Shown here piece by piece: positions 1 to 64,000 of a stretch of DNA of 64,000 nucleotides. Positions within the stretch are counted from its first letter, which is position 1. Each line of letters starts with the position of its first letter. Made by a program: the position numbers and the translations under genes. Below the pieces are notes generated by a model. It saw only the letters and a list, made by a program, of their open reading frames with translations, made no database searches and was not told the DNA's origin. Origin of the DNA: Candidatus Omnitrophota bacterium (GTDB lineage Bacteria > Omnitrophota > Omnitrophia > Omnitrophales > Aquincolibacteriaceae); assembly GCA_043732705.1 (NCBI GenBank), contig JAYTHE010000029.1, positions 3,251 through 67,250 on the forward strand. The letters are read 5' to 3'.

Positions 1-593
1 GCAAACGCGCGTCAAACATCAACTTTTTCAACGCTTCTTCGCCGGGGCCCTTGGGAAGAATATCCTCTATTTTTTTTCCCTCAACCATGCGCGGATCCTG
101 CGTGCGTGCGGAAAGCGCTTCATAGCCATGCGCGTCTTTGATCACAACAACATTACGGTATTCGCCGCCGGAATAAAAACGCACAAAGTCACTGGCGAGT
201 TTTTTATTGAGAAAATGCGTCAGCACACGCGCTTCTTTGGTCGAAATTTGTCCCGCCGTCGCGTCCGCTAAAACTCCGTTGGCCTCGGTCACAAAGTGCA
301 TGGAAAAAGCAACTTCGTTGTCTTCAAGATTGAGCTCGCAATTCGCGGCATCCAACGGGCCGCGTCCCGGATAGTCTTTTTGAATGTCATAACCAATCGC
401 ATTCATCAAAACCGCGTCGGGCGAAAAAGGCGTGCGATCTGTCAGAACTTTAACTGTTCCGACTTTCCCCGATTTTGCAAAAAAATGCAAATTAGAAAGT
501 TTTGCGGCATCCAGCGGTGTGCGCTCCCCGAGCTGCACAACCGGCTTATCACAAGCGCCGGCTAGAACTACTAGTATGTACTTCATGTTCTAC
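1..593 (-). CDS. Cofactor-independent phosphoglycerate mutase-like metalloenzyme (ApgM family; possible non-orthologous homoserine kinase). Partial; C-terminus lies beyond the window start.
   Basis: The minus-strand translation begins [26 protein letters not shown]... and continues in frame to the window edge, typical of ApgM/metalloenzyme-superfamily N-termini. It lies immediately downstream of thrC in a hom-thrC operon. It is not in the ORF track because it runs off the edge. The start overlaps the thrC 3' end by about 45 nt. Confidence 0.55.
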
Positions 594-1661
594 TATCTCC
601 CTGATGGCGGATACTTTCGCATCAACCACCTCATGCTTATCATTGAAACTAAATGCGTAATCCGGATCTTTCAGTCCCGCGCCTGTCAGCGTAATGACAA
701 TTCTTGAACCTTCTTTAAAATAATTTTTCTTCGCAAGTTTCACGACCCCCGCAACCGCCGCCGCTGACGCAGGCTCCGCGAATACCCCCTCGCGCTCGGC
801 AATAAAACGATAGGCTTTCCCGATTTCTTCATCGGTCACGGCATCAATCAATCCGCCGGATTCATCGCGCGCGGCCAAAGCGCCTTTCCAGCTTGCAGGG
901 TTTCCGATACGAATCGCCGTCGCGATTGTTTCAGGCTTTGAAAAAACGCGATCATAAACAATCGGAGCTGAACCTTCCGCCTGAAAACCAAGCATCTTGG
1001 GCAATATTTCAGAGCGTCCTGCTTTCTTATATTCGTTATATCCACGCCAATAAGCAGTGATGTTTCCCGCGTTTCCGACCGGAATCGCGTGGTACTCGGG
1101 CGCCTCGCCCAAATCATCGACAATTTCAAATGCCGCTGTTTTCTGGCCCTCGATTCGGAAAGGATTAATTGAGTTCACTAAAGTAATTTTTCCGTCTTTC
1201 GTCATTTCTTTAACCATTTCAAGCGCGTCATCAAAATTTCCACGAATCACGATAACTTTCGCGCCATAGCGATAGGCCTGCATCAATTTACCCATCGCGA
1301 TTTTCCCGTCCGGAATCAAAACAAAACATTTCATACCGCAGCGTGAAGCATAAGCCGCCGCTGCTGCGGAGGTATTACCCGTTGACGCGCACATGACCGC
1401 CTTTGCACCGGCTTCCGCGGCCTTGGAAATGGCCATCGTCATACCGCGGTCTTTAAAAGAACCCGTGGGGTTGAGCCCCTCAAACTTGTAATAAATACGC
1501 ACATTTTTCAAACCCAATTCATGGGGCAAAGCTTCGGCTAAAATCAGCGGCGTATTACCTTCATTCAAAGAAATAATCGGGGTCGCATCCGTCACCGGCA
1601 AAAATTCCTGATAACGCTCAATGATTCCGATTTTTTTAACCGCAAACTTTTTTGTAACCAT
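549..1661 (-). CDS. thrC: Threonine synthase
   Basis: A 370-aa ORF with the PLP-lysine motif SFKDRG and a glycine-rich PLP loop ([10 protein letters not shown]). It has the full-length PLP-fold type II architecture. Confidence 0.9.
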
Positions 1662-1680
1662 ACTGCTCTCTTTTTTTCAG

Positions 1681-1700
1681 CTCTGCGCTTTGCGCAACCG
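1681..1700. repeat. REP-like element, family R3 (CTCTGCGC-ttt-GCGCAACCG), between hom and thrC
   Basis: Matches the R3 consensus in the reverse orientation. Confidence 0.5.
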
Positions 1701-1733
1701 CTTGTTTAAGCTTCGGGACGCGCCCGGCTAAAG

Positions 1734-3032
1734 TTACTCTTCAATTCTGAGAACTTGCGACTTGCCTTTGATAGGCTTCATTTTGTCGATTGCCGCTACG
1801 GCCTGCCGGATATTTTTTTCATGCGTTTCATGTGTCAACATAATCAACGGAACAATTTTCCCAACACGGCGTTCCTGCTGGATCACATCAGAAATGCTGA
1901 TATGAAAACGTCCCAAAATATTTGAAATCGACGCCAAGACACCGGGCTGATCAATCACGTGGAATCGCAAATAATAACGCGATTCGATCGAAGAAATATT
2001 CCGCACCGGAATATGTTTTTCGATTCCGCGCATCGAAAGCGAATTCTGCACAGGGCCATAAATCCCACCCTTCGCGATATCTACCAAGTCCGCGAAAACC
2101 GCGCTCGCGGTCGGATGCGCACCCGCGCCTTTTCCGTAAAAAAGAACTTCGCCTACCTCATCACCCTGAATCTGCACCGCATTAAACGAACCGTTCACAC
2201 TCGCGAGAATATGTTTTTCAGGCACCAAAGTCGGCTGAACACGCGCCTCCAGGCCTGCGGCTGAACGCTTGGCAACCGCAAGCAATTTAATCCGGTAGCC
2301 AAAATGCCGCGCGAATTGAATATCTTCGATGTTAATATCCTGAATCCCTTCGCGATAAATCGAATCAAACTTCACGCCGCCGTTAAAGGCATATCGCGCT
2401 AAAATTGTCAGCTTATGCGCCGCATCAGTCCCGTCGATGTCGAGTTTCGGATTGGCCTCGGCATAGCCTTTCGCCTGCGCCTGCTTCAACGCTTCATCAA
2501 AGCTCGTGCCGTCTTCGGTCATGCTGCTTAAAATATAATTGCTTGTGCCGTTGATGATCGAATAAATCGATTGAATCTTATTCGCGACCAAACCTTCGCG
2601 CAAAGCCTTCATCACCGGAATTCCGCCCGCAACGCTTGCTTCAAAACAAATCCAGCGTTTCTTTTGATACGCCAACTTAAAGATCTCGTCGCCATGCTCA
2701 GCAAGCAAAGCTTTGTTGGCAGTCACGACATGTTTGCCGTTCTTCAACGCTTCACGTACCAAAACGCGGGCTTCGCGCGTACCGCCGATTAATTCCACCA
2801 CCGCGTCAATCGAAGGGTCTTTGACAACAAGCTTCGCGTTGTCGGTCAAAAGATGCGCGGGAACCTTAAAAGAGCGTTTTTTGGAAAGATTTTTAACCGC
2901 AATTTTGCGAATTTCGAAATCCACGCCCAATTGGCTGATAAACCATGACCGTTTTGAATGGAGAATCTCCACCAACCCGGTGCCGACCTGCCCTAAACCC
3001 AAGATACCAATACGAATTTTCTGAATACCCAT
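1734..3032 (-). CDS. hom: Homoserine dehydrogenase
   Basis: A 432-aa ORF with an N-terminal Rossmann motif (IGILGLGQVGTG), the homoserine dehydrogenase catalytic core and a C-terminal ACT-like domain. It is adjacent to thrC. Confidence 0.9.
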   Translation of the reverse strand: MGIQKIRIGILGLGQVGTGLVEILHSKRSWFISQLGVDFEIRKIAVKNLSKKRSFKVPAHLLTDNAKLVVKDPSIDAVVELIGGTREARVLVREALKNGKHVVTANKALLAEHGDEIFKLAYQKKRWICFEASVAGGIPVMKALREGLVANKIQSIYSIINGTSNYILSSMTEDGTSFDEALKQAQAKGYAEANPKLDIDGTDAAHKLTILARYAFNGGVKFDSIYREGIQDINIEDIQFARHFGYRIKLLAVAKRSAAGLEARVQPTLVPEKHILASVNGSFNAVQIQGDEVGEVLFYGKGAGAHPTASAVFADLVDIAKGGIYGPVQNSLSMRGIEKHIPVRNISSIESRYYLRFHVIDQPGVLASISNILGRFHISISDVIQQERRVGKIVPLIMLTHETHEKNIRQAVAAIDKMKPIKGKSQVLRIEE

Positions 3033-3402
3033 AACACCAAAAGTGCTAGAAGCGGTTTCATAAATAGTCGTAAAGTCAAAGAATTGAGAGGCGCAAGTAG
3101 GGCAAGAAGTCCGAAGCAGGCAATGTCAAATGCACATTGTCGATGCAGGACGACGAAGCCATACGAAGCTCATATCAATTCGACACTTACGAATACTTAT
3201 GAATTCGCTTCTAAATTAACCCCTAAAACGAGCCTGGATTATAACATAGAAGCCTATTTGAGCTGTATTGGGATTTGGAATTTTTCACCCAAGGGAGTAT
3301 ACTGAGCCCTGATTACAGACCAACGACCAAGGACTAATGGCCTTTTTACTGTCTGTAGTCTTCTGTCTTTAGTCTTCGGTCTGGGTTGAAGGGATCACAA
3401 AC

Positions 3403-3822
3403 ATGCGCAATATATTTAAATTTTTTTTGATTCTTGGGATATGTGCTTTAAGCGTCGGCATGTCACGTCGCGGACAATATGACGAAGAAGCACGGGACGT
3501 TGAAAAATTTCAAAAAGATTATGACAAGGCCGGCTATTCCGCCGCCAAACCCGTGGAAGATGTCGCGTCCGGAGTTAAACAAGCTACGTATGACAGCACC
3601 AAAGCGCTGATTAGTTCTACGGCCGAAGGCACCGCGGACAATCCCCCGATAGTCGGAACCGTTAAAGGCGTAGCGGACGGAGCGGGTAAAGTTCTAGAAA
3701 ATACTTCCAAGGGAATCGCGAAAGTCGCGACATTAGGCCGTGCCGACACCAGCACCTTCCGCGTTGAAGATCCCGAACACGGCAAAGAGAATGACACTAC
3801 TAAGGTAAAGTTTAACTTCTAA
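3403..3822 (+). CDS. Small secreted hypothetical protein (139 aa) with an N-terminal signal peptide
   Basis: The ORF begins MRNIFKFFLILGICALSVG (hydrophobic h-region) and is followed by Gly/Ala/Lys-rich low-complexity sequence ending KVKFNF. No recognisable catalytic motif. Confidence 0.45.
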   Translation: MRNIFKFFLILGICALSVGMSRRGQYDEEARDVEKFQKDYDKAGYSAAKPVEDVASGVKQATYDSTKALISSTAEGTADNPPIVGTVKGVADGAGKVLENTSKGIAKVATLGRADTSTFRVEDPEHGKENDTTKVKFNF

Positions 3823-3842
3823 TCGAAATTAAACTTTACTTA
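3817..3842. repeat. 26-bp direct repeat, copy 1 (ttctaatcgaaattaaactttactta). It overlaps the stop codon of the 3403..3822 gene.
   Basis: Read directly; the second copy at 3890..3915 is 25/26 identical. Confidence 0.7.
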
Positions 3843-3889
3843 TAAGTCAGTGTTACTTATGGCACACAGCAAGCTTGCGCCATCATAAT

Positions 3890-3915
3890 TTCTAATCGAA
3901 ATTAAATTTTACTTA
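3890..3915. repeat. 26-bp direct repeat, copy 2 (ttctaatcgaaattaaattttactta). It overlaps the stop codon of the 3902..4498 gene.
   Basis: Read directly; pairs with 3817..3842. The 47-bp spacer contains the 10-bp palindrome GCAAGCTTGC. Confidence 0.7.
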
Positions 3916-4498
3916 AAAAAGACTCGCTTAGCGCTTCTGGCTTTGCTTTCTGCCCCCAAAGCTTCTTGGAATATTGCTTCAGGAAAAAAAGTACGTGCTC
4001 TTTGAATTGGCCGATTTCCAACGACAAATCGCTGGATCGGAATGCCTGCGCCCAAACCTTGATTATTCTTTCAGGTTTGATTTTCTTTTTTGCAATAATT
4101 TTCACCATATCTTGGATGTCTAACTCGAGAAAGCGAGTCATCTTCCCGATCGTCCAATAACCCGGCTCAATAAGTTTGATATTGAGTTTTCCGGTTTTTC
4201 TATAAGGCAGCGCAGTTTTGCGGTAATTTAAATAACTGACCATTGACCAGCCGCCAATATTCTCGGAAAAGTTCACCGCGACACCGGTTTCACGTGCTGT
4301 TTTTAAAATGATCTCCGCCAACCGCTTTTTTTGTGCCGGCGTATTCCGGCTCAGGCGAATTTCAAAGTCGATATCAAAACTGGGACGTACATGCCCCATG
4401 AGCGACGCGGCGCTTGCTCCGACGACAATCACTGTCGCGTTCCGGTCAAGGTTGATGTCGAGCCGTTTAAAAAATTCGTGGATTTTCTTTTTATTCAT
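3902..4498 (-). CDS. Minimal nucleotidyltransferase-fold protein (198 aa), a candidate toxin or effector partner of the upstream HTH gene
   Basis: Motif VVGASAASLMGHVRPSFDIDFEI fits the NTase hG[GS]-x(9-13)-[DE]h[DE]h signature. Its start overlaps the stop of the 4491..4967 gene by 8 nt, so the two are translationally coupled. Confidence 0.5.
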   Translation of the reverse strand: MNKKKIHEFFKRLDINLDRNATVIVVGASAASLMGHVRPSFDIDFEIRLSRNTPAQKKRLAEIILKTARETGVAVNFSENIGGWSMVSYLNYRKTALPYRKTGKLNIKLIEPGYWTIGKMTRFLELDIQDMVKIIAKKKIKPERIIKVWAQAFRSSDLSLEIGQFKEHVLFFLKQYSKKLWGQKAKPEALSESFLSKI

Positions 4499-4967
4499 TC
4501 GTCTTCTTTTCCTTTTGTCTCATTTCCGCGTCGCGGACTCGCGCATGCAAACTGTTAATCGCCTGCTTAGGCAGAATCGCGCGTAGTTGCCGCCAGGCCT
4601 TATACGTTCTCCCCAACCGCGCCTGCGCGGCGGAATGAGGGCGTAAATCTCCGAACAGTTTTGCGATTTCTCTGTCCTCTCCCGTAAGTTTGGGGTGCCC
4701 CTTAACAATTGCCTCCGCTAATTTTTCAATGCGCTCGCGGGAGAGCGGCACGACTTCCGGTGTTTTTTCGACTTCGCGGAAAAAATCGGCGAGCGAACAA
4801 TTCAGTACGGACGCAATGCGCTGCAGCGTGCCGACTGTTACATCCTGTTTACCTTTTTCGATATTAGATAAATTCGGCTGCGGCACACTCACAAGCCGCG
4901 AAAGCTCGCGCTGGGTCAGCCCCCGTTTCATCCTCAGTTGAAAAACCACATCTCCGACTTGCTTCAT
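4491..4967 (-). CDS. XRE-family helix-turn-helix transcriptional regulator (158 aa)
   Basis: N-terminal segment LRMKRGLTQRELSRLVSVPQPNLSNIEKGKQDVTVGTLQRIASVL is a canonical Cro/C1 HTH. The C-terminal roughly 90 aa are of unknown function. Confidence 0.65.
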   Translation of the reverse strand: MKQVGDVVFQLRMKRGLTQRELSRLVSVPQPNLSNIEKGKQDVTVGTLQRIASVLNCSLADFFREVEKTPEVVPLSRERIEKLAEAIVKGHPKLTGEDREIAKLFGDLRPHSAAQARLGRTYKAWRQLRAILPKQAINSLHARVRDAEMRQKEKKTNE

Positions 4968-4972
4968 AGTTA

Positions 4973-4995
4973 TAATATAGCATATTTACTATATT
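4973..4995. promoter_or_regulatory. Perfect 8-bp inverted repeat (TAATATAG-n7-CTATATTA) overlapping -10-like TATATT/TATAAC boxes directly upstream of the HTH gene start. This is a candidate autoregulatory operator and leaderless promoter.
   Basis: Read directly in the AT-rich 60-bp upstream region of the 4491..4967 gene. Confidence 0.35.
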
Positions 4996-5029
4996 ACGCA
5001 ATATGTAAAATCGGTTTTAATATCCTGAC

Positions 5030-5308
5030 TTAATTATCAATACAGAAGGGACTGGGCAGAAGACATTCGAGGAAGATTCCCAGAGCTAAATTGCGATCAT
5101 ATGAGCCTTCCATACTCGACCATATTGCTGGCTCGCACTGATGTGGAATAGCGCTGAAAGCATCGCGGGCAAAAAAAGTATCCTTATAACAGTCACAACC
5201 TGCAGCCTCGCGGCTTTCAAAAACAATTTCGCTTTTGCCATCGCTACAAGAGCAATACTTAAAAGGCGGAATCGGCGCAGGAACTAGATCTTTAAAGTCT
5301 TCGGCCAT
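5030..5308 (-). CDS. Hypothetical Cys-rich small protein (92 aa)
   Basis: ORF with clustered Cys (CSCSDG ... GCDCY ... HQCE). There is no clear RBS and it could be spurious. Confidence 0.3.
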   Translation of the reverse strand: MAEDFKDLVPAPIPPFKYCSCSDGKSEIVFESREAAGCDCYKDTFFARDAFSAIPHQCEPAIWSSMEGSYDRNLALGIFLECLLPSPFCIDN

Positions 5309-5350
5309 AACCCGGCCAAAGTGTTTGGTAAAATCCGCTCAAAATAATTT

Positions 5351-5440
5351 GGATACTAGGCGCATCCTAGCGACTGCGGAGGTGTATGCGGTAATACGCC
5401 GTACAAAAAAGCGAAGGTCGCAACGAAGTAGATGGATCTG
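5351..5440. repeat. Structured intergenic repeat, family R1, copy A (about 90 nt)
   Basis: About 75% identical to 15070..15159 (shared AGCGACyGCGGAGGyGTATGCGGyAATACGCCGyACA ... AACGAAGyAGATG). It lies between the Cys-rich ORF and the msbA stop. Confidence 0.7.
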
Positions 5441-5492
5441 TCGTGCGCGAGCCTTATCGAGCGCACAAAACAAAACTGTCAGTGGGATTTGG

Positions 5493-7277
5493 TTATTCGC
5501 GGAATTGGAGATCGTAGAGGTCTTTGTAAAGTCCCCCGCTTTTAAGAAGCGCATCATGTGTTCCCTCTTCCATAACCTTGCCCTCACGAAGAACAATAAT
5601 GCGGTTGGCTTTCTTCACTGTGGAAAGACGATGCGCGATCACAAGCACGGTTCTGCCGCGCATTAAATTTTCGAGTGCGATTTGAACTTCGAATTCACTG
5701 TGCGTATCAAGGTTAGATGTGGCTTCATCTAAAATCAAAATCGGCGGGTTTTTTAAAATGGCACGCGCAATCGAAAGCCGCTGGCGCTGTCCGCCCGACA
5801 AATTCATTCCACGCTCTCCGATGTTCGTATCATAACCTTGGGGCATAGCTGAAATAAAATCATGCGCCTGCGCGGCCTGGGCCGACGCAATCACGGTTTC
5901 AATCGATGCATTCGGATCCGAGTAAGCAATATTTTCGCGAACCGTTCCGTTAAAAAGCACCGTGTCTTGCGTCACAATCGCAATCATCGCGCGCAGCGAA
6001 TGAAGCGTCATTTTGCGCAAATCAGTTCCATTCACCTGAATACTGCCCGACGCGGGGTCATAGAAACGCGGCAATAAATTCGCGAGCGTGCTTTTACCTG
6101 AACCGCTTTGCCCCACAAGCGCAACGACCTCGCCCGCTTTAATTTTAAAATTAAAGTTCGAAAAAATTTCAGGGCCTGTCGGGTAACGGAAAGTTAAATT
6201 TTCATAACTGATTTCCCGCACCGGCTCTTTGAAATCAACAGCATCGGGAAGATCGCGCACGGAAGGAACTTCATCCAAAATTTCAAAAATTCTGGAGCCC
6301 GCGGCAACTGACTGTTGGATGGTACCGTTCACTTTGCTGATTTTTTTGACCGGCTCATACAGCAAAAAAAGCGCCGCTAAAAAAGAAGTGAATCGTTCGG
6401 GCGTAAATTTATCGATCGACATTCCGATCGCGACCGCGGCGCCAACAGCGCCCATCATTTCAATCATCGGCCGCTGAAGAATGGTGACACGAACTGTTTT
6501 TTTATAATGATCAAACACGCTTTTGTTGATCGCGTTAAATTTAGCAATCATGCGGTTTTCCTGATTAAACGCCTTCACAATCGCCATACCCATCAAACTC
6601 TCGCCGATAAAAGAAGTAATTTCTCCGGTGCGCTCCTGCATTTTTTTGGTCGTACGGCGCAGTGATTTTCCAAAAATAACAATCGGAAATGCCACCACGG
6701 AGAAAACAGCGACAGCCACAAGCCCGCCCATGCCGCCCCACAATATAACGGGCGGCAATAAACAGATTACGGTGATCGGCTGTTTCACAATGTCGGTCAA
6801 AACATCGGTCACAGCAGCCTGAATGGCGCCGACATCATTCGTGATGCGGCTGAGAAAATCGCCGGTTTTACCGCGTGAATAAAAATCACTCGAAAGCTGG
6901 GTTAAATGCGCGAATAAATCTTCGCGTACTTTTTTTATCGCGCGTAACCCCACATTCATCATTTGATAATTGAGAATATAATCAAACAAACTGCGCAAGC
7001 CAATAATTCCAAAAATAAGAACGGGCAGCCATGCCACGCTAAAGTGAATATCTATGGGGATATGCATATGCGGGAAGCTTTGTCCGTTTAAAATAACTTC
7101 GCGCTTATTAGAAAGGCCGTTAATCGTTAAATAAGGAATGGCGGAAGCTAAAGCCATCGTCAGCGCATAGCCTACCATCGCAACCACGGCAATCGCAAAA
7201 CGCCAAAGATGCGGGCGGATATACTGCAAAAGGCGCCGGTAGATGACGAATGAATGCATTTCTTTCTTGTCTGCCAT
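5493..7277 (-). CDS. msbA: Lipid A/lipid export ABC transporter, fused permease-ATPase (MsbA-like)
   Basis: Six-TM exporter domain followed by Walker A GQSGSGKST, the ABC signature LSGGQRQR and Walker B ILILDEATS. The start is chosen at MADKKEMHSF (7277) rather than the upstream in-frame ATG. Confidence 0.85.
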   Translation of the reverse strand: MADKKEMHSFVIYRRLLQYIRPHLWRFAIAVVAMVGYALTMALASAIPYLTINGLSNKREVILNGQSFPHMHIPIDIHFSVAWLPVLIFGIIGLRSLFDYILNYQMMNVGLRAIKKVREDLFAHLTQLSSDFYSRGKTGDFLSRITNDVGAIQAAVTDVLTDIVKQPITVICLLPPVILWGGMGGLVAVAVFSVVAFPIVIFGKSLRRTTKKMQERTGEITSFIGESLMGMAIVKAFNQENRMIAKFNAINKSVFDHYKKTVRVTILQRPMIEMMGAVGAAVAIGMSIDKFTPERFTSFLAALFLLYEPVKKISKVNGTIQQSVAAGSRIFEILDEVPSVRDLPDAVDFKEPVREISYENLTFRYPTGPEIFSNFNFKIKAGEVVALVGQSGSGKSTLANLLPRFYDPASGSIQVNGTDLRKMTLHSLRAMIAIVTQDTVLFNGTVRENIAYSDPNASIETVIASAQAAQAHDFISAMPQGYDTNIGERGMNLSGGQRQRLSIARAILKNPPILILDEATSNLDTHSEFEVQIALENLMRGRTVLVIAHRLSTVKKANRIIVLREGKVMEEGTHDALLKSGGLYKDLYDLQFRE

Positions 7278-7372
7278 ACAAAAACTCCCTTTAAACGAGC
7301 GGTATTCTAACATCACTATCCACCATTCACAATTCATTCGCCGCAGCCGATTTATTTTTGAGCCGTGGCACA

Positions 7373-7425
7373 GCGCTTCCGCCCTATTCAAATGGCAAAT
7401 AGCCATTTGAATAGGGCGGAAGCGC
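7373..7425. promoter_or_regulatory. 24-bp perfect inverted repeat with a 5-nt loop (gcgcttccgccctattcaaatggc aaata gccatttgaatagggcggaagcgc). Candidate operator.
   Basis: Read directly in the divergent msbA / Gfo-lpxB intergenic region. The right arm carries the -35 box of the adjacent promoter. Confidence 0.6.
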
Positions 7426-7434
7426 TAGTATAAT
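7407..7434 (+). promoter_or_regulatory. Sigma-70-type promoter TTGAAT-16nt-TATAAT. The -10 ends 6 nt before the ATG at 7441, implying a leaderless transcript.
   Basis: TTGAAT at 7407..7412, TATAAT at 7429..7434, ATG at 7441. Confidence 0.5.
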
Positions 7435-7440
7435 CCCCCA

Positions 7441-8382
7441 ATGACAAAGAAACTACGTGTCGGGGTTGTCGGAATCGGTTACCTGGGTAAAATCCATACC
7501 CGCATTTATAATGAGCTGGCTGAAGCGGAATTGGTCGGAATTTGCGACTCTAATCCGGAAACAAAAATCAAAGCGGATGAATATGGTACTGCTTTCTTTA
7601 CCGATCATCGCGACCTCATCGGCAAAGTGGATGCGGTGAGCATCGTCACCCCCACTTTCACGCATCATGCCGTTGCCAAAGATTTTCTGAACGCCGGAAT
7701 TCATACTCTGATTGAAAAGCCCATTACGCTTAAAATCGAAGATGCCGACGAATTGATTGCGATCGCCCGTCGTAAAAAGCTAGCTTTACAGGTCGGCCAT
7801 CTCGAGCGGCACAATCCCGGATTCAAACGCATTGCTGAAATTATCCAAAATGTGGGCTTTCTTGAAATTCACCGCCTCGGGCCTTTTACCGGGCGCATCA
7901 ATGATTGCGGCGTCGTGCTTGATCTGATGATCCACGATCTCGACATTTTGCTCGGGCTTGTTAAATCCCCCATCAAAAATTTTGACGCGATGGGCATTCA
8001 TGTTTTAACTCCCTTTGAAGATATTGCAAACGTACGTATTCGTTTTGAAAATGGCGCCGTCGCAAATCTCACGGCTTCACGCCTGACATTTGAAAAACAG
8101 CGGCGTTTGCGCGTTTTTCAAGAGAACGGTTATCTCTCACTCGACTATGAAGCTCAAAGCTGCAAAATCATCCGTAAAATCGGCGATCAAATTGAGCAGG
8201 AAACCATTGATATTCAAAAAGGCGAACCACTCAAAGAAGAGCTGCGCTTTTTCATCAACAGTATTTTAGACGGCACAGGCCCCGGAAATCCTGATACGGC
8301 AGCGCGCGATGCTTTGGCGCTTGCGATTCAAATCCGCGACTCCATCGACGAACAAGTCAAATCCCGTTCTGTATTGAAATAA
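7441..8382 (+). CDS. Gfo/Idh/MocA-family NAD(P)-dependent oxidoreductase
   Basis: N-terminal Rossmann motif VGVVGIGYLGKIH and the conserved EKP motif of the family. It ends 2 nt before lpxB. Confidence 0.8.
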   Translation: MTKKLRVGVVGIGYLGKIHTRIYNELAEAELVGICDSNPETKIKADEYGTAFFTDHRDLIGKVDAVSIVTPTFTHHAVAKDFLNAGIHTLIEKPITLKIEDADELIAIARRKKLALQVGHLERHNPGFKRIAEIIQNVGFLEIHRLGPFTGRINDCGVVLDLMIHDLDILLGLVKSPIKNFDAMGIHVLTPFEDIANVRIRFENGAVANLTASRLTFEKQRRLRVFQENGYLSLDYEAQSCKIIRKIGDQIEQETIDIQKGEPLKEELRFFINSILDGTGPGNPDTAARDALALAIQIRDSIDEQVKSRSVLK

Positions 8383-8384
8383 AA

Positions 8385-9512
8385 ATGAAGAAAATTTTTT
8401 TTACCGCTCTCGAAACTTCGGCGGATCATCATGCCGCGGAACTCATTCACGAACTTAAGCAAAACGATCCCTCTCTGCAAATCGAAGGCATTGGCGGGTC
8501 TGAGATGCAGCGCGCAGGCATGGTTTTGCATAAAGATATGACGCTGACTTCCGCGCTGGGCTTCATGGATGTCATCCGCAAATATCCAATTTTTAAAAAA
8601 ATATTTGAAGAAACTATTTTAAAAATTGAAAATGAAAAACCGGATTTAATTGTTTGTCTTGACTCGCCTGCTTTTAATTTGCGTTTAGCCAAGCGCGTTT
8701 CGAAAACCGCGCCAATTTTTTACTATATTGCGCCGCAGCTTTGGGCCTGGGGGCAAAACCGCGTTAAAGTGGTTCAAAAGCATATTCGCAAAGTGCTTGT
8801 GCTTTTGCCTTTCGAAAAAAATTTCTATCTTAAGCGGAGCGTCGATGCCGAATATGTCGGACATCCGCTGGTTGAAAAATTAAGTTCAGTACCCGATAAA
8901 GAGACCTGTAAAAAGAAACTGGGGCTCGATAAAAGCATGCATATCGGTTTGTTTTCGGGCTCACGCCTTCGAGAGCTGAAACGTATTTTTCCGGTGATGC
9001 TGGAATCAGCAAAGAACATTCAAAAAGTAATTCCCGGAGTTTCCTTCCATGCGAATCGCGCTCCCGGATTACCTGTCCATCTTTATGACGATTTGGCGCG
9101 CGAAGCGGGTGTGACGGTTCATTTCCATGATGCTTCCTTTGAGGAAACGGTCCGTGCGATGGACTTTGCTCTGGTAGCTTCGGGCACGGCGACACTTGAA
9201 ACAGCGCTTTTGGGAACGCCTTTCTTTCTGCTTTATAAGACCGAATGGACAACCTATATCTTGGGAAGATGGCTGGTAAAAGTTAAATATTTGGGCCTGG
9301 CCAATTTGCTGTTAGACCAGCCTGTGATTCCGGAGTTTATTCAAAACGATGCATGCCCGGAAAAGATTGCCGCGCTCGCGATTGACTATCTTAAAAACAC
9401 GGAAAAAATTGACGCAATGAAAACCGCGTTTTCAAAGCTGCATGAAATTTTGGGAAATCAATCTGCCAGCAAATCCGCCGCCCGCGAGATTCTTACCTTC
9501 CTCAAAAACTAA
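8385..9512 (+). CDS. lpxB: Lipid-A-disaccharide synthase
   Basis: A 375-aa ORF with GT19-family N-terminal conservation (FFTALETSADHHAAELI) and appropriate length. Confidence 0.85.
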   Translation: MKKIFFTALETSADHHAAELIHELKQNDPSLQIEGIGGSEMQRAGMVLHKDMTLTSALGFMDVIRKYPIFKKIFEETILKIENEKPDLIVCLDSPAFNLRLAKRVSKTAPIFYYIAPQLWAWGQNRVKVVQKHIRKVLVLLPFEKNFYLKRSVDAEYVGHPLVEKLSSVPDKETCKKKLGLDKSMHIGLFSGSRLRELKRIFPVMLESAKNIQKVIPGVSFHANRAPGLPVHLYDDLAREAGVTVHFHDASFEETVRAMDFALVASGTATLETALLGTPFFLLYKTEWTTYILGRWLVKVKYLGLANLLLDQPVIPEFIQNDACPEKIAALAIDYLKNTEKIDAMKTAFSKLHEILGNQSASKSAAREILTFLKN

Positions 9513-9553
9513 CCCTTACAAAACAACCTATTCCAAAAACGCTCAAAGAGTTT

Positions 9554-9643
9554 TGGATGCAAGGCGCAAACGAACGATCGAGGAGACGTAGTAGAAACCT
9601 ACGTTGACAAAGATTGTGAGTTTGCAACGCCGCAGACGGAGCT
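9554..9643. repeat. Structured intergenic repeat, family R1, copy B
   Basis: Shares the GGATGCAAGGCG ... GGAGACGTAG-n-CTACGT ... GCAACG ... CAGAyGGAGC framework with 42794..42884, and is flanked by short inverted termini AAAGAG/CTCTTT. Confidence 0.6.
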
Positions 9644-9646
9644 CTT

Positions 9647-9996
9647 TCAGCGATTTTTGTTATTGGGAAGGTGGTCCCAAGGAAACTCCGGCTCAACCAC
9701 CGGAGCATATTCTTTCGGGAAAGGAACAGGAAAGGTCACCATATCATAAAGACCGGCTAATGCCCGGCCGCCCATAAAAGCAACGCCGCGAATCGAACCA
9801 CTCATCCAGCTCGGAAGCATTTGGTCGGCGTTTTCTGATTTCTCTTTGGCAAGTTCAGTAGAAATTTCCATTGGACTAAGAGCAATATTTACAAAGCCGC
9901 GCTGTAGTTTACGCAAAGGGCCCGCAGATTCAATCGCAGCCGCAAAAGCATTCTGCGAAACCAGAATCAGAAGCGCGAGAAGTAAGAGTTTTTTCA
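9647..9996 (-). CDS. Small secreted hypothetical protein (about 116 aa, start probably GTG at 9996)
   Basis: Signal-peptide-like VKKLLLLALLILVSQNAFAA. The first 13 codons of the tracked ORF (MHISFFLSRASHG) are translation of the MITE-like element R2 and are excluded. Confidence 0.4.
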
Positions 9997-10086
9997 CCCC
10001 GTGAGAAGCTCTCGAAAGAAAAAAAGATATATGCATTATTATTTAAGTCCTAATTTCTGATTAAGATTCATCAAACAGGTTAAGCT
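9997..10086. repeat. MITE-like element, family R2, divergent copy (terminal inverted repeats CCCGTGAGAAGCT / AGCTTCTAACGGG)
   Basis: Termini and the A-rich internal region (AAAGAAAAAAAG) match copies at 17296..17397 and 47215..47323. It begins immediately after the GTG start of the 9647..9996 gene. Confidence 0.55.
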
Positions 10087-10142
10087 TCTAACGGGGTTCA
10101 TGACAGATAATCTAACAAACCCCGCTCCAACACTCAAGAAGC

Positions 10143-10179
10143 AAAAAAAAGACCGTGGAATTTCTTCCACGGTCTTTTT
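10143..10179. terminator. Bidirectional rho-independent terminator (AAAAAAAA-GACCGTGGAA-tttc-TTCCACGGTC-TTTTT), 3' of glnN
   Basis: A perfect 10-bp stem, 4-nt loop and flanking A- and T-tracts, 30 nt downstream of the glnN stop. Confidence 0.75.
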
Positions 10180-10211
10180 CGCCGGTTGCGCTTTAGCGCA
10201 GAGGCAAGATA

Positions 10212-12326
10212 TTACAGCTTAAAGAGCATGTCAGCATAAGTCGGTACCGGCCACGCTCCAGCGCAAACCAATACTTCTACCGCATCAATATCAGGACGGG
10301 TTGCATCCATCGCAACCTTGACCTTATCGCGATAAGCGCGTGCCTTTTCGGGCGCATGCTCAATCTTGGAGCACTTCTCAAGTGTCGCTTCAAGCTTGTC
10401 AAGCTTGTCTTTAGCGGACTCAAGATGGCCCGTAATCGTGATCAAAAGATCTTTTTGAACCGCGGAAGAAGCACCCGTTCCCTTAAGCGAGTTGATCGTA
10501 TCAGCGAGTTTGCCGGTGTAGCAAATGATCGTCGGGATATAAAGAGTCTTCAACATGCGCACTGCGCATTTCGCTTCGATGCCAATTTGCTTGACATAGC
10601 TTTCCATGTAAATTTCATGACGCGAATGAAGTTCACTCTTGGAAAGCACTTTGTACTTTTCAAAAAGCTTAACGCATTCAGGCGTATTCATCGCATCCAA
10701 AGCTTCTACGGTTGAGCTAATATTCGGAAGGCCACGCTTCTTCGCTTCCTTGACCCATTCCTGGGAATATCCGTTTCCGTTAAAAATAACGCGGCCATGA
10801 CTCTTCATAATTTCGCGTACGATTTTTTCAGCTTCTTTATTGAGGTCGCCCTTACCCACTTTTTCAAGACGAGTTGCAACTTCATCAAAAGCTTCAGCAG
10901 TGATCGTGTTAAGAATACAGTTCGGTCCTGCAACTGACGCCGAAGAAGGCACCATGCGGAATTCAAACTTGTTGCCAGTGAAAGCAAACGGTGAAGTGCG
11001 GTTACGGTCGGTATTATGCAAAGGCAGCGGCGGAAGTGAATCCACACCCATGTGCAAATAACCCTGTGCTTTTGCCAACGCTTTTTTACCCTGCGCAATC
11101 GCAGTCAAAATGTCGGTCAAGCCTGTGCCCATAAAAACCGAAATAATCGCCGGAGGAGCTTCATTCGCGCCCAAACGTAAATCATTTCCGGTATTGGAAG
11201 CCGAAGCACGCAATTTATCGGCGTGACGGTCAACCGCGCGAATAATCGCAGCCAAAATAACCAAAAACTGCAAATTGTCATGCGGAGTTTTGCCCGGCTC
11301 AAGAAGGTTTTCGCCTTCGTTTGTCGCGAGCGACCAGTTGTTATGTTTACCGGAACCATTTACGCCCGCAAAGGGTTTTTCATGCAGTAAACAAACCAAA
11401 CCGTTGCGCAAAGCAATTTTTTGCATCGATTCCATAACGAGCTGATTATGATCAACCGCAATGTTCGTAGTTGTAAAAACAACCGCAAGTTCGAACTGCG
11501 CAGGCGCAACTTCGTTATGCTTGGTCTTCGCGCTAACGCCCATTTTCCAAAGTTCGATATCGAGTTCTTTCATAAACTTAGCGATACGGTCTTTGATTGA
11601 ACCAAAATACTGGTCTTCAAGCTCTTGGCCTTTCGGAGAAGCCGCACCAAAAAGCGTACGGCCGGACAAAGCCAAATCCATGCGCTGATCATAAAACTTT
11701 TTGTCGATCAAAAAGTATTCCTGCTCAGGACCTACGGTCGCGGTAACGCGTGTTGCGGTTTTATTGCCAAGCACACGCAAAAGACGAACGGCTTGTTTGG
11801 AAACCGCTTCCATGGAACGAAGCAAAGGGGTTTTCTTATCCAGCGATTCGCCGGTGTAAGACATAAACGCAGTCGGAATGCAAAGCGTCAAATCGCCGGC
11901 TGCGTCTTCTTTTAAGAAAGCCGGTGAAGTGCAATCCCAAGCCGTATAGCCGCGCGCTTCAAAAGTTGCGCGCAATCCACCGCTCGGAAAGGAAGATGCG
12001 TCAGGCTCGCCCTGAATCAACATACTGCCTGTCAACTCAAGCGTAATGCCGCCTTTCATATCGGGATCGATAAAAGAATCATGCTTTTCGGCGGTAATAC
12101 CAGTCAAAGGCTGAAACCAATGTGTAAAGTGCGAAGCTCCTTTTTCAAGCGCCCAATCTTTCATGGCATTCGCAACAACACTGGCAACTTCGGGAGTCAG
12201 CGGAGTTCCTTTTTCAATCGTCTTGCTCAAAGATTTATAAATATCCTTCGGCAGACGCTCGCGCATCACTTTATCATTGAATACATTGCTCCCGAATACT
12301 CCGGGAAGTTTATTCTCACAGCTCAT
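10212..12326 (-). CDS. glnN: Glutamine synthetase type III
   Basis: A 704-aa ORF (GSIII length class) with catalytic glutamine-synthetase motifs. It has a sigma-54 promoter upstream and an adjacent sigma-54 activator. Confidence 0.9.
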
Positions 12327-12478
12327 GGCACTCTCCTGAAATTGACGTTGATTTTAAAATTCTAAATGTAAGTGCTTCGGAAGGCAGAAAGCCTACTACG
12401 AAGATTTGCGGGAATCAACTTTTTTGAAAAGGTGTTCCTACCCCTGCATCCCCATCCAAACCTAACGAACTGATTAAA

Positions 12479-12493
12479 GCAATCCTTGTGCCA
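12479..12493 (-). promoter_or_regulatory. Sigma-54 (-24/-12) promoter TGGCAC-aagga-TTGC driving glnN
   Basis: The plus strand reads gcaatccttgtgcca; the reverse complement is TGGCACAAGGATTGC with exact GG/GC spacing. It sits about 150 nt upstream of the glnN ATG. Confidence 0.7.
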
Positions 12494-12591
12494 AACATTC
12501 AAAAATCAGCCTCTCTGCATTTTTGAAGTTAAAGCCTATTTTTGTCGAATTATACAAATATGTAGTATTTTGGGCCACATGTTTGTAATCT

Positions 12592-14202
12592 TTATTCGAT
12601 AACCGCTTTGGCAGGAATTTGATAATTCTTGATCTTGTAACCCAGAATTCGTTCCGTCAAACCCAGCATCTTCGCGGCACGGCGTTGATTCCCGCCCGTC
12701 TTCCTTAAGGCTTCGCGAATCATTTTCTCTTCCAAAACTTGCACTGCGGCCGGCAAATCACCGGTCGGAGTCGCACCGCCACCTGAAGAAAAAATGGGTT
12801 CATTTTCAATCGGTTGAAACTGCGTCAAAACAGGACTATCTTTATGCCCCGGAATGGGAAAAAGAGACGGCTCAATGGTGTCGCCTTTGCAAAGCACAAC
12901 CGCACGCTCAACCGCGTTTTGTAATTCGCGAATATTGCCAGGCCAAGCATACGCCATTAAATATTTCATCGCAGAATCTGAAACATATTTCACTTTCTTG
13001 CCATTCTCTTTATTCGCGATACCAAGAAAGTGATTTACAAGCAGCGGAATATCTTCGCGTCTTTCGCGCAGAGCGGGCAGAAAAATAGGCACCACATTCA
13101 AACGATAATATAAATCTTCGCGAAATTTTCCTTCGCGCACGAGCTTCTCTAAATCGCGGTTGGTCGCGGTAATCAAACGAATATCGACTTTGATTGTTTT
13201 CGTTCCGCCAACCCGTTCAAATTCTTTTTCCTGCAAAACTCGAAGCAATTTAATTTGCGTGGAAAGCGCGATATCACCGATTTCATCGAGAAACAAGGTG
13301 CCTTTATGCGCAATTTCAAAGCGACCCTGTTTGGAAGCCATCGCGCCCGTAAAAGAGCCCTTCTCATGCCCGAAAAGCTCAGCCTCTAAGAGTGTGTCGG
13401 GTAATGCTGCGCAAGAAACCTTCACGAAGGGGCCGTCACGGCGATCGCTCGCATAATGAATTGCATGCGAAACAAGCTCTTTGCCGGTGCCGGTTTCACC
13501 GCGAATCAACACGGTCGCTTTGGATTGACTCACCATTTCAATCGAGGACAAAACATCGTGGATACGCTTACTTTCACCGATGATATTGTCGGGACGAAAC
13601 TTCTTCGCAAGCTCACGTTTTAAACGTAAATTTTCATCCTGCAATTCCATTTTTTCTTTCTCACGGCGCAGATAAATTTGCACCGTTTGCGCGATCATGG
13701 AACTGATAATGGAAAGCAAGCGCACATCTTCTTGGAAAGAAACATCTTCATGGAAAAGCCGGTCGACACTCAAAGCACCGATTGTGTCTTGATCGAGCTT
13801 AATCGGCACGCAAAGAAACGCGATCTTGCTGCGGTCCAGATGTTCGCGCGCGCGCGTTTTATTCAGAAAAAGCGGTTCTTTATCAATATTGGGAACGACA
13901 ATCGGCTCTCCGGCCTGAACGACTTTTCCGGTAATACCTTCGCCGACTTTATAGCTTCCGCGGCGCTTCGCCTGCTCGTCCATTCCATGCGCAACTTCAA
14001 CCGTCAACGTGGATTTGTCGGAACTCAAAAGCGCGAGGGTCCCGCGCGCCATCCCCATTTTATCATGCAAAGTATCTAAAACTTTGTGGAGGCGCTTATC
14101 CATCGAGTCTGACGAGTTCAGACAGCGTGAAATCTCATAGAGGGCCTGAACCTCCATGATCTCGCGTCTCAACCCTTGAATCGTATCGTATTTTTGCGTC
14201 AT
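12592..14202 (-). CDS. Sigma-54-dependent transcriptional activator with N-terminal GAF domain (NifA/NtrC-like enhancer-binding protein)
   Basis: GAF domain, then an AAA+ sigma-54 interaction domain (GETGTGKE, GSFTGA, RFEIAHKGTLFLDEI), then a C-terminal Fis-type HTH (RRAAKMLGLTERILGYKIKN). Confidence 0.85.
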   Translation of the reverse strand: MTQKYDTIQGLRREIMEVQALYEISRCLNSSDSMDKRLHKVLDTLHDKMGMARGTLALLSSDKSTLTVEVAHGMDEQAKRRGSYKVGEGITGKVVQAGEPIVVPNIDKEPLFLNKTRAREHLDRSKIAFLCVPIKLDQDTIGALSVDRLFHEDVSFQEDVRLLSIISSMIAQTVQIYLRREKEKMELQDENLRLKRELAKKFRPDNIIGESKRIHDVLSSIEMVSQSKATVLIRGETGTGKELVSHAIHYASDRRDGPFVKVSCAALPDTLLEAELFGHEKGSFTGAMASKQGRFEIAHKGTLFLDEIGDIALSTQIKLLRVLQEKEFERVGGTKTIKVDIRLITATNRDLEKLVREGKFREDLYYRLNVVPIFLPALRERREDIPLLVNHFLGIANKENGKKVKYVSDSAMKYLMAYAWPGNIRELQNAVERAVVLCKGDTIEPSLFPIPGHKDSPVLTQFQPIENEPIFSSGGGATPTGDLPAAVQVLEEKMIREALRKTGGNQRRAAKMLGLTERILGYKIKNYQIPAKAVIE

Positions 14203-15020
14203 AAAACCTGATTGGGATCCACCCCGTAAAGAGCAATTCCGGCCTTGTTGGCACGTTCAAGAAAAAGCTCTAAATCCAAAAAGAGGGTTTTCCCGGACTC
14301 AAAAGCAAAAACCTTGGCTTTTGACGCGACTAAGGATTCCAATGTGGTCAATCCCACCGCAGGCACGTCAAAACGCATATCCTGCTTGGGTTTAGCGACC
14401 TTCACAACGACAATATCCCCGCCGGCCAACTGTCCGCCCCGTAAAATTGCCTGATCCGTCCCCTCAACCGACTCCACCGCAACCACGGTCTTATTTTTGA
14501 CAACCACCGTCTGCCCGATGTCCTCAGCTGCTACATGCTTAGCAATTTTGAAGCCAAAGTTCACATTTTCAAAATCTTCCTTCGAACATTTCCGCTTTCC
14601 CAAGGGACCCGCGCCCGGTAAAAAGTCATCCATCAGCCAGGTGGAATCCATTAAATCAATGCCCTGATGATGCAAATAGTCGGCAATGCCGCCCAAAAGA
14701 GAATCATCCTTATGGTCTTTCAATTTAATGAGCATTCCAAGCATGTCGAGATCAGGCCGGACATTTTCCTGGAGCAAACGCACCTTTTCCACTTTTCCCG
14801 CCATAACCACTTCATGCACACCTGCCGCGCGGAAAATTTTAACTAATTTTTTGAGTTCGCCGATTTTCACCCATTCAAATTGGTCTGAAACCTGCGCAAG
14901 CAGCGGATCGGCTTCTTTTTCAATTCCACAAACTACAACACGATAACCACGAGCACGCGCTTGCTGCGCAAAAAGAATTGGAAAACGGCCATTGCCGGCG
15001 ATAAGTCCTACTGTTTTCAT
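14199..15020 (-). CDS. lpxI: UDP-2,3-diacylglucosamine pyrophosphatase LpxI (DUF1009 family)
   Basis: N-terminus MKTVGLIAGNGRFP and a length of about 270 aa fit LpxI. It lies directly downstream of lpxA. Confidence 0.7.
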   Translation of the reverse strand: MKTVGLIAGNGRFPILFAQQARARGYRVVVCGIEKEADPLLAQVSDQFEWVKIGELKKLVKIFRAAGVHEVVMAGKVEKVRLLQENVRPDLDMLGMLIKLKDHKDDSLLGGIADYLHHQGIDLMDSTWLMDDFLPGAGPLGKRKCSKEDFENVNFGFKIAKHVAAEDIGQTVVVKNKTVVAVESVEGTDQAILRGGQLAGGDIVVVKVAKPKQDMRFDVPAVGLTTLESLVASKAKVFAFESGKTLFLDLELFLERANKAGIALYGVDPNQVL

Positions 15021-15069
15021 AAATTTTTACGCCTTACCAATTGGATAAAAAGACCGCTCAAAAAGCTTC

Positions 15070-15159
15070 AGATGCGAGGCATTAACAAGCGACCGCGGAG
15101 GCGTATGCGGCAATACGCCGCACAAGGAAGCGATGTTAATAACGAAGCAGATGATCTTT
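15070..15159. repeat. Structured intergenic repeat, family R1, copy C
   Basis: About 75% identical to copy A (5351..5440). It lies between the lpxI start and the lpxA stop. Confidence 0.7.
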
Positions 15160-15169
15160 TTCAGCGGTC

Positions 15170-15976
15170 TCACCGACAAATACCGCGCTCGCATTGCTTG
15201 AGGAAAGTAATCAAGGTCTGTATGGAATCTGAAGTGAAAATTTTTTCAAGCTGTTGGATGGAACTTTTAAGCGCAACTTTCGAGCGAAAAATAATCTTAA
15301 AGGCTTTTTTAATCGCAGACTTTTCATCCGGTGAAAAATTTGCGCGTTCCAAACCAACCGAATTAATTCCGAAAGCACGGGCGGGATGACCATCAACCAT
15401 CATGAAGGGAGGAACATCCTGAACGACTTTTGAGCATCCGCCAATAATTGAAAGCGAACCGATACGAACAAATTGATGCACGCCGGTTAACCCGCCGATA
15501 ATCGCGCGGTCTTCAACGATAACATGCCCAGCTAAAGTGGCGGCATTGGCCAAAACAGTGTTGTTATGAACAATGCAGTCATGCGCAATATGCACATACG
15601 CCATGAGTAAATTATTATTGCCAATCACTGTCTCGGTACCGTCTTTGGTTCCGGGATTGACTGTAACGTATTCGCGAATCTTATTGCCATTTCCGATGCG
15701 CACATAAGAAACGCCGCCGTCAAATTTTTTATCCTGGGTCGGGCTTCCGATCACCGCGCCGGTAAAAATTTCATTGTCGCTGCCAATCGTCGTATGCCCC
15801 TCAATGGTAACGCGCGGCCCAATTTTGGTCCGATCCCCGATTTTTACAGTTCCTTCGATAATCGCGAACGGCCCAACCTCAACGCCTTCACCGAGTTCAG
15901 CATCAGGATGGACAATAGCTGTCGCATGAATAAGTGTTTTTGTTGTTTTCATTTCAATTCTTGTTGTTGCTTTCAT
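15170..15976 (-). CDS. lpxA: Acyl-ACP--UDP-N-acetylglucosamine O-acyltransferase
   Basis: Left-handed beta-helix hexapeptide repeats (IHATAIVHPDAELGEGVEVGPFAII...) and the LpxA C-terminal helical domain. An alternative start at MKTTKTL (15952) is possible. Confidence 0.85.
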   Translation of the reverse strand: MKATTRIEMKTTKTLIHATAIVHPDAELGEGVEVGPFAIIEGTVKIGDRTKIGPRVTIEGHTTIGSDNEIFTGAVIGSPTQDKKFDGGVSYVRIGNGNKIREYVTVNPGTKDGTETVIGNNNLLMAYVHIAHDCIVHNNTVLANAATLAGHVIVEDRAIIGGLTGVHQFVRIGSLSIIGGCSKVVQDVPPFMMVDGHPARAFGINSVGLERANFSPDEKSAIKKAFKIIFRSKVALKSSIQQLEKIFTSDSIQTLITFLKQCERGICR

Positions 15977-15977
15977 G

Positions 15978-15998
15978 CCGGTTGAGCTTGCTCAGAGG
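15978..15998. repeat. REP-like element R3 (CCGGTTGAGC-tt-GCTCAGAGG), immediately 5' of the lpxA start
   Basis: Family consensus. Confidence 0.6.
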
Positions 15999-16014
15999 TA
16001 AAACATGACCGGCG

Positions 16015-17295
16015 TCACGGTTCGACGACTGCGAACTTCACTTCCGCTTCGCATACTAATTTGTCTCCGACATACGCTTTGCCTTCACACTGTCCGGCGC
16101 GGGCGCGCTTTTTAATGACATCCACTTCCATACGCAAAACATCGCCCGGTACAACCGGAGCGCGAAACTTTACTTTGTCCAAGCTCATAAAATAAGCAAT
16201 TTTCCCGCGATTTTCAGGTTCCGCGAGCATAATCACGCCCCCCACCTGCGCCATGGCTTCAACAATCAAAACCCCGGGCATGACGGGATGACCCGGGAAA
16301 TGGCCTTCAAAAAAATAATCATTTACGGTGACCTGTTTAATACCCGTCGCGCGCTTACCCTGCTCAAAATTTTCGATACGGTCCACAAAAAGAAAGGGGT
16401 AGCGATGCGGAATAATTTTTTTGATTTCTTCCACCGTCAGGGTTTTGGGTAAAACAGCCGGCAAACTATTTTCTATCATGCTCAATTTCCTCACGAGTTC
16501 AGTGTTAAGTGCGTGTCCGCTGCGTGTCGCAATCACATGCCCTTTGATAAATTTTCCGAGCAAGAAAAGATCTCCGAGCAAATCCATGATTTTATGCCGA
16601 CAAGCTTCATCCGAAAAGCGCAGTTCATTATCAATCGGCTGGTTGTTTTCAAAGACGAGCGTATTGCTGACATTCGCGCCCTTTCCAAAACCTTGTGAAA
16701 GCAAATATTCCGCTTCTTTTTTAAGACAAAAAGTTCTTGCCGGAGCAAGATCGCGTTCAAATGTTTCCGGCAAAATGGGCAGCATCAAAAACTGGTCTTT
16801 CAAATTCGGGTCAGAATAGGCCAATGTATAAGAAATGATAAATTGCGGGGAAGGCAAAACAATAATGGAATGTTCACCGCGATCCACAAAAACCGGCTGC
16901 TTCACTTCAAGATAAACACGGTTTGCAATTTGCTCAACCAACCCGGCCTGCGAAAGTGAGCGCGTAAACTCAAGCGCGCTGCCGTCCATCCCGGGCAATT
17001 CATCCCCGTTGACTTCGACAACGGCATTATCAATTCCCAGGCCATGAAAAGAGGCCATCAAATGTTCGATTGTTTTGATCACACCCGTTCCGACCGCTAG
17101 TGCCGTTTGACGCAATTCATCGGTGCGGACATTTTGGATCAATGCGCGGACTTTTAATTGCGGGTCAAGATCAACGCGGCAAAATCGAATACCCGTGTTT
17201 TCCTCCGCCGGCAAAACACGGACTTTTACGGATTGGCCCGTGTGCAATCCGGTGCTTTCAAACTCAACCGGTGTCCTAAGCGTTCTTTGCTTCAT
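16015..17295 (-). CDS. lpxC/fabZ: Bifunctional UDP-3-O-acyl-N-acetylglucosamine deacetylase / (3R)-hydroxyacyl-ACP dehydratase (LpxC-FabZ fusion)
   Basis: N-terminal LpxC fold (TLRTPVEFESTGLHTG...) is fused to a C-terminal FabZ hotdog (HFPGHPVMPGVLIVEAMAQ). Such fusions are known in several gram-negative phyla. Confidence 0.9.
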   Translation of the reverse strand: MKQRTLRTPVEFESTGLHTGQSVKVRVLPAEENTGIRFCRVDLDPQLKVRALIQNVRTDELRQTALAVGTGVIKTIEHLMASFHGLGIDNAVVEVNGDELPGMDGSALEFTRSLSQAGLVEQIANRVYLEVKQPVFVDRGEHSIIVLPSPQFIISYTLAYSDPNLKDQFLMLPILPETFERDLAPARTFCLKKEAEYLLSQGFGKGANVSNTLVFENNQPIDNELRFSDEACRHKIMDLLGDLFLLGKFIKGHVIATRSGHALNTELVRKLSMIENSLPAVLPKTLTVEEIKKIIPHRYPFLFVDRIENFEQGKRATGIKQVTVNDYFFEGHFPGHPVMPGVLIVEAMAQVGGVIMLAEPENRGKIAYFMSLDKVKFRAPVVPGDVLRMEVDVIKKRARAGQCEGKAYVGDKLVCEAEVKFAVVEP

Positions 17296-17397
17296 CCCGT
17301 TAGAAGCTCCTCAAATAAAAAGGGTTATCAAAATAAAACTCATCACTCAAAACACCGTTTAGCCCGAAAAACAAACGTCGGTTAAGCTTCTAACGGG
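17296..17397. repeat. MITE-like element, family R2 (102 bp; 13-bp perfect terminal inverted repeats CCCGTTAGAAGCT / AGCTTCTAACGGG)
   Basis: Perfect terminal inverted repeats read directly. The element begins at the nucleotide after the lpxC/fabZ ATG, and its internal region is about 70% identical to 47215..47323. Confidence 0.7.
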
Positions 17398-17415
17398 ATG
17401 AATCCTGTATAAAAA

Positions 17416-17916
17416 CTAGGCTTTTTTATATTTCTTCATCAGCTCTGCAAGAACAGCCTTGGTAATATTCAAAGAAGGATTGCGATAAAGCAAAACACGG
17501 TCATTTAAAATAAAGTCGTACCCTTTCGCTTTACCGAATTCCGCGATTGTCGCGTCAATATCTTGAAAGATTTCACGTACCACTTTTTCACGGCTCTCGC
17601 CGAGCTGGCGGCGAACTTCGCGGTCGAAATCTTCGAGCTGACGTTTCTTTTCGATCAATTGCTCTTGCTTTTGCTGCCGTGCATCTTTTGCTAAAAGGCT
17701 CATTTCATCTTCAAGCTGGCGTGCGGCTTTAACCAATGAGGCGCGTTCTTTTTCTTTTTGCTCACCTACGTTTTTAAGCGACAAGTCCTGATCTTTTGTT
17801 TTTTGATAATTATCAAAAACTTCAGCAACATCCACATATGCGATTCCGGCGGCAAAAACATTACCCGAAAGAAGCATGGTTGCGATTAAAAAAAGTAACC
17901 CCGTGTATTTTTTCAT
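17416..17916 (-). CDS. skp: Periplasmic chaperone Skp/OmpH
   Basis: Signal peptide followed by a coiled-coil-rich 166-aa protein, between bamA and lpxC as in canonical clusters. Confidence 0.8.
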   Translation of the reverse strand: MKKYTGLLFLIATMLLSGNVFAAGIAYVDVAEVFDNYQKTKDQDLSLKNVGEQKEKERASLVKAARQLEDEMSLLAKDARQQKQEQLIEKKRQLEDFDREVRRQLGESREKVVREIFQDIDATIAEFGKAKGYDFILNDRVLLYRNPSLNITKAVLAELMKKYKKA

Positions 17917-17963
17917 TTTAAAGTTCTCCTTGTTAAATGCTCATTTATTTTTGATGCGATTTG

Positions 17964-17987
17964 CCGGTTGAGCCGAAGGCTCAGAGG
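17964..17987. repeat. REP-like element R3 (CCGGTTGAGC-cgaa-GGCTCAGAGG), between bamA and skp
   Basis: Family consensus; 24/25 identical to the in-frame copy in bamA. Confidence 0.7.
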
Positions 17988-17996
17988 CTCAAACGA

Positions 17997-20657
17997 TTAG
18001 AAGCCGCGGCTCAAACTAAACTCAAACCGCCCGTTTTGATTTTTAGTATCTTTATTGAAAATCGGATACCCGTAATAAAGCGCGATCGGGCCGAGCGGTG
18101 TTTTAACTTTAATACCCGGCCCAACACTGGTTGAAAAATCGCTGAAGTTAAATTTAAAAGTTCCACGATTAACATTGCCCGCATCGATAAATACGACACC
18201 ACGCATAATATCCAGAAAAGGCACCGGAAATGTGTAATCAAGGTTAAAAATAGCCATGGATTGTCCGCCCACTGCGTTACCATTTTCAATGGGACCCACG
18301 CGACGATAATTAAAACCGCGAACAGAACCCAAACCACCGGCATAAAAACGGTCGAACACGGGAACCTCTTTCGTACCGCCCAAACTATCCGAAATACCAA
18401 GGCGCGCACCGGCTTCGATCGAGTGCTTTTTCCAAATTTGGATAAACTTGGTATAGTTTGTGTTCAAAATATAATAGTCTGCGTCACCGCCGAGGAAAGT
18501 CCCAATCAATTCGGCATTAATTCCCGCCTGGCTGCCTTTTGTGGGCGCAAAATAATTATCACGTGAATCATAAGTCGTGAAAGTTTTAAGCCTGGAAAGC
18601 AAGGTGTTGCCTTCATAATCACGCACAGTTTGCGGTGCATCCGCCGAAAGATTTTTCAATTTAACTTGTTCCATTGTGTAGCCGCCGCCAACACGGAACA
18701 GATCTTTGATCAGCTTGGAAATCGTAAAGCCCGCGCCTAAACGTGTTTCATCAAAATCAACATTGGTGTTATCGCGAAAATTATCGTAAACATCCAAACC
18801 AAAAGCGTAAGGTTTTCCAAAAAGATACGGTTCCACAAAGCTAAATGCGAAGTTACGGCTGATTGTGCCCACACGCGCGCGCAACGACACCGACTGTCCG
18901 CCGCCGGTGAAACGGGGAAAATTAAAAAGATCAAAGTTCTTTTGCGAAATTTCGGCAAACCCGAGGAAGCGGTCGATTGAGCTCACGCCGCCGCCAAATG
19001 AAAGTTCACCGGTGCGTTTTTCTTTGACACGGAAAACAAGGTCTTTGCGGTTGGGTTCGGTTTCTGAAGGAACGGTGTCGTAAGTGACATCTTCAAAGTA
19101 ATTCAGGTTGTCGAGACGCTCCTTTGATTTTTTGATTTTATCGCCGTCAAAACGGTCGCCGGGACGAATGCGCAGCTCGCGGCGAATAACCTGATCGCGG
19201 GTTTTCGTATTGCCGCGCACGACAACCTTATCTACGAAATAAAGATCGCCTTCGACGATTTCATAAAGCACGTCCACTTTACCGTTTTCTTTATTCAGCT
19301 GAATATCGGGGATGACGCGCGCGTCCATATATCCGCGCTCATTATAAAAAGCACGGAGCTTTTCAACATCCTGCGCGATGTAATACTGTGAATAAGTCAA
19401 ACCGGGCAGCATTTCCAGCTCCTGCCAGAGCTCGGATTCGGGGAAAAGCTGGTTGCCTTTAAACTTGACCTCACCCGTCATATATTTCTGGCCTTCTTCA
19501 ATCAAAACTTTAATGGCCATATCATGTGTTTTCTCGTCATAAGCAAACTCAGGCGCGACTTTAACGTCTAAAAAACCTTCTTTCTGATACTGAAAATAAA
19601 TGCGTTCAAGGTCCTGGTCAAATTCATCTTCTTTAAAGGTTCCGAATAAAAACCACTTACGCGGCTTATTTTTCATAAGCTTTAAAAGCTCTTTACTCTT
19701 AAAGCTTTTATTGCCTTCGAAAACAACTTTCCCGATTTTGTATTTCTTGCCTTCCTCAATTTTAATTTTAATTGTCGCTTGGCCCGCAGCCATATCCTTC
19801 TGAACGTCTTGTTTAACTTCAATAAACCGGAAGCCTTTTTTCTCATAAAGCTTCTTAATTTCTTCAACGCCCTTATTAAGTTTGTTTTCGTCAATGACTT
19901 CGCCTTCCACAAGCCCGAGCGTTTTGCGGATTTTTTCATCTTTAAAAACCGTATGTCCGGAAATTTGAATTTCTTTGATCACCGGTTTTTCAACCACAGT
20001 CACATAAATTTTGAAACCATCCGGAAGCTCATCCAGCTTCACTTGGATATCATCAAAATATCCGGCGGCATAAAGACGCTTGATATCATCATTCACGGTT
20101 TGTTGGCGTAAAATCGCGCCTTTCCGCGTGCGCATTTTCGAAAAAATCGTTTGGGTACTGATAATCTGATTTCCAATAATTTCAACCGCGATTACTTTTT
20201 TCTCCGCTTTGTCCGGAGCCGGCGCAGACATTGTTTTGGGTTTTGCCGCCGGTTGAGCCGCAGGCTCAGAGGAAGAACTTTGATTGACCGCAGGCTGAGA
20301 GGACGCTGCCGGTGTTGCAGCCGCAGCAGGAGGTGCTTGAGTTTGCGGTGCAGGCGGAGCAATCGCCGTGCTTGAGGCTGTCGGTAAACTGTTGGATTCC
20401 GTTACAGGACGATCGGCAGCGGGCGCAGAGTCCTTCTTGTCGCCGGCATCCTGCGCTACAGCCAATTGAATATTGAGACTATAAATTAAGACAATTACAG
20501 AAAGGGAAAAGGCAAGAATACTGCGGGCAGCCTGGCGATTGCGCCGGCGGCTTAAAAATAATACGGTGTTATTCCGGCTGTTTCGCAGGAACTGAGCGAG
20601 AAAAACACCACGTTGATTGAACCAACGACTCAGAGACCCAATAATACGGCGTATCAT
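17997..20657 (-). CDS. bamA: Outer membrane protein assembly factor BamA, with a long Pro/Ala/Ser/Gln-rich low-complexity insert after the signal anchor
   Basis: POTRA repeats and a C-terminal 16-strand barrel ending ...RFEFSLSRGF (aromatic C-terminus). The N-terminal roughly 100-aa linker is low-complexity and contains an in-frame REP-like element. Confidence 0.85.
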   Translation of the reverse strand: MIRRIIGSLSRWFNQRGVFLAQFLRNSRNNTVLFLSRRRNRQAARSILAFSLSVIVLIYSLNIQLAVAQDAGDKKDSAPAADRPVTESNSLPTASSTAIAPPAPQTQAPPAAAATPAASSQPAVNQSSSSEPAAQPAAKPKTMSAPAPDKAEKKVIAVEIIGNQIISTQTIFSKMRTRKGAILRQQTVNDDIKRLYAAGYFDDIQVKLDELPDGFKIYVTVVEKPVIKEIQISGHTVFKDEKIRKTLGLVEGEVIDENKLNKGVEEIKKLYEKKGFRFIEVKQDVQKDMAAGQATIKIKIEEGKKYKIGKVVFEGNKSFKSKELLKLMKNKPRKWFLFGTFKEDEFDQDLERIYFQYQKEGFLDVKVAPEFAYDEKTHDMAIKVLIEEGQKYMTGEVKFKGNQLFPESELWQELEMLPGLTYSQYYIAQDVEKLRAFYNERGYMDARVIPDIQLNKENGKVDVLYEIVEGDLYFVDKVVVRGNTKTRDQVIRRELRIRPGDRFDGDKIKKSKERLDNLNYFEDVTYDTVPSETEPNRKDLVFRVKEKRTGELSFGGGVSSIDRFLGFAEISQKNFDLFNFPRFTGGGQSVSLRARVGTISRNFAFSFVEPYLFGKPYAFGLDVYDNFRDNTNVDFDETRLGAGFTISKLIKDLFRVGGGYTMEQVKLKNLSADAPQTVRDYEGNTLLSRLKTFTTYDSRDNYFAPTKGSQAGINAELIGTFLGGDADYYILNTNYTKFIQIWKKHSIEAGARLGISDSLGGTKEVPVFDRFYAGGLGSVRGFNYRRVGPIENGNAVGGQSMAIFNLDYTFPVPFLDIMRGVVFIDAGNVNRGTFKFNFSDFSTSVGPGIKVKTPLGPIALYYGYPIFNKDTKNQNGRFEFSLSRGF
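20249..20272. repeat. REP-like element R3 (CCGGTTGAGC-cgca-GGCTCAGAGG) embedded in-frame in the bamA low-complexity linker. It is followed by a half-copy CCGCAGGCTGAGAGG.
   Basis: Read directly; it translates on the minus strand as SSEPAAQPA within the Pro/Ala-rich region. Confidence 0.65.
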
Positions 20658-22030
20658 ATCGTAACTTCTTGCTCCCTTGAAAATTCGGGATTATCAAACC
20701 GCGTCCACTCTTTTAAGAAAACCAGCGGAACCGTGCCCGTGGGACCATTACGCTGTTTAGCGATGATCGCTTCGGCGCGATTACGATTTTCTTCTGTCGG
20801 ATTATAATATTCTTCGCGAAAAAGAAATACAACAACGTCCGCGTCCTGCTCGATCGCACCGGACTCGCGCAAATCCGAAAGCTGCGGTTTGTTTCCCTGA
20901 CGAGCTTCTACCGCGCGCGAAAGCTGACTGACGGCAATAACAGGAACTTTTAATTCACGCGCCAACGCTTTAAGCGAACGCGAAATCGCGGAAATTTCCT
21001 GCTGACGGCTTTCAACTTGCCCGCCCATGTGCATCAACTGAAGGTAATCTATCACAACCATTTGAATTCCGTATCGCATTTTCAAGCGTCTGGCTTTCGC
21101 GCGGATTTCAAGCACGGTTTGACCCGGCGAATCATCGATATAAAGCGGTGCTTCGGAAAGTTTGCCCGCGGCCTGCGTCAACTTCGGCCAATCCTGATGC
21201 GACAAATATCCCGTGCGGACTTTTTGAGCATCCACGCGCGCAAAAGAACACAACATACGCTGCACGAGCTGTTCTTTACTCATTTCAAGCGAGAAAAAAG
21301 CCACCGGCTTTTTGAGATTGACCGCGGCATGTTCGCATAAAGCTGTCGTGAAAGCCGATTTACCCATTGAAGGACGGCCGGCGATAATAATTAAATCGGA
21401 AGGCTGCAATCCAGCGGTCTTTGTATCAAATTCATGAAAACCTGTCGCAAGTCCTGTGACATGTTCTTTGCGTTGAAAAAGCTGATCGATGGTTTCCATC
21501 GTATTGTGAATGATGTCACGCATCGCGTAGGCTTTGCCTTCGATTTGATCTTGTCCGATATCAAAAATGGCGCGCTCGGCTTTATCAATTACGTTGCGTG
21601 CATCCTGAGCAGGATCAAAACTTTCCTGAACAATCGTGGTCGCGGATTGAATCAACATACGCAGCAACGCGCGCTCTTTTACGATTTTTGCGTAATGCTG
21701 AATATTGGCAGCAGTCGGCACCGCCGCCGTAAGTTGAGTTAAATAAACCGCGCCACCCGCTCCCTCAAGTTGTCCGCGTTTACGGAGCTCTTCGGAAACC
21801 GTGACTAAATCAGCAGGCTGGTTGCGGTCAAAAAGAGTTTGGAGAACAGAAAAAATTTGAGAGTGGGAAGTTTCGTAGAAGTAGTCGGGCTTGAGAATTT
21901 CAATCGCCAGTGTCAACGCATTCTCATCAAAGAGCATCGAGCCAATAACGCTCATCTCAGCTTCACGGCTGTGCGGCGGAACCTTTTCGAGATTTTGAAC
22001 CGAACCGCCGGCAATGTTACGTTCGGCCAT
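20654..22030 (-). CDS. dnaB: Replicative DNA helicase
   Basis: A 458-aa ORF with Walker A GRPSMGKSAF and the DnaB N-terminal domain. The stop overlaps the bamA start (ATGA). Confidence 0.9.
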   Translation of the reverse strand: MAERNIAGGSVQNLEKVPPHSREAEMSVIGSMLFDENALTLAIEILKPDYFYETSHSQIFSVLQTLFDRNQPADLVTVSEELRKRGQLEGAGGAVYLTQLTAAVPTAANIQHYAKIVKERALLRMLIQSATTIVQESFDPAQDARNVIDKAERAIFDIGQDQIEGKAYAMRDIIHNTMETIDQLFQRKEHVTGLATGFHEFDTKTAGLQPSDLIIIAGRPSMGKSAFTTALCEHAAVNLKKPVAFFSLEMSKEQLVQRMLCSFARVDAQKVRTGYLSHQDWPKLTQAAGKLSEAPLYIDDSPGQTVLEIRAKARRLKMRYGIQMVVIDYLQLMHMGGQVESRQQEISAISRSLKALARELKVPVIAVSQLSRAVEARQGNKPQLSDLRESGAIEQDADVVVFLFREEYYNPTEENRNRAEAIIAKQRNGPTGTVPLVFLKEWTRFDNPEFSREQEVTI

Positions 22031-22152
22031 AAATCACCCAGAGAAATTTAGCGCGCCTCGACGAGACTTGGCGCGCATTCATAAAACTATTATTATTTAT
22101 TTGCTGCGTATCGCGATTGCGCCCCAAAGTCACAATCGCCTGAAATATTTTG

Positions 22153-22195
22153 CTCTGCGCTACGCGCAACCGCCGGTTGGGCCAAAGCCCAGAGG
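22153..22195. repeat. Two adjacent REP-like R3 copies in opposite orientation (CTCTGCGC-tac-GCGCAACCG followed by CCGGTTGGGC-caaa-GCCCAGAGG), between rplI and dnaB
   Basis: Read directly. Confidence 0.65.
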
Positions 22196-22212
22196 CATTA
22201 TATTTACTGTGA

Positions 22213-22671
22213 TTACGCAGGCTGCGGCTCGCCAACAACCTCAACCGTAACCTTAGCCTTGACCTGCGGATAAACTTCGACTTCTACAATATGGGTTCCG
22301 AGCGTCTTGATCGGCTCTTCCATCTGTATTTGTTTCTTGTCCACTTTATGGCCTTTTTTACGGGAAATGTTATCTGCAATTTGTTCCGCGGTTATCGAAC
22401 CGAAAAGTTTGTCGCCCGCGCCGATCTTGGCGGTGATCACAACTTTGATGCGTTCAAGTGATTTCACGGTTTCTTCCGCGGCCGCTCTTTCTTTGGTGCG
22501 GCGGGCTTCAACGCGTACGCGCTGTTCTTCAATAAACACGCGGTTAGCGCGAGTCGCGGGAAGAGCGTAGTGGCGAGGAATTAAATAATTGCGTCCAAAG
22601 CCGTCGCGAACTTTAACGACGTCGCCTTTTCTGCCAACATGCGGTACATTTTGAATCAATAACAATTCCAT
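22213..22671 (-). CDS. rplI: 50S ribosomal protein L9
   Basis: Begins MELLLIQNVPHVGRKGDVVKVRDGFGRNYLIP. The start is chosen at this Met rather than the upstream in-frame Met of the tracked ORF. Confidence 0.85.
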   Translation of the reverse strand: MELLLIQNVPHVGRKGDVVKVRDGFGRNYLIPRHYALPATRANRVFIEEQRVRVEARRTKERAAAEETVKSLERIKVVITAKIGAGDKLFGSITAEQIADNISRKKGHKVDKKQIQMEEPIKTLGTHIVEVEVYPQVKAKVTVEVVGEPQPA

Positions 22672-22727
22672 GGCCGAACTCCTTCTGTAATCCTCTTGCT
22701 CTACGCTAAAGCGCAACCGCATCAGTA

Positions 22728-22748
22728 CGGTTGGGGCGAAGCCCAGAG
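22728..22748. repeat. REP-like element R3 (CGGTTGGGGC-gaa-GCCCAGAG), between rpsR and rplI
   Basis: Family consensus. Confidence 0.65.
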
Positions 22749-22765
22749 TTAAATAAAACTGCGAA

Positions 22766-23056
22766 TCAGTAGACTTGAAACGGCATTAAAGCAGCATGCC
22801 GGGCTTTGCGGATCAACTTCTTCAAAGCGCGTTGATCTTTCGCGTTCAAACGCGTAATACGGCGAGGCAAAATCTTGCCCTTTTCCGTCACAAACTTCAT
22901 AAGCAGTTCCGTGTCCTTATAATCGTAAGTCGGAATCGGACGAACGCCGCGCGGCATTCCCATACCACCGCCCATACGGTCGAAATCCCCGCGGGGCTTT
23001 CTGTCTTTCTTAAACTTGCTGTCTTTGCTGTTGCTTCTTTTGCGCGGCTCTGGCAT
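22766..23056 (-). CDS. rpsR: 30S ribosomal protein S18
   Basis: C-terminal core [42 protein letters not shown]. Start at MPEPRKR. Confidence 0.85.
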
Positions 23057-23135
23057 TTTCAACTATCTCCCTTAATCTTTTTGTTATTGCGGTTGCGGTT
23101 GTTCGCCTGCGGCGAACAGAGCAAAAATATTACTG

Positions 23136-23651
23136 TCAAAACGGAACGTCTTCGTCCGGCTTCAACTCATCCGCTGAAAGTGATCCGGCGCCTCGGGCAC
23201 CTTTACCACTCGAAGCAGCGCTTCCCGCACTCGGAAAAGAATCCGTATCTTCAAAAATCGCTTCATCCGCACCTTCGGTTGAAGGCTCAGCGCCGCGTGC
23301 CGCGCCCGCTTGACCTTGACCGCGGGGCAAGAACTGAACATTCTGCGCCACAACTTCGATCGTTGAACGCTTCGTACCATCCTGGCCTTCCCAACTGCGA
23401 CTTTGCATACGGCCTTCCACAAAAACCGGACTGCCCTTTTTTAAATATTCATTGCAAATTTCCGCAAGACGCGCCCACACCACCACGCGCACATAACTGA
23501 CTTCTTCTTTTTTTTCGCCGGTTTGTGAATTATAAACCCGGTTCATCGCAATCGAAAAGCTTGTGACGGGTTGCCCTGAAGGCAAATAACGCAATTCGGG
23601 ATCGCGTGTTAAATTTCCCATCAAAAAAACTTTATTCAGACTTGCGGCCAT
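23136..23651 (-). CDS. ssb: Single-stranded DNA-binding protein
   Basis: OB-fold N-terminus (NKVFLMGNLTRDPELRY), a Gly-rich tail and an acidic C-terminus DEDVPF. Confidence 0.85.
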   Translation of the reverse strand: MAASLNKVFLMGNLTRDPELRYLPSGQPVTSFSIAMNRVYNSQTGEKKEEVSYVRVVVWARLAEICNEYLKKGSPVFVEGRMQSRSWEGQDGTKRSTIEVVAQNVQFLPRGQGQAGAARGAEPSTEGADEAIFEDTDSFPSAGSAASSGKGARGAGSLSADELKPDEDVPF

Positions 23652-23653
23652 TT

Positions 23654-24019
23654 TTAATCCCTTCCGTAGCCTTCGCGGCCATAGCCTGCGCCGGCAAAAC
23701 CATTATCATCGGATTTGAAAAACTTAGGCACCGGCTTCTTGGAAGGCGGAAAGGTCAGCGTAAAAGAAAGCAGCTTAGTTTCCATCTCAAGCGCTTTTCT
23801 GAAAGCATCAGCCTGATTAGGGTTCATTTGATAAGTCACGGCAAAAACTTTACCATCGGCAAGCTTCTTGAGCTTATAACCCAAGCGGCGCGTACCTACA
23901 TCCACGATTTGGTCCACAACGCCTTCAAAACGCTGGATCCAACCTGTTACTTCAGCGGCCACGTTTTCAGCGGCGGCAACTTCAACAGAAAAAATAAAAA
24001 GACCTTCGTATACTTTCAT
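23654..24019 (-). CDS. rpsF: 30S ribosomal protein S6
   Basis: Begins MKVYEGLFIFS. AAGGAG sits 9 nt upstream of this ATG; an upstream in-frame ATG at 24040 lacks an RBS. Confidence 0.8.
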   Translation of the reverse strand: MKVYEGLFIFSVEVAAAENVAAEVTGWIQRFEGVVDQIVDVGTRRLGYKLKKLADGKVFAVTYQMNPNQADAFRKALEMETKLLSFTLTFPPSKKPVPKFFKSDDNGFAGAGYGREGYGRD

Positions 24020-24296
24020 TCCACTTAACTCCTTACTCAAACTTGATCAAAATAACAAAAAAAATGCCAAATCTTTTAAAAACCACCCGGTTCCGACCGC
24101 TGCCAGAGAAAAAAAAATGGTCAAAACCATTTCGTCTGAAAGAAGCACGCGATTTTCGGTGAAAAAGGTTGGGTAATTTAACACGATCACCAAGGGGACG
24201 CAATAGGGAAAATCAACTTCGCTCAAAGGCAAAAAGCTTGATAAGCCCGCCGACTCTGTTCAGGATTTCATTTTTAGCTTGCGATCTCTAATGCTA

Positions 24297-24908
24297 TTAA
24301 TCGCTATGATTTTTTATATTCATGGCATTCGCCGCAGCAGCAAAAGACTTTTCCACCCATAATTTGCAGGCTTGGGTTGTTTTAGAGAAAACATCCTTCA
24401 GCTGCTTTTCCTGCTCGGGCTTCAGCTTTTCCAGCACGTAGTCTTCCAAAGGTTTCCCGGCCAGAAAATCATTAATCGAATCGCAGGCATTAATATGATC
24501 ACCCACACCGATTTTGATGCGTTGATATTTTGAATGTCCTAAAGCCTGTTCAACCGAAGTCAATCCATTATGCCCGCCCGCGCTTCCGGAGGTCCGCAAA
24601 CGAATCGATCCGAAAGGAATTGCAACGTCATCTGAAACGACAAGCAAATCTTTATCGGTTTGAATTTTATAATAATCACAAATCAAACGGACGGCCTCGC
24701 CTGAAAGATTCATGAAAGTATTCGGATACGCGATTAAAATTTTATCCGTTGGTGTACTCCAACTGCAAATCGAAGCTTTGAGATTGGAATCGGATTGAAA
24801 AGACAAACGCTCGGTTTCTGCCAAAGCAGTTACCGAGCGTTTACCAATATTGTGACGCGTTAAATCGTATTGCGTCCCAGGATTTCCTAAACCGACGATC
24901 AATCTCAT
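24297..24908 (-). CDS. pth: Peptidyl-tRNA hydrolase
   Basis: N-terminus MRLIVGLGNPGTQYDLTRHNIG and catalytic His in the canonical position. Confidence 0.9.
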   Translation of the reverse strand: MRLIVGLGNPGTQYDLTRHNIGKRSVTALAETERLSFQSDSNLKASICSWSTPTDKILIAYPNTFMNLSGEAVRLICDYYKIQTDKDLLVVSDDVAIPFGSIRLRTSGSAGGHNGLTSVEQALGHSKYQRIKIGVGDHINACDSINDFLAGKPLEDYVLEKLKPEQEKQLKDVFSKTTQACKLWVEKSFAAAANAMNIKNHSD

Positions 24909-24922
24909 ATTTTATATTCTAA

Positions 24923-24947
24923 CTCTGCGGTTGGGCGCAGCCCAGAG
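24923..24947. repeat. REP-like element R3 (CTCTGCGGTTGGGC-gca-GCCCAGAG), between L25 and pth
   Basis: Family consensus. Confidence 0.65.
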
Positions 24948-24985
24948 CAAATATAAATTAAAGTAATAAAGAGCTTTGCTCTTTA

Positions 24986-25723
24986 TTACTTCTTGTCTGT
25001 CTTCGGAGCAGCAGGAGCAGCGGCTTTTGCACCACCTGCGGGAGCAGCACCTTTGGCGCCTGCAGCAGGAGGAGTGTCGCCTTCATCCTTCTTCTTCGCT
25101 GTCAGAACTTCCGGTTCTTTAGCGCCGTCTTCAGCGGGCTTCGGCTCTTCTTCTGCCTTCTGTGCGTGAAGCGCAACGAGAACTTCGTCGACAGGAAAAT
25201 CAGTTGTTGCGCCTTCAGGCAGCTTAATGTCTTTCAAGTGAATCGCGTCGCCAATATTCATGCCCCTTACGTCAATTTCAATAAAATCAGGAATTTGTGT
25301 CGGTAAACATTCGATTTCAATTTCGTGATGCACAAGATCCAAACTTCCGCCGGCTTTGACACCGGGAGCAAGATCCGCGCCCTTCATCTTCAAACGAACA
25401 CTAACTTCGATTTTTTCAGTCAATGAAATCACCATAAAATCAATGTGATTGATTTTGTCGGTAACGGGATTGGTTTGATAATCTTTTACGCGGCAGGTGC
25501 TTTCTTTAAGCTTCACGCCTTCAACCTGTAATTGGAACAAAATGTTAAGACCATGTTCCGTGCGAATGGCTTTATTAAAAATCTTATCGTTCACAGAAAT
25601 TGGCAGTGCTTGCATACCGTGACCATAAACAATGGCTGGAATTGCTTCGGCGCGGCGTGTGTCTTCGGCGCCTTTGGTGCCTAATTTCGTGCGTGGTTTG
25701 GCTTGTAGTTCAATCGTTTCCAT
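24986..25723 (-). CDS. rplY: 50S ribosomal protein L25 / general stress protein Ctc, with an Ala/Lys/Pro-rich C-terminal tail
   Basis: Begins METIELQAKPRTKLGTKGAEDTRRAEAIPAIVYG. Confidence 0.8.
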   Translation of the reverse strand: METIELQAKPRTKLGTKGAEDTRRAEAIPAIVYGHGMQALPISVNDKIFNKAIRTEHGLNILFQLQVEGVKLKESTCRVKDYQTNPVTDKINHIDFMVISLTEKIEVSVRLKMKGADLAPGVKAGGSLDLVHHEIEIECLPTQIPDFIEIDVRGMNIGDAIHLKDIKLPEGATTDFPVDEVLVALHAQKAEEEPKPAEDGAKEPEVLTAKKKDEGDTPPAAGAKGAAPAGGAKAAAPAAPKTDKK

Positions 25724-25920
25724 TTTTATTCTCCTTAAGTTACGCTCCTGACCTGCGGCAGGCAGGTGCCCGCACGTGGTTAGAAGCCCGCTCCCCATCG
25801 ATTCGCAGTCATTTTTTTCTCTGCACCAAAAGGTACAACTGCATGGATCTACTCAGAGCGAAAATGAGCCGGAATGATAGCGAATCTCTTTGTCGCCGTC
25901 TACTAGATTTATGCCCGCCA

Positions 25921-25947
25921 CCTTGTACACATCGGATGTGTACAAGG
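25921..25947. repeat. 27-bp perfect palindrome CCTTGTACACATCGGATGTGTACAAGG, family R4, copy 1
   Basis: Read directly, 16 nt 3' of the giant-gene stop. A second copy with one mismatch is at 46279..46305. Confidence 0.8.
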
Positions 25948-25962
25948 TTAGTTTGGGCTGTT

Positions 25963-28900
25963 TTAAGCTGAAATATCGATCAATTCGCCTGCTTTGAGCA
26001 AGGCTTGCACGACAACCATCACCGACCAACCACCGTTCGGACGGCGCTGAAGGCCTTGAATACGCTGGTTGAGATAATTTTGTGCGGCAACAATATCGCC
26101 TAGTGCGGCGGCTTGGCGCAAATCACGTATCATCGCCACCAAAACTTCATAGTCTTCTGCTGAAACCGCATTTAAAAGTTCCAAAACAATTTTGCCGCGA
26201 ATATTTTTTAAGATTGAATTCGAAGTTAAGAGCACAGCTACACCAGGTTTTGCAGCCCATGTCGCAACCTCGGTTTGATTCCCAACAATCACAAGCGCAC
26301 TCATCCAATTCTTCGCTTTGTTCTTCTGTTCAACGGATAACCCTGATTTCAAATTGGTCAATTTATTCCGAATGCGATCGCGCAAGCCGCCCTTCATGTC
26401 TAATAAAATCAAAAGCCCCGCTGTATCTTTCAAAACGGCATAGAGACCCTTGGCATCATTTGCTTCGAGCAATAAATCCACATACGCGGAATCCAGAATA
26501 AGCTGCGTATTATTTTGGACAAATTTTGATTGAGGCGCCGCCAATGTTTTGCTTGGTGCTTGCTGCGCAAGCACTCCAACTATCGGCTGAGGAATTTCAT
26601 CGGCAAAAGCTTTCGCACCTGTCCATGTCATAATCAAAGCAATTGCATCGCTTGTAGCAAGCTCCATCAAAAACTGCCGCGGCACAATACCGCGCATAAT
26701 CCAAACCAATGTTGGTAAAATCGCCACACGCGTCTGCAGAGGCTGTCTTGTAATTTGAGCTTCACCAAAAACCGGCCTTTGCTCTGACCGCCGAATAACC
26801 CGCGGCGCATAAATCAAACGCGCCTGATTCCCCAGTGATGGGCTCGGTGTCAGGTCTTTTGGAAGACTTCGCACTTCGGAGCGAGCTAAATAATAGTAAG
26901 CCACGGTTTCTAACCCTTTATTGCCAATTTGTTTTGCGAAAATTTTCCCTGAACGGCTCAACTCAGCAAAAAGAACTCTTGCTTCCGCAACTTTGCTATC
27001 GTTTTCAATGCCATATCTCCCCCCATCGATAGCTTTGGAAAGCAGCTGCACAGCCTGCTTCGCTTTAACAATGTTGGCGGGAGTTTGGTCTTTTAAGAAA
27101 ATGAGCGTCACAGCTGCTATAAAAACCAACACGCTTCCAAGCAACCCGGTAAGCGAGCTTGCTGAAGCCGAAATATTTGTCATGGCCGTCGCGAGGCTTA
27201 TCAACCATGCCCCCAAAGTCATGGTCACGCCCGCCGCCAAAACCGTAACAATCCATAATTTCAATGATTTTTGTTTTACCGCATCAGATTGCTGCCACGC
27301 CACAGCCTTACCTCCTAGCTGTCTTGAAAGATTGACAAACTGCTGCCAATTATTATCAACCCGCGCTTCGGAGCGAGCCAATCTCATCCAAATATAAGCT
27401 CCAGTCATTATTTCCGGTAAAGAGGCATCCGTAAACTCGTTTTGAAATTTTTGTTTGAGCAATTCCAAAAGTTTTCGTGTGTTTTCTAAATTAGCCTCAG
27501 TTTCGCCGTCATGATAATAAATTTTAAGTTCGATATTTTTTTCTTCTCCTGCCATTTCAACTTCAAGTTTTTTGAAATTTGGATTTCCACGAAAATAATT
27601 CTCAGCCGCTTGCCTTATAGCCTCTCGAAAAAGAAGGTCTTCCACACCACTATAAATGGCGGTATCGCTGTCAGGATTTGAGGCGGTTGACTCAGCGTCA
27701 TTTTTTCCAATTACAAACCACGCTTTTGCTTTGGACTCCACGGTGGACGATGAGCTTGAACCTTCAGGAAAAAATAGTTCCTGAAGCTCCGGAGAAGGCG
27801 CCTTGGGATCTAACAAAATTGTGGGTACCGCAATTTGTCCGAAAGCATGCGCCCCTTGGAGTGACTTTCGGAAATCTGCTAGCGAACCAGGAACTGTTTC
27901 ATCGGCATCGACATCGACCACTTTTTTACGGGCGAGAAGAACCGCTTTCCAATAGTCCGCGCTTTCTGAAAACTCCTCCGGCTGATAAAAAAGAACCCCC
28001 ACAATCTCGACTGCATCCGGAAAAACTGCGCCATCCACATTGGCAAGTATCTGTCTAATCGCCGCAGTTTTTTTCCTTTCAAACGGATTAGTAACAGGCG
28101 CATATCGAGTCAGTTGATTTTTGCCAACATTACCATTGCCCGGCTGGCGACCGGTAGACGACCCACGCACAGTTTGATTCTCGCCTCGCACAAGCCAAGC
28201 AGACGGAATCAGCCGAACAATCAACGTGGCTGCCAAAACACTGAGCAATAAATATAAAAATGGATTTGCATGTATCAAATTCCATAAGACTCCAAAATGA
28301 ATGCAAAAAAATGCGACAGGAATAATGGCTGCCGTGATCAATCCCCTTTTATAAATGACTCGGATTGCGTGGTTCTGCTGCGAAGGAGAAGCTAATTTAA
28401 ATAAATCCGGAAAAATAATTATCAGAAAGTCCCTCAGAAGAAAATAGAATGCCGCGGCAGTCCCAAATGCTATGCCCATATTAGAAAAGTATGAGTGCTG
28501 CGAGCCAACCATGCCGTTTCTTGATAAAATCGCACCCACAGCACTGCTCAAATCCATTGCCAGAATTAAAGTCACCACCCTCATGGTCCATGGCGCATGA
28601 CCTTGTCTGTGTTCGGAACGCTTAGGCGGAATGACGTGTCCGGACGAAGGCTGACCGTTACCAAAATGGGTTGGGAGAGGAGCGTTTTTTACCTGCGGAA
28701 TTGAAAACGGACTACGCATTTTGTTGCCATATCCATATGTCGTAAAAGTCATCGGCCTAGGTCCTGCGTGCTCCATACTACGACGCACCGCTTCTGTGAA
28801 TTGCGCGCAACTACCCAAGATTCCAGCGATTGAAACTGACAGCAACATCCTCACGAGTGAAGAAATTCCCAGCCGTTTATTGAACCGCATTTCGGAGCGC

Positions 28901-31900
28901 AATAGCTTTGGAACGAGCTCGCGCAACACAAACAATCGAAAAAGTGCCGGAGAGTTTTTACCTTCCCCGCGCATCACTTCTAAATCTGCGCTCGCATCAT
29001 CCGGCACAGAATAGCGCTGAACAAATTTTTTGAAAGCCGCACGGTCTTCATCTGAAATCTCGTGAGGGATAATTTTGCGGCCGTCTTTCTTTGATGGATC
29101 TGGTGCATTGACCAAAATAAATTCCAGAATTTTATCTTTTTCTTGAAAGGCGCGTATCCAAAGAACCCGGGGATCAAAAAACGACTTGATCATCTCAGCC
29201 TCAACGCGCGATGCATTTTGCAAACGCGCAACCGCTTGAGAAAAAATCGGGGCATGCGCGCCAAGATTGATAATATTCCACTCACTCCAAAAATGCGCGC
29301 GATACCTGTAAAACAGTTGACCACCCTCAACCACAATAATTTGATGATTTACTCCTGCTTCTACAGTCTGTTTTCCGCGCGATTCAGAGCGGGCCTTCGC
29401 TTCATACAAAGAAAAATAAACTCTGCCGCTATCGCCCGGCTCGGTTTTTTGATCCCAGCTGATTGTGACCTGGGATGCTGCCCGGGTACGCGCGACACGC
29501 AGATTTTGCAAACTAAAATTCACGCTTCTTGCGCCGGATTCGATTTTGACCAGCTCCATAACGTCGGGATTTCCGCGAGCGGGACGAAAATCCAAAAACA
29601 TATCGGTGCCCGATAAAATATTTTCAACCGCTGCGGTGGCCTTTGCACGGGCCGTGGAAGAAGGCAGACTTCTGATTTGGCCTATAAGATGCGCCTTTAA
29701 GTTTGTTCTTACGTCGAGATGAGTAACCAGGTTCAACTTCCATTTTTTCTGCAATTTCTCTCTGGAAACTAAAAGCATCGTTGCGCCGTAACCTCTTACT
29801 TCAGAGCGAACGGGAATCGAGAATTTGATTTTACTGCCCGAAACTTCAACTTTAACAGGCTTGGTTTGGCGTTGAGCAATGCGGTCGGTTGGGCGCTGTC
29901 TTGGCGAGCCTTCCGGTGAAAGAACGTAGACCTCTTCATTCCGCAATTGTTCGTTCACGACCACACCCCAATTACCGGTGGGGGCATAGGTCTGCGTAAG
30001 AGCTTCGCGAAAAGCGCTTAATTCCCCGGTTTGATTTACGATAAAGATCAAGCGGCGGGTTTTCAAAAGGCCCTTCATCAAATTACGAACATACCCCAAA
30101 TCGTCAGGCAAAATTATCCAGGCCTGTAAAGCTTGAATCAACTCAGCCTGTTTCTTCAAAAGCGCAGGGTCGGCCTCATTGACATTTCGCGCACCACCAG
30201 CTAAAAGATCGATAAGGAAAATGCGCTCACCGCGATGTTTATAAGTACCTTGCCCAGCAGCCTCAACATGCTGAAAAAATTCGTCGGTCACTTCACTTAC
30301 GAGCTTATCGTCTAAATTGAATTCTATTTCGCGTGTTTCGGAGCGGGCTTTGATTTTTGAAGTTGCGGCTTCAAGCAAGCGTGCTTTACGCTGAGCAAGG
30401 TCTGCATCCGAAATCCGGGCTGTAGCTCCCCCATTCGCGCCCCACTGCGATTCATAATTCAAATCAATATTCCGGTGTGCGTTTAAAAAGCCGCCGCTGG
30501 GGCCAAAATATTTAACCCCCCTGAATTCAACGGGGCCTCCTTTTCCGGAAAAAACTTCTAATTGAATCAAGCTCTCATCTCCATTTGCGCCACCGTAAAA
30601 TTTCCATAGCTTGTATTTTGTGCCAGGCACATTTTCGACTTTGAATCTCGTTGCATTTTGAACGAGAGCCAGAACTTCTTCGTAGCTAATTGATTCTCGT
30701 GATTCAGAGCGACTTTTTGTCTTCTCGCCACGTTTTTTAAAAGTTGCCATGTTGTGATTACGGCGCGCTGCGTGAAGAAAGCGCCTATTTCTTTCATCCC
30801 GCCTTTCATCATGCGCCTCTTGCTGTTGAATCGCGTGACTCCTCGCCGCTGGATCCCAAGCTACGCGCATCGTAAGTGGATTCGGTTCGCCGTCCGCGCG
30901 CTGACGCGCCTCGGAACGGCGCGTAAACTCAATGGTCCATATAAATCTTCCATTATTTAAACGAGAGCCTTCACTCTTCAATTGATAATCATATTGAGGA
31001 TATTTCCATGTTAAAAGGCGTCCAAAATTTTCCGCTAAATCCTTTCCAAAATTTCCTTCCGGAACAGAAACCGTCATCTTAAAAGAAACAGGGTTAGCAC
31101 CTGAAAAAGAAATTACCGGGTTGTTGTCATGCATCGCCAGCCCGCGTTCTAAATAAATAAACTCTTTGGGTGCACTACCTTGTGTCCACAGAGGTGTGCC
31201 CTGCATTTGCCCAAGCCCTTTTGAAGTGAGCGGCTCACTTTGAATTGCGCTTAAATGTTCCTGAACGGCATTCATCGCTCGCACACCCAAGGTTTGCAGT
31301 TGAGCATCCGTGGCGCCGCTTGTTTCTTCAGCCTTAAAATCCAAACCAAAAGATGTCTTGGCCGTAATCAAAGCTTTGCTGCGGTTTTTTGCAACACTGA
31401 TTTCAAAAACCAGGCCAGGCAAGACTTTGACAACCAAAGTGGGTAGAGAATTTTTTATTTCTTTTGAACTCCATATAATGCGCCCATGGTTCGGAAGAAT
31501 TTTATCCATTTGTGTCAAAAGGCTTCGAAATGCCGGTCTAAAATTTTCTGCAACGTCCGCGACGGCTCCGCTGATCGCGCCATCTGAAAGGCGATGTTCG
31601 GAGCGGGCATCCGGAACTTCAATAATAATTTCAACGTGGTCTCCGGTTAAAGATTCAACACGAGCCGAAAATCCCGGCACAGTAAGCGGCGTCAGGTCGA
31701 GAGATGCACCATATACGGCCGATTGAATATCACTATTTTCACCGTTCAAACCATAGCTTACGGCTAAATGCTTTGTCGGTCCGTCATGATCATGCCCGTC
31801 AACATTATCAAAAATAACCACGCGGCCATTCAAAATTCCCAAACGGAATTCATGGTCAGAGAGAATCGTTGCCATGGGCGATGCTTCATCGCTTAACTGA

Positions 31901-34900
31901 TCCAGGTCGGCAAGCAACCCCGGCTCATTTCTCGTGCCGCGGACTGCATCAAAATTGTCATCGTTTGCATCAACTAAAAACATTTCAATGGGCGCGCCCT
32001 TTTTTAAAGCAATCGGTTTTGTCCGTTTTGCCGTTAATACTATTTCACGAACTTCAGAGCGAACAGCACGCGCGCTTTCGAAAGCAGCCTGAATTGCTTC
32101 TTGTGATTTCACACCGCGAATGGCCTCGCCGCTTAGAAGTAGTTGTATTTTTTGCTCAAGCGTTGCCCAATTAAAAATTTGGAGAAGCTTTAAAGTGTTC
32201 TTAATCCGGCCGACAAGGTTCGCTTTATTTCCTGATTCAATGTGTGCAATAAAAGCCGCCCATTGTGGGCTTATTTTTAGAAGCCCACGCTTTTCTAAAA
32301 TTTCCCGCATCAGCGCAATGCTTTTTTCTCCAACTCGATCGGTTGTCAAATCACCAGCTTTTAATTTTGTCAGCAGTTGCCCCATATCCGTGATTGGCGA
32401 TGCGCCATCCGACAATTGATTCTTAGCGAACCCGGCAAGCCTGCGGTCTATTCGAGCCATTTCAAAAAATAAATCATTCAGCTCATAGGCCAATCCCTCT
32501 TTGCGTCTTTTTTGAAAAACAAAAAATGCTTTAGCCCAATTCAACCCTGTTTTTCGAATGTGCTGTATGGTTTGACTGGAATTCTTCCCTAGCTTTCCGC
32601 GCAATTGACTCACGCTAAGGAATTCTTCACCGCTCAAAGGAAACTGTCCTTTTAATACCGCGATTTCATCTTTTGTCAGCGGTGATTCTGTTGAATTAAA
32701 AAGCTGTTCGCGGAATTCCTGGTTACTAAGAAATGCCGGTCTTCGCGGCGTTTGCCGGAATTCCGAGCGGACGGTACCCGCAACAGAAGGGGCCGATTCG
32801 GTGCGTAAAATAAGGTGCCCAGCTTTGAGGTCAATTAAACCTTGATAAGCGTTGCTGAGAAACAAGTCCTGCCTTGTGCCGTCGCTTCGAATCATCCAGG
32901 GTACTCCGCCATGGATTTCATCATAATTCAAAGGGCGAAGCGGGTTTAATCCACCATCGATCAGTTGAGCTCCGATAACTTGGCGATCTTTAACCCAAAA
33001 CACAATGTCTTGTCTATTCTGGCCGCGAAACGCAGCAAGATTCAGCCCTTCAAACATTGTTCCAAACTTAAAATTACTAACAGTAACAATTTGAATAACT
33101 TTTCCGTCTAAATGACTCGCACGCGTTTGATCCATGATAACTTTTTCTATCTTCGGATCCCAATACCACGAGCGAAATGCAGGCAACCAAATAGGCGAAA
33201 ACATTAACAGAGCAAATATGCTAGCAATGCTTGCGGGAATAAGAACAGCAATAACCCGTATGATTAAACTAAAAGATGTTCGACCCAAAAATCTCAACCT
33301 TTTCGAAAAATAAGAATAGTTAGCATCATTCTTTAATAGGGTCACAATATGGATTACGCTTTCCAAACTCTTTAAGGCTTCCGGCTGATCCTGCGCATCT
33401 GTCTTAAGAAAAAATTTAATCTGCCATTTGAGCACTGTTCCGCCAAGAGTCCACTCATCTACCAATTCATCAAATTTCGCCGGCATCGTACTTAAAAAAT
33501 TTCGCACATCCGCAAGCATTTCCGGTTGTTTCGAAGCATCAAAACCTTTGTTTTTCAGAAGGGACTGAAACCCAATTGCTTCGTTCTCAATACCATCAAG
33601 CACATTTAAAAATTTGGAAGTTCTCTTGCCCATTTGAAGAAAACGTGATTCTGAACGCGCTAAATTGCCAAACCAATTTTTTTCCTCGATTGCGGCGTCT
33701 TTCGCATCGGCGCTGCCATGAAAACCATTCGGGCCATAACCCACCTTACCGGAATAAGGAATGCCCTCTTTTTGTCCAAGCATACCGCGCAGTGTATCTT
33801 TGCCGGCTTTGGCGGGATTCGTATCGCCCAAGCGAATTCTAAAATCAGCGATGGCTTTTTGTTTTGTCCCGGCGGGAGCTAAAAGCGGCGCGATTTCTAA
33901 AACAATAATCGTTTTTTGTTCAGCCCAGGTTTGACGCATTTGGGGATAATGGCCGTTGATAACAACAACATCTTCTTCGCCGCCACCGCGTTTTTTAAGA
34001 TGCATTTTAGCGACATAAGCGCCTTCTCCGATTTTGTTGCGGCGATCAACAGTCCAAACCGGCTGGCCAGCATCGTCTTTTTTAGGAGGCGCAAGACTAT
34101 CCCATGCGCCCGCGAGTTCATCCGCCGTAACATTGTATTTTTCTAAAACTACGTCAGCGGGAAGGATAATAGCCGCGGCACCATAAATATGTTCACTCGT
34201 AGCTTTCAAGTTGGCATCTTGTGAACTAAAGCCTTTTGAAGCATATCCCGCCATTAAACCATAGTGCTGATCCACTTTTTTAGAACGCGCGGCAAATTCA
34301 CCCGACATCGCGACACCGCGCACAATATAAAAACCATCATCGTTTAAAATTTTCAGAGACTTTTCAAAAAATTCCGGGCTTTGCGGGCCGCCAAATTGTT
34401 TGAAAATGAAAACTGCTGCTTCATCCAATTTTAACCGGCTTCGCGGCACAGTCTCCCTGTCCACATAAATCGGAACTGGCCCTCCCTTCACGTCTAGAGC
34501 TGAAAGTTTTGCTAACTCTTCAGCGAGTTTCCGCAATTCGGAACGCACCGGCTTAAACACAAATTGCCAGCCTAGCGGAGCTTGTCCCGGGTGCCTGGAA
34601 TGAGCTGTCTCAACTTCGGTCCCTAAAAATTCCCGGACCAAGGCTTCTTGTTCATCCGAAAAAGTGATTCTTATTTTTGCTAAGTCCGGGTTATAAGAAA
34701 AAGCAACGAGCGGGTTTTGATCTGCGCGTTCATATCCGGGAATATTTCTGCTTCTCAAATGAAAAGCAAACGGCATGCTGGCATTCTCACGATTCCAGGA
34801 CATCCAAACCATTTCACCCTTGGCGTCTTTCATTTCAAGCGCCCAGCCATTGCCATCCGGATAAACGGAAAGCATCGCGTAAGTTTGTCCGAGCGAAAGT

Positions 34901-37900
34901 GTTCTCTGGGCGGATACTGCTCCTGATGTGTATTTCCAAGAATCTAAATTCCCGCGCTGCCCCTGAATCAATTTATATAAATCATCCATGGTCATGCGCA
35001 TTTCGGAGCGAGCGGAATAAAGCAATTTTGGATAATGGTCTTCGATTGTCTGCTTTAACTTTTCCTGAAAGATCTTGTCAGCGGGTTGCGATTCCAAAAT
35101 CAGCCAGCGCTCCTCGGTCTTCGAGTCAGCCGGACTTTCAATCACCACTGTTAAGCCGGCCCGGTAAGCGATAACTGAAAGAATATCAAAAATTTCCTTT
35201 GATCTCCCTGTTAACTCCACGTTGCGGGCCGCATCAATCGAGACTTCCGAAACATTCAAAGGAATTCGAATTTCATTGCCTTTAAAATCAATGACCAGCT
35301 GATTCATTCGCAATGTGGTAATAAAATTTTGAACGCTTGAATCCTGCTGATTAGAAGCGTTATTCCAAGGCCACCCTTGGCCATAGCCGAATCGCATTTC
35401 AGAGCGGGCGGCTGAGTCAAGCAAAACAGCAGGCTGGGGCGCTGGTTGCGTGTTATTTTTATTTTGGGACTGCTCCTCGCTCATCTGCCGCCTGAATTCC
35501 GCTTCCTCTTCTTTAGTAAGCCGCCTTACAGCTCCACTTGTATCCGGCATATTATCCGCCGCGGGGTTTGGATTTCTGAGTGGTTCCAAAAGTAAATATC
35601 CGGCATAAAGGACACCCACCGCCGCAAGACTAATCAACGCGGCCGGCACCTTGCGTATTTCAGACCGGGCAGTCGGTTCAAGAAATAAAAGCTGGGCATG
35701 CAGGCCCAAGTGATGCATATTCGCATCGTGAGCAAAGTGATCCGTAACTGGAATGCCCGCGCGAAAATCGTACACCAAGTCTTGCGCACTAGGAGCTTTG
35801 TCGTAAAAGTGAACTTTTTCTTCGCCCGGAATGGAATAGTCCCCCACCGAATAAAACACATCATCGCGTGCGGCCAATAACGAACTCATATTTTGAACAT
35901 TACGCGCCCACACTTTATTAGCCTGTTGATCCCAAGGTTCGATTCCCAAATAAAAGAAAGGTGTTAGAATGCGGCCGGTTTTAGGATGGCTGCGGGAAAA
36001 CATAACCGTGTCATAATGATCTGTGCGATGCAAACGCAACATTGAACCTTCTCCGAAAAGAAGTTGATTCACAGGATCTTTTAAATAATTTTCAAGCATT
36101 GAAAATTGCGGAAGATTCCAGCTTCTGAATGCTTCCAACGTTTCTGGCGCCAGAAAAACAGCTAAACCCGCCAAGCCAAAAACTTTTTCTTCGCCGTATT
36201 TTTTCGCGGCTTCTTCGCGCGACAATTGACTGATTTCAGCCACCCATGTCGCAAGTTTTTGCGGCAAAGGTTCCCCCTGCTGAATGGGCTTGCGAATTTC
36301 CTTCACCATTCCGACCAAGGGCTCGAGATTGTTCTGTCGATTGAGAATCGCGTTAAACTCGCGCATATATTGCGCGCCCGGATTAAGCGCATTCACAACA
36401 CGGCTTAATTTAACGGCGACTTCCAAATAGGAGCCAAAGTGTGCCGGTTTTTCATGAAATGCGTTGACCTGGTTCAGAAGAACTTCCAGATAAGAACCGG
36501 GCTTATCGTCTTTGGGAATTAAAATGTTACCGGAGCCCGCGACTTTCGGATTAAGAACAATTCCGATTTTCTGAATATTGCCTTCCGTCCAAGCAGGCCC
36601 CATGATGAGCGCGCCATTCACCGCGCCGTTCATTTCAGTAATTTCCGAAGCGCCGGTTTTATAATTAGAATCCGCCACAATAATATGTGAAATGCCTAAA
36701 CCGTCGACTTGTTCTTCCAGGCCGAATCCGGTCCGAACAACTACGCGTCCAAATTTTCTTCCTTGCTCTCTTTCTTCTTTTTCAGCGAGCGTATTGATTT
36801 CAGCCGCCGCTTTCTGCAATTCTTCAAAAACTTTATTCGGTATGGTTTGAACGTTGCCTTCATAAAGTACATTCGCGCCGCTTAAAATCAGTTGGCGAAT
36901 GTTATAAATCGTCCAGGCGCGCTCACGGCCCGATTTCTCATGCACAAACCGTCCTAGGTAAGAAATTACCGGTAAATCAGGATTGAGCTCAGCGTTCCAT
37001 ATCCCTTTATATTTAATATTTAATTCCCGGATACCTTCTTTTTTTGCCGCAATAATCTGCTCACCGGTGGGACGCCAGACATCCACTTCCCCCGGATGAG
37101 GATAAAGCTTCAAAAGCATTTTTCTAAAAAAAGCCGCCGATCGATCCAAGTCATCCCCGTTAGGAACGGAGACCATTCGCGCTTGCGGATCCCTGCGCGA
37201 AACTTCATGCACGTGCGGCGCGGCCACGCCATTTCTTCCGTGAGAAGCGCGCACGCCCTGCGAAGTAGGGTCCATTGAGCCATTGCTGTCGACCGATTCC
37301 ACCGGGCCCCGATTTAAAAAAGTATGCGTGGTAAACCAGACAATTGCTTTTCTTAAAATGTCGGTGGCTTTATCCATTTTTCTTTTTTCGGGAGGCAAAT
37401 AACCGGTCTGTCCGTCATTGCCCCAAATCACCGGCGACTTATAATCGTTTGCGTTTTCACCTTGTTTGGTTTTTTCTAAAATCCGGATCAATTCCAACGA
37501 CGCTTTGGAGAAAAATTCACTAAATTCTTTCCAGGTTGGCAAAGGAAAAGGCGGGTCTTGAATGTCAGGCGAATATTTGTAAAGTGCTGCGGTGTACTTA
37601 CCGCCGTCAAGCAGGTAAACGGGAATGCCGTCTTCGGTTCTCCCTTCTCTGACAATGACTTTCACTTTTGTTCCAAGCACAACCACTTCGAATTCATACA
37701 CCGCTTTTAAATTTTTAATCGGCGTTTCAAGTTTTTCATAATCGATGGGGGTCGTGGATTTGTCCGCGTGAATCTTATGATGATAAAAGCCTTCGATTGT
37801 TACGATTTTTCCACGTTTTGCCAAAAGCTTGTGAATAGCGCGTGTGTGGTATTGCCCGACACGGCCTAAGCCGCCCGCCAGCAGCCATGTCTCGGGCGAA

Positions 37901-40900
37901 ACATAATAAATGCGGCGTCCAATAAGATTCGGCGTGTGGAACTGCATCCATTGATCAATGTAGGCTTCCCATTCCTCCGGAGCTAATAATTCTTCGCCCA
38001 GCATTAAGAAAATTGCGTCCGTCACGCGTAAAGATCCAAATTTTTCAGGGGCAGAGATTAATTGCCGGAGCAATTTCTTCTGATCGTCTTTTTTCATCAT
38101 CGCGACCGCGCGCATGACCGGCCAACGAGATTCAAGCGGATATTTCGGCCAATCATCAGCCGCTTTGTCATAAGCCGCTAAAATTGCAGGCAGGTTCTCT
38201 TTGTTGTTTAAGGCTTCGAGCAATTGTGCTTGAATATAAAATGCCGCGTCCGAACTAAGCGCGGCGGCATCCATATTTTCAAGCAAACCCGTTCGCTGAA
38301 TTTCCGCCCACAAGGCAGTTAATTGATCATTGCTCGCGCCAAGGTTCATATCAATCAAACGCGCGGACATGCGGGGTTTAAGATCAGCTTCCGCGATGGA
38401 GTCACCGTCTTTCTTGGCATCCAGATAAACCCAGACCATGGTATTCATTCTTTGCCAATCCGCCGTGGGAGCATCAAGTCCCATCCAAAGCGATTTGTTC
38501 ATATCCCGTAATTCGGAGCGTTGCGCGGACTCGTTTTGCTTCTCTGCAAGCACGCTTTGAATAAACATCGCCATACCAATCGGGCCAATATTCTTTTGGC
38601 TTAATTTTTGATGCTCTCCTGGCCCCCAGCTCTTTTTCGCAAGATCCTTCTCCGTTAAAATCGTGATTTTTATTTTATCTTGCAGATCGTATTTTCTGAG
38701 CGCATCGAAAATTACTTGTTTAAATACTTCCTTGCGATCTTCACGGACAATTCCACCGCCAAGCACAATCTCATCGGGACTACCTTCGCCCGTCCCTTGC
38801 GTCATAAAATAATGGATAGCCAAATTGCTGGCGTATTTATCAGCAAAGTTACGCAAAACTCTGTTGGCAATTTGGCTTTTTCTGTTTCTAAGCAAAGCGG
38901 ACAGATTATCCGCCAGCGGTTGAACTGGCAGTGCTTCTGCCAAGGGTCTAAATTCGCCTTCCCTCAAATCATTCCAGTGATTCCTGTTATTAGTGGCCTG
39001 AGTAATCGCGGAATGGAGCATTCCAGGAATGCCGGTGAAAGCTTCTGAGTCATAAATCGCGTCGCCCGGTCGGCCAAAATTGAAAATACAATGTCCCACC
39101 TCCGTTGGCGCATTCATCGGAATACCGTTAACTAACTCTGCGTTACCAAAACCCGTACCAAGCCAATCCACGCGAACGTGGCCCTTTAATAATTCAGGTT
39201 TAATTGCAGCAAGGGCCCAAGCCACCCCCGAACCAACACCGTCCATGTCATTGCGAATCAATACTTCTCCGTGATTTAACCCTAGTTTTTCCTTTACCCG
39301 CACTGGTAAAATTAGTCCAAAATGCTGAACTTGCCTCATGCTCCATCGTTTTTCAGTAGGAATCTGCCCTAAAGTTTCCATTTGATTTTCGGTTAAGTTC
39401 TTGGCGCCGGGGGTGTCAAGACCAACGCCGTCAAAATTAATCCCTGCCCCCAATACTGCTTTTCTAATTTCGTCTATGTGGTCTGCGATACGCATAGCAA
39501 ACTGTTCGGGCGATTCCGCTATAAATTCGCCTCCCACAGTTTTTAGAACAGTCGGAAGCGTTTGCAAGTCTTCTGGAATCTCTATCATTTTTCCGTTACT
39601 TATCACCGCAAACTTTGCCGAACCACCGCCTAAATCCATCCCGAGAAAATTTCCTTTTACATCCGCTTGTAAAGCAATGCCCAGATCCAACTTCTTTTTC
39701 TCTTTTTCTTGAGGCGTCAGGTCCGATATTTTTTTAAAAGATATTTTTTCACCACCGCCATTTGCGTAATTCTGAACTCCAAACGCCGTTACCGTGTCCT
39801 GCGATAATTCCGTGCTTTGATTCACTCTTGATAAATCGCCCTGAGTTAGCAAATCGGCGATTCTACTTTCTTTTACCAAATCAGGCTCACCTTCAACTCC
39901 GACCGCAATAAATGAAGTGCCATATCGAATCGAAAGGTTGTAGGCCCACGCGGCTATATAACGATAAGCTGATTCTTGAAACGCGGGATCTTGAAGCAAC
40001 GACCGCGACATCGGAATTTGAAGTTTGACACCGCGCGCGATTTGAATCGTCACATTCATTTTGTCAGCCGCCTCTGCAGGCCGATACTGATTAAGCAATC
40101 CAAACCAAGTTAATGCGTCCGTGCTAACTTTTAAAATCGGCTTGATTTCTTCTAACCGCATTTCGGAGCGCAGAGCTGAGCGGATATTCACCGTTACAGT
40201 ATTGGCGTTTGTTGAAAAATCCCAGGTAATCGCATTGCGTCCCTTTTGCCTTGCGCGGGAAAACTCCCACTTGACTGCTTTCGCAAGAGACCGTCTAGAC
40301 TCTGCCATCACTTTACCCTCTAGCAAAAACAGATTGATTTGAATTCCGATTTCACCATTTACGTAAAAAGCTATTGTTTTTATTTCTGAAGTAGCCGTGG
40401 ATTCAATTTTTCGCAGAATTTCACGCAATAGACGCTCTTCCTGCCGAAAAATCTCTTGCCTTGCAGACACCCTGCCTCTAACGTAGAAGAAAAGCGCCCC
40501 GAGCAATCCGGCGGCCATCCATTTCCAATCATGCCGCAGCCAGGCAAAAATTCCCGTCACAGCCAAAAGAGCCGGATAGAAAAACTTATTCGCTCTTATT
40601 TTTGCTACGGCAGCAGAAAATGTTTTCTTCCATTCCACGCGCATTTCGGAACGCTGAGAACGGCTTTTCGCTTTAACCGAGGACGAACTTCTTTGAACGA
40701 AGCGTCGCACCGGAGATGCTTCTTTACGCGATGAATTAAAAGCGCCGCTGCGCGCAGTAAGTACAAGAGTTTGCAATTCAAAACGATGCATCGCCTCGCC
40801 TCCAACGGGGTCGGCGCCATAAGGAGACTCAAGGTTTCGATTCAGAGTGTTAGGAATAGTATGCGCCATCGTTTGCGCGATACCCGGCATGCGGTACGCG

Positions 40901-42540
40901 GCACTTTCCTGCAGCATACTTTTCAAATAAGCCTGATAACCCTTTTCATCGGGACCGGAAATGGCGGGCGTCACAACAACGTAAGTATAACCTTCCTTTT
41001 CAAGCTGTTTGCGCATCGCGTCCGTATGAAATCCGCCGGTCACTACAACCGCGAACTTTGCGGGATTTTTTTTCAAATAATTCTCTGTATTTTGAATCAT
41101 GAGTGTATCGCGATTTTTCGCGCCTTGATAAAAAGCAACTGCTGTTTGAAAAACGCCATCGATCTCTCTCAGATGCACAAATTGAGATCTTTTCGCGGAA
41201 ACAGTTTTTATTTTTTGCAAACGCCTCGCGAGTGCGGACGGCTGGATTTCTGAAACCACAGGGGTCAGTCCCCGCTGCTTCGCATCAAGGACAGACCCCT
41301 CTGCATTATTTTTTCTGATTTTTAAAAAATCGCCGGGAGTGAGTTGTAACGCGAGAAGTTTTTTGAGCAGGCGATAATCTGAAAAAATGGCGAGCATTTC
41401 TTTTTCGCTTTCATTACGCGCCAATTTATCCATGACAAGTTTTTCAATTTGTTCGATTTCAGATGCAAATGCAGCGGGACGAACTTCGCTTTGCAGGATA
41501 AGCAGACCCATAAAACGCATGACATTAGGATAAGTTTTAAAATTAAAATCATGCGGAAAATAACGCAGCATCTCAGCAAATGTATTTTCTGTTTCAGGTT
41601 CGGGTAGTTGAATACTCTCCCCCGCGCTATTCAAAAGTTTTTCAACTTTCTCATAGAGGCCGGAGACCGGAGACCGGAGACCCGGTAAATACCTTTCGGC
41701 TTGCTTTAAAAAAGCCTTTTTCTCCACTTCATATTTTGAAGCATTCCATTCTTTGGAAATTTTTTGAATTTTAAAAAACCGTACTAACATCGGCCAGGGT
41801 AGCTGCCAAGCTGCGTCCGTTAAATCAACTTCCAGGTATTTTTGCGCGTTTTTCTTTAACTCTTCAGTCCAGGCCTCGTAAGAAACCATTCCCAGCTCAT
41901 GCTGTTCAGCTCTTGTAAGAAAACTGCGTAGCGCGGGATCAAAAATAGCCGCGGCCTTTTCCATTTCCCGGTCAAACGAATCTAAAAATTCCTGCGAACC
42001 TTCACGCGCGCGCAGAACGGCTGCAAACTGACGTTGATTGACCCAATACGCAAATTCGTTTTCAATCCCCTGCGCTAAAGCGGCAGGATGGTCTAATAAA
42101 TACAGTTCGGGGCCCTTAATCAAAGCTTGCATGGCAAGCAAATGCGCGGCCTTTTGTGTACGTTCAGGATTACCAGGGAAAAAATTAATGCGCTGCGGAT
42201 CCAGCTTTCCCGCGGCACCTTCCAGCAATACGGGATACGAACCATATTGCGCGGCAAACCGGTCAAGAATTTTTTGAATTTTGACCTGCGCCTCATAATG
42301 TCCATGCGCGGTTTGAAGATGAACAATGATTCCTTTATAACCCGGATGGAGACTATCAATGTGGCCTAATTTAGTGGGCAATGTAAGCGCAAGGCCTTGG
42401 CTGAATTGGGAGAAAGCTGGAATAGAAATTTCAGCCTGCGGTGCAATCACCCCGGCATAAGAGAAATTAGTGGGAATATAAGCGATCAGCGTCACGATCG
42501 CCGTGACACGCCAAAATTTTCCGAGAGACTTTTGAAGCAT
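25963..42540 (-). CDS. Giant 5,525-aa multi-domain, multi-TM protein of unknown function with about 21 recurrent [AVL]-R-S-E-x-R motifs
   Basis: One uninterrupted 16,578-nt ORF with no stop on the minus strand, which is not achievable by chance at this GC. It has an N-terminal hydrophobic signal anchor and at least five clusters of TM helices. Three domains are recognisable: TraB/GumN/Tiki-like at about 40950..42400, ASKHA ATPase (GMDLGGGSAKF ... IVLGGGI) at about 38740..39690, and a divergent alpha-glucan-phosphorylase-like (GT35-like) domain (IYYVSPETWLLAGGLG ... IPVYLLDGG ... TGASEITEMNGAVNGALIMGPAW) at about 36450..37910. A sigma-70-like promoter candidate lies upstream. Confidence 0.8.
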   Translation of the reverse strand: MLQKSLGKFWRVTAIVTLIAYIPTNFSYAGVIAPQAEISIPAFSQFSQGLALTLPTKLGHIDSLHPGYKGIIVHLQTAHGHYEAQVKIQKILDRFAAQYGSYPVLLEGAAGKLDPQRINFFPGNPERTQKAAHLLAMQALIKGPELYLLDHPAALAQGIENEFAYWVNQRQFAAVLRAREGSQEFLDSFDREMEKAAAIFDPALRSFLTRAEQHELGMVSYEAWTEELKKNAQKYLEVDLTDAAWQLPWPMLVRFFKIQKISKEWNASKYEVEKKAFLKQAERYLPGLRSPVSGLYEKVEKLLNSAGESIQLPEPETENTFAEMLRYFPHDFNFKTYPNVMRFMGLLILQSEVRPAAFASEIEQIEKLVMDKLARNESEKEMLAIFSDYRLLKKLLALQLTPGDFLKIRKNNAEGSVLDAKQRGLTPVVSEIQPSALARRLQKIKTVSAKRSQFVHLREIDGVFQTAVAFYQGAKNRDTLMIQNTENYLKKNPAKFAVVVTGGFHTDAMRKQLEKEGYTYVVVTPAISGPDEKGYQAYLKSMLQESAAYRMPGIAQTMAHTIPNTLNRNLESPYGADPVGGEAMHRFELQTLVLTARSGAFNSSRKEASPVRRFVQRSSSSVKAKSRSQRSEMRVEWKKTFSAAVAKIRANKFFYPALLAVTGIFAWLRHDWKWMAAGLLGALFFYVRGRVSARQEIFRQEERLLREILRKIESTATSEIKTIAFYVNGEIGIQINLFLLEGKVMAESRRSLAKAVKWEFSRARQKGRNAITWDFSTNANTVTVNIRSALRSEMRLEEIKPILKVSTDALTWFGLLNQYRPAEAADKMNVTIQIARGVKLQIPMSRSLLQDPAFQESAYRYIAAWAYNLSIRYGTSFIAVGVEGEPDLVKESRIADLLTQGDLSRVNQSTELSQDTVTAFGVQNYANGGGEKISFKKISDLTPQEKEKKKLDLGIALQADVKGNFLGMDLGGGSAKFAVISNGKMIEIPEDLQTLPTVLKTVGGEFIAESPEQFAMRIADHIDEIRKAVLGAGINFDGVGLDTPGAKNLTENQMETLGQIPTEKRWSMRQVQHFGLILPVRVKEKLGLNHGEVLIRNDMDGVGSGVAWALAAIKPELLKGHVRVDWLGTGFGNAELVNGIPMNAPTEVGHCIFNFGRPGDAIYDSEAFTGIPGMLHSAITQATNNRNHWNDLREGEFRPLAEALPVQPLADNLSALLRNRKSQIANRVLRNFADKYASNLAIHYFMTQGTGEGSPDEIVLGGGIVREDRKEVFKQVIFDALRKYDLQDKIKITILTEKDLAKKSWGPGEHQKLSQKNIGPIGMAMFIQSVLAEKQNESAQRSELRDMNKSLWMGLDAPTADWQRMNTMVWVYLDAKKDGDSIAEADLKPRMSARLIDMNLGASNDQLTALWAEIQRTGLLENMDAAALSSDAAFYIQAQLLEALNNKENLPAILAAYDKAADDWPKYPLESRWPVMRAVAMMKKDDQKKLLRQLISAPEKFGSLRVTDAIFLMLGEELLAPEEWEAYIDQWMQFHTPNLIGRRIYYVSPETWLLAGGLGRVGQYHTRAIHKLLAKRGKIVTIEGFYHHKIHADKSTTPIDYEKLETPIKNLKAVYEFEVVVLGTKVKVIVREGRTEDGIPVYLLDGGKYTAALYKYSPDIQDPPFPLPTWKEFSEFFSKASLELIRILEKTKQGENANDYKSPVIWGNDGQTGYLPPEKRKMDKATDILRKAIVWFTTHTFLNRGPVESVDSNGSMDPTSQGVRASHGRNGVAAPHVHEVSRRDPQARMVSVPNGDDLDRSAAFFRKMLLKLYPHPGEVDVWRPTGEQIIAAKKEGIRELNIKYKGIWNAELNPDLPVISYLGRFVHEKSGRERAWTIYNIRQLILSGANVLYEGNVQTIPNKVFEELQKAAAEINTLAEKEEREQGRKFGRVVVRTGFGLEEQVDGLGISHIIVADSNYKTGASEITEMNGAVNGALIMGPAWTEGNIQKIGIVLNPKVAGSGNILIPKDDKPGSYLEVLLNQVNAFHEKPAHFGSYLEVAVKLSRVVNALNPGAQYMREFNAILNRQNNLEPLVGMVKEIRKPIQQGEPLPQKLATWVAEISQLSREEAAKKYGEEKVFGLAGLAVFLAPETLEAFRSWNLPQFSMLENYLKDPVNQLLFGEGSMLRLHRTDHYDTVMFSRSHPKTGRILTPFFYLGIEPWDQQANKVWARNVQNMSSLLAARDDVFYSVGDYSIPGEEKVHFYDKAPSAQDLVYDFRAGIPVTDHFAHDANMHHLGLHAQLLFLEPTARSEIRKVPAALISLAAVGVLYAGYLLLEPLRNPNPAADNMPDTSGAVRRLTKEEEAEFRRQMSEEQSQNKNNTQPAPQPAVLLDSAARSEMRFGYGQGWPWNNASNQQDSSVQNFITTLRMNQLVIDFKGNEIRIPLNVSEVSIDAARNVELTGRSKEIFDILSVIAYRAGLTVVIESPADSKTEERWLILESQPADKIFQEKLKQTIEDHYPKLLYSARSEMRMTMDDLYKLIQGQRGNLDSWKYTSGAVSAQRTLSLGQTYAMLSVYPDGNGWALEMKDAKGEMVWMSWNRENASMPFAFHLRSRNIPGYERADQNPLVAFSYNPDLAKIRITFSDEQEALVREFLGTEVETAHSRHPGQAPLGWQFVFKPVRSELRKLAEELAKLSALDVKGGPVPIYVDRETVPRSRLKLDEAAVFIFKQFGGPQSPEFFEKSLKILNDDGFYIVRGVAMSGEFAARSKKVDQHYGLMAGYASKGFSSQDANLKATSEHIYGAAAIILPADVVLEKYNVTADELAGAWDSLAPPKKDDAGQPVWTVDRRNKIGEGAYVAKMHLKKRGGGEEDVVVINGHYPQMRQTWAEQKTIIVLEIAPLLAPAGTKQKAIADFRIRLGDTNPAKAGKDTLRGMLGQKEGIPYSGKVGYGPNGFHGSADAKDAAIEEKNWFGNLARSESRFLQMGKRTSKFLNVLDGIENEAIGFQSLLKNKGFDASKQPEMLADVRNFLSTMPAKFDELVDEWTLGGTVLKWQIKFFLKTDAQDQPEALKSLESVIHIVTLLKNDANYSYFSKRLRFLGRTSFSLIIRVIAVLIPASIASIFALLMFSPIWLPAFRSWYWDPKIEKVIMDQTRASHLDGKVIQIVTVSNFKFGTMFEGLNLAAFRGQNRQDIVFWVKDRQVIGAQLIDGGLNPLRPLNYDEIHGGVPWMIRSDGTRQDLFLSNAYQGLIDLKAGHLILRTESAPSVAGTVRSEFRQTPRRPAFLSNQEFREQLFNSTESPLTKDEIAVLKGQFPLSGEEFLSVSQLRGKLGKNSSQTIQHIRKTGLNWAKAFFVFQKRRKEGLAYELNDLFFEMARIDRRLAGFAKNQLSDGASPITDMGQLLTKLKAGDLTTDRVGEKSIALMREILEKRGLLKISPQWAAFIAHIESGNKANLVGRIKNTLKLLQIFNWATLEQKIQLLLSGEAIRGVKSQEAIQAAFESARAVRSEVREIVLTAKRTKPIALKKGAPIEMFLVDANDDNFDAVRGTRNEPGLLADLDQLSDEASPMATILSDHEFRLGILNGRVVIFDNVDGHDHDGPTKHLAVSYGLNGENSDIQSAVYGASLDLTPLTVPGFSARVESLTGDHVEIIIEVPDARSEHRLSDGAISGAVADVAENFRPAFRSLLTQMDKILPNHGRIIWSSKEIKNSLPTLVVKVLPGLVFEISVAKNRSKALITAKTSFGLDFKAEETSGATDAQLQTLGVRAMNAVQEHLSAIQSEPLTSKGLGQMQGTPLWTQGSAPKEFIYLERGLAMHDNNPVISFSGANPVSFKMTVSVPEGNFGKDLAENFGRLLTWKYPQYDYQLKSEGSRLNNGRFIWTIEFTRRSEARQRADGEPNPLTMRVAWDPAARSHAIQQQEAHDERRDERNRRFLHAARRNHNMATFKKRGEKTKSRSESRESISYEEVLALVQNATRFKVENVPGTKYKLWKFYGGANGDESLIQLEVFSGKGGPVEFRGVKYFGPSGGFLNAHRNIDLNYESQWGANGGATARISDADLAQRKARLLEAATSKIKARSETREIEFNLDDKLVSEVTDEFFQHVEAAGQGTYKHRGERIFLIDLLAGGARNVNEADPALLKKQAELIQALQAWIILPDDLGYVRNLMKGLLKTRRLIFIVNQTGELSAFREALTQTYAPTGNWGVVVNEQLRNEEVYVLSPEGSPRQRPTDRIAQRQTKPVKVEVSGSKIKFSIPVRSEVRGYGATMLLVSREKLQKKWKLNLVTHLDVRTNLKAHLIGQIRSLPSSTARAKATAAVENILSGTDMFLDFRPARGNPDVMELVKIESGARSVNFSLQNLRVARTRAASQVTISWDQKTEPGDSGRVYFSLYEAKARSESRGKQTVEAGVNHQIIVVEGGQLFYRYRAHFWSEWNIINLGAHAPIFSQAVARLQNASRVEAEMIKSFFDPRVLWIRAFQEKDKILEFILVNAPDPSKKDGRKIIPHEISDEDRAAFKKFVQRYSVPDDASADLEVMRGEGKNSPALFRLFVLRELVPKLLRSEMRFNKRLGISSLVRMLLSVSIAGILGSCAQFTEAVRRSMEHAGPRPMTFTTYGYGNKMRSPFSIPQVKNAPLPTHFGNGQPSSGHVIPPKRSEHRQGHAPWTMRVVTLILAMDLSSAVGAILSRNGMVGSQHSYFSNMGIAFGTAAAFYFLLRDFLIIIFPDLFKLASPSQQNHAIRVIYKRGLITAAIIPVAFFCIHFGVLWNLIHANPFLYLLLSVLAATLIVRLIPSAWLVRGENQTVRGSSTGRQPGNGNVGKNQLTRYAPVTNPFERKKTAAIRQILANVDGAVFPDAVEIVGVLFYQPEEFSESADYWKAVLLARKKVVDVDADETVPGSLADFRKSLQGAHAFGQIAVPTILLDPKAPSPELQELFFPEGSSSSSTVESKAKAWFVIGKNDAESTASNPDSDTAIYSGVEDLLFREAIRQAAENYFRGNPNFKKLEVEMAGEEKNIELKIYYHDGETEANLENTRKLLELLKQKFQNEFTDASLPEIMTGAYIWMRLARSEARVDNNWQQFVNLSRQLGGKAVAWQQSDAVKQKSLKLWIVTVLAAGVTMTLGAWLISLATAMTNISASASSLTGLLGSVLVFIAAVTLIFLKDQTPANIVKAKQAVQLLSKAIDGGRYGIENDSKVAEARVLFAELSRSGKIFAKQIGNKGLETVAYYYLARSEVRSLPKDLTPSPSLGNQARLIYAPRVIRRSEQRPVFGEAQITRQPLQTRVAILPTLVWIMRGIVPRQFLMELATSDAIALIMTWTGAKAFADEIPQPIVGVLAQQAPSKTLAAPQSKFVQNNTQLILDSAYVDLLLEANDAKGLYAVLKDTAGLLILLDMKGGLRDRIRNKLTNLKSGLSVEQKNKAKNWMSALVIVGNQTEVATWAAKPGVAVLLTSNSILKNIRGKIVLELLNAVSAEDYEVLVAMIRDLRQAAALGDIVAAQNYLNQRIQGLQRRPNGGWSVMVVVQALLKAGELIDISA

Positions 42541-42590
42541 GAAACCTTTAAAAGAAAATGTTTTGAAAAAGACTAGGAAAAGGTTCCAAA

Positions 42591-42620
42591 AATATACTCG
42601 TTGAAAGGACTTAAGACAAG
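42591..42620 (-). promoter_or_regulatory. Candidate sigma-70-type promoter for the giant gene (minus strand: -35 TTGTCT, 17 nt, -10 TATATT, about 40 nt upstream of the ATG)
   Basis: Read from the reverse complement of 42591..42620 in an AT-rich 5' region. Confidence 0.3.
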
Positions 42621-42774
42621 AGTGAAAATGAAAAAAAATTTAGAATTAAAACTTAAATCTAGCGGATAAAAAAACTAAGCTTCTATTTGAAAAATAAATC
42701 TCTATACATAAGAATAGAGAGAGATCACTATCAATTTATAGCGCAGAAAAGCACTCCAAATAGAATTGTTCTTA

Positions 42775-42897
42775 AAACCGATCCAAAGGCTTTAGATGCT
42801 AGGCGTAAATGAGTAAGCGAGGGAGACGTATCGAGCGAATACGTTGAGCGAGCATTGCGAATTTACAACAACGCAGATGAAGCCTTTGGATCGGTTT
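42775..42897. repeat. Structured intergenic repeat, family R1, copy D, bounded by a perfect 16-bp inverted repeat (aaaccgatccaaaggc / gcctttggatcggttt). This is MITE-like.
   Basis: The internal 42794..42884 aligns with copy B at 9554..9643. The outer inverted repeat abuts the prs stop codon at 42898. Confidence 0.65.
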
Positions 42898-43878
42898 TTA
42901 TGCTTCGACACCGGAGCGTTTGAAAAGCTCGCTAACCGAGGCATTGTAATGAATGCGCGCGATTGCATCCGCTAAAAGCGGTGCCACTGAAAGTTGCGTG
43001 ATTTTTTTGATTTTTTTATTATCCGAGAGCGGAATCGTATTCGAAACAATTAATTCTTTAATCGGCGCGCCCTGCAGACGCTCAATCGCGGGCCCCGCTA
43101 AAACAGGATGCACGGCAACGACATAAATATCCAAAGCCCCATTTGCTTTTAAAGCCTTCGCAGCTTCCGCAACGGAACCGCCAGTTGAAATCAAATCGTC
43201 CACAATAACGACGTTCTTCCCTTTCACTTCTCCGATGATATTCATGACTGAAGTTTTTGCGGCGTCTTCACGGCGTTTATCTACAATCGCCAAACTGCTG
43301 TTTAAAAGTTTGGAATAAGCACGTGCCATTTTAATTCCGCCGACATCAGGCGAAACGACAACCAGATTTTTCAATTTTTTCTTTTTTAAATACTGCCCCA
43401 TGATATTGATCGAATACAAATGATCGACGGGAATATCAAAGAAGCCCTGGATTTGGCCCGAGTGTAAATCCATGGTTAAAACGCGGTCAGCTCCGGCGCT
43501 GACAAGCAAATTCGCGACCAGCTTTGCTGTAATCGGAACTCGCGGGCGGTCTTTGCGGTCTTGGCGCGCATAACCATAAAACGGCAGCACGGCAGTGATC
43601 CGGCGGGCCGAAGCACGGCGTGCGGCATCAACCAAAATCAAAAGTTCCATTAAATAATCATTCGGAGAATTGCATGTTGATTGCAATAAAAAAACATCTT
43701 TGCCGCGGATATTTTCGCGGATTTGAACATGAATTTCGCCTTCCGGAAAACGGCCTACCAAAACTTCTCCCAGTTTCACATTTAGCAACTGCGCCACTTC
43801 TTTGGCAAGAGCAGGATTAGAATTTCCAGAAAAAAGCATGAGCTGGTCATGATTTTTTGATTTCAGATTAACCGCCAT
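42898..43878 (-). CDS. prs: Ribose-phosphate pyrophosphokinase
   Basis: PRPP-binding loop VVVSPDVGGIKMARAY and the Prs N-terminal domain. Start chosen at MAVNLKSKNHDQLMLFSG. Confidence 0.9.
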   Translation of the reverse strand: MAVNLKSKNHDQLMLFSGNSNPALAKEVAQLLNVKLGEVLVGRFPEGEIHVQIRENIRGKDVFLLQSTCNSPNDYLMELLILVDAARRASARRITAVLPFYGYARQDRKDRPRVPITAKLVANLLVSAGADRVLTMDLHSGQIQGFFDIPVDHLYSINIMGQYLKKKKLKNLVVVSPDVGGIKMARAYSKLLNSSLAIVDKRREDAAKTSVMNIIGEVKGKNVVIVDDLISTGGSVAEAAKALKANGALDIYVVAVHPVLAGPAIERLQGAPIKELIVSNTIPLSDNKKIKKITQLSVAPLLADAIARIHYNASVSELFKRSGVEA

Positions 43879-43902
43879 AAATAAATTCCTTTTTGAGTCA
43901 TC

Positions 43903-43950
43903 GGGGACAGACCCCGCTCTCAAACACGAACAATCATAGGGGTCTGTCCC
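43903..43950. repeat. Hairpin GGGGACAGACCCC-n23-GGGGTCTGTCCCC between the glmU stop and the prs start
   Basis: 13-bp perfect inverted arms read directly. A near-identical arm pair occurs inside the giant gene at 41261..41300. Confidence 0.6.
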
Positions 43951-43956
43951 CCTAAA

Positions 43957-45213
43957 TTATTTCTTGAGTGCTTTAGCCGGCACACCCGCGACAACATTAC
44001 CCGCGCGCATTTTTGTTTTCTTCGTCACAACCGAACCTGCGCCGGTTTTGACACGCTCGGGGATATCCACCGGCGCGACCATCACCGTATTCGACCCGAT
44101 CATGGCATGCTTACCGACGCGCGTTGTGTGTTTGTTTTTTCCGTCAAAATTTGCCGTAATCGCGCCCGCGCCAAAATTAACAAAATCACCGACAATCGCG
44201 TCGCCCAAATAAGCTAAATGCTTCGCGTTCACATGCCGGCCCAATTTCGACCGGTTGACTTCCACAAAGTTTCCGACAAGAGTTTCATTGCCAATTTTGG
44301 ATCCGCCGCGAATTTTAGCGAAAGGACCGATTTGGCAATTTAAACCAATGACAGTGCCCGAATCAATCCAAGTCCATGGATAAATTACTGTGCCTGCACC
44401 GATTTTAACATGCGGCGCAATCCAAGTATCCCGCGGCGAAACAACATTAACCCCCGCTTCCAGATGCATGTCAATTTCCCGGTCTGTAAGCGCACGCGCC
44501 GCGGCAGCCAAATCTCTTTTAGAATTCACTCCGAGCGCTTCTTCGGAGCTTGCCGCACAGCAGGCCTGCACACTTAAATTTTTTGCCCGGAGAATCTCAA
44601 TCGTGTCTGTTAAATAATATTCGCCTTTTTGATTATTCGGTTGAACTTCCCGCAGTGCTTCGAAAAGTGCTTTGCGGTCAAACAAGTAAATTCCGGTATT
44701 CACTTCGTTTAACTTTTTTTCGGATTCACTTGCATCCACTTCTTCGCGGATGGATACAAATTCACAGCGTGAGTCACGGATAATTCTTCCGTAACCAAAA
44801 GGATTAGGCTGGCGGCAGGTCAACACGCTAACCGAAGCGCCGCTCGAATGATGCTCTTTAAAAAGCTTCTGCAGCGTTTCTTTTTTAAGAAGCGGCATAT
44901 CTCCGGGCCAAATTAAGACTTCTTCCGCATTTTGCATCGCGCGCTCAGCGACCATCACGGCATGCCCCGTTCCCTTTTGCGGCTTTTGTAAAACCGTACT
45001 TGCAGAATTTCCCAGGAGCTTTTTAACTTCCGGAGCGCCATAACCAACGACCACACAAGGTTTTTTAATTCCAAGGCTTTGAAGTGTATCCAGGACATGT
45101 CCAAGCAGCGGGCGTTCCCAAATCGAGTGAAGAACTTTAGGAAGATCGGAATGCATGCGGGTACCCTTACCCGCGGCGAGAATCAATGCTTGTGGTAAAT
45201 TTTTATTTTTCAT
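43957..45213 (-). CDS. glmU: Bifunctional UDP-N-acetylglucosamine pyrophosphorylase / glucosamine-1-phosphate N-acetyltransferase
   Basis: N-terminal nucleotidyltransferase motif LILAAGKGTRM and C-terminal left-handed beta-helix hexapeptide repeats; 418 aa. Confidence 0.9.
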   Translation of the reverse strand: MKNKNLPQALILAAGKGTRMHSDLPKVLHSIWERPLLGHVLDTLQSLGIKKPCVVVGYGAPEVKKLLGNSASTVLQKPQKGTGHAVMVAERAMQNAEEVLIWPGDMPLLKKETLQKLFKEHHSSGASVSVLTCRQPNPFGYGRIIRDSRCEFVSIREEVDASESEKKLNEVNTGIYLFDRKALFEALREVQPNNQKGEYYLTDTIEILRAKNLSVQACCAASSEEALGVNSKRDLAAAARALTDREIDMHLEAGVNVVSPRDTWIAPHVKIGAGTVIYPWTWIDSGTVIGLNCQIGPFAKIRGGSKIGNETLVGNFVEVNRSKLGRHVNAKHLAYLGDAIVGDFVNFGAGAITANFDGKNKHTTRVGKHAMIGSNTVMVAPVDIPERVKTGAGSVVTKKTKMRAGNVVAGVPAKALKK

Positions 45214-45335
45214 AATTTAAAAACCCAAATCCTAATATCTAAACAAATTCCAATTCCCAAAAATAAATGCTCTAAACGTTTTGAGGCTTGATCATTTTGC
45301 TTTTGGGTTTATTTAGGATTTAGAGTTTAAGGACT

Positions 45336-46229
45336 TCATCCTTTGATGCCGGATAATTTGATGCCTTCGACAAAAAAGCGCTGAGAGAAAATAAACACGA
45401 CCAAAATCGGCAGCATCATCATCACGGTGGCCGCCATCAAAAGCTCCCAATTCGTATTATGCAGCCCCTGAAAGTAGGAAAGCCCCACCGGCAGCGGATA
45501 TTTTTCACTGGTATTCACAACGATCAAAGGCCACATCAAACTCATCCAGGAGCCCATAAAAGTAAATGTGGTCAAAGTCGCGAGTGCAGGGCCGGAAAGC
45601 GGAATAATAATATGCCAAAAGATTCTTAAGTAGGAACAGCCGTCAATTTTCGCCGCGTCTTCAAGTTCTTTGGGCATGGTTAAAAAAAACTGCCGCAACA
45701 TGAATGTGCCGTAAGCCGTGAAAATTCCGGGAAGAATCATCGCTTTGTACGTATCAATCCACCCTAAATAACGCAGCAAAATAAAAACGGGAATCATCGT
45801 CACTGCGCCCGGGATCATCATCGTCCCGAGATAACCAAAAAAGATTTTATCGCGGCCTGGAAATTCAAGCCGCGCGAAAGCATAAGCAGCGAGAGAGCTT
45901 GTGACCACCTGTCCAAAAGTCAGCGCAACCGAAATAAATATTGAGTTAAGATAAAACCGGCCGAAAGGAATGACTTTCCAGACATCGACATAGTTTTTCC
46001 AAACAAAAACTGTGGGAAGCCATTCTTTCCACCAGGCGCGCTCGGAAAAAATTGCGCCCTGCTCGGAAAGCGAAGTCGTGATCATCCAAAGAAACGGCGC
46101 AATCATCGTAATCGCACCGAGTGTGAGCGCGGCATAAATCAATCCGTTTTGAAAAAAACGCCCCCACTGGATTTTTTTTCGCTTCGGATTGGGTTGTGCC
46201 GCCAAAATAATTTCGTCTTGATAGCTCAT
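45336..46229 (-). CDS. Carbohydrate ABC transporter permease (MalG/UgpE-like)
   Basis: Six-TM permease with an EAA-type loop (ELEDAAKIDGCSYLRIF). Confidence 0.8.
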   Translation of the reverse strand: MSYQDEIILAAQPNPKRKKIQWGRFFQNGLIYAALTLGAITMIAPFLWMITTSLSEQGAIFSERAWWKEWLPTVFVWKNYVDVWKVIPFGRFYLNSIFISVALTFGQVVTSSLAAYAFARLEFPGRDKIFFGYLGTMMIPGAVTMIPVFILLRYLGWIDTYKAMILPGIFTAYGTFMLRQFFLTMPKELEDAAKIDGCSYLRIFWHIIIPLSGPALATLTTFTFMGSWMSLMWPLIVVNTSEKYPLPVGLSYFQGLHNTNWELLMAATVMMMLPILVVFIFSQRFFVEGIKLSGIKG

Positions 46230-46278
46230 AACTTGCTTTTATTAATTTTAAAATTGCTCAAAAAATTCCAAACTTCTA

Positions 46279-46305
46279 CCTTGTGCACATCGGATGTGTA
46301 CAAGG
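46279..46305. repeat. 27-bp palindrome CCTTGTGCACATCGGATGTGTACAAGG, family R4, copy 2
   Basis: 26/27 identical to 25921..25947. It lies between the two ABC permease genes. Confidence 0.8.
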
Positions 46306-47214
46306 TTAGGTGTAATGAATATTTTTACCGAAAAATTTCCACTTCAAAAAAGTAATCAGAAAAATAACCAGAAACAGCACCCACGCGATCGCCGCCGCAT
46401 ACCCCATGTGATACCAAACGAAAGCGTTGTTATAGAGATAATAAATAAGCGTTGTGGTAGATCCGTTCGGACCGCCGCCCGTCATCATATAAGCTTGATC
46501 GAAGCCGGCTTGAAATCCGCCGATTAAACTCATAATTCCGATAAAAAAAGTAGTCGGTGAAATTTGCGGCCAAGTTACGGCCCAAAATTTTTGAACGGAC
46601 GTGGCGCCATCAACCTCTGCGGCATCATACAAGTCGCGCGGAACACCCTGCAAAGCGGCGAGATACAAAATCATATTTTGCCCGCCGACACTTTGCCATA
46701 CGCTCATCAAAATAAGCGCGGGCTTAGCCCAAGTTTCATCCGTCAGCCAATTCGGCCCTTGTAGTTTCAACCCCAGCATATGTCCCAGCCGCGCGATCAT
46801 GGTGTTGAACGCACCAAATTCAGGGTTATACATCAAACGCCAAAGCATGAAGATCGCGACACCCGCGCAAATGGTCGGCAAATAATAAATCGTCCGGAAA
46901 ATAACCATGCCTTTTAATTTTTGGTTAAGCGCAAGCGCGAGAAGAAGCGAGCCGGCCATGGAAATCGGAATGGCGCCCATTAAATAAACGGTATTCAAAC
47001 AATATTGCCAAAAACGCTTATCCTGAAAGAGCTCGATGAAGTTTCGGAACCCCACTAACTTCGGCGCTGAAAAAAGGCTCCAATCCGTAAAACTCAAAAA
47101 AAGCGAGGCAACGACCGGAATGGAAGTGAAGATAAGGAAGCCGATAAGGTTCGGCGCAAGAAACGCGTACGCCGCAACCATTTCCTTGGTTTTATCTTTC
47201 ATGAAGCGCTTCAT
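46306..47214 (-). CDS. Carbohydrate ABC transporter permease (MalF/UgpA-like)
   Basis: Six-TM permease with an EAA loop (DLYDAAEVDGATSVQKFWAV). Start set at MKRFMKDKTKEM. The upstream 27 codons of the tracked ORF are translation of MITE R2 and are excluded. Confidence 0.8.
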   Translation of the reverse strand: MKRFMKDKTKEMVAAYAFLAPNLIGFLIFTSIPVVASLFLSFTDWSLFSAPKLVGFRNFIELFQDKRFWQYCLNTVYLMGAIPISMAGSLLLALALNQKLKGMVIFRTIYYLPTICAGVAIFMLWRLMYNPEFGAFNTMIARLGHMLGLKLQGPNWLTDETWAKPALILMSVWQSVGGQNMILYLAALQGVPRDLYDAAEVDGATSVQKFWAVTWPQISPTTFFIGIMSLIGGFQAGFDQAYMMTGGGPNGSTTTLIYYLYNNAFVWYHMGYAAAIAWVLFLVIFLITFLKWKFFGKNIHYT

Positions 47215-47323
47215 CCCGTTAGAAACTCCCAAAATAAAAAAATGACCGAAATTCAATATACTTGCCGCCCAACACATGCATACACGCACACGCAAAGTTG
47301 TTTAAGTTTCTAACGGGATTCAA
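47215..47323. repeat. MITE-like element, family R2 (terminal inverted repeats CCCGTTAGAAACT / AGTTTCTAACGGG)
   Basis: Terminal inverted repeats and the internal AAAATAAAAAA region match 17296..17397. It begins at the nucleotide after the permease ATG. Confidence 0.7.
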
Positions 47324-48582
47324 GCTGATTTCTCCAAGCGAGACACATGGGTCACAACAGGCTGTGTTTTTCCGCTGATCACCTCTTCGGTAATAAATAC
47401 CTCCGAAGCATCTTGCGTTGCGGGAATATCATACATCAAATCAAGCAAAGCCGCCTCGAGAATAGACCGTAAAGCGCGAGCTCCCGTCGACTTCTTAAGC
47501 GCGCGACGGGCCACTTCGCGTAACGCCCCGTCGGTAAAATGCAAATCTACATTTTCCATCTTAAACAATTTTTGATATTGCTTCACAATCGCGTTTTTAG
47601 GCTCCGTTAAAACGCGCACCAAATCATCTTCGGTCAGTTTATGCAAACCCGAAACTACCGGAAAACGGCCGATAAACTCGGGAATCAGCCCAAACTTCAC
47701 CAAGTCTTCAGGCTCAAGCCGGTCAATCAATTGGCCCAAATCCTTTTCTTTTTTAAGCGAAGAGTTTTGCGCGCCAAAACCCATTGTCTTGCTTGCGATG
47801 CGCCGCTCAATCAAGTCTTCGATTCCGCCAAACATTCCGCCGCAAATGAAAAGAATATTGCGCGTGTTGACCGTAATATATTCCTGATGCGGATGCTTGC
47901 GCCCGCCTTGCGGGGGAACATTCGCGGTCGTACCTTCTAAAATCTTCAGCAGCGCTTGTTGAACGCCTTCGCCCGACACATCGCGGGTAATCGACATATT
48001 TTCGGATTTCTTTGCGATCTTATCAATTTCATCGATATAAACAATTCCGATTTCCGCACGCTTCACATCAAAATTCGCGGACTGCAAAAGCCGGAGTAAA
48101 ATATTTTCCACGTCTTCTCCGACATAGCCAGCTTCGGTCAATGAGGTCGCGTCCGCGATCGCGAAAGGCACGTCTAAAATTTTAGCCAAAGTCCTCGCGA
48201 AAAGTGTTTTTCCCGAGCCCGTCGGCCCGATAAGCAGCACATTGCTTTTTTCAATCTCAATCTCATCTTCATTCTTGGAGGTAATACGCTTGTAATGATT
48301 ATGAACACTGACCGCGAGACGCTTTTTGACAAGGCTTTGTCCCACGACATGCTGATCGAGTTTGAGTTTAATATCATGCGGTTTCGGAACTTTAAAATCT
48401 TCGATTTTAAAAGTTTTGGCATCGGCAGCGGGGGCGGGCTGCTTCAGAAAAGCATCGTAACAAACACGGACACAAACTTCGCAGATGAAAGATTGATTGC
48501 CGGCGAAAAGTTTTTTAACTTCCGCTTTCTTGCGTCCGCAAAATGAACAACTTTCGCCCGTATTGTCTTTTTGAAAGGTCAT
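47320..48582 (-). CDS. clpX: ATP-dependent Clp protease ATP-binding subunit ClpX
   Basis: N-terminal C4 zinc finger (CSFCGRK ... CEVCV) and AAA+ Walker A GPTGSGKT; 420 aa. Confidence 0.9.
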
Positions 48583-48827
48583 TTAATTTTCTTTTTTATG
48601 AATTCGAGTTTTTGTTTCCGTGACCAAGATTTAATTTGCGCTTCGCGTTTAGACGCGCTTGACCGGTCAGCCCGTCTTTCCTCGTAAACCATTTTTGCCG
48701 CTCCAAAAGCCCGCGTATAACGCGCGCCCTTGCCGCTTTGATGCTGGCTTAAACGGCGCTTCAGATCATTTGTTATTCCCGTGTATAAACTTCCGTTTTT
48801 ACATTTCAGGATATAAACGTGCCACAT
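48579..48827 (-). CDS. GIY-YIG nuclease-superfamily small protein (UPF0213-like), about 82 aa
   Basis: [39 protein letters not shown] matches the GIY-YIG core. Start chosen at MWHVYIL (48827). Confidence 0.6.
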
Positions 48828-48921
48828 CTTATCCTTTGCTGCGCAACAGAGCTTTGCCCCTCTGCCCGCTTTCGCGAGCTGCCGCTTCGCGACCAAAGGG
48901 CCCATGTATATTTAAAACGAC

Positions 48922-48992
48922 TTGCCCGACCAGGGTTCGAACCTGGAACCTTGCCTCCAAAGGGCAGTGTGATACCATTTCACCATCGGGCA
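48922..48992 (-). tRNA. tRNA-Gln (anticodon UUG)
   Basis: Manual fold of the reverse complement. Acceptor stem TGCCCGA/TCGGGCA (U1:A72 as in bacterial tRNA-Gln). D-arm GTGA-AATGGTA-TCAC. Anticodon loop CTTTGGA (UUG). T-arm CCAGG-TTCGAAC-CCTGG. Discriminator A. CCA is not encoded. One A:C mismatch in the anticodon stem. Confidence 0.75.
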
Positions 48993-49054
48993 GCAAATAG
49001 TCGTTTTAAATATACAAAAATAACATAGTGATAAAAACTTCAAGCTTGCTTCAA

Positions 49055-49077
49055 GTATCATTTCACCATCGGGCAAC
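49055..49077 (-). repeat. Degenerate copy of the tRNA-Gln 5' portion (acceptor 5' strand plus D-arm), fragment 1
   Basis: The reverse complement GTTGCCCGATGGTGAAATGATAC matches tRNA 5' TGCCCGATGGTGAAATGGTATCAC. It is not followed by the rest of the tRNA. Confidence 0.6.
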
Positions 49078-49135
49078 AAACAATCCCAAAAACAAAAAAA
49101 TAAGTTTGCGATAATATTTTCAAGCTATGCTTGAA

Positions 49136-49159
49136 AATACCATTTCATTATCGGGCATT
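49136..49159 (-). repeat. Degenerate copy of the tRNA-Gln 5' portion, fragment 2
   Basis: The reverse complement AATGCCCGATAATGAAATGGTATT lies about 80 nt beyond fragment 1. Confidence 0.55.
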
Positions 49160-49253
49160 GTATTCTCAAAACACATGGATCTGAGACCGCATAATCTACC
49201 TGATTTTCAGCATTTCCCCAAGAGCGGATTTCGGGGTCTTTTTTAGAGGAATT

Positions 49254-50069
49254 TTAAAGGGAAGAACAGAGAATCGAGCGCTTTCGTAGCTTTTGCGGTA
49301 AAGCCTTTCTTGTCTTTTGAATTTGCGTGCGTGAAGAGGCTGCCGCGAAAACCGTGGGACCACTGCCGCTCATTAAAACGGCTACGGCGCCGGCCTTGGT
49401 CAGCTGTTTCAAACATTGATCGATCGAAGGCCGCAAAGCAATTGCGGGCAGCTGCAAAGCATTAATGATTTGCCCGGCCTTTAATTTCCCTTTTGAAAAT
49501 GAACAGCCGTTCTCGCGATATTTTTTATAAACCTCGACAGTCGATAAAGGTTTCGGGTCGGTTATGAGCAAAAACCAGTTTTTTTTGTGACTACTCACGG
49601 GTTTTAATTTCTCTCCCACTCCAAGGGCATAGGCCTGGGTTTTCTGCAGCAAAAAAAAAGGTACATCCGCGCCGATACGCAAACCCATCTTCATCAGCTC
49701 GGATTTTGAAATGCGCAGTCCATAAAGTTTAATTATCCCTAATAGAAAAAAAGCCGCATTGCTGGATCCCCCGCCAAGTCCGGCCCCGATCGGAATACGC
49801 TTAATAAGTTTGGCGTGTACGCCTTTTAAATTCGGGAATTTTTTCTGAAGCTCAACATAAGCCTTGAAAAGTAAATTGCCTTCACGCGGCGGAAGCTTGG
49901 CGTGAGAGGAAAATGAGAAGTTGGATTTACGTTTTGAGAGAATCAATGTATCCGCAAGCGAGATGCGATGAAAAAGAGTATCGAGAATGTGATAACCGTC
50001 AGGACGGCGACCGGTAATTCGCAAGTACAAATTCACTTTGGCCGGTGATTTTAAGGTGAGTTTTTTCAT
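49254..50069 (-). CDS. ispE: 4-diphosphocytidyl-2-C-methyl-D-erythritol kinase
   Basis: GHMP kinase motif PIGAGLGGGSSNAA; 271 aa. Confidence 0.85.
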   Translation of the reverse strand: MKKLTLKSPAKVNLYLRITGRRPDGYHILDTLFHRISLADTLILSKRKSNFSFSSHAKLPPREGNLLFKAYVELQKKFPNLKGVHAKLIKRIPIGAGLGGGSSNAAFFLLGIIKLYGLRISKSELMKMGLRIGADVPFFLLQKTQAYALGVGEKLKPVSSHKKNWFLLITDPKPLSTVEVYKKYRENGCSFSKGKLKAGQIINALQLPAIALRPSIDQCLKQLTKAGAVAVLMSGSGPTVFAAASSRTQIQKTRKALPQKLRKRSILCSSL

Positions 50070-50108
50070 AACTGATGCTTCTTACACGGTTGCAAACGGC
50101 GCAAAGTT

Positions 50109-50128
50109 AGGTTGGGCAAAGCCCAGAG
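50109..50128. repeat. REP-like palindromic element, family R3 (GGTTGGGC-aaa-GCCCAGAG)
   Basis: Matches the family consensus CGGTTGRGC-n3-4-GCYCAGAG. Confidence 0.6.
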
Positions 50129-50139
50129 TAAAAATATAA

Positions 50140-50184
50140 CAGAAAGAAAAACGGGAAACGAAAAACATTGTTTTCCGTTTCCCG
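50140..50184 (-). terminator. Rho-independent terminator (CGGGAAACG-loop-CGTTTCCCG followed by TTTTTCTTTCTGTT on the minus strand), 3' of the small basic ORF
   Basis: A 9-bp perfect stem plus a T-rich tract, read from the reverse complement. Confidence 0.55.
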
Positions 50185-50220
50185 CTATTTGTTATTCGCG
50201 ATCCGCCTAAGCGGAAACCG

Positions 50221-50319
50221 CTATGACCAATCTTTTTTCTTATGGCGGTTTTTGCGCAGCTTCTTTTTGCGCTTATGCTTATTCATCTTTTTCTTACGCT
50301 GTTTTTTTGCCCAGGGCAT
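50221..50319 (-). CDS. Very small, highly basic protein (32 aa: MPWAKKQRKKKMNKHKRKKKLRKNRHKKKDWS), possibly ribosome-associated
   Basis: Not in the 60-aa ORF track. GAGGAG sits 7 nt upstream of the ATG and a terminator lies directly downstream. The composition resembles very small basic ribosomal or ribosome-associated proteins, but the family is not assigned. Confidence 0.4.
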   Translation of the reverse strand: MPWAKKQRKKKMNKHKRKKKLRKNRHKKKDWS

Positions 50320-50341
50320 TCGGGTTCTCCTCAGTCGATGA

Positions 50342-51214
50342 TTATGGAATTACTTTGTTCAAAGGGTATTCAATGATGCCATGCGCGCCCGCGGATTTTA
50401 AATCCGGGATCAAGTTACGCACAATTGCCTCATCAATAATAGTATCGACATCAAACCAGCCGTCTTCAGCGAGCGAAGAAACGGTCGGTTTGCGAAGCGC
50501 GGGAAGCAAAGCAATCACCGCTTTTAAATTCTTTTGGGAAACATTCATTTTCAATCCGACTTTTTCCTGGGCCCGGATCGCTCCCTGCAAAAGCATCACA
50601 AGTTGATCCATTTTCTTTTTCTTCCAACCGTCTTTAATGCTGTCTTTATTCGCAATGAATTTAGGAATAGAAACAATCACGGTATCGACAATGCGCAAAC
50701 GATTCGCTTTCAAGCTTGAGCCGGTTTCGGTGGCTTCTACAATCGCATCGGCAAGACGCGGCGGCTTGGCTTCAGTGGCGCCCCATGAAAACTCCACTTC
50801 GGCTTTGACTTTATTCTTTTTCAAATAAGCTTTGGTGACATTCACGAGTTCGGTCACGATTTTTTTACCCTGAAGGTCTTTAATACTTTGGACTTTGGAT
50901 GATTCATGCACGGCAAGCACCCAGCGCACCGGATTGGAAGTTTGCTTGGAATATTGAAGCTGGCAAAGTTCGGTGACTTTGGAGCTGTTTTCGACAATCC
51001 AGTCATGGCCGGTTAAACCACAATCAACGATACCGTCTTCGATATATCGGGACATTTCCTGGGGACGAAAAAGGATGATTTCTAGCTCGGGGTCATTCAC
51101 CGAAGGGGTAAATGAACGGGAACTATTGCGAATCTCAAAACCGGCCTTTTTGAACAAGGCAAAGGTTGAGTCTTCGAGTGAACCCTTGGGAAGCGCTAAT
51201 TTAAGTGTTGCCAT
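50342..51214 (-). CDS. hisG: ATP phosphoribosyltransferase (long form)
   Basis: A 290-aa ORF with HisG catalytic domains plus a C-terminal regulatory domain. Confidence 0.85.
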   Translation of the reverse strand: MATLKLALPKGSLEDSTFALFKKAGFEIRNSSRSFTPSVNDPELEIILFRPQEMSRYIEDGIVDCGLTGHDWIVENSSKVTELCQLQYSKQTSNPVRWVLAVHESSKVQSIKDLQGKKIVTELVNVTKAYLKKNKVKAEVEFSWGATEAKPPRLADAIVEATETGSSLKANRLRIVDTVIVSIPKFIANKDSIKDGWKKKKMDQLVMLLQGAIRAQEKVGLKMNVSQKNLKAVIALLPALRKPTVSSLAEDGWFDVDTIIDEAIVRNLIPDLKSAGAHGIIEYPLNKVIP

Positions 51215-51777
51215 AGAGGGCGGATTGTAGCGAAGCCCATGGAAACTGTCAAAGTAAAAACCAAGCTAGGTTTAAATCAAATAAGGGCTAAAAATTGATT
51301 AAAATACGTTGGTTTGGTCTTTGGAGTTAGGATTCACCCCACTCAAACAGCTCCGTCCTAAGGCGGAGAACTCGTGGGGCAAATCCTAACTTCAAAGATG
51401 ACTTCGCTATGTGAGGTGGGAGCAATAAAAGGAGAAGCAAGGCGACCTAATAAACTCCGTAGAAAAGCTAATCTCTTATTTCGTGAATCACGGGCATCAA
51501 GCTTCACATATAAAGCTTCCCGTCATACGTTTTTCTTGCTCTGCTAAGCCGAGCAAGAAAAAGGTGTAGCAGGAAACTATTTTAAAGTTCGAGGCCGGGG
51601 GTAGGAATATTTCTGCTGAAACTTCGATAAAGTTATTCTTGAACCCTAGTTTCTCTACTTCTTGCCTCCACCCCATCATGCCGCAGTGCTCAGGAAAAAA
51701 TACTTACATTTTCGAGTTCTGAGCGCAGCATCAGTTGTCTGAGAAAATGGGAGTATTTTTCTGAGCTCAATCCGCTG

Positions 51778-52935
51778 TTATTCCGCAATTCTAAGATTCG
51801 GTTTGGCCGTAAGATTTAAGCCGGCGCTGCTGCCTGATTCAAAAAGTTCGAGGCCACGCCTTGCGATCATCGCGGCATTATCACCTGTTAACCCCAGCGG
51901 CGGAATCGAGACCTCAATCCCCTTTTCCGCAGCTTGACGGACTAATTCCTCCCGCAAATGTGAATTGGCACTCACGCCACCGCCAACGACCAAATCTTTC
52001 ACGCCTTTAAGCTCACAGGCGGCAAGAGACTTTTCGACAATCCAGCGCACAACGGAATATTGAAAACTAGCCGCCAAGTCTTCATTGGAAGGCGCATCCG
52101 ATTTGCGTTCGCCGGTTTTTATATCTTTGACCGCGTAAAGCACGGCGGTTTTAATTCCGCTAAAACTAAAATCAAGCGGCTTTTCCTGCTTTGGTTTTTT
52201 GAATGCGATGGCGCGTGCATTCCCTTTTACTGCGAGCTTATCCAAAAGCGGGCCACCCGGATAATCGAGCCCCATGATTTTCGCAACTTTGTCATAAGCC
52301 TCACCAACCGCATCATCTTCTGTTTCGCCAAGCATCTCATGCTTGCCATTTTCATGATAAGTGAGCGAAGTATGCCCGCCCGAAACAAGCAAGCCGACAT
52401 ATCTTTTCGGAGCGGGCTTACCAATAAAATTCGCCGCGAAATGGGCTTCCAAATGATTCACGGCCACGAGCGGAATACCGAGCCGGTAACTCAATGATTT
52501 TGCAAAACCCATCCCTACAAAAAGTGATCCGATTAATCCGGGCCCTTCGGTCACCGCGATTAAATTCAAATCTTGTACGGTGATGTTCGCTTCTTTTAAT
52601 GCCTGATTAAAAACCGGCTCGATTTGTTCGAGGCAGTGACGCGACGCAATTTCAGGCACAACACCGCCCCACTCTTTATGACGGAACAAACTGGACGAAA
52701 TGATATTCGAGAGTATTTTGATTTCTTGATTGTTTGCGGTTGTGCCATGCGCAGAGCCTGATTGATCCGGCGCGGTTGGGCGCAGCCCAAAGCTTGATAA
52801 AACAGCGACGGAAGTTTCGTCGCAGGAAGTTTCTATACCTAGGACTAAGACCGGAGGCCGGTGGCCGGAGGGATTTTCAGCTTTTTGGGGCTCGGGCCTC
52901 GGGCCTCGGGCCTTCGAATCATGAGCATGCAACAT
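51778..52935 (-). CDS. tsaD: tRNA N6-adenosine threonylcarbamoyltransferase TsaD (Kae1/Gcp family)
   Basis: LVLGIETSCDETSVAVL and metal-binding His motifs. The real start is probably downstream of the first Met (no Met precedes VLVLGIETS other than the ORF start), so a GTG start near 52854 is possible. Confidence 0.8.
   Translation of the reverse strand: MLHAHDSKARGPRPEPQKAENPSGHRPPVLVLGIETSCDETSVAVLSSFGLRPTAPDQSGSAHGTTANNQEIKILSNIISSSLFRHKEWGGVVPEIASRHCLEQIEPVFNQALKEANITVQDLNLIAVTEGPGLIGSLFVGMGFAKSLSYRLGIPLVAVNHLEAHFAANFIGKPAPKRYVGLLVSGGHTSLTYHENGKHEMLGETEDDAVGEAYDKVAKIMGLDYPGGPLLDKLAVKGNARAIAFKKPKQEKPLDFSFSGIKTAVLYAVKDIKTGERKSDAPSNEDLAASFQYSVVRWIVEKSLAACELKGVKDLVVGGGVSANSHLREELVRQAAEKGIEVSIPPLGLTGDNAAMIARRGLELFESGSSAGLNLTAKPNLRIAE
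52768..52792. repeat. REP-like element R3 (CGGCGCGGTTGGGC-gca-GCCCAAAG), in the tsaD 5' region
   Basis: Family consensus. Confidence 0.6.
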
Positions 52936-52936
52936 T

Positions 52937-54385
52937 TTATGACAGCTTTTTTGTCAAAAGCTCATTAACAAGCTTTGGATTGGCTTTACCGCCCGTTTCC
53001 TTCATGATTTGTCCGACCAAAAATCCAAGCGCCTGTTTTTTGCCGGATTTAAAATCTTCAACCGACTTCGGGTTTGCGGCAATCACTTTATCCGCCGCGG
53101 CTTCAAGTAATCCCGTATCCTGAACCTGCGCCAAACCTTTTTCTTTGACGATTTGGTCTGCGCTTTTACTTTCTGAAAGCATCAGCGGCAAAACATCTTT
53201 TGCGATTTTGCCGTTAATCGTGCTGTTATCAATTAAGAGAATTAATCCCGCGAGTGCTTTCGGCGAAATCGGAGAATTCTCGATCGCGATTTTATTTTCG
53301 TTCAAACTTCCGAGCAAGTCATTCAAAAGCCAATTGGCGGCAAGTTTCGCACTGGCACCTTCTTTGATTGTTTCTTCAAAAAACTTAGCAAGCAGCTGGT
53401 CTTCCACCAATACATGCGCGTCGGCGCGCGGTAAACCGAGCTTCTCGACAAACCGTTTTGCGCGTGCGCGCGGAAGTTCGGGCAAAGTCTTGCGCATCGC
53501 TTCAACTCTGTCGCGCACGATAGTAAACGGTACCAAATCAGGCTCCGGAAAATAACGGTAATCATGTGCGTCTTCTTTGGAACGCATTAATGCCGTTTCG
53601 CCTTTGGCTTCATTCCACAAGCGGGTTTGCTGTTCAACCACGCCGCCGTCTTCGAGGATTTGGCTTTGCCGCGCGATTTCATAATCAATCGCCTTTTGGA
53701 CCGCGCGGAAGGAATTTAAATTTTTTGTTTCAGTGCGTGTGCCAAATTTTTCCTGTCCGGCGGGACGAACCGATACGTTCGCATCGCAGCGCAATTTCCC
53801 CATTTCCATATCACAGTCGCTAACACCAGCATATTGCAGAACGGCTTTCAAAGCGGAAAGATAGGCATAAGCTTCTTCGGATGAACGGATATCCGGTTCA
53901 GATACGATTTCAAGCAAAGGAATACCGCCGCGATTATAGTCGACCAAAGTTCCGTCCACAATACCTTCATGCAGAAGTTTGCCGGCGTCTTCTTCCAAAT
54001 GCGCACGCGTGATGCCGATTTTTTTTTCAATCCATTTCCCGTCCGCGCCTTTAGTCTCGATCAAAAGATGCCCGCCTTTATTAATCGGCATATCAAACTG
54101 CGAAATTTGATATGCTTTCGGAAGATCGGGGTAAAAATAGTTTTTGCGGTCGAATTTCAAACGCGCGTTGATTTCGCAATCCAGCGCAAGCCCCGCTTTC
54201 ATTCCCAATTCAAGCGCCTGCTGATTCAGAACCGGCAAAGATCCAGGCATACCGAGACAAACGGGACAAGTATTGGAATTGGGCTCAGAACCAAAAGTCG
54301 TCGCGCAGGCACAAAACAATTTCGAGTTTGTGCCGAGCTGAACGTGAACTTCAAGTCCGATGACGGGTTCGAATTTTATTGTCAT
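52937..54385 (-). CDS. gatB: Asp-tRNA(Asn)/Glu-tRNA(Gln) amidotransferase subunit B
   Basis: N-terminus IGLEVHVQL with Zn-binding CAC ... CPVC; 482 aa. Confidence 0.9.
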   Translation of the reverse strand: MTIKFEPVIGLEVHVQLGTNSKLFCACATTFGSEPNSNTCPVCLGMPGSLPVLNQQALELGMKAGLALDCEINARLKFDRKNYFYPDLPKAYQISQFDMPINKGGHLLIETKGADGKWIEKKIGITRAHLEEDAGKLLHEGIVDGTLVDYNRGGIPLLEIVSEPDIRSSEEAYAYLSALKAVLQYAGVSDCDMEMGKLRCDANVSVRPAGQEKFGTRTETKNLNSFRAVQKAIDYEIARQSQILEDGGVVEQQTRLWNEAKGETALMRSKEDAHDYRYFPEPDLVPFTIVRDRVEAMRKTLPELPRARAKRFVEKLGLPRADAHVLVEDQLLAKFFEETIKEGASAKLAANWLLNDLLGSLNENKIAIENSPISPKALAGLILLIDNSTINGKIAKDVLPLMLSESKSADQIVKEKGLAQVQDTGLLEAAADKVIAANPKSVEDFKSGKKQALGFLVGQIMKETGGKANPKLVNELLTKKLS

Positions 54386-54504
54386 AAAATTAACTCAAAG
54401 GTCAAAGCTAAAAGCTTAAAACTACAGCCCAAAACCCCTCAACTTTCCGAACAGCTTTGGGTTTCAAGCTATAGCTTTGGGTTTTAACCTTTAACTTTTT
54501 GCCT

Positions 54505-55935
54505 TTATAAATTTGGTTTCTTTTTATAAAAAGAATTCTTCTGTTCATACTGATGGGCCGCTCTCAAAATCGTTTCTTCTTCGAATGCACGCCCCATCAA
54601 CTGCAAGCCAATCGGCAAACCCGAACCCGTAAATCCGCAAGGCACGGACAACGCCGGAATACCTGCTAAATTCGCGGGAATTGTGTATATATCAGACAGA
54701 TACATCGCAAGCGGATCATTCGACTTCTCGCCGATTTTAAAAGCGGGCGTCGGTGAAGTTGGCGACAAAATCACATCGACGTCCTTAAATGCTTGATCAA
54801 AGTCGTTTCTAATCAAAGTGCGGACTTTCTGGCCTTTCAAATAATAGGCTTCGTAATATCCGGCTGAAAGCACAAATGTGCCGAGCAAAATGCGGCGCTT
54901 CGCTTCTTGTCCGAAGCCTTCGCTGCGGCTTGCAAAATAAACTTCATCCAAAGTTTTAGCTGCCGCGCGCGCGCCAAAACGCACACCGTCGAAACGCCCC
55001 AGGTTGGAGCTTGCTTCCGCGACCGCGACAATATAATAAACTTCTACGGAATATTGCACATGCGGCAAAGTGATTTCGCGGATTTCCGCGCCCAGGCTTT
55101 TTAACTGTTCCACCGCGTCGCGCACGGATTTCTCAACGTCTTTATCCATACCGCCGCCGTCTTTCGGAAAGAATTCTTTCGGCAATCCGATTTTGAGTCC
55201 TTTGATCGAAGTGTTTAAATTTTTTGTGTAATCCGGCACCGAAACATTCGCCGAGGTCGAATCCAGCATGTCATGCCCCGCCATCGCGCCGAGCAAAATC
55301 GCAGAATCTTCCACCGTCTTAGTAATGGGTCCGATTTGATCAAAGCTCGAACCGAAAGCAATCAAACCGCTGCGTGAAATGCGTCCGTAAGTCGGCTTTA
55401 AGCCGACGAGGCCGCAAAGCGCTGCTGGCTGACGAATCGAACCGCCGGTATCACTGCCAAGCGCCGCATAAGCCATATCGGCCGCAACTGCCGCCGCGGA
55501 ACCACCGCTGGAACCGCCGGGCACACGCGAAATATCCCAGGGATTTTTTGCGGGGCCAAAAGCCGAAGTTTCACAGGAAGAACCGAAAGCAAATTCATCC
55601 ATATTGCAGGTTCCGAAAATTGAGGCCCCGGAATTTTTTAATTTTTGAATGACGGTCGCATCATAAGGCGCAACATGACCTTTTAAAATTTTGGACGCAC
55701 AAGTTGCCTCCTGGCCGTCGACGCAAATATTGTCTTTGACGGCAATCGGAACACCGGCAAAAGCAGCTGTGGCATTACCGTTGGAAGGAACTGTCTGATC
55801 TAAACGTAAAAAAGCATTCAGTGACGGATTTAATTTTTGCGCGCGGGTTTTGACAGCGCTGACAAGATCAGCCGCGCCATTTTTTTTCGCGTGCTCGACC
55901 GCTTCTTTAAAAGTTAATGTGTGCAGCTCGGCCAT
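54505..55935 (-). CDS. gatA: Glutamyl-tRNA(Gln) amidotransferase subunit A
   Basis: Amidase-signature [13 protein letters not shown] with the Ser-cisSer-Lys triad region. Start at [18 protein letters not shown]. Confidence 0.9.
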
Positions 55936-55936
55936 A

Positions 55937-56221
55937 TCATTCTCTCGAAACGGTTTTGGGAACTTTAAAGAAAAAGCCGTCGCTTGCGGGCGCATGCTTC
56001 AAAACTTTGTCGCGCGCGGCAGATTTTTTGACCTCATCGGGACGGTAAACATTTTCGAGATTGAGAACGTGGCTGGTCGGCTCAACGTCTTTGGTGTCGA
56101 GTTTTTCAAGATTTTTCACGTAATCCAGAATCGCGCTCAAATTCTGAGTGAGCTTGGCGGCCTCTTCGGGCGCCAGCTTCAAACGCGATAACTTAGCCAC
56201 TTTATTGATATCAAAATCCAC
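55937..56221 (-). CDS. gatC: Glutamyl-tRNA(Gln) amidotransferase subunit C
   Basis: A 94-aa protein beginning [16 protein letters not shown] ... [12 protein letters not shown]. It sits directly upstream of gatA with a 1-nt gap. Confidence 0.85.
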
Positions 56222-56365
56222 GAATATTCCTCTAAGGCCACACTTGGTTCCAACTCACTTCCCGGAGGTGGACAATTTGTCCACCTCCGGGAAGTAAAAA
56301 CGGGTTAATAAGGGAGCAAATTTAACACGGCAAACTGGCCTGCGCCAAGCTCAATCTTTACGCTT

Positions 56366-58522
56366 CTACCGGTTCTCAGTCATGGCGAACATGAAAGTGT
56401 AATCGCGGGCAATCTCCTTTAGATATGCGTATCTTCCCGACGGCCCGCCGTGGCCGGAACCCATGTGAATAATCATCAACAGCAGGTTTTTATCGGTTTT
56501 CGTGGCGCGTAATTTTGCGGTCCATTTTGCCGGCTCCCAATATTGCACGCGCGGATCGTTCAATCCGCCCGTCACAAGCATATTCGGATAATTTTGTGCT
56601 TTGATATTTTCATAAGGCGCGTAACCGCGTATCGTTTTGAAAAATTCTGCATCTTCGGGATTACCCCATTCATCATATTCCGTGACCGTCAGCGGCAAAG
56701 AAGCATCGAGCATGGTATTTAAGGCATCCACAAACGGCACATCCAGAATCATCGCTTTGAAAAGATCCGGCCTTAAATTCGCAACCGCGCCCATGAGCAG
56801 CCCGCCTGCGCTGCCGCCTGAAGTCACAAGCCGGTCCGCTGAGGTATATTTCTCACGGATTAAGAATTCGGCACAAGCAATAAAATCAAGAAAGGTGTTC
56901 ATTTTCTTTTTGAGCTTACCCGCGTCATACCAGGGACGACCCATATCCCCGCCGCCACGAATATGCGCGATCGCAAAAATAAAACCGCGGTCAAGCAGGC
57001 TTAACCGATTGGAAGAAAAAACCGGATCCATGCTGATACCGTAAGAGCCATAACCATAAATCCAGGCTTTGGAAGAACCGTCGCGTTTCATGCCTTTTTT
57101 ATAAACCAAAGAAATCGGAATTTTGACGCCGTCATGCGAAGTTGCAAAAACACGCTCGGAAGCGTATTGCGCGGGATCATAACCGCCCAAAACTTCCTGC
57201 CGCTTTTTAACTTCACGTTCGCGCGTGCGCATGTTGTAGTCATAAACCGTGGCGGGTGTCAGCAAAGACGCGAACCCAATCCGCAAGACTTCCGAATCAT
57301 ATTCGGGATTCGATCCGCCTCCCGAGGTATAAACAGTTTCGCCAAAATCAATTTTATGCTCGGCACGATTTGAAAAATCAATCACACGGATTTCGGTATT
57401 GCCGTTTGAACGCTCGTAAAGCACCGCATATTTTTTAAAAATATCCAAACCTTCCAACTTTACTTCCGGCCTGTGCGCGTACCACTCTTTCCAATTCGTA
57501 CGTCTGGGATTTGAAACCGGCGCCTCCATAACTCGAAAATTAACCGCTTGCCAATTTGTCACAATCAAAAGCTTGCCTTCATGATGATCGGCGGAGTACT
57601 CGACTCCCTCTTCACGCGAAGCAACCATTTGAAATTGGCCTGCGGGTTGATTCGCGTCGAGAAAAAGCTCTTCGGATGTATTTTTGCTGTGAAGCCCCAG
57701 GAATAAATATTGCTCATCTTTGGTTTTACTTGCGGCTAAAAAAAACCGTTCATCTTTTTCTTCATAAACCAAAACATCTTTCGCAAAATCTGTTCCCAGG
57801 ATATGCCGGAACAAACGATAGGGCCGTTTCATTTTATCGAGCGTGCTGTAAAAAAAGGTCTTATTGTCATTTGCCCAAACCAGACCTGTGCCAGTGGCGG
57901 GAATTTTTTCCGAAAGCAGCGCGCCTGTTTCCAGATTTTTTACCTGAAGCGTATAAGTTTCTGAGCCTGTATTGTCCCATGAGTAAGCAAGTAATTTTTG
58001 GTCGGGGCTGATACTGAAAACACCTAAATCAAAATCATCCGAGCCGGCCGCAAGCTGATTCACATCCAACATAATTTCTTCGGGCGTGTCTAAGCTTCTT
58101 TTCTTACGGCAATGAATCGAATAAGACTTTCCCTTTTCCGTGCGCGAATAGTAGAAAAATCCTTTTTTCCAAACCGGCACGCTCAAATCATCTTCTTTGA
58201 TCCGCGCCAGCATCTCTTCGTAAAGTTTCTTTTGGAAATCAGCGGTGGGCTCAAAAACTTTATCCGCGTAAGCATTTTCAGCCTTGAGATAGCTGAGCAC
58301 TTCGGGGTTTTCTTTTTCGCGCAGCCAGAAATAAGGATCATCCCATGTCTCACCATGCGCTTTGACGGCATGGGGCTTACGCGCGGCGATCGGCGGCTGT
58401 TTTTTTTGCGCTTGTTCAAAAGAAAATGAAAGGTTCATTGGTTTTCCGTTCCGGTTAATACATAAAACGGCAATCGCCGCGACCATTCCAAAAAAGAGCG
58501 CTTTATTTCGAGAGAGAATCAC
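56366..58522 (-). CDS. S9-family serine peptidase (prolyl oligopeptidase / oligopeptidase B-like)
   Basis: N-terminal beta-propeller plus a C-terminal alpha/beta hydrolase with the nucleophile motif GGSAGGLL; 718 aa. Confidence 0.8.
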   Translation of the reverse strand: MILSRNKALFFGMVAAIAVLCINRNGKPMNLSFSFEQAQKKQPPIAARKPHAVKAHGETWDDPYFWLREKENPEVLSYLKAENAYADKVFEPTADFQKKLYEEMLARIKEDDLSVPVWKKGFFYYSRTEKGKSYSIHCRKKRSLDTPEEIMLDVNQLAAGSDDFDLGVFSISPDQKLLAYSWDNTGSETYTLQVKNLETGALLSEKIPATGTGLVWANDNKTFFYSTLDKMKRPYRLFRHILGTDFAKDVLVYEEKDERFFLAASKTKDEQYLFLGLHSKNTSEELFLDANQPAGQFQMVASREEGVEYSADHHEGKLLIVTNWQAVNFRVMEAPVSNPRRTNWKEWYAHRPEVKLEGLDIFKKYAVLYERSNGNTEIRVIDFSNRAEHKIDFGETVYTSGGGSNPEYDSEVLRIGFASLLTPATVYDYNMRTREREVKKRQEVLGGYDPAQYASERVFATSHDGVKIPISLVYKKGMKRDGSSKAWIYGYGSYGISMDPVFSSNRLSLLDRGFIFAIAHIRGGGDMGRPWYDAGKLKKKMNTFLDFIACAEFLIREKYTSADRLVTSGGSAGGLLMGAVANLRPDLFKAMILDVPFVDALNTMLDASLPLTVTEYDEWGNPEDAEFFKTIRGYAPYENIKAQNYPNMLVTGGLNDPRVQYWEPAKWTAKLRATKTDKNLLLMIIHMGSGHGGPSGRYAYLKEIARDYTFMFAMTENR

Positions 58523-59157
58523 TTACCTGACAAATGATCCGCAACAGCCTGGCCCTCGAGCTTATTCTCCGCATCTTTACGCTGCGCGTCGGAAGATAAT
58601 CCCAAAGCTTCTGCCGGAGCTTTGACAACGCCGTTGAGCACCGCACCAGTTGTCTCTTCGACCACATCCGCAGGAATGGACACAATTTTCTGGGTCAGCG
58701 TCGAGGTTTTTTCCAAAGCTTTGCTCGCGGTTGAAACCGAGGCGGAAGGATGCATTTTTAAATCAAAACGATCATTTTCAAGAGTTTTCATGGACCCTGA
58801 AAGGAAATCAACCAGCCATGCCGCGAGATTACCGATACCCAAAGTCCATTTACTCCATTTTTGCCAATTCACTTTAGTGGAGTATTTAAAACCTTCGCCA
58901 GAAATTTTAGACCAAACCCGGAAATTTAAATTTTCATAATTGGGGGCCTGCGCCAGACAGTCATGATTCGAGCTGCGCTTCAACCGGATATTACCCGGCA
59001 ATTCTGTCGCTTCTCCGCCGCAATTCACCGTTGCCTGCGGCGCATTGGTTTTAAAATAAACCCGCACTAAATCGTTTTGCCGGCCATAACTCGTCGCGCA
59101 GCCTTGCAAAGTTATCGAACCCAGCAGCAAAAAGGGCACTAAAAAATATGATTTCAT
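58519..59157 (-). CDS. Hypothetical lipoprotein (212 aa)
   Basis: Signal peptide with lipobox LQGC (MKSYFLVPFLLLGSITLQGC). No other recognisable motif. Confidence 0.5.
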   Translation of the reverse strand: MKSYFLVPFLLLGSITLQGCATSYGRQNDLVRVYFKTNAPQATVNCGGEATELPGNIRLKRSSNHDCLAQAPNYENLNFRVWSKISGEGFKYSTKVNWQKWSKWTLGIGNLAAWLVDFLSGSMKTLENDRFDLKMHPSASVSTASKALEKTSTLTQKIVSIPADVVEETTGAVLNGVVKAPAEALGLSSDAQRKDAENKLEGQAVADHLSGK

Positions 59158-59365
59158 TTCGCTTTCCTTTTTTGTTTTTGAACAAACCTCATCAAGCCAC
59201 TGCCTCTTTGTAGAGAGCGCGAAAGCTTACGAGCATCGTGTATAATTCTAACATAAATGAGACCACAAGTTACTGCATGTAACTTGTGTGGTCGAATTAA
59301 TACCGAACGCGCAGCTTTGAAAGTTCGGTAACTAGGAGCAAGCTGCGAATGCCGCTTGTCAGATT

Positions 59366-60394
59366 ATGGACATCAAAATTATCAATCAACCCGGTTATGA
59401 AAAAGTCGCCGAAGCCCATGACGCTGAAACAGGGCTGCGGGCCGTCATTGCCGTACACAGCACCCACCGCGGCCCTTCGTTAGGCGGAGTACGCATGTTT
59501 CCTTACTCGAATAAACAAGCAGCTCTCGCCGATGTTCTGCGACTTGCGCGCGCGATGACCTATAAATCCGCTTCGGTGGATTTAAAGCTGGGCGGCGGTA
59601 AAGCAGTTATTGTAGGCGATCCCCTCAAAGATAAAACACCGGAACTTTTTAAACGCATGGGTGAATTCATCCATACTTTTCAGGGCACTTATTATTCCGC
59701 TAAAGACGCGGGCATTGTCACCGCAGACTTAGTGGAAGTTTCAAAAACAACGCCCTATGTTAAGGGCCTGCCCTCAGGTTCGGGCGATCCTTCGTACCTG
59801 ACAGCTTGCGGTATCATCGCCGGCATGCGGACGGCTTTAAAATTCAAATTAGGCATTCAAAGTTTCTATGGTATTCATGTGGCCGTTCAAGGGCTGGGCC
59901 ATGTGGGCTATGCCGTTGCCAAACTTTTACATTTTGAAGACGCCAATCTCACCGTAACGGATATGCATTCAGCCTTGGCAAAAAAAGTTGCGAATGAGCT
60001 AGGCGCGCGCGTCGTTGAGCCCGATCAAATTTTTGATGTTCCGGCTGATATTTTTTCGCCCTGCGCAATGGGCAGCATTTTAAATGCCGAAACGATCCGG
60101 AAGCTGCGGTCTTCGATTATCGCCGGTGCGGCAAACAATCAACTTTCGGATGAAAAAGAAAACGGCGATCAACTGCATCAGCGCGGCATTCTTTACGTGC
60201 CGGATTATATGATTAACGCGGGCGGCGTCATTAATATTTACGTGCGGGACATTTTAAAGCAAACGCATCCTGAAAGATGGCTCGTCAAAATCGAAGAGAA
60301 CTTGCAAAACGTTTTTGAATTATCAAAATCAAAAAATATTTCTACCGCCCGCACGGCCAATGAGCTGACCGAAATCAAGCTGGGTCAGCCGTAA
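59366..60394 (+). CDS. Glu/Leu/Phe/Val dehydrogenase family enzyme (leucine-dehydrogenase-like)
   Basis: Catalytic Lys motif LKLGGGKAVIVGDP and Rossmann motif VAVQGLGHVGYAVAKLL; 342 aa. Confidence 0.8.
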   Translation: MDIKIINQPGYEKVAEAHDAETGLRAVIAVHSTHRGPSLGGVRMFPYSNKQAALADVLRLARAMTYKSASVDLKLGGGKAVIVGDPLKDKTPELFKRMGEFIHTFQGTYYSAKDAGIVTADLVEVSKTTPYVKGLPSGSGDPSYLTACGIIAGMRTALKFKLGIQSFYGIHVAVQGLGHVGYAVAKLLHFEDANLTVTDMHSALAKKVANELGARVVEPDQIFDVPADIFSPCAMGSILNAETIRKLRSSIIAGAANNQLSDEKENGDQLHQRGILYVPDYMINAGGVINIYVRDILKQTHPERWLVKIEENLQNVFELSKSKNISTARTANELTEIKLGQP

Positions 60395-60404
60395 TTACGG
60401 CTTT

Positions 60405-60980
60405 CTAACTCTGCTTTAAAATAATATTGAAGGCTTCGGGATAAAGTTCATATTCCACTGTATGCACGCGCTCTTCAACGGCTTCCAAAGTTTCGCCTAA
60501 ATAAATGGGTACTTTTTTTTGCAGAATAATCGGGCCGGTGTCCACTCCCGTATCCACATAATGCACCGTCACGCCGGTCTCTTTCGCTTTCGCAATATAA
60601 GCGTCTTTGATCGCATGCGCTCCCGGGAAAGCCGGTAAATAAGACGGGTGAATGTTAATCAGTTTTTTGGGATAGCGATTCACAAACTCCGTTGTAAGCA
60701 GCCGCATAAACCCCGCAAGGCAAATGAGGTCCGCGCCGCTTGAATCGATCACACTTGCGAGTTCACGGTCAAAATCATGGCGCGAAGCAAATTGCTCATG
60801 ATCAATCACACATGCCGGAACTCTTAAAAGCGCGGCGCGGTCCAAAGCTCCCGCTTCCGGACGGTTACAAATCACTAAAACCGGCTCCGCCAAAATTTCT
60901 CCGGATTTCATCCGCTTGATCAAGTTCTCCATGTTAGTACCGCTGCCGGACACAAGAAAAACGACTTTTTTAAGACTCAT
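60405..60980 (-). CDS. purN: Phosphoribosylglycinamide formyltransferase
   Basis: N-terminus FLVSGSGTNMENLI and the formyl-transferase core INIHPSYLPAFPGAHA; 191 aa. Confidence 0.85.
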   Translation of the reverse strand: MSLKKVVFLVSGSGTNMENLIKRMKSGEILAEPVLVICNRPEAGALDRAALLRVPACVIDHEQFASRHDFDRELASVIDSSGADLICLAGFMRLLTTEFVNRYPKKLINIHPSYLPAFPGAHAIKDAYIAKAKETGVTVHYVDTGVDTGPIILQKKVPIYLGETLEAVEERVHTVEYELYPEAFNIILKQS

Positions 60981-61725
60981 GTGTTCCTTCCGAATCGTCT
61001 TTTTCTATCACAACAGATTGCTCCGCCGACTCAAAGTTCCCGGCTGCAAAAAGCTTCTTGCGATCCGCACCAGCAATCACAAGCATCATTTCGCCTTTGC
61101 GCGGTCTTTTTTGAAGCGCCGCAACCAGCTGGCTCAATGTACCGCGTAAAGTTTCTTCAAATTTTTTGGTCATTTCGCGCGCAAGCGCGGCTTCCCTGTC
61201 GCCCAAAACCTCAAGTGCTTCCGTAACCGATTTTTCAATGCGAAAAGGCGATTCAAAAAAAATCAATGTTTCTCTTTTTTGCGCCAGCTCAGCAAAGATT
61301 TTTTTACGCTGTGATGATTTTTGCGGCAAAAATCCAAAAAATGAAAAAGAATCCACCGCCAAACCGCTTAGAACCAGCCCCGAGATAATGGAACAGGGCC
61401 CGGGCAAAATTTCGACCGCGATATTAAATTCACGGGCAAAACGCATCAGCTCAAAACCCGGGTCATTCATCAAGGGCGTGCCGCCGTCGGAAACAAGCGC
61501 TACATGCTTGCCCTCGCGCAGCATCGCTGCCAAACGGCGCCGATGCTCGGGAGAAGAATGGTCATGATGGCTAACGAGCAGTTTTTCAATTTGATAATGC
61601 TTGAGCAGCGTCAAAGTATGGCGGGTATCTTCACAGGCGATGACGTCGCATTTTTTCAGCGTTTCAATCGCACGGAAAGTGATGTCGCCTAAATTTCCGA
61701 TCGGCGTGGAAATAATGCTTAGCAC
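60970..61725 (-). CDS. rsmI: 16S rRNA (cytidine1402-2'-O)-methyltransferase
   Basis: Tetrapyrrole-methylase-fold N-terminus MLSIISTPIGNLGDITFRAIETLKKCDVIACEDTRHTLTLL. Confidence 0.85.
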   Translation of the reverse strand: MLSIISTPIGNLGDITFRAIETLKKCDVIACEDTRHTLTLLKHYQIEKLLVSHHDHSSPEHRRRLAAMLREGKHVALVSDGGTPLMNDPGFELMRFAREFNIAVEILPGPCSIISGLVLSGLAVDSFSFFGFLPQKSSQRKKIFAELAQKRETLIFFESPFRIEKSVTEALEVLGDREAALAREMTKKFEETLRGTLSQLVAALQKRPRKGEMMLVIAGADRKKLFAAGNFESAEQSVVIEKDDSEGTHES

Positions 61726-61737
61726 GGCTGAATCCGT

Positions 61738-62733
61738 TTAACGTGTCCGCTCAAGAATATAACCGGCCAGTTTTTCAAGACTTTGACGCGCGGGAGAATC
61801 CGGAAAAATAGACAGCGATAAAAGTGCCTGCTGCGTTGACTCGCGCGCACGCTTGAAAACATATTCAATCGCACCGTTTTCGGCAATCAATCCGGATAAT
61901 TGATTCAAATGCTCGCGTGAAGCGCTTTGCTCTATCAAACTCAAAATTTCCGGTTTTAAATCAGGACGCGTTTCCAGCAAACGGATCAGCGGTAGAGTCA
62001 AAACCCCCGCCGCTAAATCTGTGCCCAGCGTTTTTCCGAATTCGGCCTGATTCGCGGTGAAATCGAGGCAGTCATCTATCATTTGAAACGCGCTGCCAAA
62101 ATGGCGTCCAAACTCGGCAAGCGCTTTCGCTTCGCTCTCGGTGGCGCCGGCAGTACGCGCCCCCGCTTCAAGCACACAAGCCAAAAGAGAGGCCGTTTTT
62201 TTATAAATAATTTCAAAATATTCCGCTTCAGTTAAATCATAAAAACGTACGCGGCGCAGTTCGTGAATCTCCCCGTCACAAACGATACCCGCAGTTTTCA
62301 AAAAAAGGCGCATCACATCCGAACTACCGTTTTCAAAAATAGTCACAAGCGCGCGGTCATGAAAAAAATCACCTGCTAAAACCGCGACGGGCGAACCCCA
62401 TTGAGCGTTCACCGAGACAAGTCCGCGGCGTAATTCCGCGCGATCAATGATGTCGTCGTGAATAAGCGTGGCGGCGTGAAAAATTTCAAATGCCGCCGCA
62501 AGATTAAGCAGCTTTTCATTTTGAAGCACTGCGAAAGAGGGCCGCGCGACGGCGGCTCCCAGGAAAGTCATCGCGGGACGCAGCATTTTGCCCTGGGCCT
62601 GAAAAAAATGAGCAACAATCTCATGAATTAAAGGGTTGGAAGATTCTAGGATTTTTAGAATTTGGCCCGGGACATTTTTAAGCGAGCCCGTAACCGGTGC
62701 ATAAATTTCATCTAAAACAGAGGCTGTTTTCAT
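61738..62733 (-). CDS. Polyprenyl diphosphate synthase (IspB-like)
   Basis: Two aspartate-rich motifs, LIHDDIIDRAELRRG and FQMIDDCLDF. Confidence 0.8.
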   Translation of the reverse strand: MKTASVLDEIYAPVTGSLKNVPGQILKILESSNPLIHEIVAHFFQAQGKMLRPAMTFLGAAVARPSFAVLQNEKLLNLAAAFEIFHAATLIHDDIIDRAELRRGLVSVNAQWGSPVAVLAGDFFHDRALVTIFENGSSDVMRLFLKTAGIVCDGEIHELRRVRFYDLTEAEYFEIIYKKTASLLACVLEAGARTAGATESEAKALAEFGRHFGSAFQMIDDCLDFTANQAEFGKTLGTDLAAGVLTLPLIRLLETRPDLKPEILSLIEQSASREHLNQLSGLIAENGAIEYVFKRARESTQQALLSLSIFPDSPARQSLEKLAGYILERTR

Positions 62734-62738
62734 GGGGC

Positions 62739-63596
62739 CTATTTTAACATATCCTCACGTCTTGAAATTCTCAAAAAGAGGTTCGCGAATTGCTCGATTT
62801 TAAGCTGATCCGCGCGAAGCTTTAAATCAAGATCGCAGTTTTTAAAAATAAGCTCCATATCAAGCCGGTTGGGCTTGGGGCCTTTTTGGCTCAACAATAG
62901 GGTGATTAATGTTTTTCTGCGTTCGCTGAAAGCAATTTTGATAAACTCCAAAAACGCGGGCCTGTCTTTAAGTTCAATTTGAGCAATCGGCTTAAAGCTG
63001 AACCGGATCACGGTGGAATCTACCGCGGGCGCGGGGGTAAAACACCCTTTTGAAACCGAAAAAAGACGCTGTGTCTTTCCAACCACGCCGGCCGCAGCAG
63101 CCAACCGGCCATATTTCAAAGAACCCGCTTCCGCCGCGAGCTTTTCGGAAACTTCCTTTTGCATCATCAAAACCGCGTTTGAAAAGGCCGGGGTTTCTTC
63201 GATCAATTTAAAAAGAATCGGCGTCGTGATGTAATAAGGGAGATTGCTGACAAGCTGCACATCCTCCAAACCTTCGCAAATCTCGCGAAAGTCACAATCC
63301 AAAACATCCGCATGAATCAAATGAAAGGTATCCGGAAATTCGGGTAGTAATTCTTTTTCAAGAATCTCCACAAATTTCGGGTCTTTTTCAATCGCAATGA
63401 CATTCATGCCATGCCGCAGAAGCTCGGTTGTTAAAGCTCCGAGGCCTGGTCCGATTTCCACAACCGTTTGGCCGATTTGAGGGTTAAGCGCGCCCACGAT
63501 TTTGCGGATAATATTTGCGTCAAGGAGAAGGTGCTGGCCCAAATCACCCTTCACTTGAATGCGGTATTTTTGAAGCAATGCTGTTTGAGAGATCAT
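62739..63596 (-). CDS. rsmA: 16S rRNA (adenine1518/1519-N6)-dimethyltransferase
   Basis: SAM-binding VVEIGPGLGALT and the KsgA N-terminus GQHLLLDANIIRKIV. Confidence 0.85.
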   Translation of the reverse strand: MISQTALLQKYRIQVKGDLGQHLLLDANIIRKIVGALNPQIGQTVVEIGPGLGALTTELLRHGMNVIAIEKDPKFVEILEKELLPEFPDTFHLIHADVLDCDFREICEGLEDVQLVSNLPYYITTPILFKLIEETPAFSNAVLMMQKEVSEKLAAEAGSLKYGRLAAAAGVVGKTQRLFSVSKGCFTPAPAVDSTVIRFSFKPIAQIELKDRPAFLEFIKIAFSERRKTLITLLLSQKGPKPNRLDMELIFKNCDLDLKLRADQLKIEQFANLFLRISRREDMLK

Positions 63597-64000
63597 AATG
63601 GCTTTGATGATACCCTGAGAAGACGTAAAGTCAAATCAAGAGCGCTTTGAAAAGACGAGGGATCCGCTTTACCGGTATAAGCAATATCAAAGGCGGTTCC
63701 ATGATCGGGCGAAGTCCGTAAATAAGGCAGTCCAAGCGTCACATTCACTCCGTCTCTGAAAGAAATCATTTTAAAGGGTGCCAAAGCTTGATCATGATAC
63801 ATCGCCAAGACTGCTCCGTGCTTCCCATGATAAGCGTCATAAAAAAGGCTGTCCGCCGGATAAGGCCCGCTGGTTTTACAGCCAAGGCGCCGGGCCTCAC
63901 GTACAGCGGGAAGAATCACCCTGTCTTCTTCCTCCCCTGTTTCTTTGCCATGTGGATTTAACGCGCAAACCGCCACATCTTGTTTTGCAAAGCGGTATTT
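63593..64000 (-). CDS. pdxA: 4-hydroxythreonine-4-phosphate dehydrogenase PdxA. Only the C-terminal part is in the window; the N-terminus lies beyond position 64000.
   Basis: C-terminal PdxA motifs HGKHGAVLAMYHDQALAPFK and GLPYLRTSPDHGTAFDIA. The reading frame stays open through the window end. Confidence 0.8.
   Translation of the reverse strand, partial: KYRFAKQDVAVCALNPHGKETGEEEDRVILPAVREARRLGCKTSGPYPADSLFYDAYHGKHGAVLAMYHDQALAPFKMISFRDGVNVTLGLPYLRTSPDHGTAFDIAYTGKADPSSFQSALDLTLRLLRVSSKPL

Follow-up and report, generated by a model that had tools for sequence, protein, structure and literature searches.

The window, by which we mean the whole 64-kb stretch of DNA analysed here, holds three short elements with inverted terminal repeats, referred to below as copies A, B and C, each of which runs up to the start codon of a gene. 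All of the flanking genes are encoded on the minus strand, and what abuts the ATG of lpxC/fabZ, the ATG of a sugar ABC permease gene and the GTG of a gene for a small secreted protein is accordingly the reverse-complement end of the element. The initial annotation of this DNA correctly placed an element exactly at each of these three starts; the forward-strand layout that it implied proved to be mistaken. The features on which the following paragraphs draw are these:

9647-9997, minus strand: gene for a small signal-peptide (secreted) protein, its start abutting copy C
9993-9996: copy C gene-side target-site duplication, TTCA on the plus strand, recognised by comparison with the empty site
9997-10096, minus strand: copy C at full length, with its terminal C..G pair, placed upstream of the gene for the small secreted protein
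10097-10100: copy C distal target-site duplication, TTCA on the plus strand; on the minus strand, the former ATGAA
10212-12326, minus strand: type III glutamine synthetase gene (glnA), upstream of copy C, with a terminator at 10145-10180
16015-17295, minus strand: lpxC/fabZ, encoding a 426-aa product with LpxC and FabA Pfam domains
17291-17294: copy A gene-side flank, TTCA on the plus strand and TGAA on the minus strand, read from the sequence
17293-17295, minus strand: ATG of lpxC/fabZ, its A (17295) being the terminal base of the element and its TG coming from the flanking TGAA
17295-17398, minus strand: copy A at full length, with its terminal T..A pair, read from the sequence, between skp and lpxC/fabZ
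17307-17312, minus strand: GAGGAG, Shine-Dalgarno-like, its last AG in the 3' arm and 11 nt to the ATG
17399-17402: copy A skp-side flank, TGAA on the plus strand, read from the sequence
17416-17916, minus strand: skp (OmpH domain), the upstream neighbour of copy A in a bamA-skp-lpxC context
46306-47214, minus strand: sugar ABC permease gene, its start abutting copy B
47210-47213: copy B gene-side direct repeat, TTCA on the plus strand; on the minus strand, the TGAA of ATGAAG at the permease start
47214-47318, minus strand: copy B at full length, with its terminal T..A pair, forming the entire ClpX-permease spacer
47226-47230, minus strand: GGGAG, Shine-Dalgarno-like, with 11 nt between it and the permease ATG
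47319-47322: copy B ClpX-side direct repeat, TTCA on the plus strand, holding the ClpX stop TGA (47320-47322, minus strand)
47320-48582, minus strand: clpX, the upstream neighbour of copy B

At up to one mismatch, the arm AGCTTCTAACGGG matches six times in the 64-kb window, and the six matches make up three inverted pairs (17296-17308/17385-17397, 47215-47227/47305-47317 and 9998-10010/10083-10095) whose members are separated by 72-77 nt. Dinucleotide shuffles give a chance expectation of 0.04 such matches, and none of 100 shuffles reached six. The arms common to the three copies are CCCGTTAGAAGCT/AGCTTCTAACGGG. Their description as perfect 13-bp repeats holds for copy A (13/13 complementary) and, in matched form, for copy B, in which the variant GAAACT/AGTTTC occurs once in each arm, but not for copy C, which has a single arm mismatch in 9998-10010. 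The annotated extents were likewise right for copy A and wrong for the other two: copy B ends at 47317/47318 rather than 47323, and copy C spans 9997/9998 to 10095/10096 rather than 9997-10086. Between the arms the copies barely align, the conserved pieces of the interior being TTAAC beside the 5' arm and TTTTTTTATTTnGGGAG beside the 3' arm (minus strand). Read on that strand, each element ends in CTAACGGG and passes directly into ATG, ATG or GTG, and the artificial N-terminal extensions that had been predicted do occur: a 329-aa ORF starting with TTG and a 129-aa ORF starting with ATG begin inside elements. What the initial annotation had overlooked is that the first base of each start codon, A or G, is contributed by the end of the element.

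Several other features of the surroundings are recorded here in their own right. A tRNA gene (60.6 bits, 48922-48992, minus strand) lies just upstream of clpX, and the middle of the window is occupied by the gene of a giant protein, a single ORF of about 5,559 codons (25962-42639, minus strand). The permease-permease junction of the window carries a 27-nt hairpin, CCTTGTACACATCCGATGTGCACAAGG, at 46279-46305. At L122 3909-4067 (L numbers denote loci of our set) the two permease genes are separated by another kind of insertion, about 140 bp long and with inverted ends of its own (CCATGTTGAAAAAAA...TTTTTTTGAACATGG), which is absent from the relative L121 (3909-3927).

Homologues of its LpxC/FabZ assign the window to Candidatus Omnitrophota. 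Evidence that the window copies were inserted comes from relatives with 89-90% identical proteins, in which all three sites are empty. At copy A, the skp-lpxC spacer measures 120 nt in the window, as against 14 nt (L026-L028) or 48 nt (L029, L030) in relatives whose LpxC/FabZ is 90% identical to that of the window, and these relatives carry no element copy across about 20 kb of shared gene order. What is left of the native spacer on the skp side, GGATTCA, matches GGAATCA of L027. At copy B, the ClpX-permease spacer of relatives with an 89% identical permease is 26 nt long and has no element. Copy C gives the simplest case: the empty site of L027 reads TAGATTATGACTC-ATGAAA-AAACTT and the filled site of the window TAGATTATCTGTC-A[TGAA]C-element-G[TGAA]A-AAACTC, that is, a clean 4-bp TGAA duplication around a C...G-ended element with no additional mutation. 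The insertion turned the ATG start of this gene into GTG (9995-9997), made of the element's G and the TG of the duplication, while the former ATGAA now opens a 20-codon upstream ORF on the minus strand, MNPVRSLTCLMNLNQKLGLK.

Beside this site we note a -10-like signal, TAGATT / TAAATT, 7 nt before the ATG of the small secreted protein gene (window 10101-10115, minus strand), which is conserved in relatives (L027 near 17300, L029 near 13710). No Shine-Dalgarno sequence accompanies it, and the native mRNA may therefore be leaderless. In the window, the signal now lies upstream of copy C and would drive the 20-codon ORF.

Copies A and B do not match simple single-site insertion. Around copy A a few native bases are missing and the flanks, TTCA and TGAA, are inverted rather than direct, which lengthens its hairpin to 18 bp. 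Copy B has TGAA on both sides (minus strand), the distal one with the clpX stop, and the 26-nt native spacer has been lost. Tandem copies are common in the family, which leads us to suspect recombination between neighbouring insertions; that two neighbouring copies recombined at each of these sites is a guess. Inverted flanks of the same kind as in copy A (TTCA/TGAA) are seen at L077 (7430-7522), where the copy appears to replace a whole divergent intergenic region and GTG-started ORFs of 111 and 133 aa read outward from both element ends.

A paired-arm pattern search recovered 24 loci in metagenome-assembled genomes (MAGs), labelled as Saccharibacteria, Parcubacteria, other Patescibacteria, Omnitrophota and Cloacimonadota, and a further 90 in unlabelled metagenome contigs; the viral contigs searched held no copy. 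With identical sequences removed and more divergent copies from the same loci included, the family set comprises 110 non-identical copies. The elements range from 25 to 240 bp with a mode near 100, most being 80-119 bp and the smallest, which we call mini-copies, 25-30 bp. Their interiors are not conserved as protein, and the ORFs that run through them are extensions of neighbouring genes. The pair immediately outside CCCG...CGGG is C..G in 91/110 and T..A in 15/110 copies (106/110 together) and so belongs to the repeat, making the terminal inverted repeat 14 bp long (Y-CCCGTTAGAAGCT). Its core, CCCGTTAGAAG, is near-invariant across copies; beyond it the stem varies yet still pairs (GCT/AGC, ACT/AGT, GTCT/AGAC, GTTTGC/GCAAAC and, once, TTACAAG/CTTGTAA).

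The 4-nt flanks are identical, as expected of a target-site duplication, in 75/110 copies, a perfect duplication being missing in the other 35/110. TGAA/TTCA (19), TCAA/TTGA (19) and TAAA/TTTA (17) make up most of these duplications, with few others and a single TTAA (1/75), and when oriented they give an asymmetric target logo, R-T-V-A-A. A 6-bp duplication model was rejected, as its outer positions agree with the terminal pair of the element and not with each other. Mini-copies are nested within the arms of other copies (L004 3135-3211, L012 5426-5634), tandem copies have one duplication in common (L066, L048, L086), and near-identical elements occupy unrelated sites, each with a different duplication. 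Inverted repeats, duplications, empty sites, and nested, tandem and relocated copies are the defining properties of a MITE. They bear out the initial annotation, which had called the elements MITE-like; with copies in at least three phyla, the outcome that was to have counted against that description, a local duplication and nothing elsewhere, did not arise.

The elements are genuinely associated with start codons, and the cause is structural and simple. In 22/110 copies the terminal purine of the element plus TG is the exact start of an ORF of 80 aa or more, the genes abutted in this way including those for SSB, DNA ligase and a glycosyltransferase-like protein. When the element and one duplication are removed, 15 of 23 such junctions show a native ATG or GTG in the reconstructed empty site, and most of the starts restored in this manner have only a short open stretch upstream of them, with no in-frame start in it. 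Among the 18 copies with a TGAA duplication that could be classified, 8 sit on native starts, 3 inside long ORFs and 7 elsewhere. In the same emptied loci there are 6268 TGAA sites, of which 157 (2.5%) are start-like and 4453 (∼71%) fall within ORFs. Enrichment at starts is thus evident both against all TGAA sites (odds ratio 31, p = 7e-9) and against those outside ORFs (odds ratio 12, p = 1e-5), and the positional bias anticipated from the three window copies extends to the family. It is important to note that gene calls here are crude ORF heuristics on short contigs, so that these effect sizes are rough, while their direction is clear. Copies with T..A ends, which rebuild ATG rather than GTG, are themselves enriched at starts (9/15 vs 13/91, p = 3e-4); both copy A and copy B of the window end in T..A. 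Where an upstream stop codon overlaps the start, it is retained in one copy of the duplication (L003, L007, L024 and window copy B).

Other insertions show how varied the occupied sites can be. At four TAAA sites the insertion separates a GAGG Shine-Dalgarno sequence from the ATG, and one copy (L013) lies in a -35-like TTGACA. At L018 (7043-7344) the element is a single 96-nt insertion in an internal loop just before the B12-box strand of a cobalamin riboswitch match (RF00174), which scores 29 bits against a gathering score of 31.5. Copies also lie in N-terminal tails, in frame in gyrB of L004 and in a prepilin leader (L022), and with an element-supplied ATG in gyrB of L005. The L004 gyrB frame after the element (3538 onward) stays open for 1201 codons, far beyond the usual length of GyrB, and may belong to a fusion or an intein-containing gene.

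We consider it very probable that copies A-C are non-autonomous cut-and-paste MITE copies, and that target preference and selection together concentrate the survivors of such insertions on start codons. A complete copy would consist of the 14-bp repeat Y-CCCGTTAGAAGCT...AGCTTCTAACGGG-R, a non-coding and fast-evolving interior of about 75 nt, and a 4-bp target-site duplication. The transposase would prefer R-T-V-A-A, TGAA being among its three commonest targets, and insertion into A|TGAA would be tolerated, the duplication leaving a gene-side TGAA and an intact reading frame. The terminal purine of the element, joined to TG, would then rebuild ATG or GTG, and a TGA stop of the upstream gene that overlaps the start would be preserved by the other TGAA copy. 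On this mechanism, the insertions at lpxC/fabZ, the permease gene and the small secreted protein gene would postdate the split from the relatives with about 90% identical proteins. The native leader would have been displaced by about 100 nt, or, between ClpX and the permease, wholly replaced.

What the element may contribute to the genes it abuts is a separate question. The gene-proximal end of the window subfamily reads UUUUUAUUU-GAGGAG / GGGAG / GAGAG, with a U-rich tract and 11 nt to the start, copy C carrying its GAGAG at the position equivalent to the GAGGAG and GGGAG of copies A and B. L067, a metagenome copy of the same type, carries GAGGAG and adjoins a 416-aa ORF, again in the sense of the gene. 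The start-abutting copies of this subfamily, L067 included, lie in the gene's sense in 4/4 cases (read by eye), and those of another subfamily, marked by TATA(A/T)AA about 10 nt inside the arm, do so in 5/5. Symmetric ends should make insertion blind to orientation, and this bias in sense therefore suggests that only copies with a useful signal survive at starts. Moreover, copy B is the whole clpX-permease spacer, so that the start signal must lie within the element or come from coupling to clpX. A ribosome-binding site donated by the window subfamily is thus plausible from the sequence, and under the preferred mechanism the U-rich tract and the GGAG 11 nt before the start would supply translation start signals. 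However, a Shine-Dalgarno-like or GGAG-type motif precedes only about one-third of the 38 long ORFs of the window (with crude start choice), and the GGAG may for this reason be irrelevant. The further suggestion that the element is a mobile promoter was not upheld, a sigma-70 promoter scan giving no promoter-like match inside copies A-C.

The initial annotation had also proposed a regulatory hairpin. The predicted RNA folds of the window copies close on the arms, at -45, -39 and -30 kcal/mol with z-scores of -4.6, -2.8 and -2.5. If both arms are transcribed, the predicted fold buries the region from the GGAG to the start, and in copy A the AUG also. Such a 13-bp stem over the start region should hinder initiation, which counts against our explanation. 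On the mechanism favoured here, a stem of 13-18 bp would, if both arms are transcribed, mask the start region until opened by ribosomes that complete the translation of skp or clpX immediately upstream. The extended stem follows the skp stop at a distance of 13 nt, and the stem of copy B follows the clpX stop at 2 nt, so that terminating ribosomes could open them; we propose that this would amount to classical translational coupling. A regulatory role for the hairpins of the window copies is, for now, a matter of fold prediction only.

Could the hairpin itself be the reason that the element is kept? On such a reading the copies would be a host cis-regulatory RNA, a translational operator or RNase III site, maintained by selection and either never mobile or a co-opted MITE. 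The arms are sequence-identical across phyla while the interiors are scrambled, the inner extension of the stem and the terminal pair covary, and the predicted folds close on the arms, all of which speaks for this reading. It also draws on two sets of conserved sites. In L004 and L005, whose GyrB N-terminal 377 aa are 83% identical and whose third codon positions are 52% identical, the gyrB site is filled at the same nucleotide, with all 26 arm bases identical and an interior that cannot be aligned; and in L032, L053 and L096 the element is 96-99% identical, as against 70-92% for the 90-nt flanks. This conservation is not predicted by plain decay of a selfish element, but an active element refilling hot-spot sites could produce it, and we are left with either refilled hot spots or selection, in place, on the arms or on whole elements. 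Mobility, in contrast, is directly apparent from the duplications, the empty sites of close relatives, the nested and tandem copies, and the near-identical copies at unrelated sites. It is, furthermore, the sequence of the arms that is kept, beyond mere pairing, which points to a protein reading DNA ends; no Rfam family matches; and copies in coding regions, after stop codons and in a riboswitch are a poor fit to any one role. For these reasons we regard a host regulatory hairpin as quite improbable. In the window, no Rfam family reached its gathering threshold at the elements, and searches of 13 related loci with E-value limits of 1 or 0.1 gave no match to them either.

Two further observations on structure may be recorded here. 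Short conserved segments, including the DnaA-box-like CTATCCACA, stand beside the copies at L032 600-760, L053 2630-2790 and L096 (reverse strand); this block, at which Rfam gave nothing, may represent an origin of replication or a region that controls dnaA. A large subfamily of 35 copies has the interior AAGGCGAAGCCG(N)C-loop-G(N')C (for example L007 3756-3865, L048 91-199 and L066 1159-1267), and the N/N' pair of this hairpin covaries (CG 13, AU 12, UA 2). When 29 copies of the GGCGAAGCC subfamily were folded to a consensus, nothing beyond the arm stem and two tiny hairpins emerged; one of these hairpins has a covarying pair, but as a model of a structured RNA the result is not convincing.

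Other kinds of mobile or excisable element fare worse. GCGAAGC forms a very stable DNA mini-hairpin, and its presence within the interior motif GGCGAAGCC, together with the short, hairpin-forming, high-copy and extragenic character of the element, recalls the REP/REPIN palindromes that are moved as single-stranded DNA by a RAYT (IS200/IS605-like HUH) enzyme, or some other hairpin-recognising system such as that of integron attC sites. REPINs and the relatives of IS200/IS605 have no target-site duplication, however, and one is present here in 75/110 copies; a GTAG-type head is absent, and we noticed no RAYT-like ORF among the neighbours examined. For attC, the inverse core and core sites (RYYYAAC...GTTRRRY) and a cassette context are lacking, the flanks are direct repeats, and the window copies lie between housekeeping genes (bamA-skp-lpxC, clpX-permease, glnA-small gene). 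We think it highly improbable that any system of this kind is at work. Scarcely credible, in our judgement, is an intron-like or translational-bypass element that would be cut out of the mRNA, or skipped within it, with the matching flanks as take-off and landing sites, and so be harmless at or in genes. Identical short flanks and a stem-loop do recall the bypass in phage T4 gene 60, and there are copies inside gyrB and a prepilin gene. Yet copies are strongly depleted within ORFs (3/18 vs ∼71% of TGAA sites), and no ribozyme or intron family matches. The intragenic copies, moreover, are N-terminal and either in frame without stops (L004, L022) or furnished with their own ATG (L005), so that they are tolerated as translated sequence rather than removed. 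On duplications, context and ORF depletion we reject the attC, REPIN and bypass or intron readings; an inverton was also considered and rejected.

A more speculative reading, which we think unlikely, takes the ends to be selected at the sites they occupy, in addition to being required for transposition, and the element to be a portable translation-start module for streamlined genomes. The terminal purine would rebuild the start and the stem would loop the insert out of the mRNA, allowing start codons, SD-AUG spacers, a riboswitch and N-terminal tails to be colonised. The change from C..G to T..A ends would be a co-evolved one, returning GTG to ATG while keeping the stem, and the driving force would be a piggyBac/IS1380-like enzyme shared horizontally among Patescibacteria, Omnitrophota and Cloacimonadota.

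Returning to the non-autonomous cut-and-paste MITE, which we prefer, we looked for its transposase. In about 0.9 Mb of fetched DNA there were no arm pairs 0.3-4 kb apart that enclose a transposase-like ORF, and inspection by eye of the ORFs between solitary arms found pilins, DNA ligase and membrane proteins but no transposase. A phmmer search of 1263 ORFs of at least 120 codons from the same ∼0.9 Mb, with an ISEcp1 sequence as query, gave no match. The ends themselves offer a lead. Members of the IS1380 family duplicate 4-5 bp of target and have inverted repeats some 15 bp long, with CC at the ends. The piggyBac elements, for which IS1380 transposases serve as the prokaryotic outgroup, make a 4-bp duplication of TTAA type, with TAAA and TCAA variants reported, and their inverted repeats begin with CCC (PMC10813416). 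Our family resembles both in the 4-bp length of its duplication and in its ends, (C/T)CCCG, and differs from piggyBac in that its target is asymmetric, mainly TGAA, TCAA and TAAA, with TTAA in 1/75. By analogy, a piggyBac/IS1380 derivation is only a lead.

As a kind, the family is already known: hairpin MITEs that carry expression signals and lie 5' of genes or in frame. The Correia element (NEMIS/CREE), ERIC, RUP, Nezha and Chunjie are bacterial MITEs (reviewed in PMC3184786), and like them the present elements are non-coding, about 100 bp long and of high copy number, with terminal inverted repeats, a short target-site duplication, a fold into a long RNA hairpin when co-transcribed, a frequent position 5' of genes and possible expression signals (PMC3184786). 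Unlike Correia- or ERIC-type elements, they have unrelated ends, Y-CCCGTTAGAAGCT, and a 4-bp duplication at R-T-V-A-A, their arms are identical across MAGs labelled Patescibacteria, Omnitrophota and Cloacimonadota, and their terminal purine rebuilds the start codon. Correia elements duplicate TA. Neisseria REP2 and Borrelia IR-A lie directly upstream of genes, which they provide with a promoter, a ribosome-binding site and even the ATG (PMC3184786), and by analogy the window subfamily may be functionally like them. REP2 and IR-A, however, lack terminal inverted repeats and are not known as transposon-like, whereas in our family the ATG combines a base of the element with bases of the target, and the promoter scan detected none in the window copies. 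The palindromic elements of Rickettsia (RPE) are small, mobile and tolerated in frame inside protein-coding genes (PMC3184786), just as the reading frames of L004 (gyrB) and L022 (prepilin leader) continue through the element; unlike RPE, the intragenic copies of our family are a minority and are confined to N-terminal tails, its main niche being the start codon and leader. Thus what is unusual in this family is its phylogenetic breadth and its manner of rebuilding start codons. A literature search did not find the arm sequence, nor any description of MITEs in the Candidate Phyla Radiation or Patescibacteria, and the family is apparently undescribed so far.

The immediate consequence is for annotation. 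Through the element, genes acquire false N-terminal extensions, native leaders are displaced and ATG becomes GTG, and where the repeat is left unmasked, gene callers will mis-start genes in Omnitrophota and Patescibacteria genomes. Should its ends prove to be IS1380/piggyBac-like with a defined 5-nt target, the system would be of possible practical interest. The family also marks horizontal exchange between uncultivated groups. Finally, that identical 13-nt arms occur in very small streamlined genomes, with survival mainly on starts, makes these insertions a natural experiment on how much disruption of the initiation region is tolerated.

Follow-up and report, generated by a model that had tools for sequence, protein, structure and literature searches.

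REP-like dispersed palindromes in an Omnitrophota sub-clade, with copies in frame in the bamA linker

A short palindrome recurs between the genes of a 64,000-nt stretch of Omnitrophota DNA (the window) and stands once more inside the reading frame of bamA. What kind of element is this, and how did it come to be translated as part of an essential gene? The first-pass annotation had described REP-like palindromes dispersed mostly in short intercistronic gaps, and had proposed that insertion or expansion of one of them generated the BamA linker. The first of these statements was borne out by our analysis; the second was not.

The repeat family and its fold

The window contains a dispersed, extragenic palindromic repeat family, and its reality was confirmed. 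All ten positions given previously held a family member (10/10). As a definition of the family, however, the earlier pattern CGGTTGRGC-n3-4-GCYCAGAG failed, since it recovered only 2 sites when run as written. We exchanged it for a structure-aware scan and a covariance model, the latter trained on copies from relatives and then run on the window. With filters off, the model gave 13 matches in the window at E<0.05. Twelve of these were intergenic in a window that is 89.9% coding (binomial P=1.3e-11), and three family copies (10184, 23097 and 52738) had been absent from the earlier list. In about 270 kb made up of the window and related loci, 73 perfect copies were found against 0 in a reversed-sequence control, and the covariance model gave 88 matches across 290 kb of clade DNA. 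The copies outside bamA are:

1673-1705, plus strand: inverted copy (covariance model), preceding the start codon of the 549-1661 gene by 19 nt
10178-10211, minus strand: sense copy, 8 nt after the stop of the type III glutamine synthetase gene and followed by a canonical terminator; not in the earlier list
15974-16005, minus strand: copy between lpxC-fabZ and lpxA, ending 1 nt before the lpxA start codon; an identical copy exists in the closest relative, L001
17960-17994, minus strand: intergenic twin of the bamA copy in the bamA/skp gap, 10 nt after the bamA stop; sequence CTCTGAGCCTTCGGCTCAACC
22145-22177, plus strand: inverted (antisense) copy in the rplI (L9)/dnaB gap, one half of a tail-to-tail pair
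22169-22202, minus strand: sense copy, the other half of this pair, 18 nt after the L9 stop
22691-22724, plus strand: degenerate inverted copy between S18 and L9 (E=0.16)
22723-22756, minus strand: sense copy with a single bulged C, downstream of rpsR (S18)
23085-23129, minus strand: sense copy after ssb with the long stem GTTCGCC/GGCGAAC; not in the earlier list
24923-24955, minus strand: sense copy between the L25 gene and pth (covariance model)
50104-50136, minus strand: sense copy, preceding the GHMP-kinase gene (49254-50069) by 40 nt
52732-52764, minus strand: decayed tandem copy in the gatB-tsaD spacer (covariance model); not in the earlier list
52768-52800, minus strand: copy in the same spacer with one flank change (CTTTG; covariance model), counted as intergenic because the TsaD domain begins at ORF residue 73

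Described on its own strand, the element is an imperfect palindrome of about 30 nt (27-35 nt), in which a T-tract is followed by a 3-bp outer helix, an internal loop, an inner helix and a short loop. The internal loop was invariant, with TC on the 5' side opposite ACC on the 3' side. The inner helix comprises 5-8 bp, begins with T:A and then G:C, and its pairs covaried fully: 99.8% of the cells were paired, and one pair was distributed as GC:40, CG:29, AU:13, UA:4. The outer helix covaried as well (GC:51, CG:19, AU:6), although it had been left out of the model. The terminal loop was mostly 3 nt long with T usually first. At least 18 distinct stems occurred among the copies. Stems were probably swapped whole, because just 1 of 74 copies carried a stem mismatch.

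Outside the helices, T occupied positions -6 to -3 at 79-84%, and no such tract was present downstream of the hairpin, where the 3' flank is CAACCGC. At its foot the hairpin has CTCT on the element strand and (C)GGTT on the opposite one. The fixed bases can be summarized as C-TC-TG ... CA-ACC-G, so that CTCTG and CAACCG are the conserved parts and stem and loop lengths vary. From the free variation of the helices around fixed loop-proximal bases it follows that the copies share a single-stranded fold and a small recognition surface. Counting G:U against A:C to find the functional strand was not decisive. CAACCGC might pair over 7 nt with the 3' strand of 16S helix 45; the element might also resemble a split boxA or the end of a type I-E CRISPR repeat, and the stem followed by ACC an RNase P minihelix.

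Among the Rfam covariance models, only a tRNA reached gathering score and nothing relevant appeared at E<=5 in 15000-26000; a search of the literature on Omnitrophota repeats found nothing relevant. The family is best read as REP-like dispersed palindromes, in a variant that neither the Rfam nor the literature searches brought to light.

Placement, turnover and distribution of the copies

The majority of copies lay 5-20 nt past a gene end (median about 12-18 nt after the gene or tRNA end), and about a quarter were inverted and situated shortly upstream of a start codon. Sense copies followed most genes in highly expressed operons, such as S6-SSB-S18-L9, tuf-rpmG-tRNA-Trp-secE and S16-trmD-L19, and were also present after tRNA-Trp. 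In 60 of 80 copies (75%) the element strand coincided with the G-rich strand. Antisense to the local genes were 20 of 81 copies, in which T-tract, +1 G and T-first loop were no less well kept than in sense copies. The equal conservation and the strand bias argue that the identity of the family follows the DNA element rather than the mRNA.

Orthologous spacers in four or five genomes retained a copy, with unrelated stems and compensatory differences. At the rpsR site, copies with different stems were found in three relatives; the stem of the ssb site recurs at the orthologous site in L114. The rplA|rplJ spacer held one inverted copy in L067 versus two sense copies in L094, and mixed orientations occurred within 4.7 kb in L067. 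Tandem arrays had a period of 34-37 nt. Tail-to-tail pairs were observed in the window (22145/22169 and 22691/22723) and in L001 (7890/7932), most copies being singlets. The genes between inverted copy pairs were housekeeping genes, and no pair of empty and filled sites with clean boundaries was found among the loci compared. The tight position behind genes and the retention at orthologous sites would also fit a selected host function.

Among the Omnitrophota compared, the family was confined to one sub-clade; in more distant members with the same gene order, 73 kb of syntenic DNA contained not one copy, and their spacers were compact. Together with scattered look-alikes, this points to a recent and patchy origin. 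The same architecture occurred sporadically elsewhere, in Alphaproteobacteria, a Caldilineaceae MAG, a high-GC MAG and a few viral contigs. In a contig scan of other genomes, mostly chance matches in GC-rich genomes were seen among the matches listed. Counts on viral contigs equalled those of a reversed control pattern (25 each), and just three contigs truly carried several copies. Matches near flavobacterial group II introns are apparently unrelated.

The copies in the bamA linker

The features of bamA that concern us here are:

17997-20657, minus strand: bamA (886 aa), five POTRA repeats and an Omp85 barrel (Pfam)
20202-20453, minus strand: Pro/Ala/Ser/Thr/Gln-rich linker, residues ~69-152, from the signal peptide to POTRA1 (translation and Pfam)
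20245-20279, minus strand: in-frame linker copy, core 20251-20271 CTCTGAGCCTGCGGCTCAACC, covariance-model score 18.3 bits
20277-20296, minus strand: decayed second linker copy CTCTCAGCCTGCGGTCAATC, lying 42 nt before the first as bamA is read

The start of bamA overlaps the dnaB stop (ATGA), and the signal peptide ends at an AVA|QD boundary. As annotated, the copy at 20249-20272 lies inside bamA and is read in frame as SSEPAAQPA, at codons 129-137 between the signal peptide and POTRA1. Its identity to the copy at 17964 is 23/24 (23/25) and not 24/25. At this intergenic site relatives carry GGGC or GCGC stems; the window copy has the stem of the bamA linker copy. Folding of the in-frame copy predicts a hairpin whose outer helix contains a C:G pair, between C at -1 and G at +2. 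A half-copy had been noted next to it. A second repeat indeed exists there, at about 20277-20296, but it is a decayed copy which has lost its fold (-1.5 kcal/mol) and is intact in L001. In that genome the orthologue of the bamA copy lies at 10306-10326 and the second perfect copy 42 nt upstream, at 10264-10284, with the stem GCGTC/GACGC.

The linker itself had been regarded as an extension of roughly 100 aa that typical BamA proteins lack. It is about 84 aa long and typical for the BamA of Omnitrophota. A Pro/Ala/Ser/Thr-rich linker was present in 120 of 120 retrieved Omnitrophota homologues, with a length of 30-138 aa (median ~72) where measurable, and it must thus be older than the element, which did not generate it. 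Syntenic relatives without any family copy (L119, L121, L123) also have the linker, and two of them encode a similar peptide by unrelated codons, which is in part the outcome that the first-pass annotation had named as counting against its proposal. The bamA copy itself is a genuine member of the family. The block with both linker copies aligned as an insertion relative to the nearest outgroups, and the two copies added only ~17-28 residues. They may have come about through insertion or, alternatively, through conversion of a comparable stretch that was already there. Coding copies were confined to the bamA linkers of the window and L001, amounting to 3 of ~90 copies in ~330 kb. A predicted third in-frame copy (P0006, SGESTQP) had no motif in its DNA; nor had the SSEPAALPAA stretch of L115, where third codon positions are too diverged to show a former presence.

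Could the match in bamA be a coincidence, produced by low-complexity Ser/Pro/Ala/Gln coding or by a conserved SxPAAQP peptide? The peptide S-E-P-A-A-Q-P does fix 13 of the 21 core bases, and similar peptides occur without the motif: two copy-free relatives with distant BamA linkers encode SPAAQP or SPDAQP, that is SP(A/D)AQP, by unrelated codons, and SSEPAALPAA in L115 and SGESTQP in L176 belong here too. With the peptide fixed, however, the chance of obtaining a perfect motif from random synonymous codons was P ~1.5e-3 in the window and 2.4e-3 times 1.0e-3 for the two perfect copies of L001; from a composition-matched shuffled linker it was P=1.3e-4. The covarying outer pair is also in place, and perfect copies were restricted to family-bearing genomes. 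We find coincidence scarcely credible: by its sequence, the copy at 20245-20279 is a true family member and not a by-product of the encoded peptide.

Origin of the family and comparison with known systems

Our preferred reading, to which we give a probability of about 0.58, is that of lineage-specific REP-like palindromes which spread at the level of DNA, with the bamA copy as a passenger. The family would be copied and replaced as DNA, most plausibly by way of a single-stranded hairpin on which a dedicated HUH/RAYT-type enzyme, or an analogous one, acts. Landing of the copies beside T-tracts that flank genes would explain both the sense copies past gene ends and the inverted copies before ribosome-binding sites. 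Once transcribed, hairpins at cistron boundaries would probably act as exonuclease barriers. The role of transcript stabiliser, also suggested earlier, is conceivable. A single element, or a tandem of two spaced by 42 nt, may have entered the already existing disordered linker of bamA in the common ancestor of the source genome and its closest relative. It would have survived there because this one frame reads Ser-Glu-Pro-Ala-Ala-Gln-Pro, matching the composition of the linker, and the copies now seem to be decaying differently in the two lineages. The window contains no transposase at all, which speaks against this reading.

A possible but clearly less probable explanation is an RNA signal selected by the host for the punctuation of operons. 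An RNA-binding protein or endoribonuclease would read the UC/ACC loop and protect or define cistron and tRNA ends, and the DNA copies would be maintained by selection at each site. The sense copies 5-20 nt after stop codons in highly expressed operons and after tRNA-Trp speak for such a signal, as do the retention of copies with compensatory stem differences in orthologous spacers and the covariation of helices next to loop bases that never change, a trait of RNA hairpins that bind proteins. However, the antisense quarter of the copies is conserved equally although its transcript would present GGU/GA instead of UC/ACC, one spacer differs in orientation and copy number between two genomes, and syntenic relatives live without the element. 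The copy inside bamA would moreover be harmful if the element directed RNA cleavage. Rather improbable, in our estimation, is a related idea in which the element is no selfish DNA but the site of a horizontally spreading enzyme system that marks gene boundaries, and the bamA copies are functional. If true, it would amount to a 'genome punctuation' shared by several phyla and some phages by way of the UC/ACC loop, and the RNA structure in bamA could, for example, pause translation once the signal peptide emerges.

The hairpin might also serve a polymerase or primase on single-stranded DNA, as a priming site like the G4 origin or a promoter like those of the N4 virion RNA polymerase. A 5-8 bp stem, a loop of mostly 3 nt and CTG at the foot presumably resemble these phage systems; the G-rich strand that carries 75% of the copies is the lagging-strand template, and viral and inverted copies place the hairpin on the template strand 13-35 nt before a start codon. 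Yet the strand bias is inseparable from gene orientation and orientations are mixed within the 4.7 kb of L067, the sense majority would as promoters transcribe antisense into the upstream gene, and the window has no single-subunit RNA polymerase, all of which makes this proposal very unlikely. A giant ORF considered as a polymerase is not one and showed only weak Glyco_transf_5 and NDK matches. Intrinsic (Rho-independent) termination, a role suggested earlier, can practically be discounted. GC-rich hairpins that adjoin T-tracts directly after genes may recall terminators, but the T-tract lies 5' of the hairpin, on the wrong side, with CAACCGC as the 3' flank, and canonical hairpin-plus-T8 terminators stand beside copies (after the glutamine synthetase gene in the window and after tuf in L067); for both reasons we do not consider the elements to be terminators. 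Copies also lie between nearly all genes of single operons, and terminator-like sites were not enriched in the region (28 versus 23.7 expected).

For a phylum whose members are known from metagenomes alone, the family is a newly described repeat, dispersed, structured and clearly delimited. A fixed internal loop combined with free helices is an unusually clean design and offers a handle for finding the protein that reads it. As a small-scale case, the bamA copies illustrate the absorption of a non-coding repeat into an essential gene, for which a disordered segment and a frame in keeping with its composition are required. The covariance model could, furthermore, help to mark gene ends in these genomes.

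The attC sites of integrons measure 57-141 nt, contain R and L boxes and extrahelical bases, and occur in cassette arrays beside an integrase. They share with the present element a folded single strand in which a few unpaired bases are conserved and the helices vary. We rejected an identity with attC, since the element has 27-35 nt and lies between housekeeping genes, and a likeness to GTTRRRY was limited to copies with the GGGC stem. A GC-rich hairpin with an adjoining T-tract downstream of genes is also seen in intrinsic terminators and in terminator-like MITEs, among them SPRITE (PMC10969869), but these differ by the side of the T-tract, by the sequence-specific flanks found here and by the coexistence of true terminators. 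Rickettsia palindromic elements (RPEs) resemble the bamA copies in being palindromic repeats in frame in protein-coding genes, housekeeping genes included, where they add a peptide and leave the protein intact. They are, however, about 100-150 bp long, the peptide they encode is conserved, and in R. conorii almost half of them are located in ORFs (PMC10969869), whereas the Omnitrophota unit has about 30 nt and coding copies in one disordered linker only.

The closest comparison is with the REP/BIME/REPIN sequences and RAYT (TnpA-REP) transposases of E. coli and Pseudomonas (PMC3479197, PMC3116915). REPs have a conserved 5' GTAG at the hairpin foot, REPINs cluster near a master sequence, and the main unit of REPINs and BIMEs is an inverted doublet; the Omnitrophota element has no GTAG, its stems vary freely and covary, its copies are mostly singlets, and its host lineage is uncultured. 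The missing GTAG head, a stem diversity beyond that of REPIN populations and the prevalence of singlets count against the mobile reading. Copies are also tied more tightly to gene ends than REPs. In REP and REPIN systems the repeats flank a single-copy RAYT gene (a Y1/HUH transposase); none was found in the window, and a tblastn search of 307 kb of clade DNA with the E. coli RayT as query, a weak search that covers only a fraction of each genome, gave no match either. On the other hand, both are short (~30 nt), high-copy, extragenic imperfect palindromes of lineage-specific distribution, which are found in both orientations, as inverted pairs or tandem clusters, and at intercistronic sites. 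Both combine conserved foot bases with a conserved unpaired or mismatched feature, which in the REP palindrome is a mismatch or bulge needed for RAYT binding (PMC3479197) and in the Omnitrophota element the TC/ACC loop.

The hairpin family and its anatomy

The element family is real, and the earlier observation of REP-like copies was confirmed. The search pattern of the first-pass annotation matched, as written, only two sites in the window; related sequence was nevertheless present at every position it had listed, and all ten were recovered by a covariance model built from 32 copies. This model yielded 13 window matches at E<0.05, the ten listed positions and three additional ones. No Rfam family matched the element.

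Additional copies in the window (covariance-model matches, E<0.05)
10178-10211, hairpin copy
23085-23129, hairpin copy
52732-52764, hairpin copy

Twelve of the 13 matches were intergenic, in a window that is 89.9% coding (P=1.3e-11). The copy at 52768 apparently lay in an ORF, but the TsaD domain begins only at residue 73 of that ORF, which places the copy in the gatB-tsaD spacer.

Read in the sense of the minus-strand genes, the copies have two constant parts, CTCTG and CAACCG, on either side of a perfect hairpin of variable sequence. A structure-aware scan of ~270 kb (window and related loci) detected 73 perfect copies, versus none in the same DNA read backwards, and just one of 74 copies with perfect flanks had a stem mismatch. 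In the perfect copies, positions -6 to -3 were T in 79-84% and position +1 was G in 98%; the loop comprised 3 nt in 68%, usually with T first (TTC, TTT, TGC, TAC). In an alignment of 88 matches, 99.8% of inner-helix cells were paired, and one inner-helix pair adopted all four Watson-Crick types (GC:40, CG:29, AU:13, UA:4) with zero mismatches. Folding proposed an additional outer helix, the pairs of which are absent from the covariance model. Position -1 formed a Watson-Crick pair with +2 in 61 of 73 copies (shuffles, 31.6±3.6) and -2 paired with +3 in 40 of 73 (shuffles, 20.4±3.6); in the 88-match alignment the -1:+2 pair was distributed as GC:51, CG:19, AU:6. These pairing and covariation data give the element the following order: an outer helix, an internal loop of invariant bases (TC facing ACC), an inner helix opening with T:A and G:C, and the loop. 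Among REP-like dispersed palindromes it is best read as a new variant, found here in Omnitrophota.

Copies inside bamA and the age of the linker

Features of the bamA neighbourhood
16015-17295, minus strand, lpxC and fabZ fused in one 426-aa gene, a fusion conserved in the Omnitrophota loci examined
17997-20657, minus strand, 886-aa ORF with five POTRA repeats and an Omp85 barrel (Pfam), hence bamA
20249-20272, hairpin copy inside this ORF
20654-20657, overlap of dnaB stop and bamA start (ATGA), conserved in the Omnitrophota loci examined
24041-24296, minus strand, pth-S6 spacer with a ~120-nt block (…GATTTTCCCTATTGCGT…AAATTACCCAACCTTTTTCACCGAAAATCGCGTGCTTC…) conserved in the window and in the relatives' loci L001 and L004
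24960-24992, 15-bp AT-rich near-perfect palindrome (GAAGTAATAAAGAGCAAAGCTCTTTATTACTTT) overlapping the stop codon of L25 and lying a short way upstream of the hairpin at 24923-24955
25963-42540, minus strand, giant 5525-aa ORF between prs/glmU-like genes and the L25 gene, with weak Pfam matches only (Glyco_transf_5 and NDK)

The genes follow the order L25, pth, S6, ssb, S18, L9, dnaB, bamA, skp, lpxC-fabZ, lpxA, lpxI, all on the minus strand. The pth-S6 block, for which Rfam gave no match, possibly serves the S6 operon as promoter or leader. The giant ORF contains no copy of the hairpin; its counterpart in L001 is truncated (>3839 aa), and in the distant syntenic loci L119 and L121 prs is directly followed by L25, without this ORF. 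In the bamA-skp spacer of two relatives (L002 5506-5952, L004 6393-6598) a different repeat, of ~150-nt units starting GCCGCAAGTTACGGAACGTAACTTGCATGGCC, precedes a degenerate copy of the hairpin, with ~2.5 tandem units in L002.

The closest BamA proteins came from Candidatus Omnitrophota metagenome bins, one 89% identical, a group at 77-88% and a large group at ~55-62%. After the signal peptide (…LAVA/QD) and before POTRA1, the coding strand reads TCC TCT GAG CCT GCG GCT CAA CCG GCG, or S-S-E-P-A-A-Q-P-A, at codons 129-137. This is the sole frame of the three whose peptide resembles the linker; the neighbouring frame has a TGA (CTC TGA). When the peptides were recoded with the window's own codon usage, the perfect motif arose with a probability of 1.5e-3 for the window copy and of 2.4e-3 and 1.0e-3 for the two copies in L001; in shuffled linker the value was 1.3e-4. 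The peptide thus does not explain the motif, and the in-frame copy reported earlier holds. It is orthologous to L001 10306-10326, where the innermost stem pair and the outer pair have decayed, and 42 nt upstream L001 carries a second, perfect copy with another stem (GCGTC/GACGC), reading S-A-S-S-T-Q-P. The motif previously called a half-copy is indeed present at the matching place in the window, but is really a decayed, neighbour-like copy that no longer folds and is perfect in L001. In stem and loop, the intergenic copy that follows bamA in the window matches the state deduced for the ancestral linker copy, while relatives have GGGC or GCGC there; this shared sequence suggests that one site served as source for the other.

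What did not stand in the first-pass annotation, which was right about dispersed palindromes and the in-frame copy, is its proposal that the element generated the linker. A Pro/Ala/Ser/Thr-rich linker was present in 120 of 120 homologues (30-138 aa among those measured, median ~72), including relatives without the family, and is older than the element. In two family-lacking relatives SPAAQP or SPDAQP is specified by unrelated codons, and L115 and L176 encode SSEPAALPAA and SGESTQP, respectively, without the motif. In a protein alignment that calls for caution because of low complexity, the window and the homologue P0001 have an inserted 17-aa block, which holds the copies, relative to P0002 and P0005, and the window and P0001 linkers are 15-40 aa longer than in the rest of the sub-clade. 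From the universal linker, the inserted block and these lengths we infer that the elements lengthened the linker, by ~17-28 residues, and did not create it. Elsewhere in this otherwise fast-evolving linker, a 30-residue stretch (SAPAADRPVTESNSLPTASST.IAPPAPQTQ; window 20320-20420, minus strand, and L001 10140-10240) is almost identical, its DNA also being well conserved. In P0002 and P0005 the 14-residue insertion at its beginning is missing, and the remainder is poorly conserved.

Placement and distribution

Checked for orientation relative to transcription in the window and related loci, about three quarters of copies were co-oriented with the upstream gene, beginning a median 12-18 nt past its stop codon. 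Copies also followed tRNA-Trp and the tiny rpmG gene, so that the placement rule concerns gene ends, not stop codons. The inverted quarter mostly preceded a start codon by 8-22 nt, and the T-tract side consequently always points toward the nearest gene. Tail-to-tail pairs and tandem arrays (period 34-37 nt) were present. Liang, Rudd and Deutscher reportedly found in 2015 that E. coli REPs within ~15 nt of a stop codon stall ribosomes.

The main rival explanation, a host RNA punctuation signal, fits this placement as well as the retention at orthologous sites: after S18, L9, ssb, bamA, L25 and lpxC, most close-relative genomes keep a copy (syntenic loci L001, L002, L004, L114-L116 and L176), with unrelated stems (GGC, CGC, AGGC, AGC after S18) and flanks decaying in some. 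However, inverted copies preserved the T-tract, the T-first loop and the +1 G no less well than sense copies did, in the element's own frame, which ties the constraints to the element and not to the mRNA. Syntenic relatives without the element likewise speak against such a signal: the distant Omnitrophota loci L119, L121 and L123, with the same gene order and ~60% BamA identity, had zero copies in 73 kb and compact spacers, so that the family is a recent acquisition of a single sub-clade. The terminator role suggested earlier was rejected, since separate canonical terminators (stem plus T8) adjoin copies at two gene ends, that of glutamine synthetase in the window and that of tuf in L067. Copy turnover was visible at the rplA-rplJ spacer, with one inverted copy in L067 versus two sense copies in L094.

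In a pattern scan of species-representative genomes, JAYSWD GFS_12873 and CAZLTL bins were prominent among the matches listed, with at least 9-11 loci each; window DNA is 80-87% identical to these genomes, though it derives from none of them.

Other loci with this architecture, covarying -1:+2 pair included
L017, L027, L076, L023, alphaproteobacterial bin
L097, Caldilineaceae bin
L046, high-GC bin
L133, L148, L139, three viral contigs (IMG/VR)

Viral matches overall were no commoner than for a reversed control pattern. The three contigs, listed as viral in IMG/VR, have 39-64% GC and 2-3 copies each with differing stems; several copies are located on the template strand and have the start-codon complement (CAT) 12-22 nt upstream of CTCTG. 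Alphaproteobacteria D3_Bin_25 and relatives (L017, L023, L027, L076) have a sub-family with the direct repeat GCGACTG on both sides of the core and a second with flanks GCGATGC...GGCCCTGC; at least two copies (L017 3420 and L027) lie upstream of ribosome-binding sites. In Hyphomicrobiales bins (L013 1909-1941, L020 4783-4948, L025 7485-7517) the motif occurs ~20 nt from partial 3' tRNA-Gly or tRNA-Pro fragments, and in L020 it forms two 133-nt tandem units adjoining the full tRNA-Gly. Such sites could be att-site debris left by an integrative element that contains the hairpin.

Possible mode of spread and known systems

Fold, fixed loop bases, gene-relative placement, lineage restriction, turnover and in-frame copies are established properties of the element. 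By analogy with REP/RAYT systems (PMC3479197, PMC3116915), it would spread at the DNA level in the form of a single-stranded hairpin on which a dedicated enzyme acts, with a preference for T-tracts beside genes. No transposase was found in the window or in the examined fraction of each clade genome. As REPs in mRNA are known exonuclease barriers (PMC12320835), such a barrier may arise here as a side effect. The Omnitrophota element resembles REPs as a dispersed palindrome. Like Rickettsia palindromic elements (PMC10969869), it can sit in frame within a gene, although on a much smaller scale.

Follow-up and report, generated by a model that had tools for sequence, protein, structure and literature searches.

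RSExR-separated cassettes in a 16.6-kb giant gene of an Omnitrophota bacterium: a possible cellular polyprotein

Giant genes of the Omnitrophota have been described as 'Archaeovorins' or as a 'multi-enzyme metabolic cluster', with published size thresholds of an ORF above 20 kb, of at least 10,000 aa, or of more than 30,000 aa (PMC10066038; bioRxiv 10.64898/2026.06.07.730766; bioRxiv 10.1101/2023.11.21.568195). Their N-terminal region was reported as 'lacking identifiable domains' near the signal peptide and post-translational cleavage has already been suspected (bioRxiv 10.1101/2023.11.21.568195; bioRxiv 10.64898/2026.06.07.730766), C39 or S8 peptidase domains being proposed for the processing. 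Whether these giants act as a single chain or are cut up has been an open question since their discovery, and the missing information on cleavage points blocked their structure-based analysis (2023 preprint, bioRxiv 10.1101/2023.11.21.568195). The gene which we describe here lies, with 16,578 nt and 5,525 aa, under all of the published size thresholds. It shares with the larger giants the phylum, the long ORF, several transmembrane helices and a GT5 starch-synthase-like domain along with other sugar-metabolism domains in mostly unannotated sequence. In the published proteins enzyme Pfams of the GT5, GT1, PGM and ROK class are tiled on a transmembrane-bearing chain; here we find GT5 and NDK, and more of them in those relatives which have the same N-terminal head module. 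C39 and S8 domains are lacking, and no CPD or other peptidase Pfam was found anywhere in the giant protein either. Neither the separator motif nor the TIKI-like head reported below was found described in the searched literature, the papers on Omnitrophota giants included.

The window, that is the whole stretch of DNA analyzed, comprises 64,000 nucleotides of contig JAYTHE010000029.1. The first-pass annotation had claimed an uninterrupted ORF of 16.6 kb, and this claim was borne out: the translation contains a single stop at its terminus, with this base composition a run of 5,525 codons would stay free of stops by chance with a probability of about 1e-140, and the remaining five frames of the same stretch have 213–364 stops apiece. 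When codon usage was modelled on 25 genes of the flanks, frame 0 was favoured in 108/108 sliding windows, and the codon frequencies of the giant ORF and of its flanks correlate with r=0.93. The ORF is therefore coding from end to end and native to this genome without a hidden frameshift. Its positional orthologue and nearest relative, P0002 (assembly GCA_043718225.1), occupies the same prs–glmU locus in an independent Omnitrophota MAG, which argues against a chimera. With the uniform coding signal, the native codon usage and this syntenic orthologue an assembly chimera or a pseudo-ORF is ruled out. The gene is flanked at one end by pth and L25/Ctc and at the other by prs and glmU. Such housekeeping neighbours are the ordinary chromosomal context that had been expected, and since in addition the composition is even, a mobile island is ruled out as well. 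The spacer upstream of the ORF is 357 nt long, AT-rich and contains a match to a sigma-70-like promoter. When the window was scanned for Rfam families and tRNAs, a tRNA-Gln was the only hit.

This is a real gene of 16.6 kb, and it belongs with the Omnitrophota giant genes, a kind already known. The guess of the first-pass annotation that the Omnitrophota are the home of such genes proved correct, as all named relatives among 79 loci belong to this phylum and the closest one is syntenic. Its statement that such proteins are rare has to be corrected, however, since they are common within the Omnitrophota: the family defined by the N-terminal head module alone numbers more than 9,000 protein clusters, with several copies per genome.

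The giant protein contains 21 copies of the pentapeptide RSExR where 0.09 are expected (Table 1), and every RSE tripeptide sits inside such a motif. Of the 25 copies counted in all six frames of the window 21 are those of the giant ORF, to which RSExR is specific, and the other ORFs of the window (about 13,000 aa) have a single R[SAT]ExR. The 21 copies split the protein into 22 segments which are mutually unrelated; without paralogy between them an internal tandem duplication is ruled out as the origin of the length. Within the gene the motif is written with varying synonymous codons, and all six Arg codons occur at its second Arg, which shows that it is the peptide that is under selection. 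The codons of the first Arg (CGY 80%; AGR 2.5% versus 23% in the background) and of the Ser (AGY 6.7% versus 32%) are used more tightly, and over 404 sites from 79 loci the constraint on the first nine nucleotides of the motif exceeds the requirement of the peptide. This codon use hints at an additional role on the nucleotide level. The idea that x has to be an internal start codon was ruled out, as a possible start is present at 8/21 sites here and at about 43% of the sites family-wide. Likewise 2A-like ribosome skipping and intein-like self-cleavage were ruled out, because nothing is conserved upstream of the motif.

Table 1. Features of the giant gene in window coordinates.
Feature	Protein (aa)	Window	Strand	Basis and remarks
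Giant ORF		25963..42540	(-)	5,525 aa + stop, 16,578 nt, ATG start; ORF listing, translation, codon model, stop counts
Sigma-70-like promoter match		42591..42619	(-)	TTGTCT-17-TATATT, ~50 nt upstream of ATG; consensus match only
Sec-type signal peptide	1-29	42454..42540	(-)	positive n-region, h-region VTAIVTLIAYI, SYA|G; AF2 helix 7-27
Head module core	50-545	40906..42393	(-)	invariant H79, E107, E160, R477, T501-G-G-F-H505
Disordered Arg/Lys-rich linker	546-629	40654..40905	(-)	head to first RSExR; pLDDT <50
Site 1, RSEMR	630	40639..40653	(-)	motif search
Cassette 2 body		40171..40638	(-)	~156 aa after site 1; small, two-helix hydrophobic hairpin aa 654-689
Site 2, RSEMR	791	40156..40170	(-)	cassette boundary common to P0002
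Cassette 3 body		38521..40155	(-)	~545 aa after site 2; dark; 53% identical to P0002 cassette 10
Site 3, RSELR	1341	38506..38520	(-)	GT5 cassette start, common to P0003
Cassette 4 body		35668..38505	(-)	~946 aa after site 3; GT5 starch/glycogen-synthase-like
Site 4, RSEIR	2292	35653..35667	(-)	signal-anchor-like helix directly after
Site 5, RSEMR	2379	35392..35406	(-)	motif search; comparison with P0002
Site 6, RSEMR	2511	34996..35010	(-)	motif search
Site 7, RSELR	2666	34531..34545	(-)	motif search
Cassette 8 body		33658..34530	(-)	~291 aa after site 7; divergent nucleoside-diphosphate-kinase-like
Site 8, RSESR	2962	33643..33657	(-)	4 aa past end of NDK match
Hydrophobic helix, cassette 9	3084-3114	33199..33291	(-)	hydropathy
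Site 9, RSEFR	3258	32755..32769	(-)	motif search
Site 10, RSEVR	3494	32047..32061	(-)	motif search; relative comparison
Site 11, RSEHR	3646	31591..31605	(-)	motif search; relative comparison
Site 12, RSEAR	3875	30904..30918	(-)	motif search
Site 13, RSESR	3944	30697..30711	(-)	motif search; relative comparison
Site 14, RSETR	4066	30331..30345	(-)	motif search; relative comparison
Site 15, RSEVR	4245	29794..29808	(-)	motif search
Site 16, RSESR	4384	29377..29391	(-)	motif search
Site 17, RSEMR	4548	28885..28899	(-)	motif search
Lipoprotein-type signal, cassette 18		28807..28890	(-)	directly after site 17; MRFNKRLGISSLVRMLLSVSIAGILGS-C; same arrangement in P0013
Site 18, RSEHR	4641	28606..28620	(-)	motif search
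Four-helix membrane block, cassette 19	4655-4786	28183..28578	(-)	hydropathy
Site 19, RSEAR	5056	27361..27375	(-)	motif search
Two-helix membrane block, cassette 20	5093-5155	27076..27264	(-)	hydropathy
Site 20, RSEVR	5220	26869..26883	(-)	motif search
Site 21, RSEQR	5251	26776..26790	(-)	RSEQR/RSEAR junction also precedes tail in P0003-P0007
Tail cassette body		25966..26775	(-)	~270 aa after site 21; C-terminal in six closest giants

The same motif recurs throughout the family, whose members all begin with a signal peptide followed by the head module of about 550 aa. For most of 72 homologous giants no gapped word is more enriched than R[SAT]ExR, of which a single giant can hold as many as 33, and in 127 independent representatives we counted 750 motif copies against 30 expected; the family-wide form is R-[S/A/T/P]-E-x-R. 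Head-bearing ORFs hold 2.1 copies of R[SAT]ExR per kaa, against at most 0.46 elsewhere. The motif-carrying ORFs found without a head are all 5'-truncated by the edge of the locus, so that their N-terminus is out of view. The fourth residue is limited by physicochemical class (V/A/L/M/I) and not by codon, and the preferred x residue is specific for a genome and common to divergent giants of that genome, as would be expected of a co-evolving recognition.

The motif marks the borders of exchangeable units. In P0002 the same cassettes follow each other in a different order, their motif-to-motif lengths being 161/153, 152/153 and 122/123 aa, and the blocks in common with P0002 and P0003 have the motif at both ends in each partner. 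The sites are kept between cassettes which are only about 50% identical. Starts of homology blocks fall within 5 aa of a motif in 31% of the cases compared to 3% at random, and none of 71 motifs lies inside a Pfam domain unit (P ~2e-5). Multi-domain enzymes are found intact in single cassettes, namely UGDH with its three domains, hexokinase with two, PGM I–III, a PAS-kinase-receiver protein and GT5+GT1, the motifs being located 4–14 aa from the edges of the intact enzymes. In total the head-sharing relatives carry UGDH, hexokinase, PGM, PGI, FBPase and others. A modular architecture of RSExR-separated cassettes is near certain.

With regard to the content of the cassettes, the enzyme-like modules amid unannotatable stretches and the several transmembrane clusters which the first-pass annotation had proposed were recovered. 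Cassette 4 matches the Pfam family Glyco_transf_5 with 30.1 bits (cut-off 22.7; aa 1543–1747, window 37300–37914) and shares 52% identity with a P0003 cassette which has a motif on either side. It reads LAGGLG at the place of the lysine of the usual KxGGL motif, and its GT5 activity is therefore uncertain. Cassette 8 matches the NDK profile at positions 45–131 with 31.5 bits (cut-off 27; aa 2862–2958, window 33667–33957) and keeps the HGS catalytic histidine (FHGSAD). As it stays below the NCBIfam equivalog cut-off (25.7 versus 155), we call it NDK-like and not an orthodox Ndk. For cassette 3, in which a sugar-kinase-like motif, DLGGGSAKF, can be seen by eye, searches against Pfam, NCBIfam and PDB gave no match and no claim of a ROK or sugar kinase is made. 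When the tail and the dark cassettes were compared with a collection of 5.8 billion proteins the fragment P0073 and P0002 were the only matches. The tail ends with a conserved ELxxxSA; its AF2 model reaches a pLDDT of only 51.

Hydrophobic clusters were seen by hydropathy where they had been placed before, at aa 654–689, 2300–2318, 3096–3114, 4557–4575, 4655–4778 (four helices) and 5097–5148, besides the h-region of the predicted N-terminal signal sequence (aa 12–27), which was confirmed too. Across the family hydrophobic anchors follow within 25 aa after 5.5% of the motif sites, compared to 2.6% at random and 1.2% upstream, and two textbook lipoprotein signals begin right at a motif. The one in cassette 18 fits the pattern of a lipoprotein precursor and would be N-terminal only if the chain were cut at site 17. 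Cassette 2 is homologous to cassette 8 of P0002. An Arg/Lys-rich stretch precedes its hairpin, and from sequence and hydropathy these charges would fit a stand-alone membrane protein with its N-terminus inside and not a chain that runs on from an exported head. Many cassettes end strand-like directly before the motif and not in a long flexible linker.

The head probably has a hydrolase-like alpha/beta fold of the TIKI/erythromycin-esterase/ChaN kind with a large helical insert. In the AF2 model the core has mostly a pLDDT above 90 and is split by the insert of about 330 aa. Weak Pfam matches to ChaN/Tiki, DUF5694 and TraB occur among the heads; PF04187 matches 5/25 of them with a best E of 0.0025 and does not match the head of the giant ORF itself. 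Searches of the head against NCBIfam (no family model at threshold), against PDB with a sequence profile (no match) and against PDB with Foldseek (nothing significant) were negative. With the TIKI/TraB/PrgY/erythromycin-esterase/ChaN superfamily (PF04187, PF01963) the head has in common a His, a Glu 28 residues later and a C-terminal GxxH (GGFH), and H79, E107 and H505 are invariant. It differs in the helical insert, in the Gln which usually stands three residues before the first His, and in being fused to kilobases of cargo. At this position the erythromycin-esterase motif has Glu; candidates for a fourth member of the putative catalytic set are Q76, present in most heads (E in few), or the invariant E160. 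In Tiki and PrgY, as would hold for the head, an extracytoplasmic domain comes after the signal peptide. The N-termini of all aligned heads are of the n/h/AxA type, and with a Sec signal peptide the head should act outside of the cytoplasm. In most relatives no stop-transfer helix comes after the head. The distance from GGFH to the first motif is conserved, with a median of 128 aa. The spacing of 28 is also that of the catalytic His and Glu in RRSP (catalytic set E3900, H3902, E3930, H4030) and in Bcr135 (H85, E113) (PMC6254334).

The giant ORF may specify a polyprotein which a site-specific endopeptidase, maybe the head module, cuts at RSExR; we give this reading about an even chance. The single translation product would line up 22 cassettes, each an independent protein, the Sec-exported head being the first and the other 21 being unrelated cargo proteins: a GT5 glycogen-synthase-like protein, a divergent NDK-like protein, small membrane proteins, one lipoprotein precursor, many proteins without known relatives and the clade-specific tail. 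R-S-E-x-R at each junction would be the recognition site of a sequence-specific endopeptidase, the chain would be cut during or soon after synthesis, and the freed cassettes could each reach their own compartment. Those with a signal anchor or a lipoprotein signal would be inserted into the membrane or exported only once cut free, and the presence of such signals directly after the sites makes sense only if new N-termini arise there. Judged from the sequences, proteolysis at RSExR has similar chances of being right and of being wrong. One membrane-anchored multi-domain giant protein, as the first-pass annotation had it, is probably not the functional form, since the 21 sites delimit independent, shufflable whole-protein cassettes. 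On the other side have to be set the failure to find split orthologues, the Gln before the first His in most heads, a superfamily which also includes esterases and non-enzymes, the strand-like cassette ends abutting the motif and the over-constrained codons of the first Arg and the Ser.

As the sole module present in every family member the head would be the most economical candidate for the protease, and another enzyme, with its gene somewhere else in the genome, would be nearly as likely. The head carries a Sec signal peptide and many of the cassettes are cytoplasm-type enzymes, and a periplasmic head cutting sites in the cytoplasm is topologically awkward. These same points, and the lack of a helix after the head in most relatives, speak for a dedicated cytoplasmic protease, with the head being the first cargo, either an exported hydrolase or a device which brings the ribosome to the membrane. 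Likewise the x preference is common to the giants of one genome though their heads are only about 28% identical, which is easily explained by a single trans-acting specificity. No candidate enzyme was found, however; no protease gene adjoins the giant gene, ClpX is the sole protease-related gene in the annotated parts of the window, and the restriction of the motif to head-bearing ORFs or 5'-truncated giants links it to the head. We regard a dedicated protease as possible but less likely than not.

It is quite improbable that the chain stays uncut as a beads-on-a-string scaffold holding enzymes and membrane segments together, with RSExR being a structural or regulatory element between modules such as a hinge, a docking or a phosphorylation site. 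Giants of this phylum are regarded as single membrane-associated proteins in the published view and peptides of a giant ORF were detected in V. archaeovorus (PMC10066038); the strand-like sequence at the end of many cassettes would suit such a chain, and cleavage is deduced from sequence. In an uncut chain, however, the internal lipoprotein signal and the signal anchors right after the motif would be functionless, and the charges around the hairpin of cassette 2 conflict with a continuous topology. A naive continuous topology would moreover put NDK-like and sugar-phosphate enzymes outside of the cell, a problem noted before by West-Roberts et al. 2023 (bioRxiv 10.1101/2023.11.21.568195), and the fact that cassettes are freely permuted from one orthologue to the next speaks against a defined assembly line. 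Still far less probable is that the motif acts mainly at the DNA level as a core for in-frame recombination or micro-homology (about CGY-TCN-GAA), resembling an integron array, with the peptide being a tolerated translation. The cassettes are indeed shuffled exactly at the motif and the excess constraint on its first nine nucleotides would fit. Against this, the wobble positions are free, the second Arg is CGN or AGR alike with the amino acid being invariant, the fourth residue follows physicochemical class and the sites are kept between diverged cassettes; moreover such a role is compatible with proteolysis and need not replace it.

Returning to the polyprotein reading, the separator motif makes the question of single chain or cut-up giant testable. 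RSExR predicts exact termini for proteomics and gives a rule for splitting giants into units small enough for structure prediction, and cutting there would explain the puzzling 'extracellular glycolytic enzymes' predicted from one continuous topology. The head module provides a handle on a large family for which neither a Pfam nor an NCBIfam model exists. If cleavage were confirmed, it would establish a large-scale polyprotein strategy in cellular organisms and offer a five-residue site with a matching protease, possibly as a tool. More tentatively, and with somewhat less than an even chance, this may hold for the Omnitrophota as a whole, thousands of genes consisting of a Sec-targeted TIKI-like head and shuffled cassettes which would be freed at R-[S/A/T/P]-E-x-R by a lineage-tuned endopeptidase, the nucleotide core maybe serving as exchange junction. 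If true, this would be a routine gene organisation with up to dozens of metabolic enzymes, sensor kinases, membrane proteins and lipoproteins per gene as cargo, and virus-like expression would be combined with an integron-like cassette system within ordinary bacterial chromosomes.

Among bacterial systems the MARTX toxins resemble this arrangement in being giant single polypeptides with conserved ends and a variable set of unrelated cassettes; their effector cassettes are exchanged by recombination and freed by proteolysis at sites between the cassettes. MARTX processing sites are Leu-based and are not known to have a fixed pentapeptide. MARTX proteins have RTX or glycine-rich repeats and an inositol-phosphate-activated cysteine protease domain, for which the giant protein shows no Pfam match; they use type I secretion whereas the signal here is of the Sec type, and their cargo consists of toxins whereas the cargo here looks metabolic and includes membrane proteins. 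A TIKI domain is present in MARTX as well (RRSP, PMC6254334), where it is a cargo cutting host Ras and not a processing enzyme. The giant family matches the self-processing polyproteins in that a short site recurs between, never within, the functional units. In viral polyproteins (picornavirus 3C, flavivirus NS3, alphavirus nsP2) one ORF gives rise to many unrelated mature proteins including membrane proteins, and a short linear motif is recognised by a sequence-specific protease of the same chain, motif and protease co-evolving by lineage. The giant gene differs from these in that it belongs to a cellular organism and is located on the chromosome among housekeeping genes; its candidate protease is of another fold and carries an export signal, and cleavage is here deduced from the sequence.

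The uninterrupted 16.6-kb reading frame described in the first-pass annotation was recovered exactly, with an ATG start, and the giant gene is real and native to this genome. Judged from the base composition, the chance of so long a run without a stop is about 1e-140, and the other five frames of the same stretch contain 213–364 stops each. A codon model for which 25 genes nearby served as the training set favoured the annotated frame in 108 of 108 windows along the gene, the codon frequencies correlate with those of the neighbouring genes (r = 0.93), and the GC content is even throughout the window. The gene order on both sides of the gene likewise bears out the chromosomal setting among housekeeping genes that had been proposed. 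It is preceded in the window by genes for a PLP-dependent enzyme, homoserine dehydrogenase and an ABC transporter; lpxB, a type III glutamine synthetase and a sigma-54 activator; lpxI, an lpxA-like acyltransferase, lpxC-fabZ, skp and bamA; and dnaB, L9, S6, pth and L25, and it is followed by prs, glmU, two ABC permeases and clpX and then by tRNA-Gln, an ispE-like gene, hisG and tsaD.

A spacer of 357 nt, which is AT-rich and contains a promoter-like match, lies upstream of the ATG. An inverted repeat (88% complementary) is also located in the spacer that separates prs from the giant gene, and its outer arm abuts the annotated TTG start of prs. Elsewhere in the window LpxC and a FabA/FabZ-like dehydratase domain are combined in a single ORF, and a small GIY-YIG ORF, which may be a mobile-element remnant, adjoins the tRNA-Gln gene between clpX and the ispE-like gene. 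A putative plus-strand ORF with no Pfam match is placed among many consecutive genes of the minus strand and overlaps a putative ORF of 171 aa on that strand; probably only one of the two is real.

Coordinates of the giant gene and of the other features mentioned in the text (window positions unless stated otherwise)
Feature	Position	Strand	Remark
Giant ORF	25963..42540	minus	ATG start, 5,525 aa
Tail cassette	25966-26790		
Cassettes with a relative only in P0002	26791-35667		aa 2292-5250
Inverted repeat, prs-giant spacer	42774-42799 and 42873-42898		arms of 26 nt, 73 nt apart
LpxC plus FabA/FabZ-like dehydratase ORF	16015-17295	minus	
Plus-strand ORF	22796-23500	plus	234 aa
GIY-YIG nuclease-domain ORF	48579-48905	minus	
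tRNA-Gln(TTG)	48922-48992	minus	
ORF behind the P0002 giant gene	24091-25755 of locus L080		reaches the contig end

What the first-pass annotation had omitted is the punctuation of the protein. The pentapeptide R-S-E-x-R occurs 21 times in the giant protein, compared with a mean of 0.09 and a maximum of 2 in protein shuffles. All 21 RSE tripeptides of the protein are part of the motif, 21 of the 25 motif occurrences in a six-frame translation of the whole window fall into this gene, and the other ORFs of the window (about 13,000 aa in total) contain one copy of R[SAT]ExR. For the same residues the codons vary from site to site, with the last Arg being encoded by all six codons, and therefore the peptide is the conserved entity. 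The sites split the protein into 22 segments, the shortest of 31 aa and the longest of 951 aa, among which no similarity was detectable. The hydrophobic clusters named earlier are found in the hydropathy of the protein, and two of the enzyme-like modules exceed the Pfam thresholds, a GT5 starch/glycogen synthase and an NDK.

Codon choice inside the motif is constrained beyond the needs of the peptide. The first Arg is nearly always encoded by CGY and at none of the 21 sites by AGR; across 404 sites in 79 loci of relatives (L001–L079) CGY accounts for 80% and AGR for 2.5%, against a background of 23%. Also the Ser is nearly always encoded by TCN (AGY 6.7% against 32% background), and the second Arg has no comparable bias at these sites. 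Descent can account for the bias at Ser, TCN being one base change away from the Ala, Thr and Pro variants, but not for the bias of the first Arg. Alongside the role of the peptide the motif may have one at the nucleotide level, for example as a core of micro-homology at which cassettes are exchanged.

A search with residues 1–5000 against 5.8 billion proteins recovered 72 homologues, all of 2.7–7.8 kaa and most of the labelled ones from Omnitrophota, with enzyme domains including UGDH, hexokinase, PGI, PGM, FBPase, glutamate dehydrogenase, adenylate kinase, isocitrate lyase and sensor kinases. They match only about 11–13% of the query, namely the N-terminal ~550 residues (the head), which are always N-terminal in the homologue too. 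A head profile found 9,394 cluster representatives among 1.84 billion proteins (5,955 at E <= 1e-30), and in 150 of 150 matches listed the head is N-terminal. Scanning one genome per species gave at least 480 head-bearing loci, several per genome, every named one from Omnitrophota; the ORF opened by the head is nearly always longer than 1,900 aa or runs off the fetched DNA. The giant protein belongs to a very large unannotated family.

In this family the motif generalises to R-[S/A/T/P]-E-x-R. No other gapped word is as strongly enriched in most relatives, and up to 33 copies occur; 127 further representatives contain 750 copies where 30 are expected. The density of the motif is 2.1 per kaa in head-bearing ORFs and at most 0.46 in the remaining long ORFs of these loci, where the copies stem mostly from upstream giants with the N-terminus out of view. 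The distance from the head to the first site is conserved (median 128 aa past GGFH). In seven loci from several genomes (L019, L077, L071, L076, L012, L038 and L063) the head-bearing giant is directly preceded in the upstream 10 kb by another motif-bearing giant ORF on the same strand running off the locus, and giants can therefore lie in tandem. One locus, L031, uses the form RPExR. Seven distant head-bearing giants (P0030, P0031, P0042, P0054, P0060, L052 and L053) lack R[SATP]ExR; over-represented short words in such giants are A/GSLG, GARxA and GFGA, which could be alternative separators or merely repeats.

Across the family, homology blocks start within 5 aa of a motif in 31% and end there in 17% of the cases, compared with 3% for random positions. 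Pfam units were mapped in five proteins, and not one of the 71 motifs there falls within such a unit (P ~2e-5). Multi-domain enzymes, namely UGDH (N, central and C domains), hexokinase 1+2, PGM I–III, PAS-kinase-receiver and GT5+GT1, are intact within single cassettes with the motifs 4–14 aa off their edges. The motif therefore separates proteins and not domains. The closest relative, P0002 (head 60% identical; assembly GCA_043718225.1, whose other contigs L007 and L012 are titled Omnitrophota isolate GFS_12873), is found in a locus whose order, hisG-ispE-clpX-permeases-glmU-prs-giant, matches the window. Five cassettes pair one to one in permuted order, segments 11, 2, 6, 3 and 14 of our protein corresponding to segments 7, 8, 9, 10 and 12 of P0002, with motif-to-motif lengths of 161/153, 152/153 and 122/123 aa and homology reaching the motif on either side. 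The GT5 cassette is flanked by motifs in our protein and in P0003 alike. We are highly confident that the motif delimits independent cassettes, and in the giant protein a conserved hydrolase-like head is followed by whole proteins as cassettes in a punctuated array.

About 50 nt past the P0002 stop an ORF without ATG contains RSEMR; it may be the P0002 giant interrupted by a stop or frameshift, or else a head-less cassette gene. The tail cassette, seen in our protein, P0003–P0007 and P0073, always ends in the six closest giants in ...(H/R/G)EL(I/V)x(V/T/I)SA, which may be a C-terminal signal, and RSEQR or RSEAR always precedes this cassette. For the ~3,000 aa between aa 2292 and 5250 the search of 5.8 billion proteins detected a relative only in P0002, and the sequence of this part, throughout which the reading frame is intact, is extremely lineage-specific.

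The head's presumed superfamily comprises proteases (Tiki, RRSP), esterases and inactive members. In all aligned heads the N-terminus has a positive n-region followed by a hydrophobic core and an AxA-like site. An AF2 model from 25 sequences has a confident core, mostly above pLDDT 90 for residues 50–545, and a disordered tail from there up to the first motif. The fold is probably TIKI/erythromycin-esterase-like. Invariant residues include H79, E107, E160, R477 and TGGFH505. The His-to-Glu spacing of 28 is that of the catalytic pairs of RRSP (H3902/E3930) and Bcr135 (H85/E113) (PMC6254334), and three residues ahead of the first His most heads have Gln and a few have Glu. Hydrolase activity of the head is plausible.

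As the most likely mode of action, we infer that the giant protein is cleaved at RSExR: it would be a polyprotein, one chain cut by a sequence-specific endopeptidase, whose cassettes would part ways once cut. We give even odds to such cleavage with the head as the leading candidate enzyme. The head is the most economical candidate because it is universal, linked to the motif and probably of a hydrolase fold, and because there is the precedent of a site-specific TIKI endopeptidase; that it is the processing enzyme is nevertheless a tentative assignment. Since the head bears an export signal while the cargo looks cytoplasm-type, a separate cytoplasmic protease cutting at RSExR is nearly as likely, though doubtful as well. 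The choice of the x residue is genome-specific, which would agree with co-evolving recognition by an enzyme of either kind. P0040, another giant with a head (7,377 aa, with GT1/GT4 and NUDIX domains), lies outside the window and is probably from the same genome; 11 of its 20 motifs are RSEMR, a form favoured in both proteins even though their heads are only 28% identical.

Further observations hint that new chain ends arise at the junctions. The stretch ahead of the hairpin in cassette 2 is very rich in Arg and Lys, which fits a small N-in/C-in membrane protein and is at odds with a chain that carries on from a head outside the cytoplasm. One continuous topology would put the NDK-like cassette, and likewise the sugar-phosphate enzymes of the relatives, outside the cell, an oddity that West-Roberts et al. 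also encountered (bioRxiv 10.1101/2023.11.21.568195). Anchor-like hydrophobic stretches start within 25 aa after the motif at 5.5% of 972 sites, compared with 2.6% of random positions and 1.2% of positions immediately ahead of a motif. Textbook lipoprotein signals directly follow the motif at two sites, one in P0013 and one at aa 4548 of our protein (RSE-MRFNKRLGISSLVRMLLSVSIAGILGS-C). We know of no use for a lipobox deep in a 5,500-aa chain; it would be useful if the junction were a new N-terminus.

The published giant genes of Omnitrophota, which have GT5 and further domains of sugar metabolism as well as transmembrane helices and for which processing is suspected (bioRxiv 10.1101/2023.11.21.568195; bioRxiv 10.64898/2026.06.07.730766; PMC10066038), are of the same kind as ours, which is a smaller member. 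Neither the papers on these genes nor full-text literature searches yielded an account of the separator motif or the head, and the 2023 preprint named the absence of cleavage points as an obstacle (bioRxiv 10.1101/2023.11.21.568195). The giant is more than a big protein, and the separator makes the open question of processing directly testable. MARTX toxins and the viral polyproteins are its nearest mechanistic analogues; among its Pfam matches there are neither RTX repeats nor a cysteine protease domain, the defining elements of MARTX toxins.
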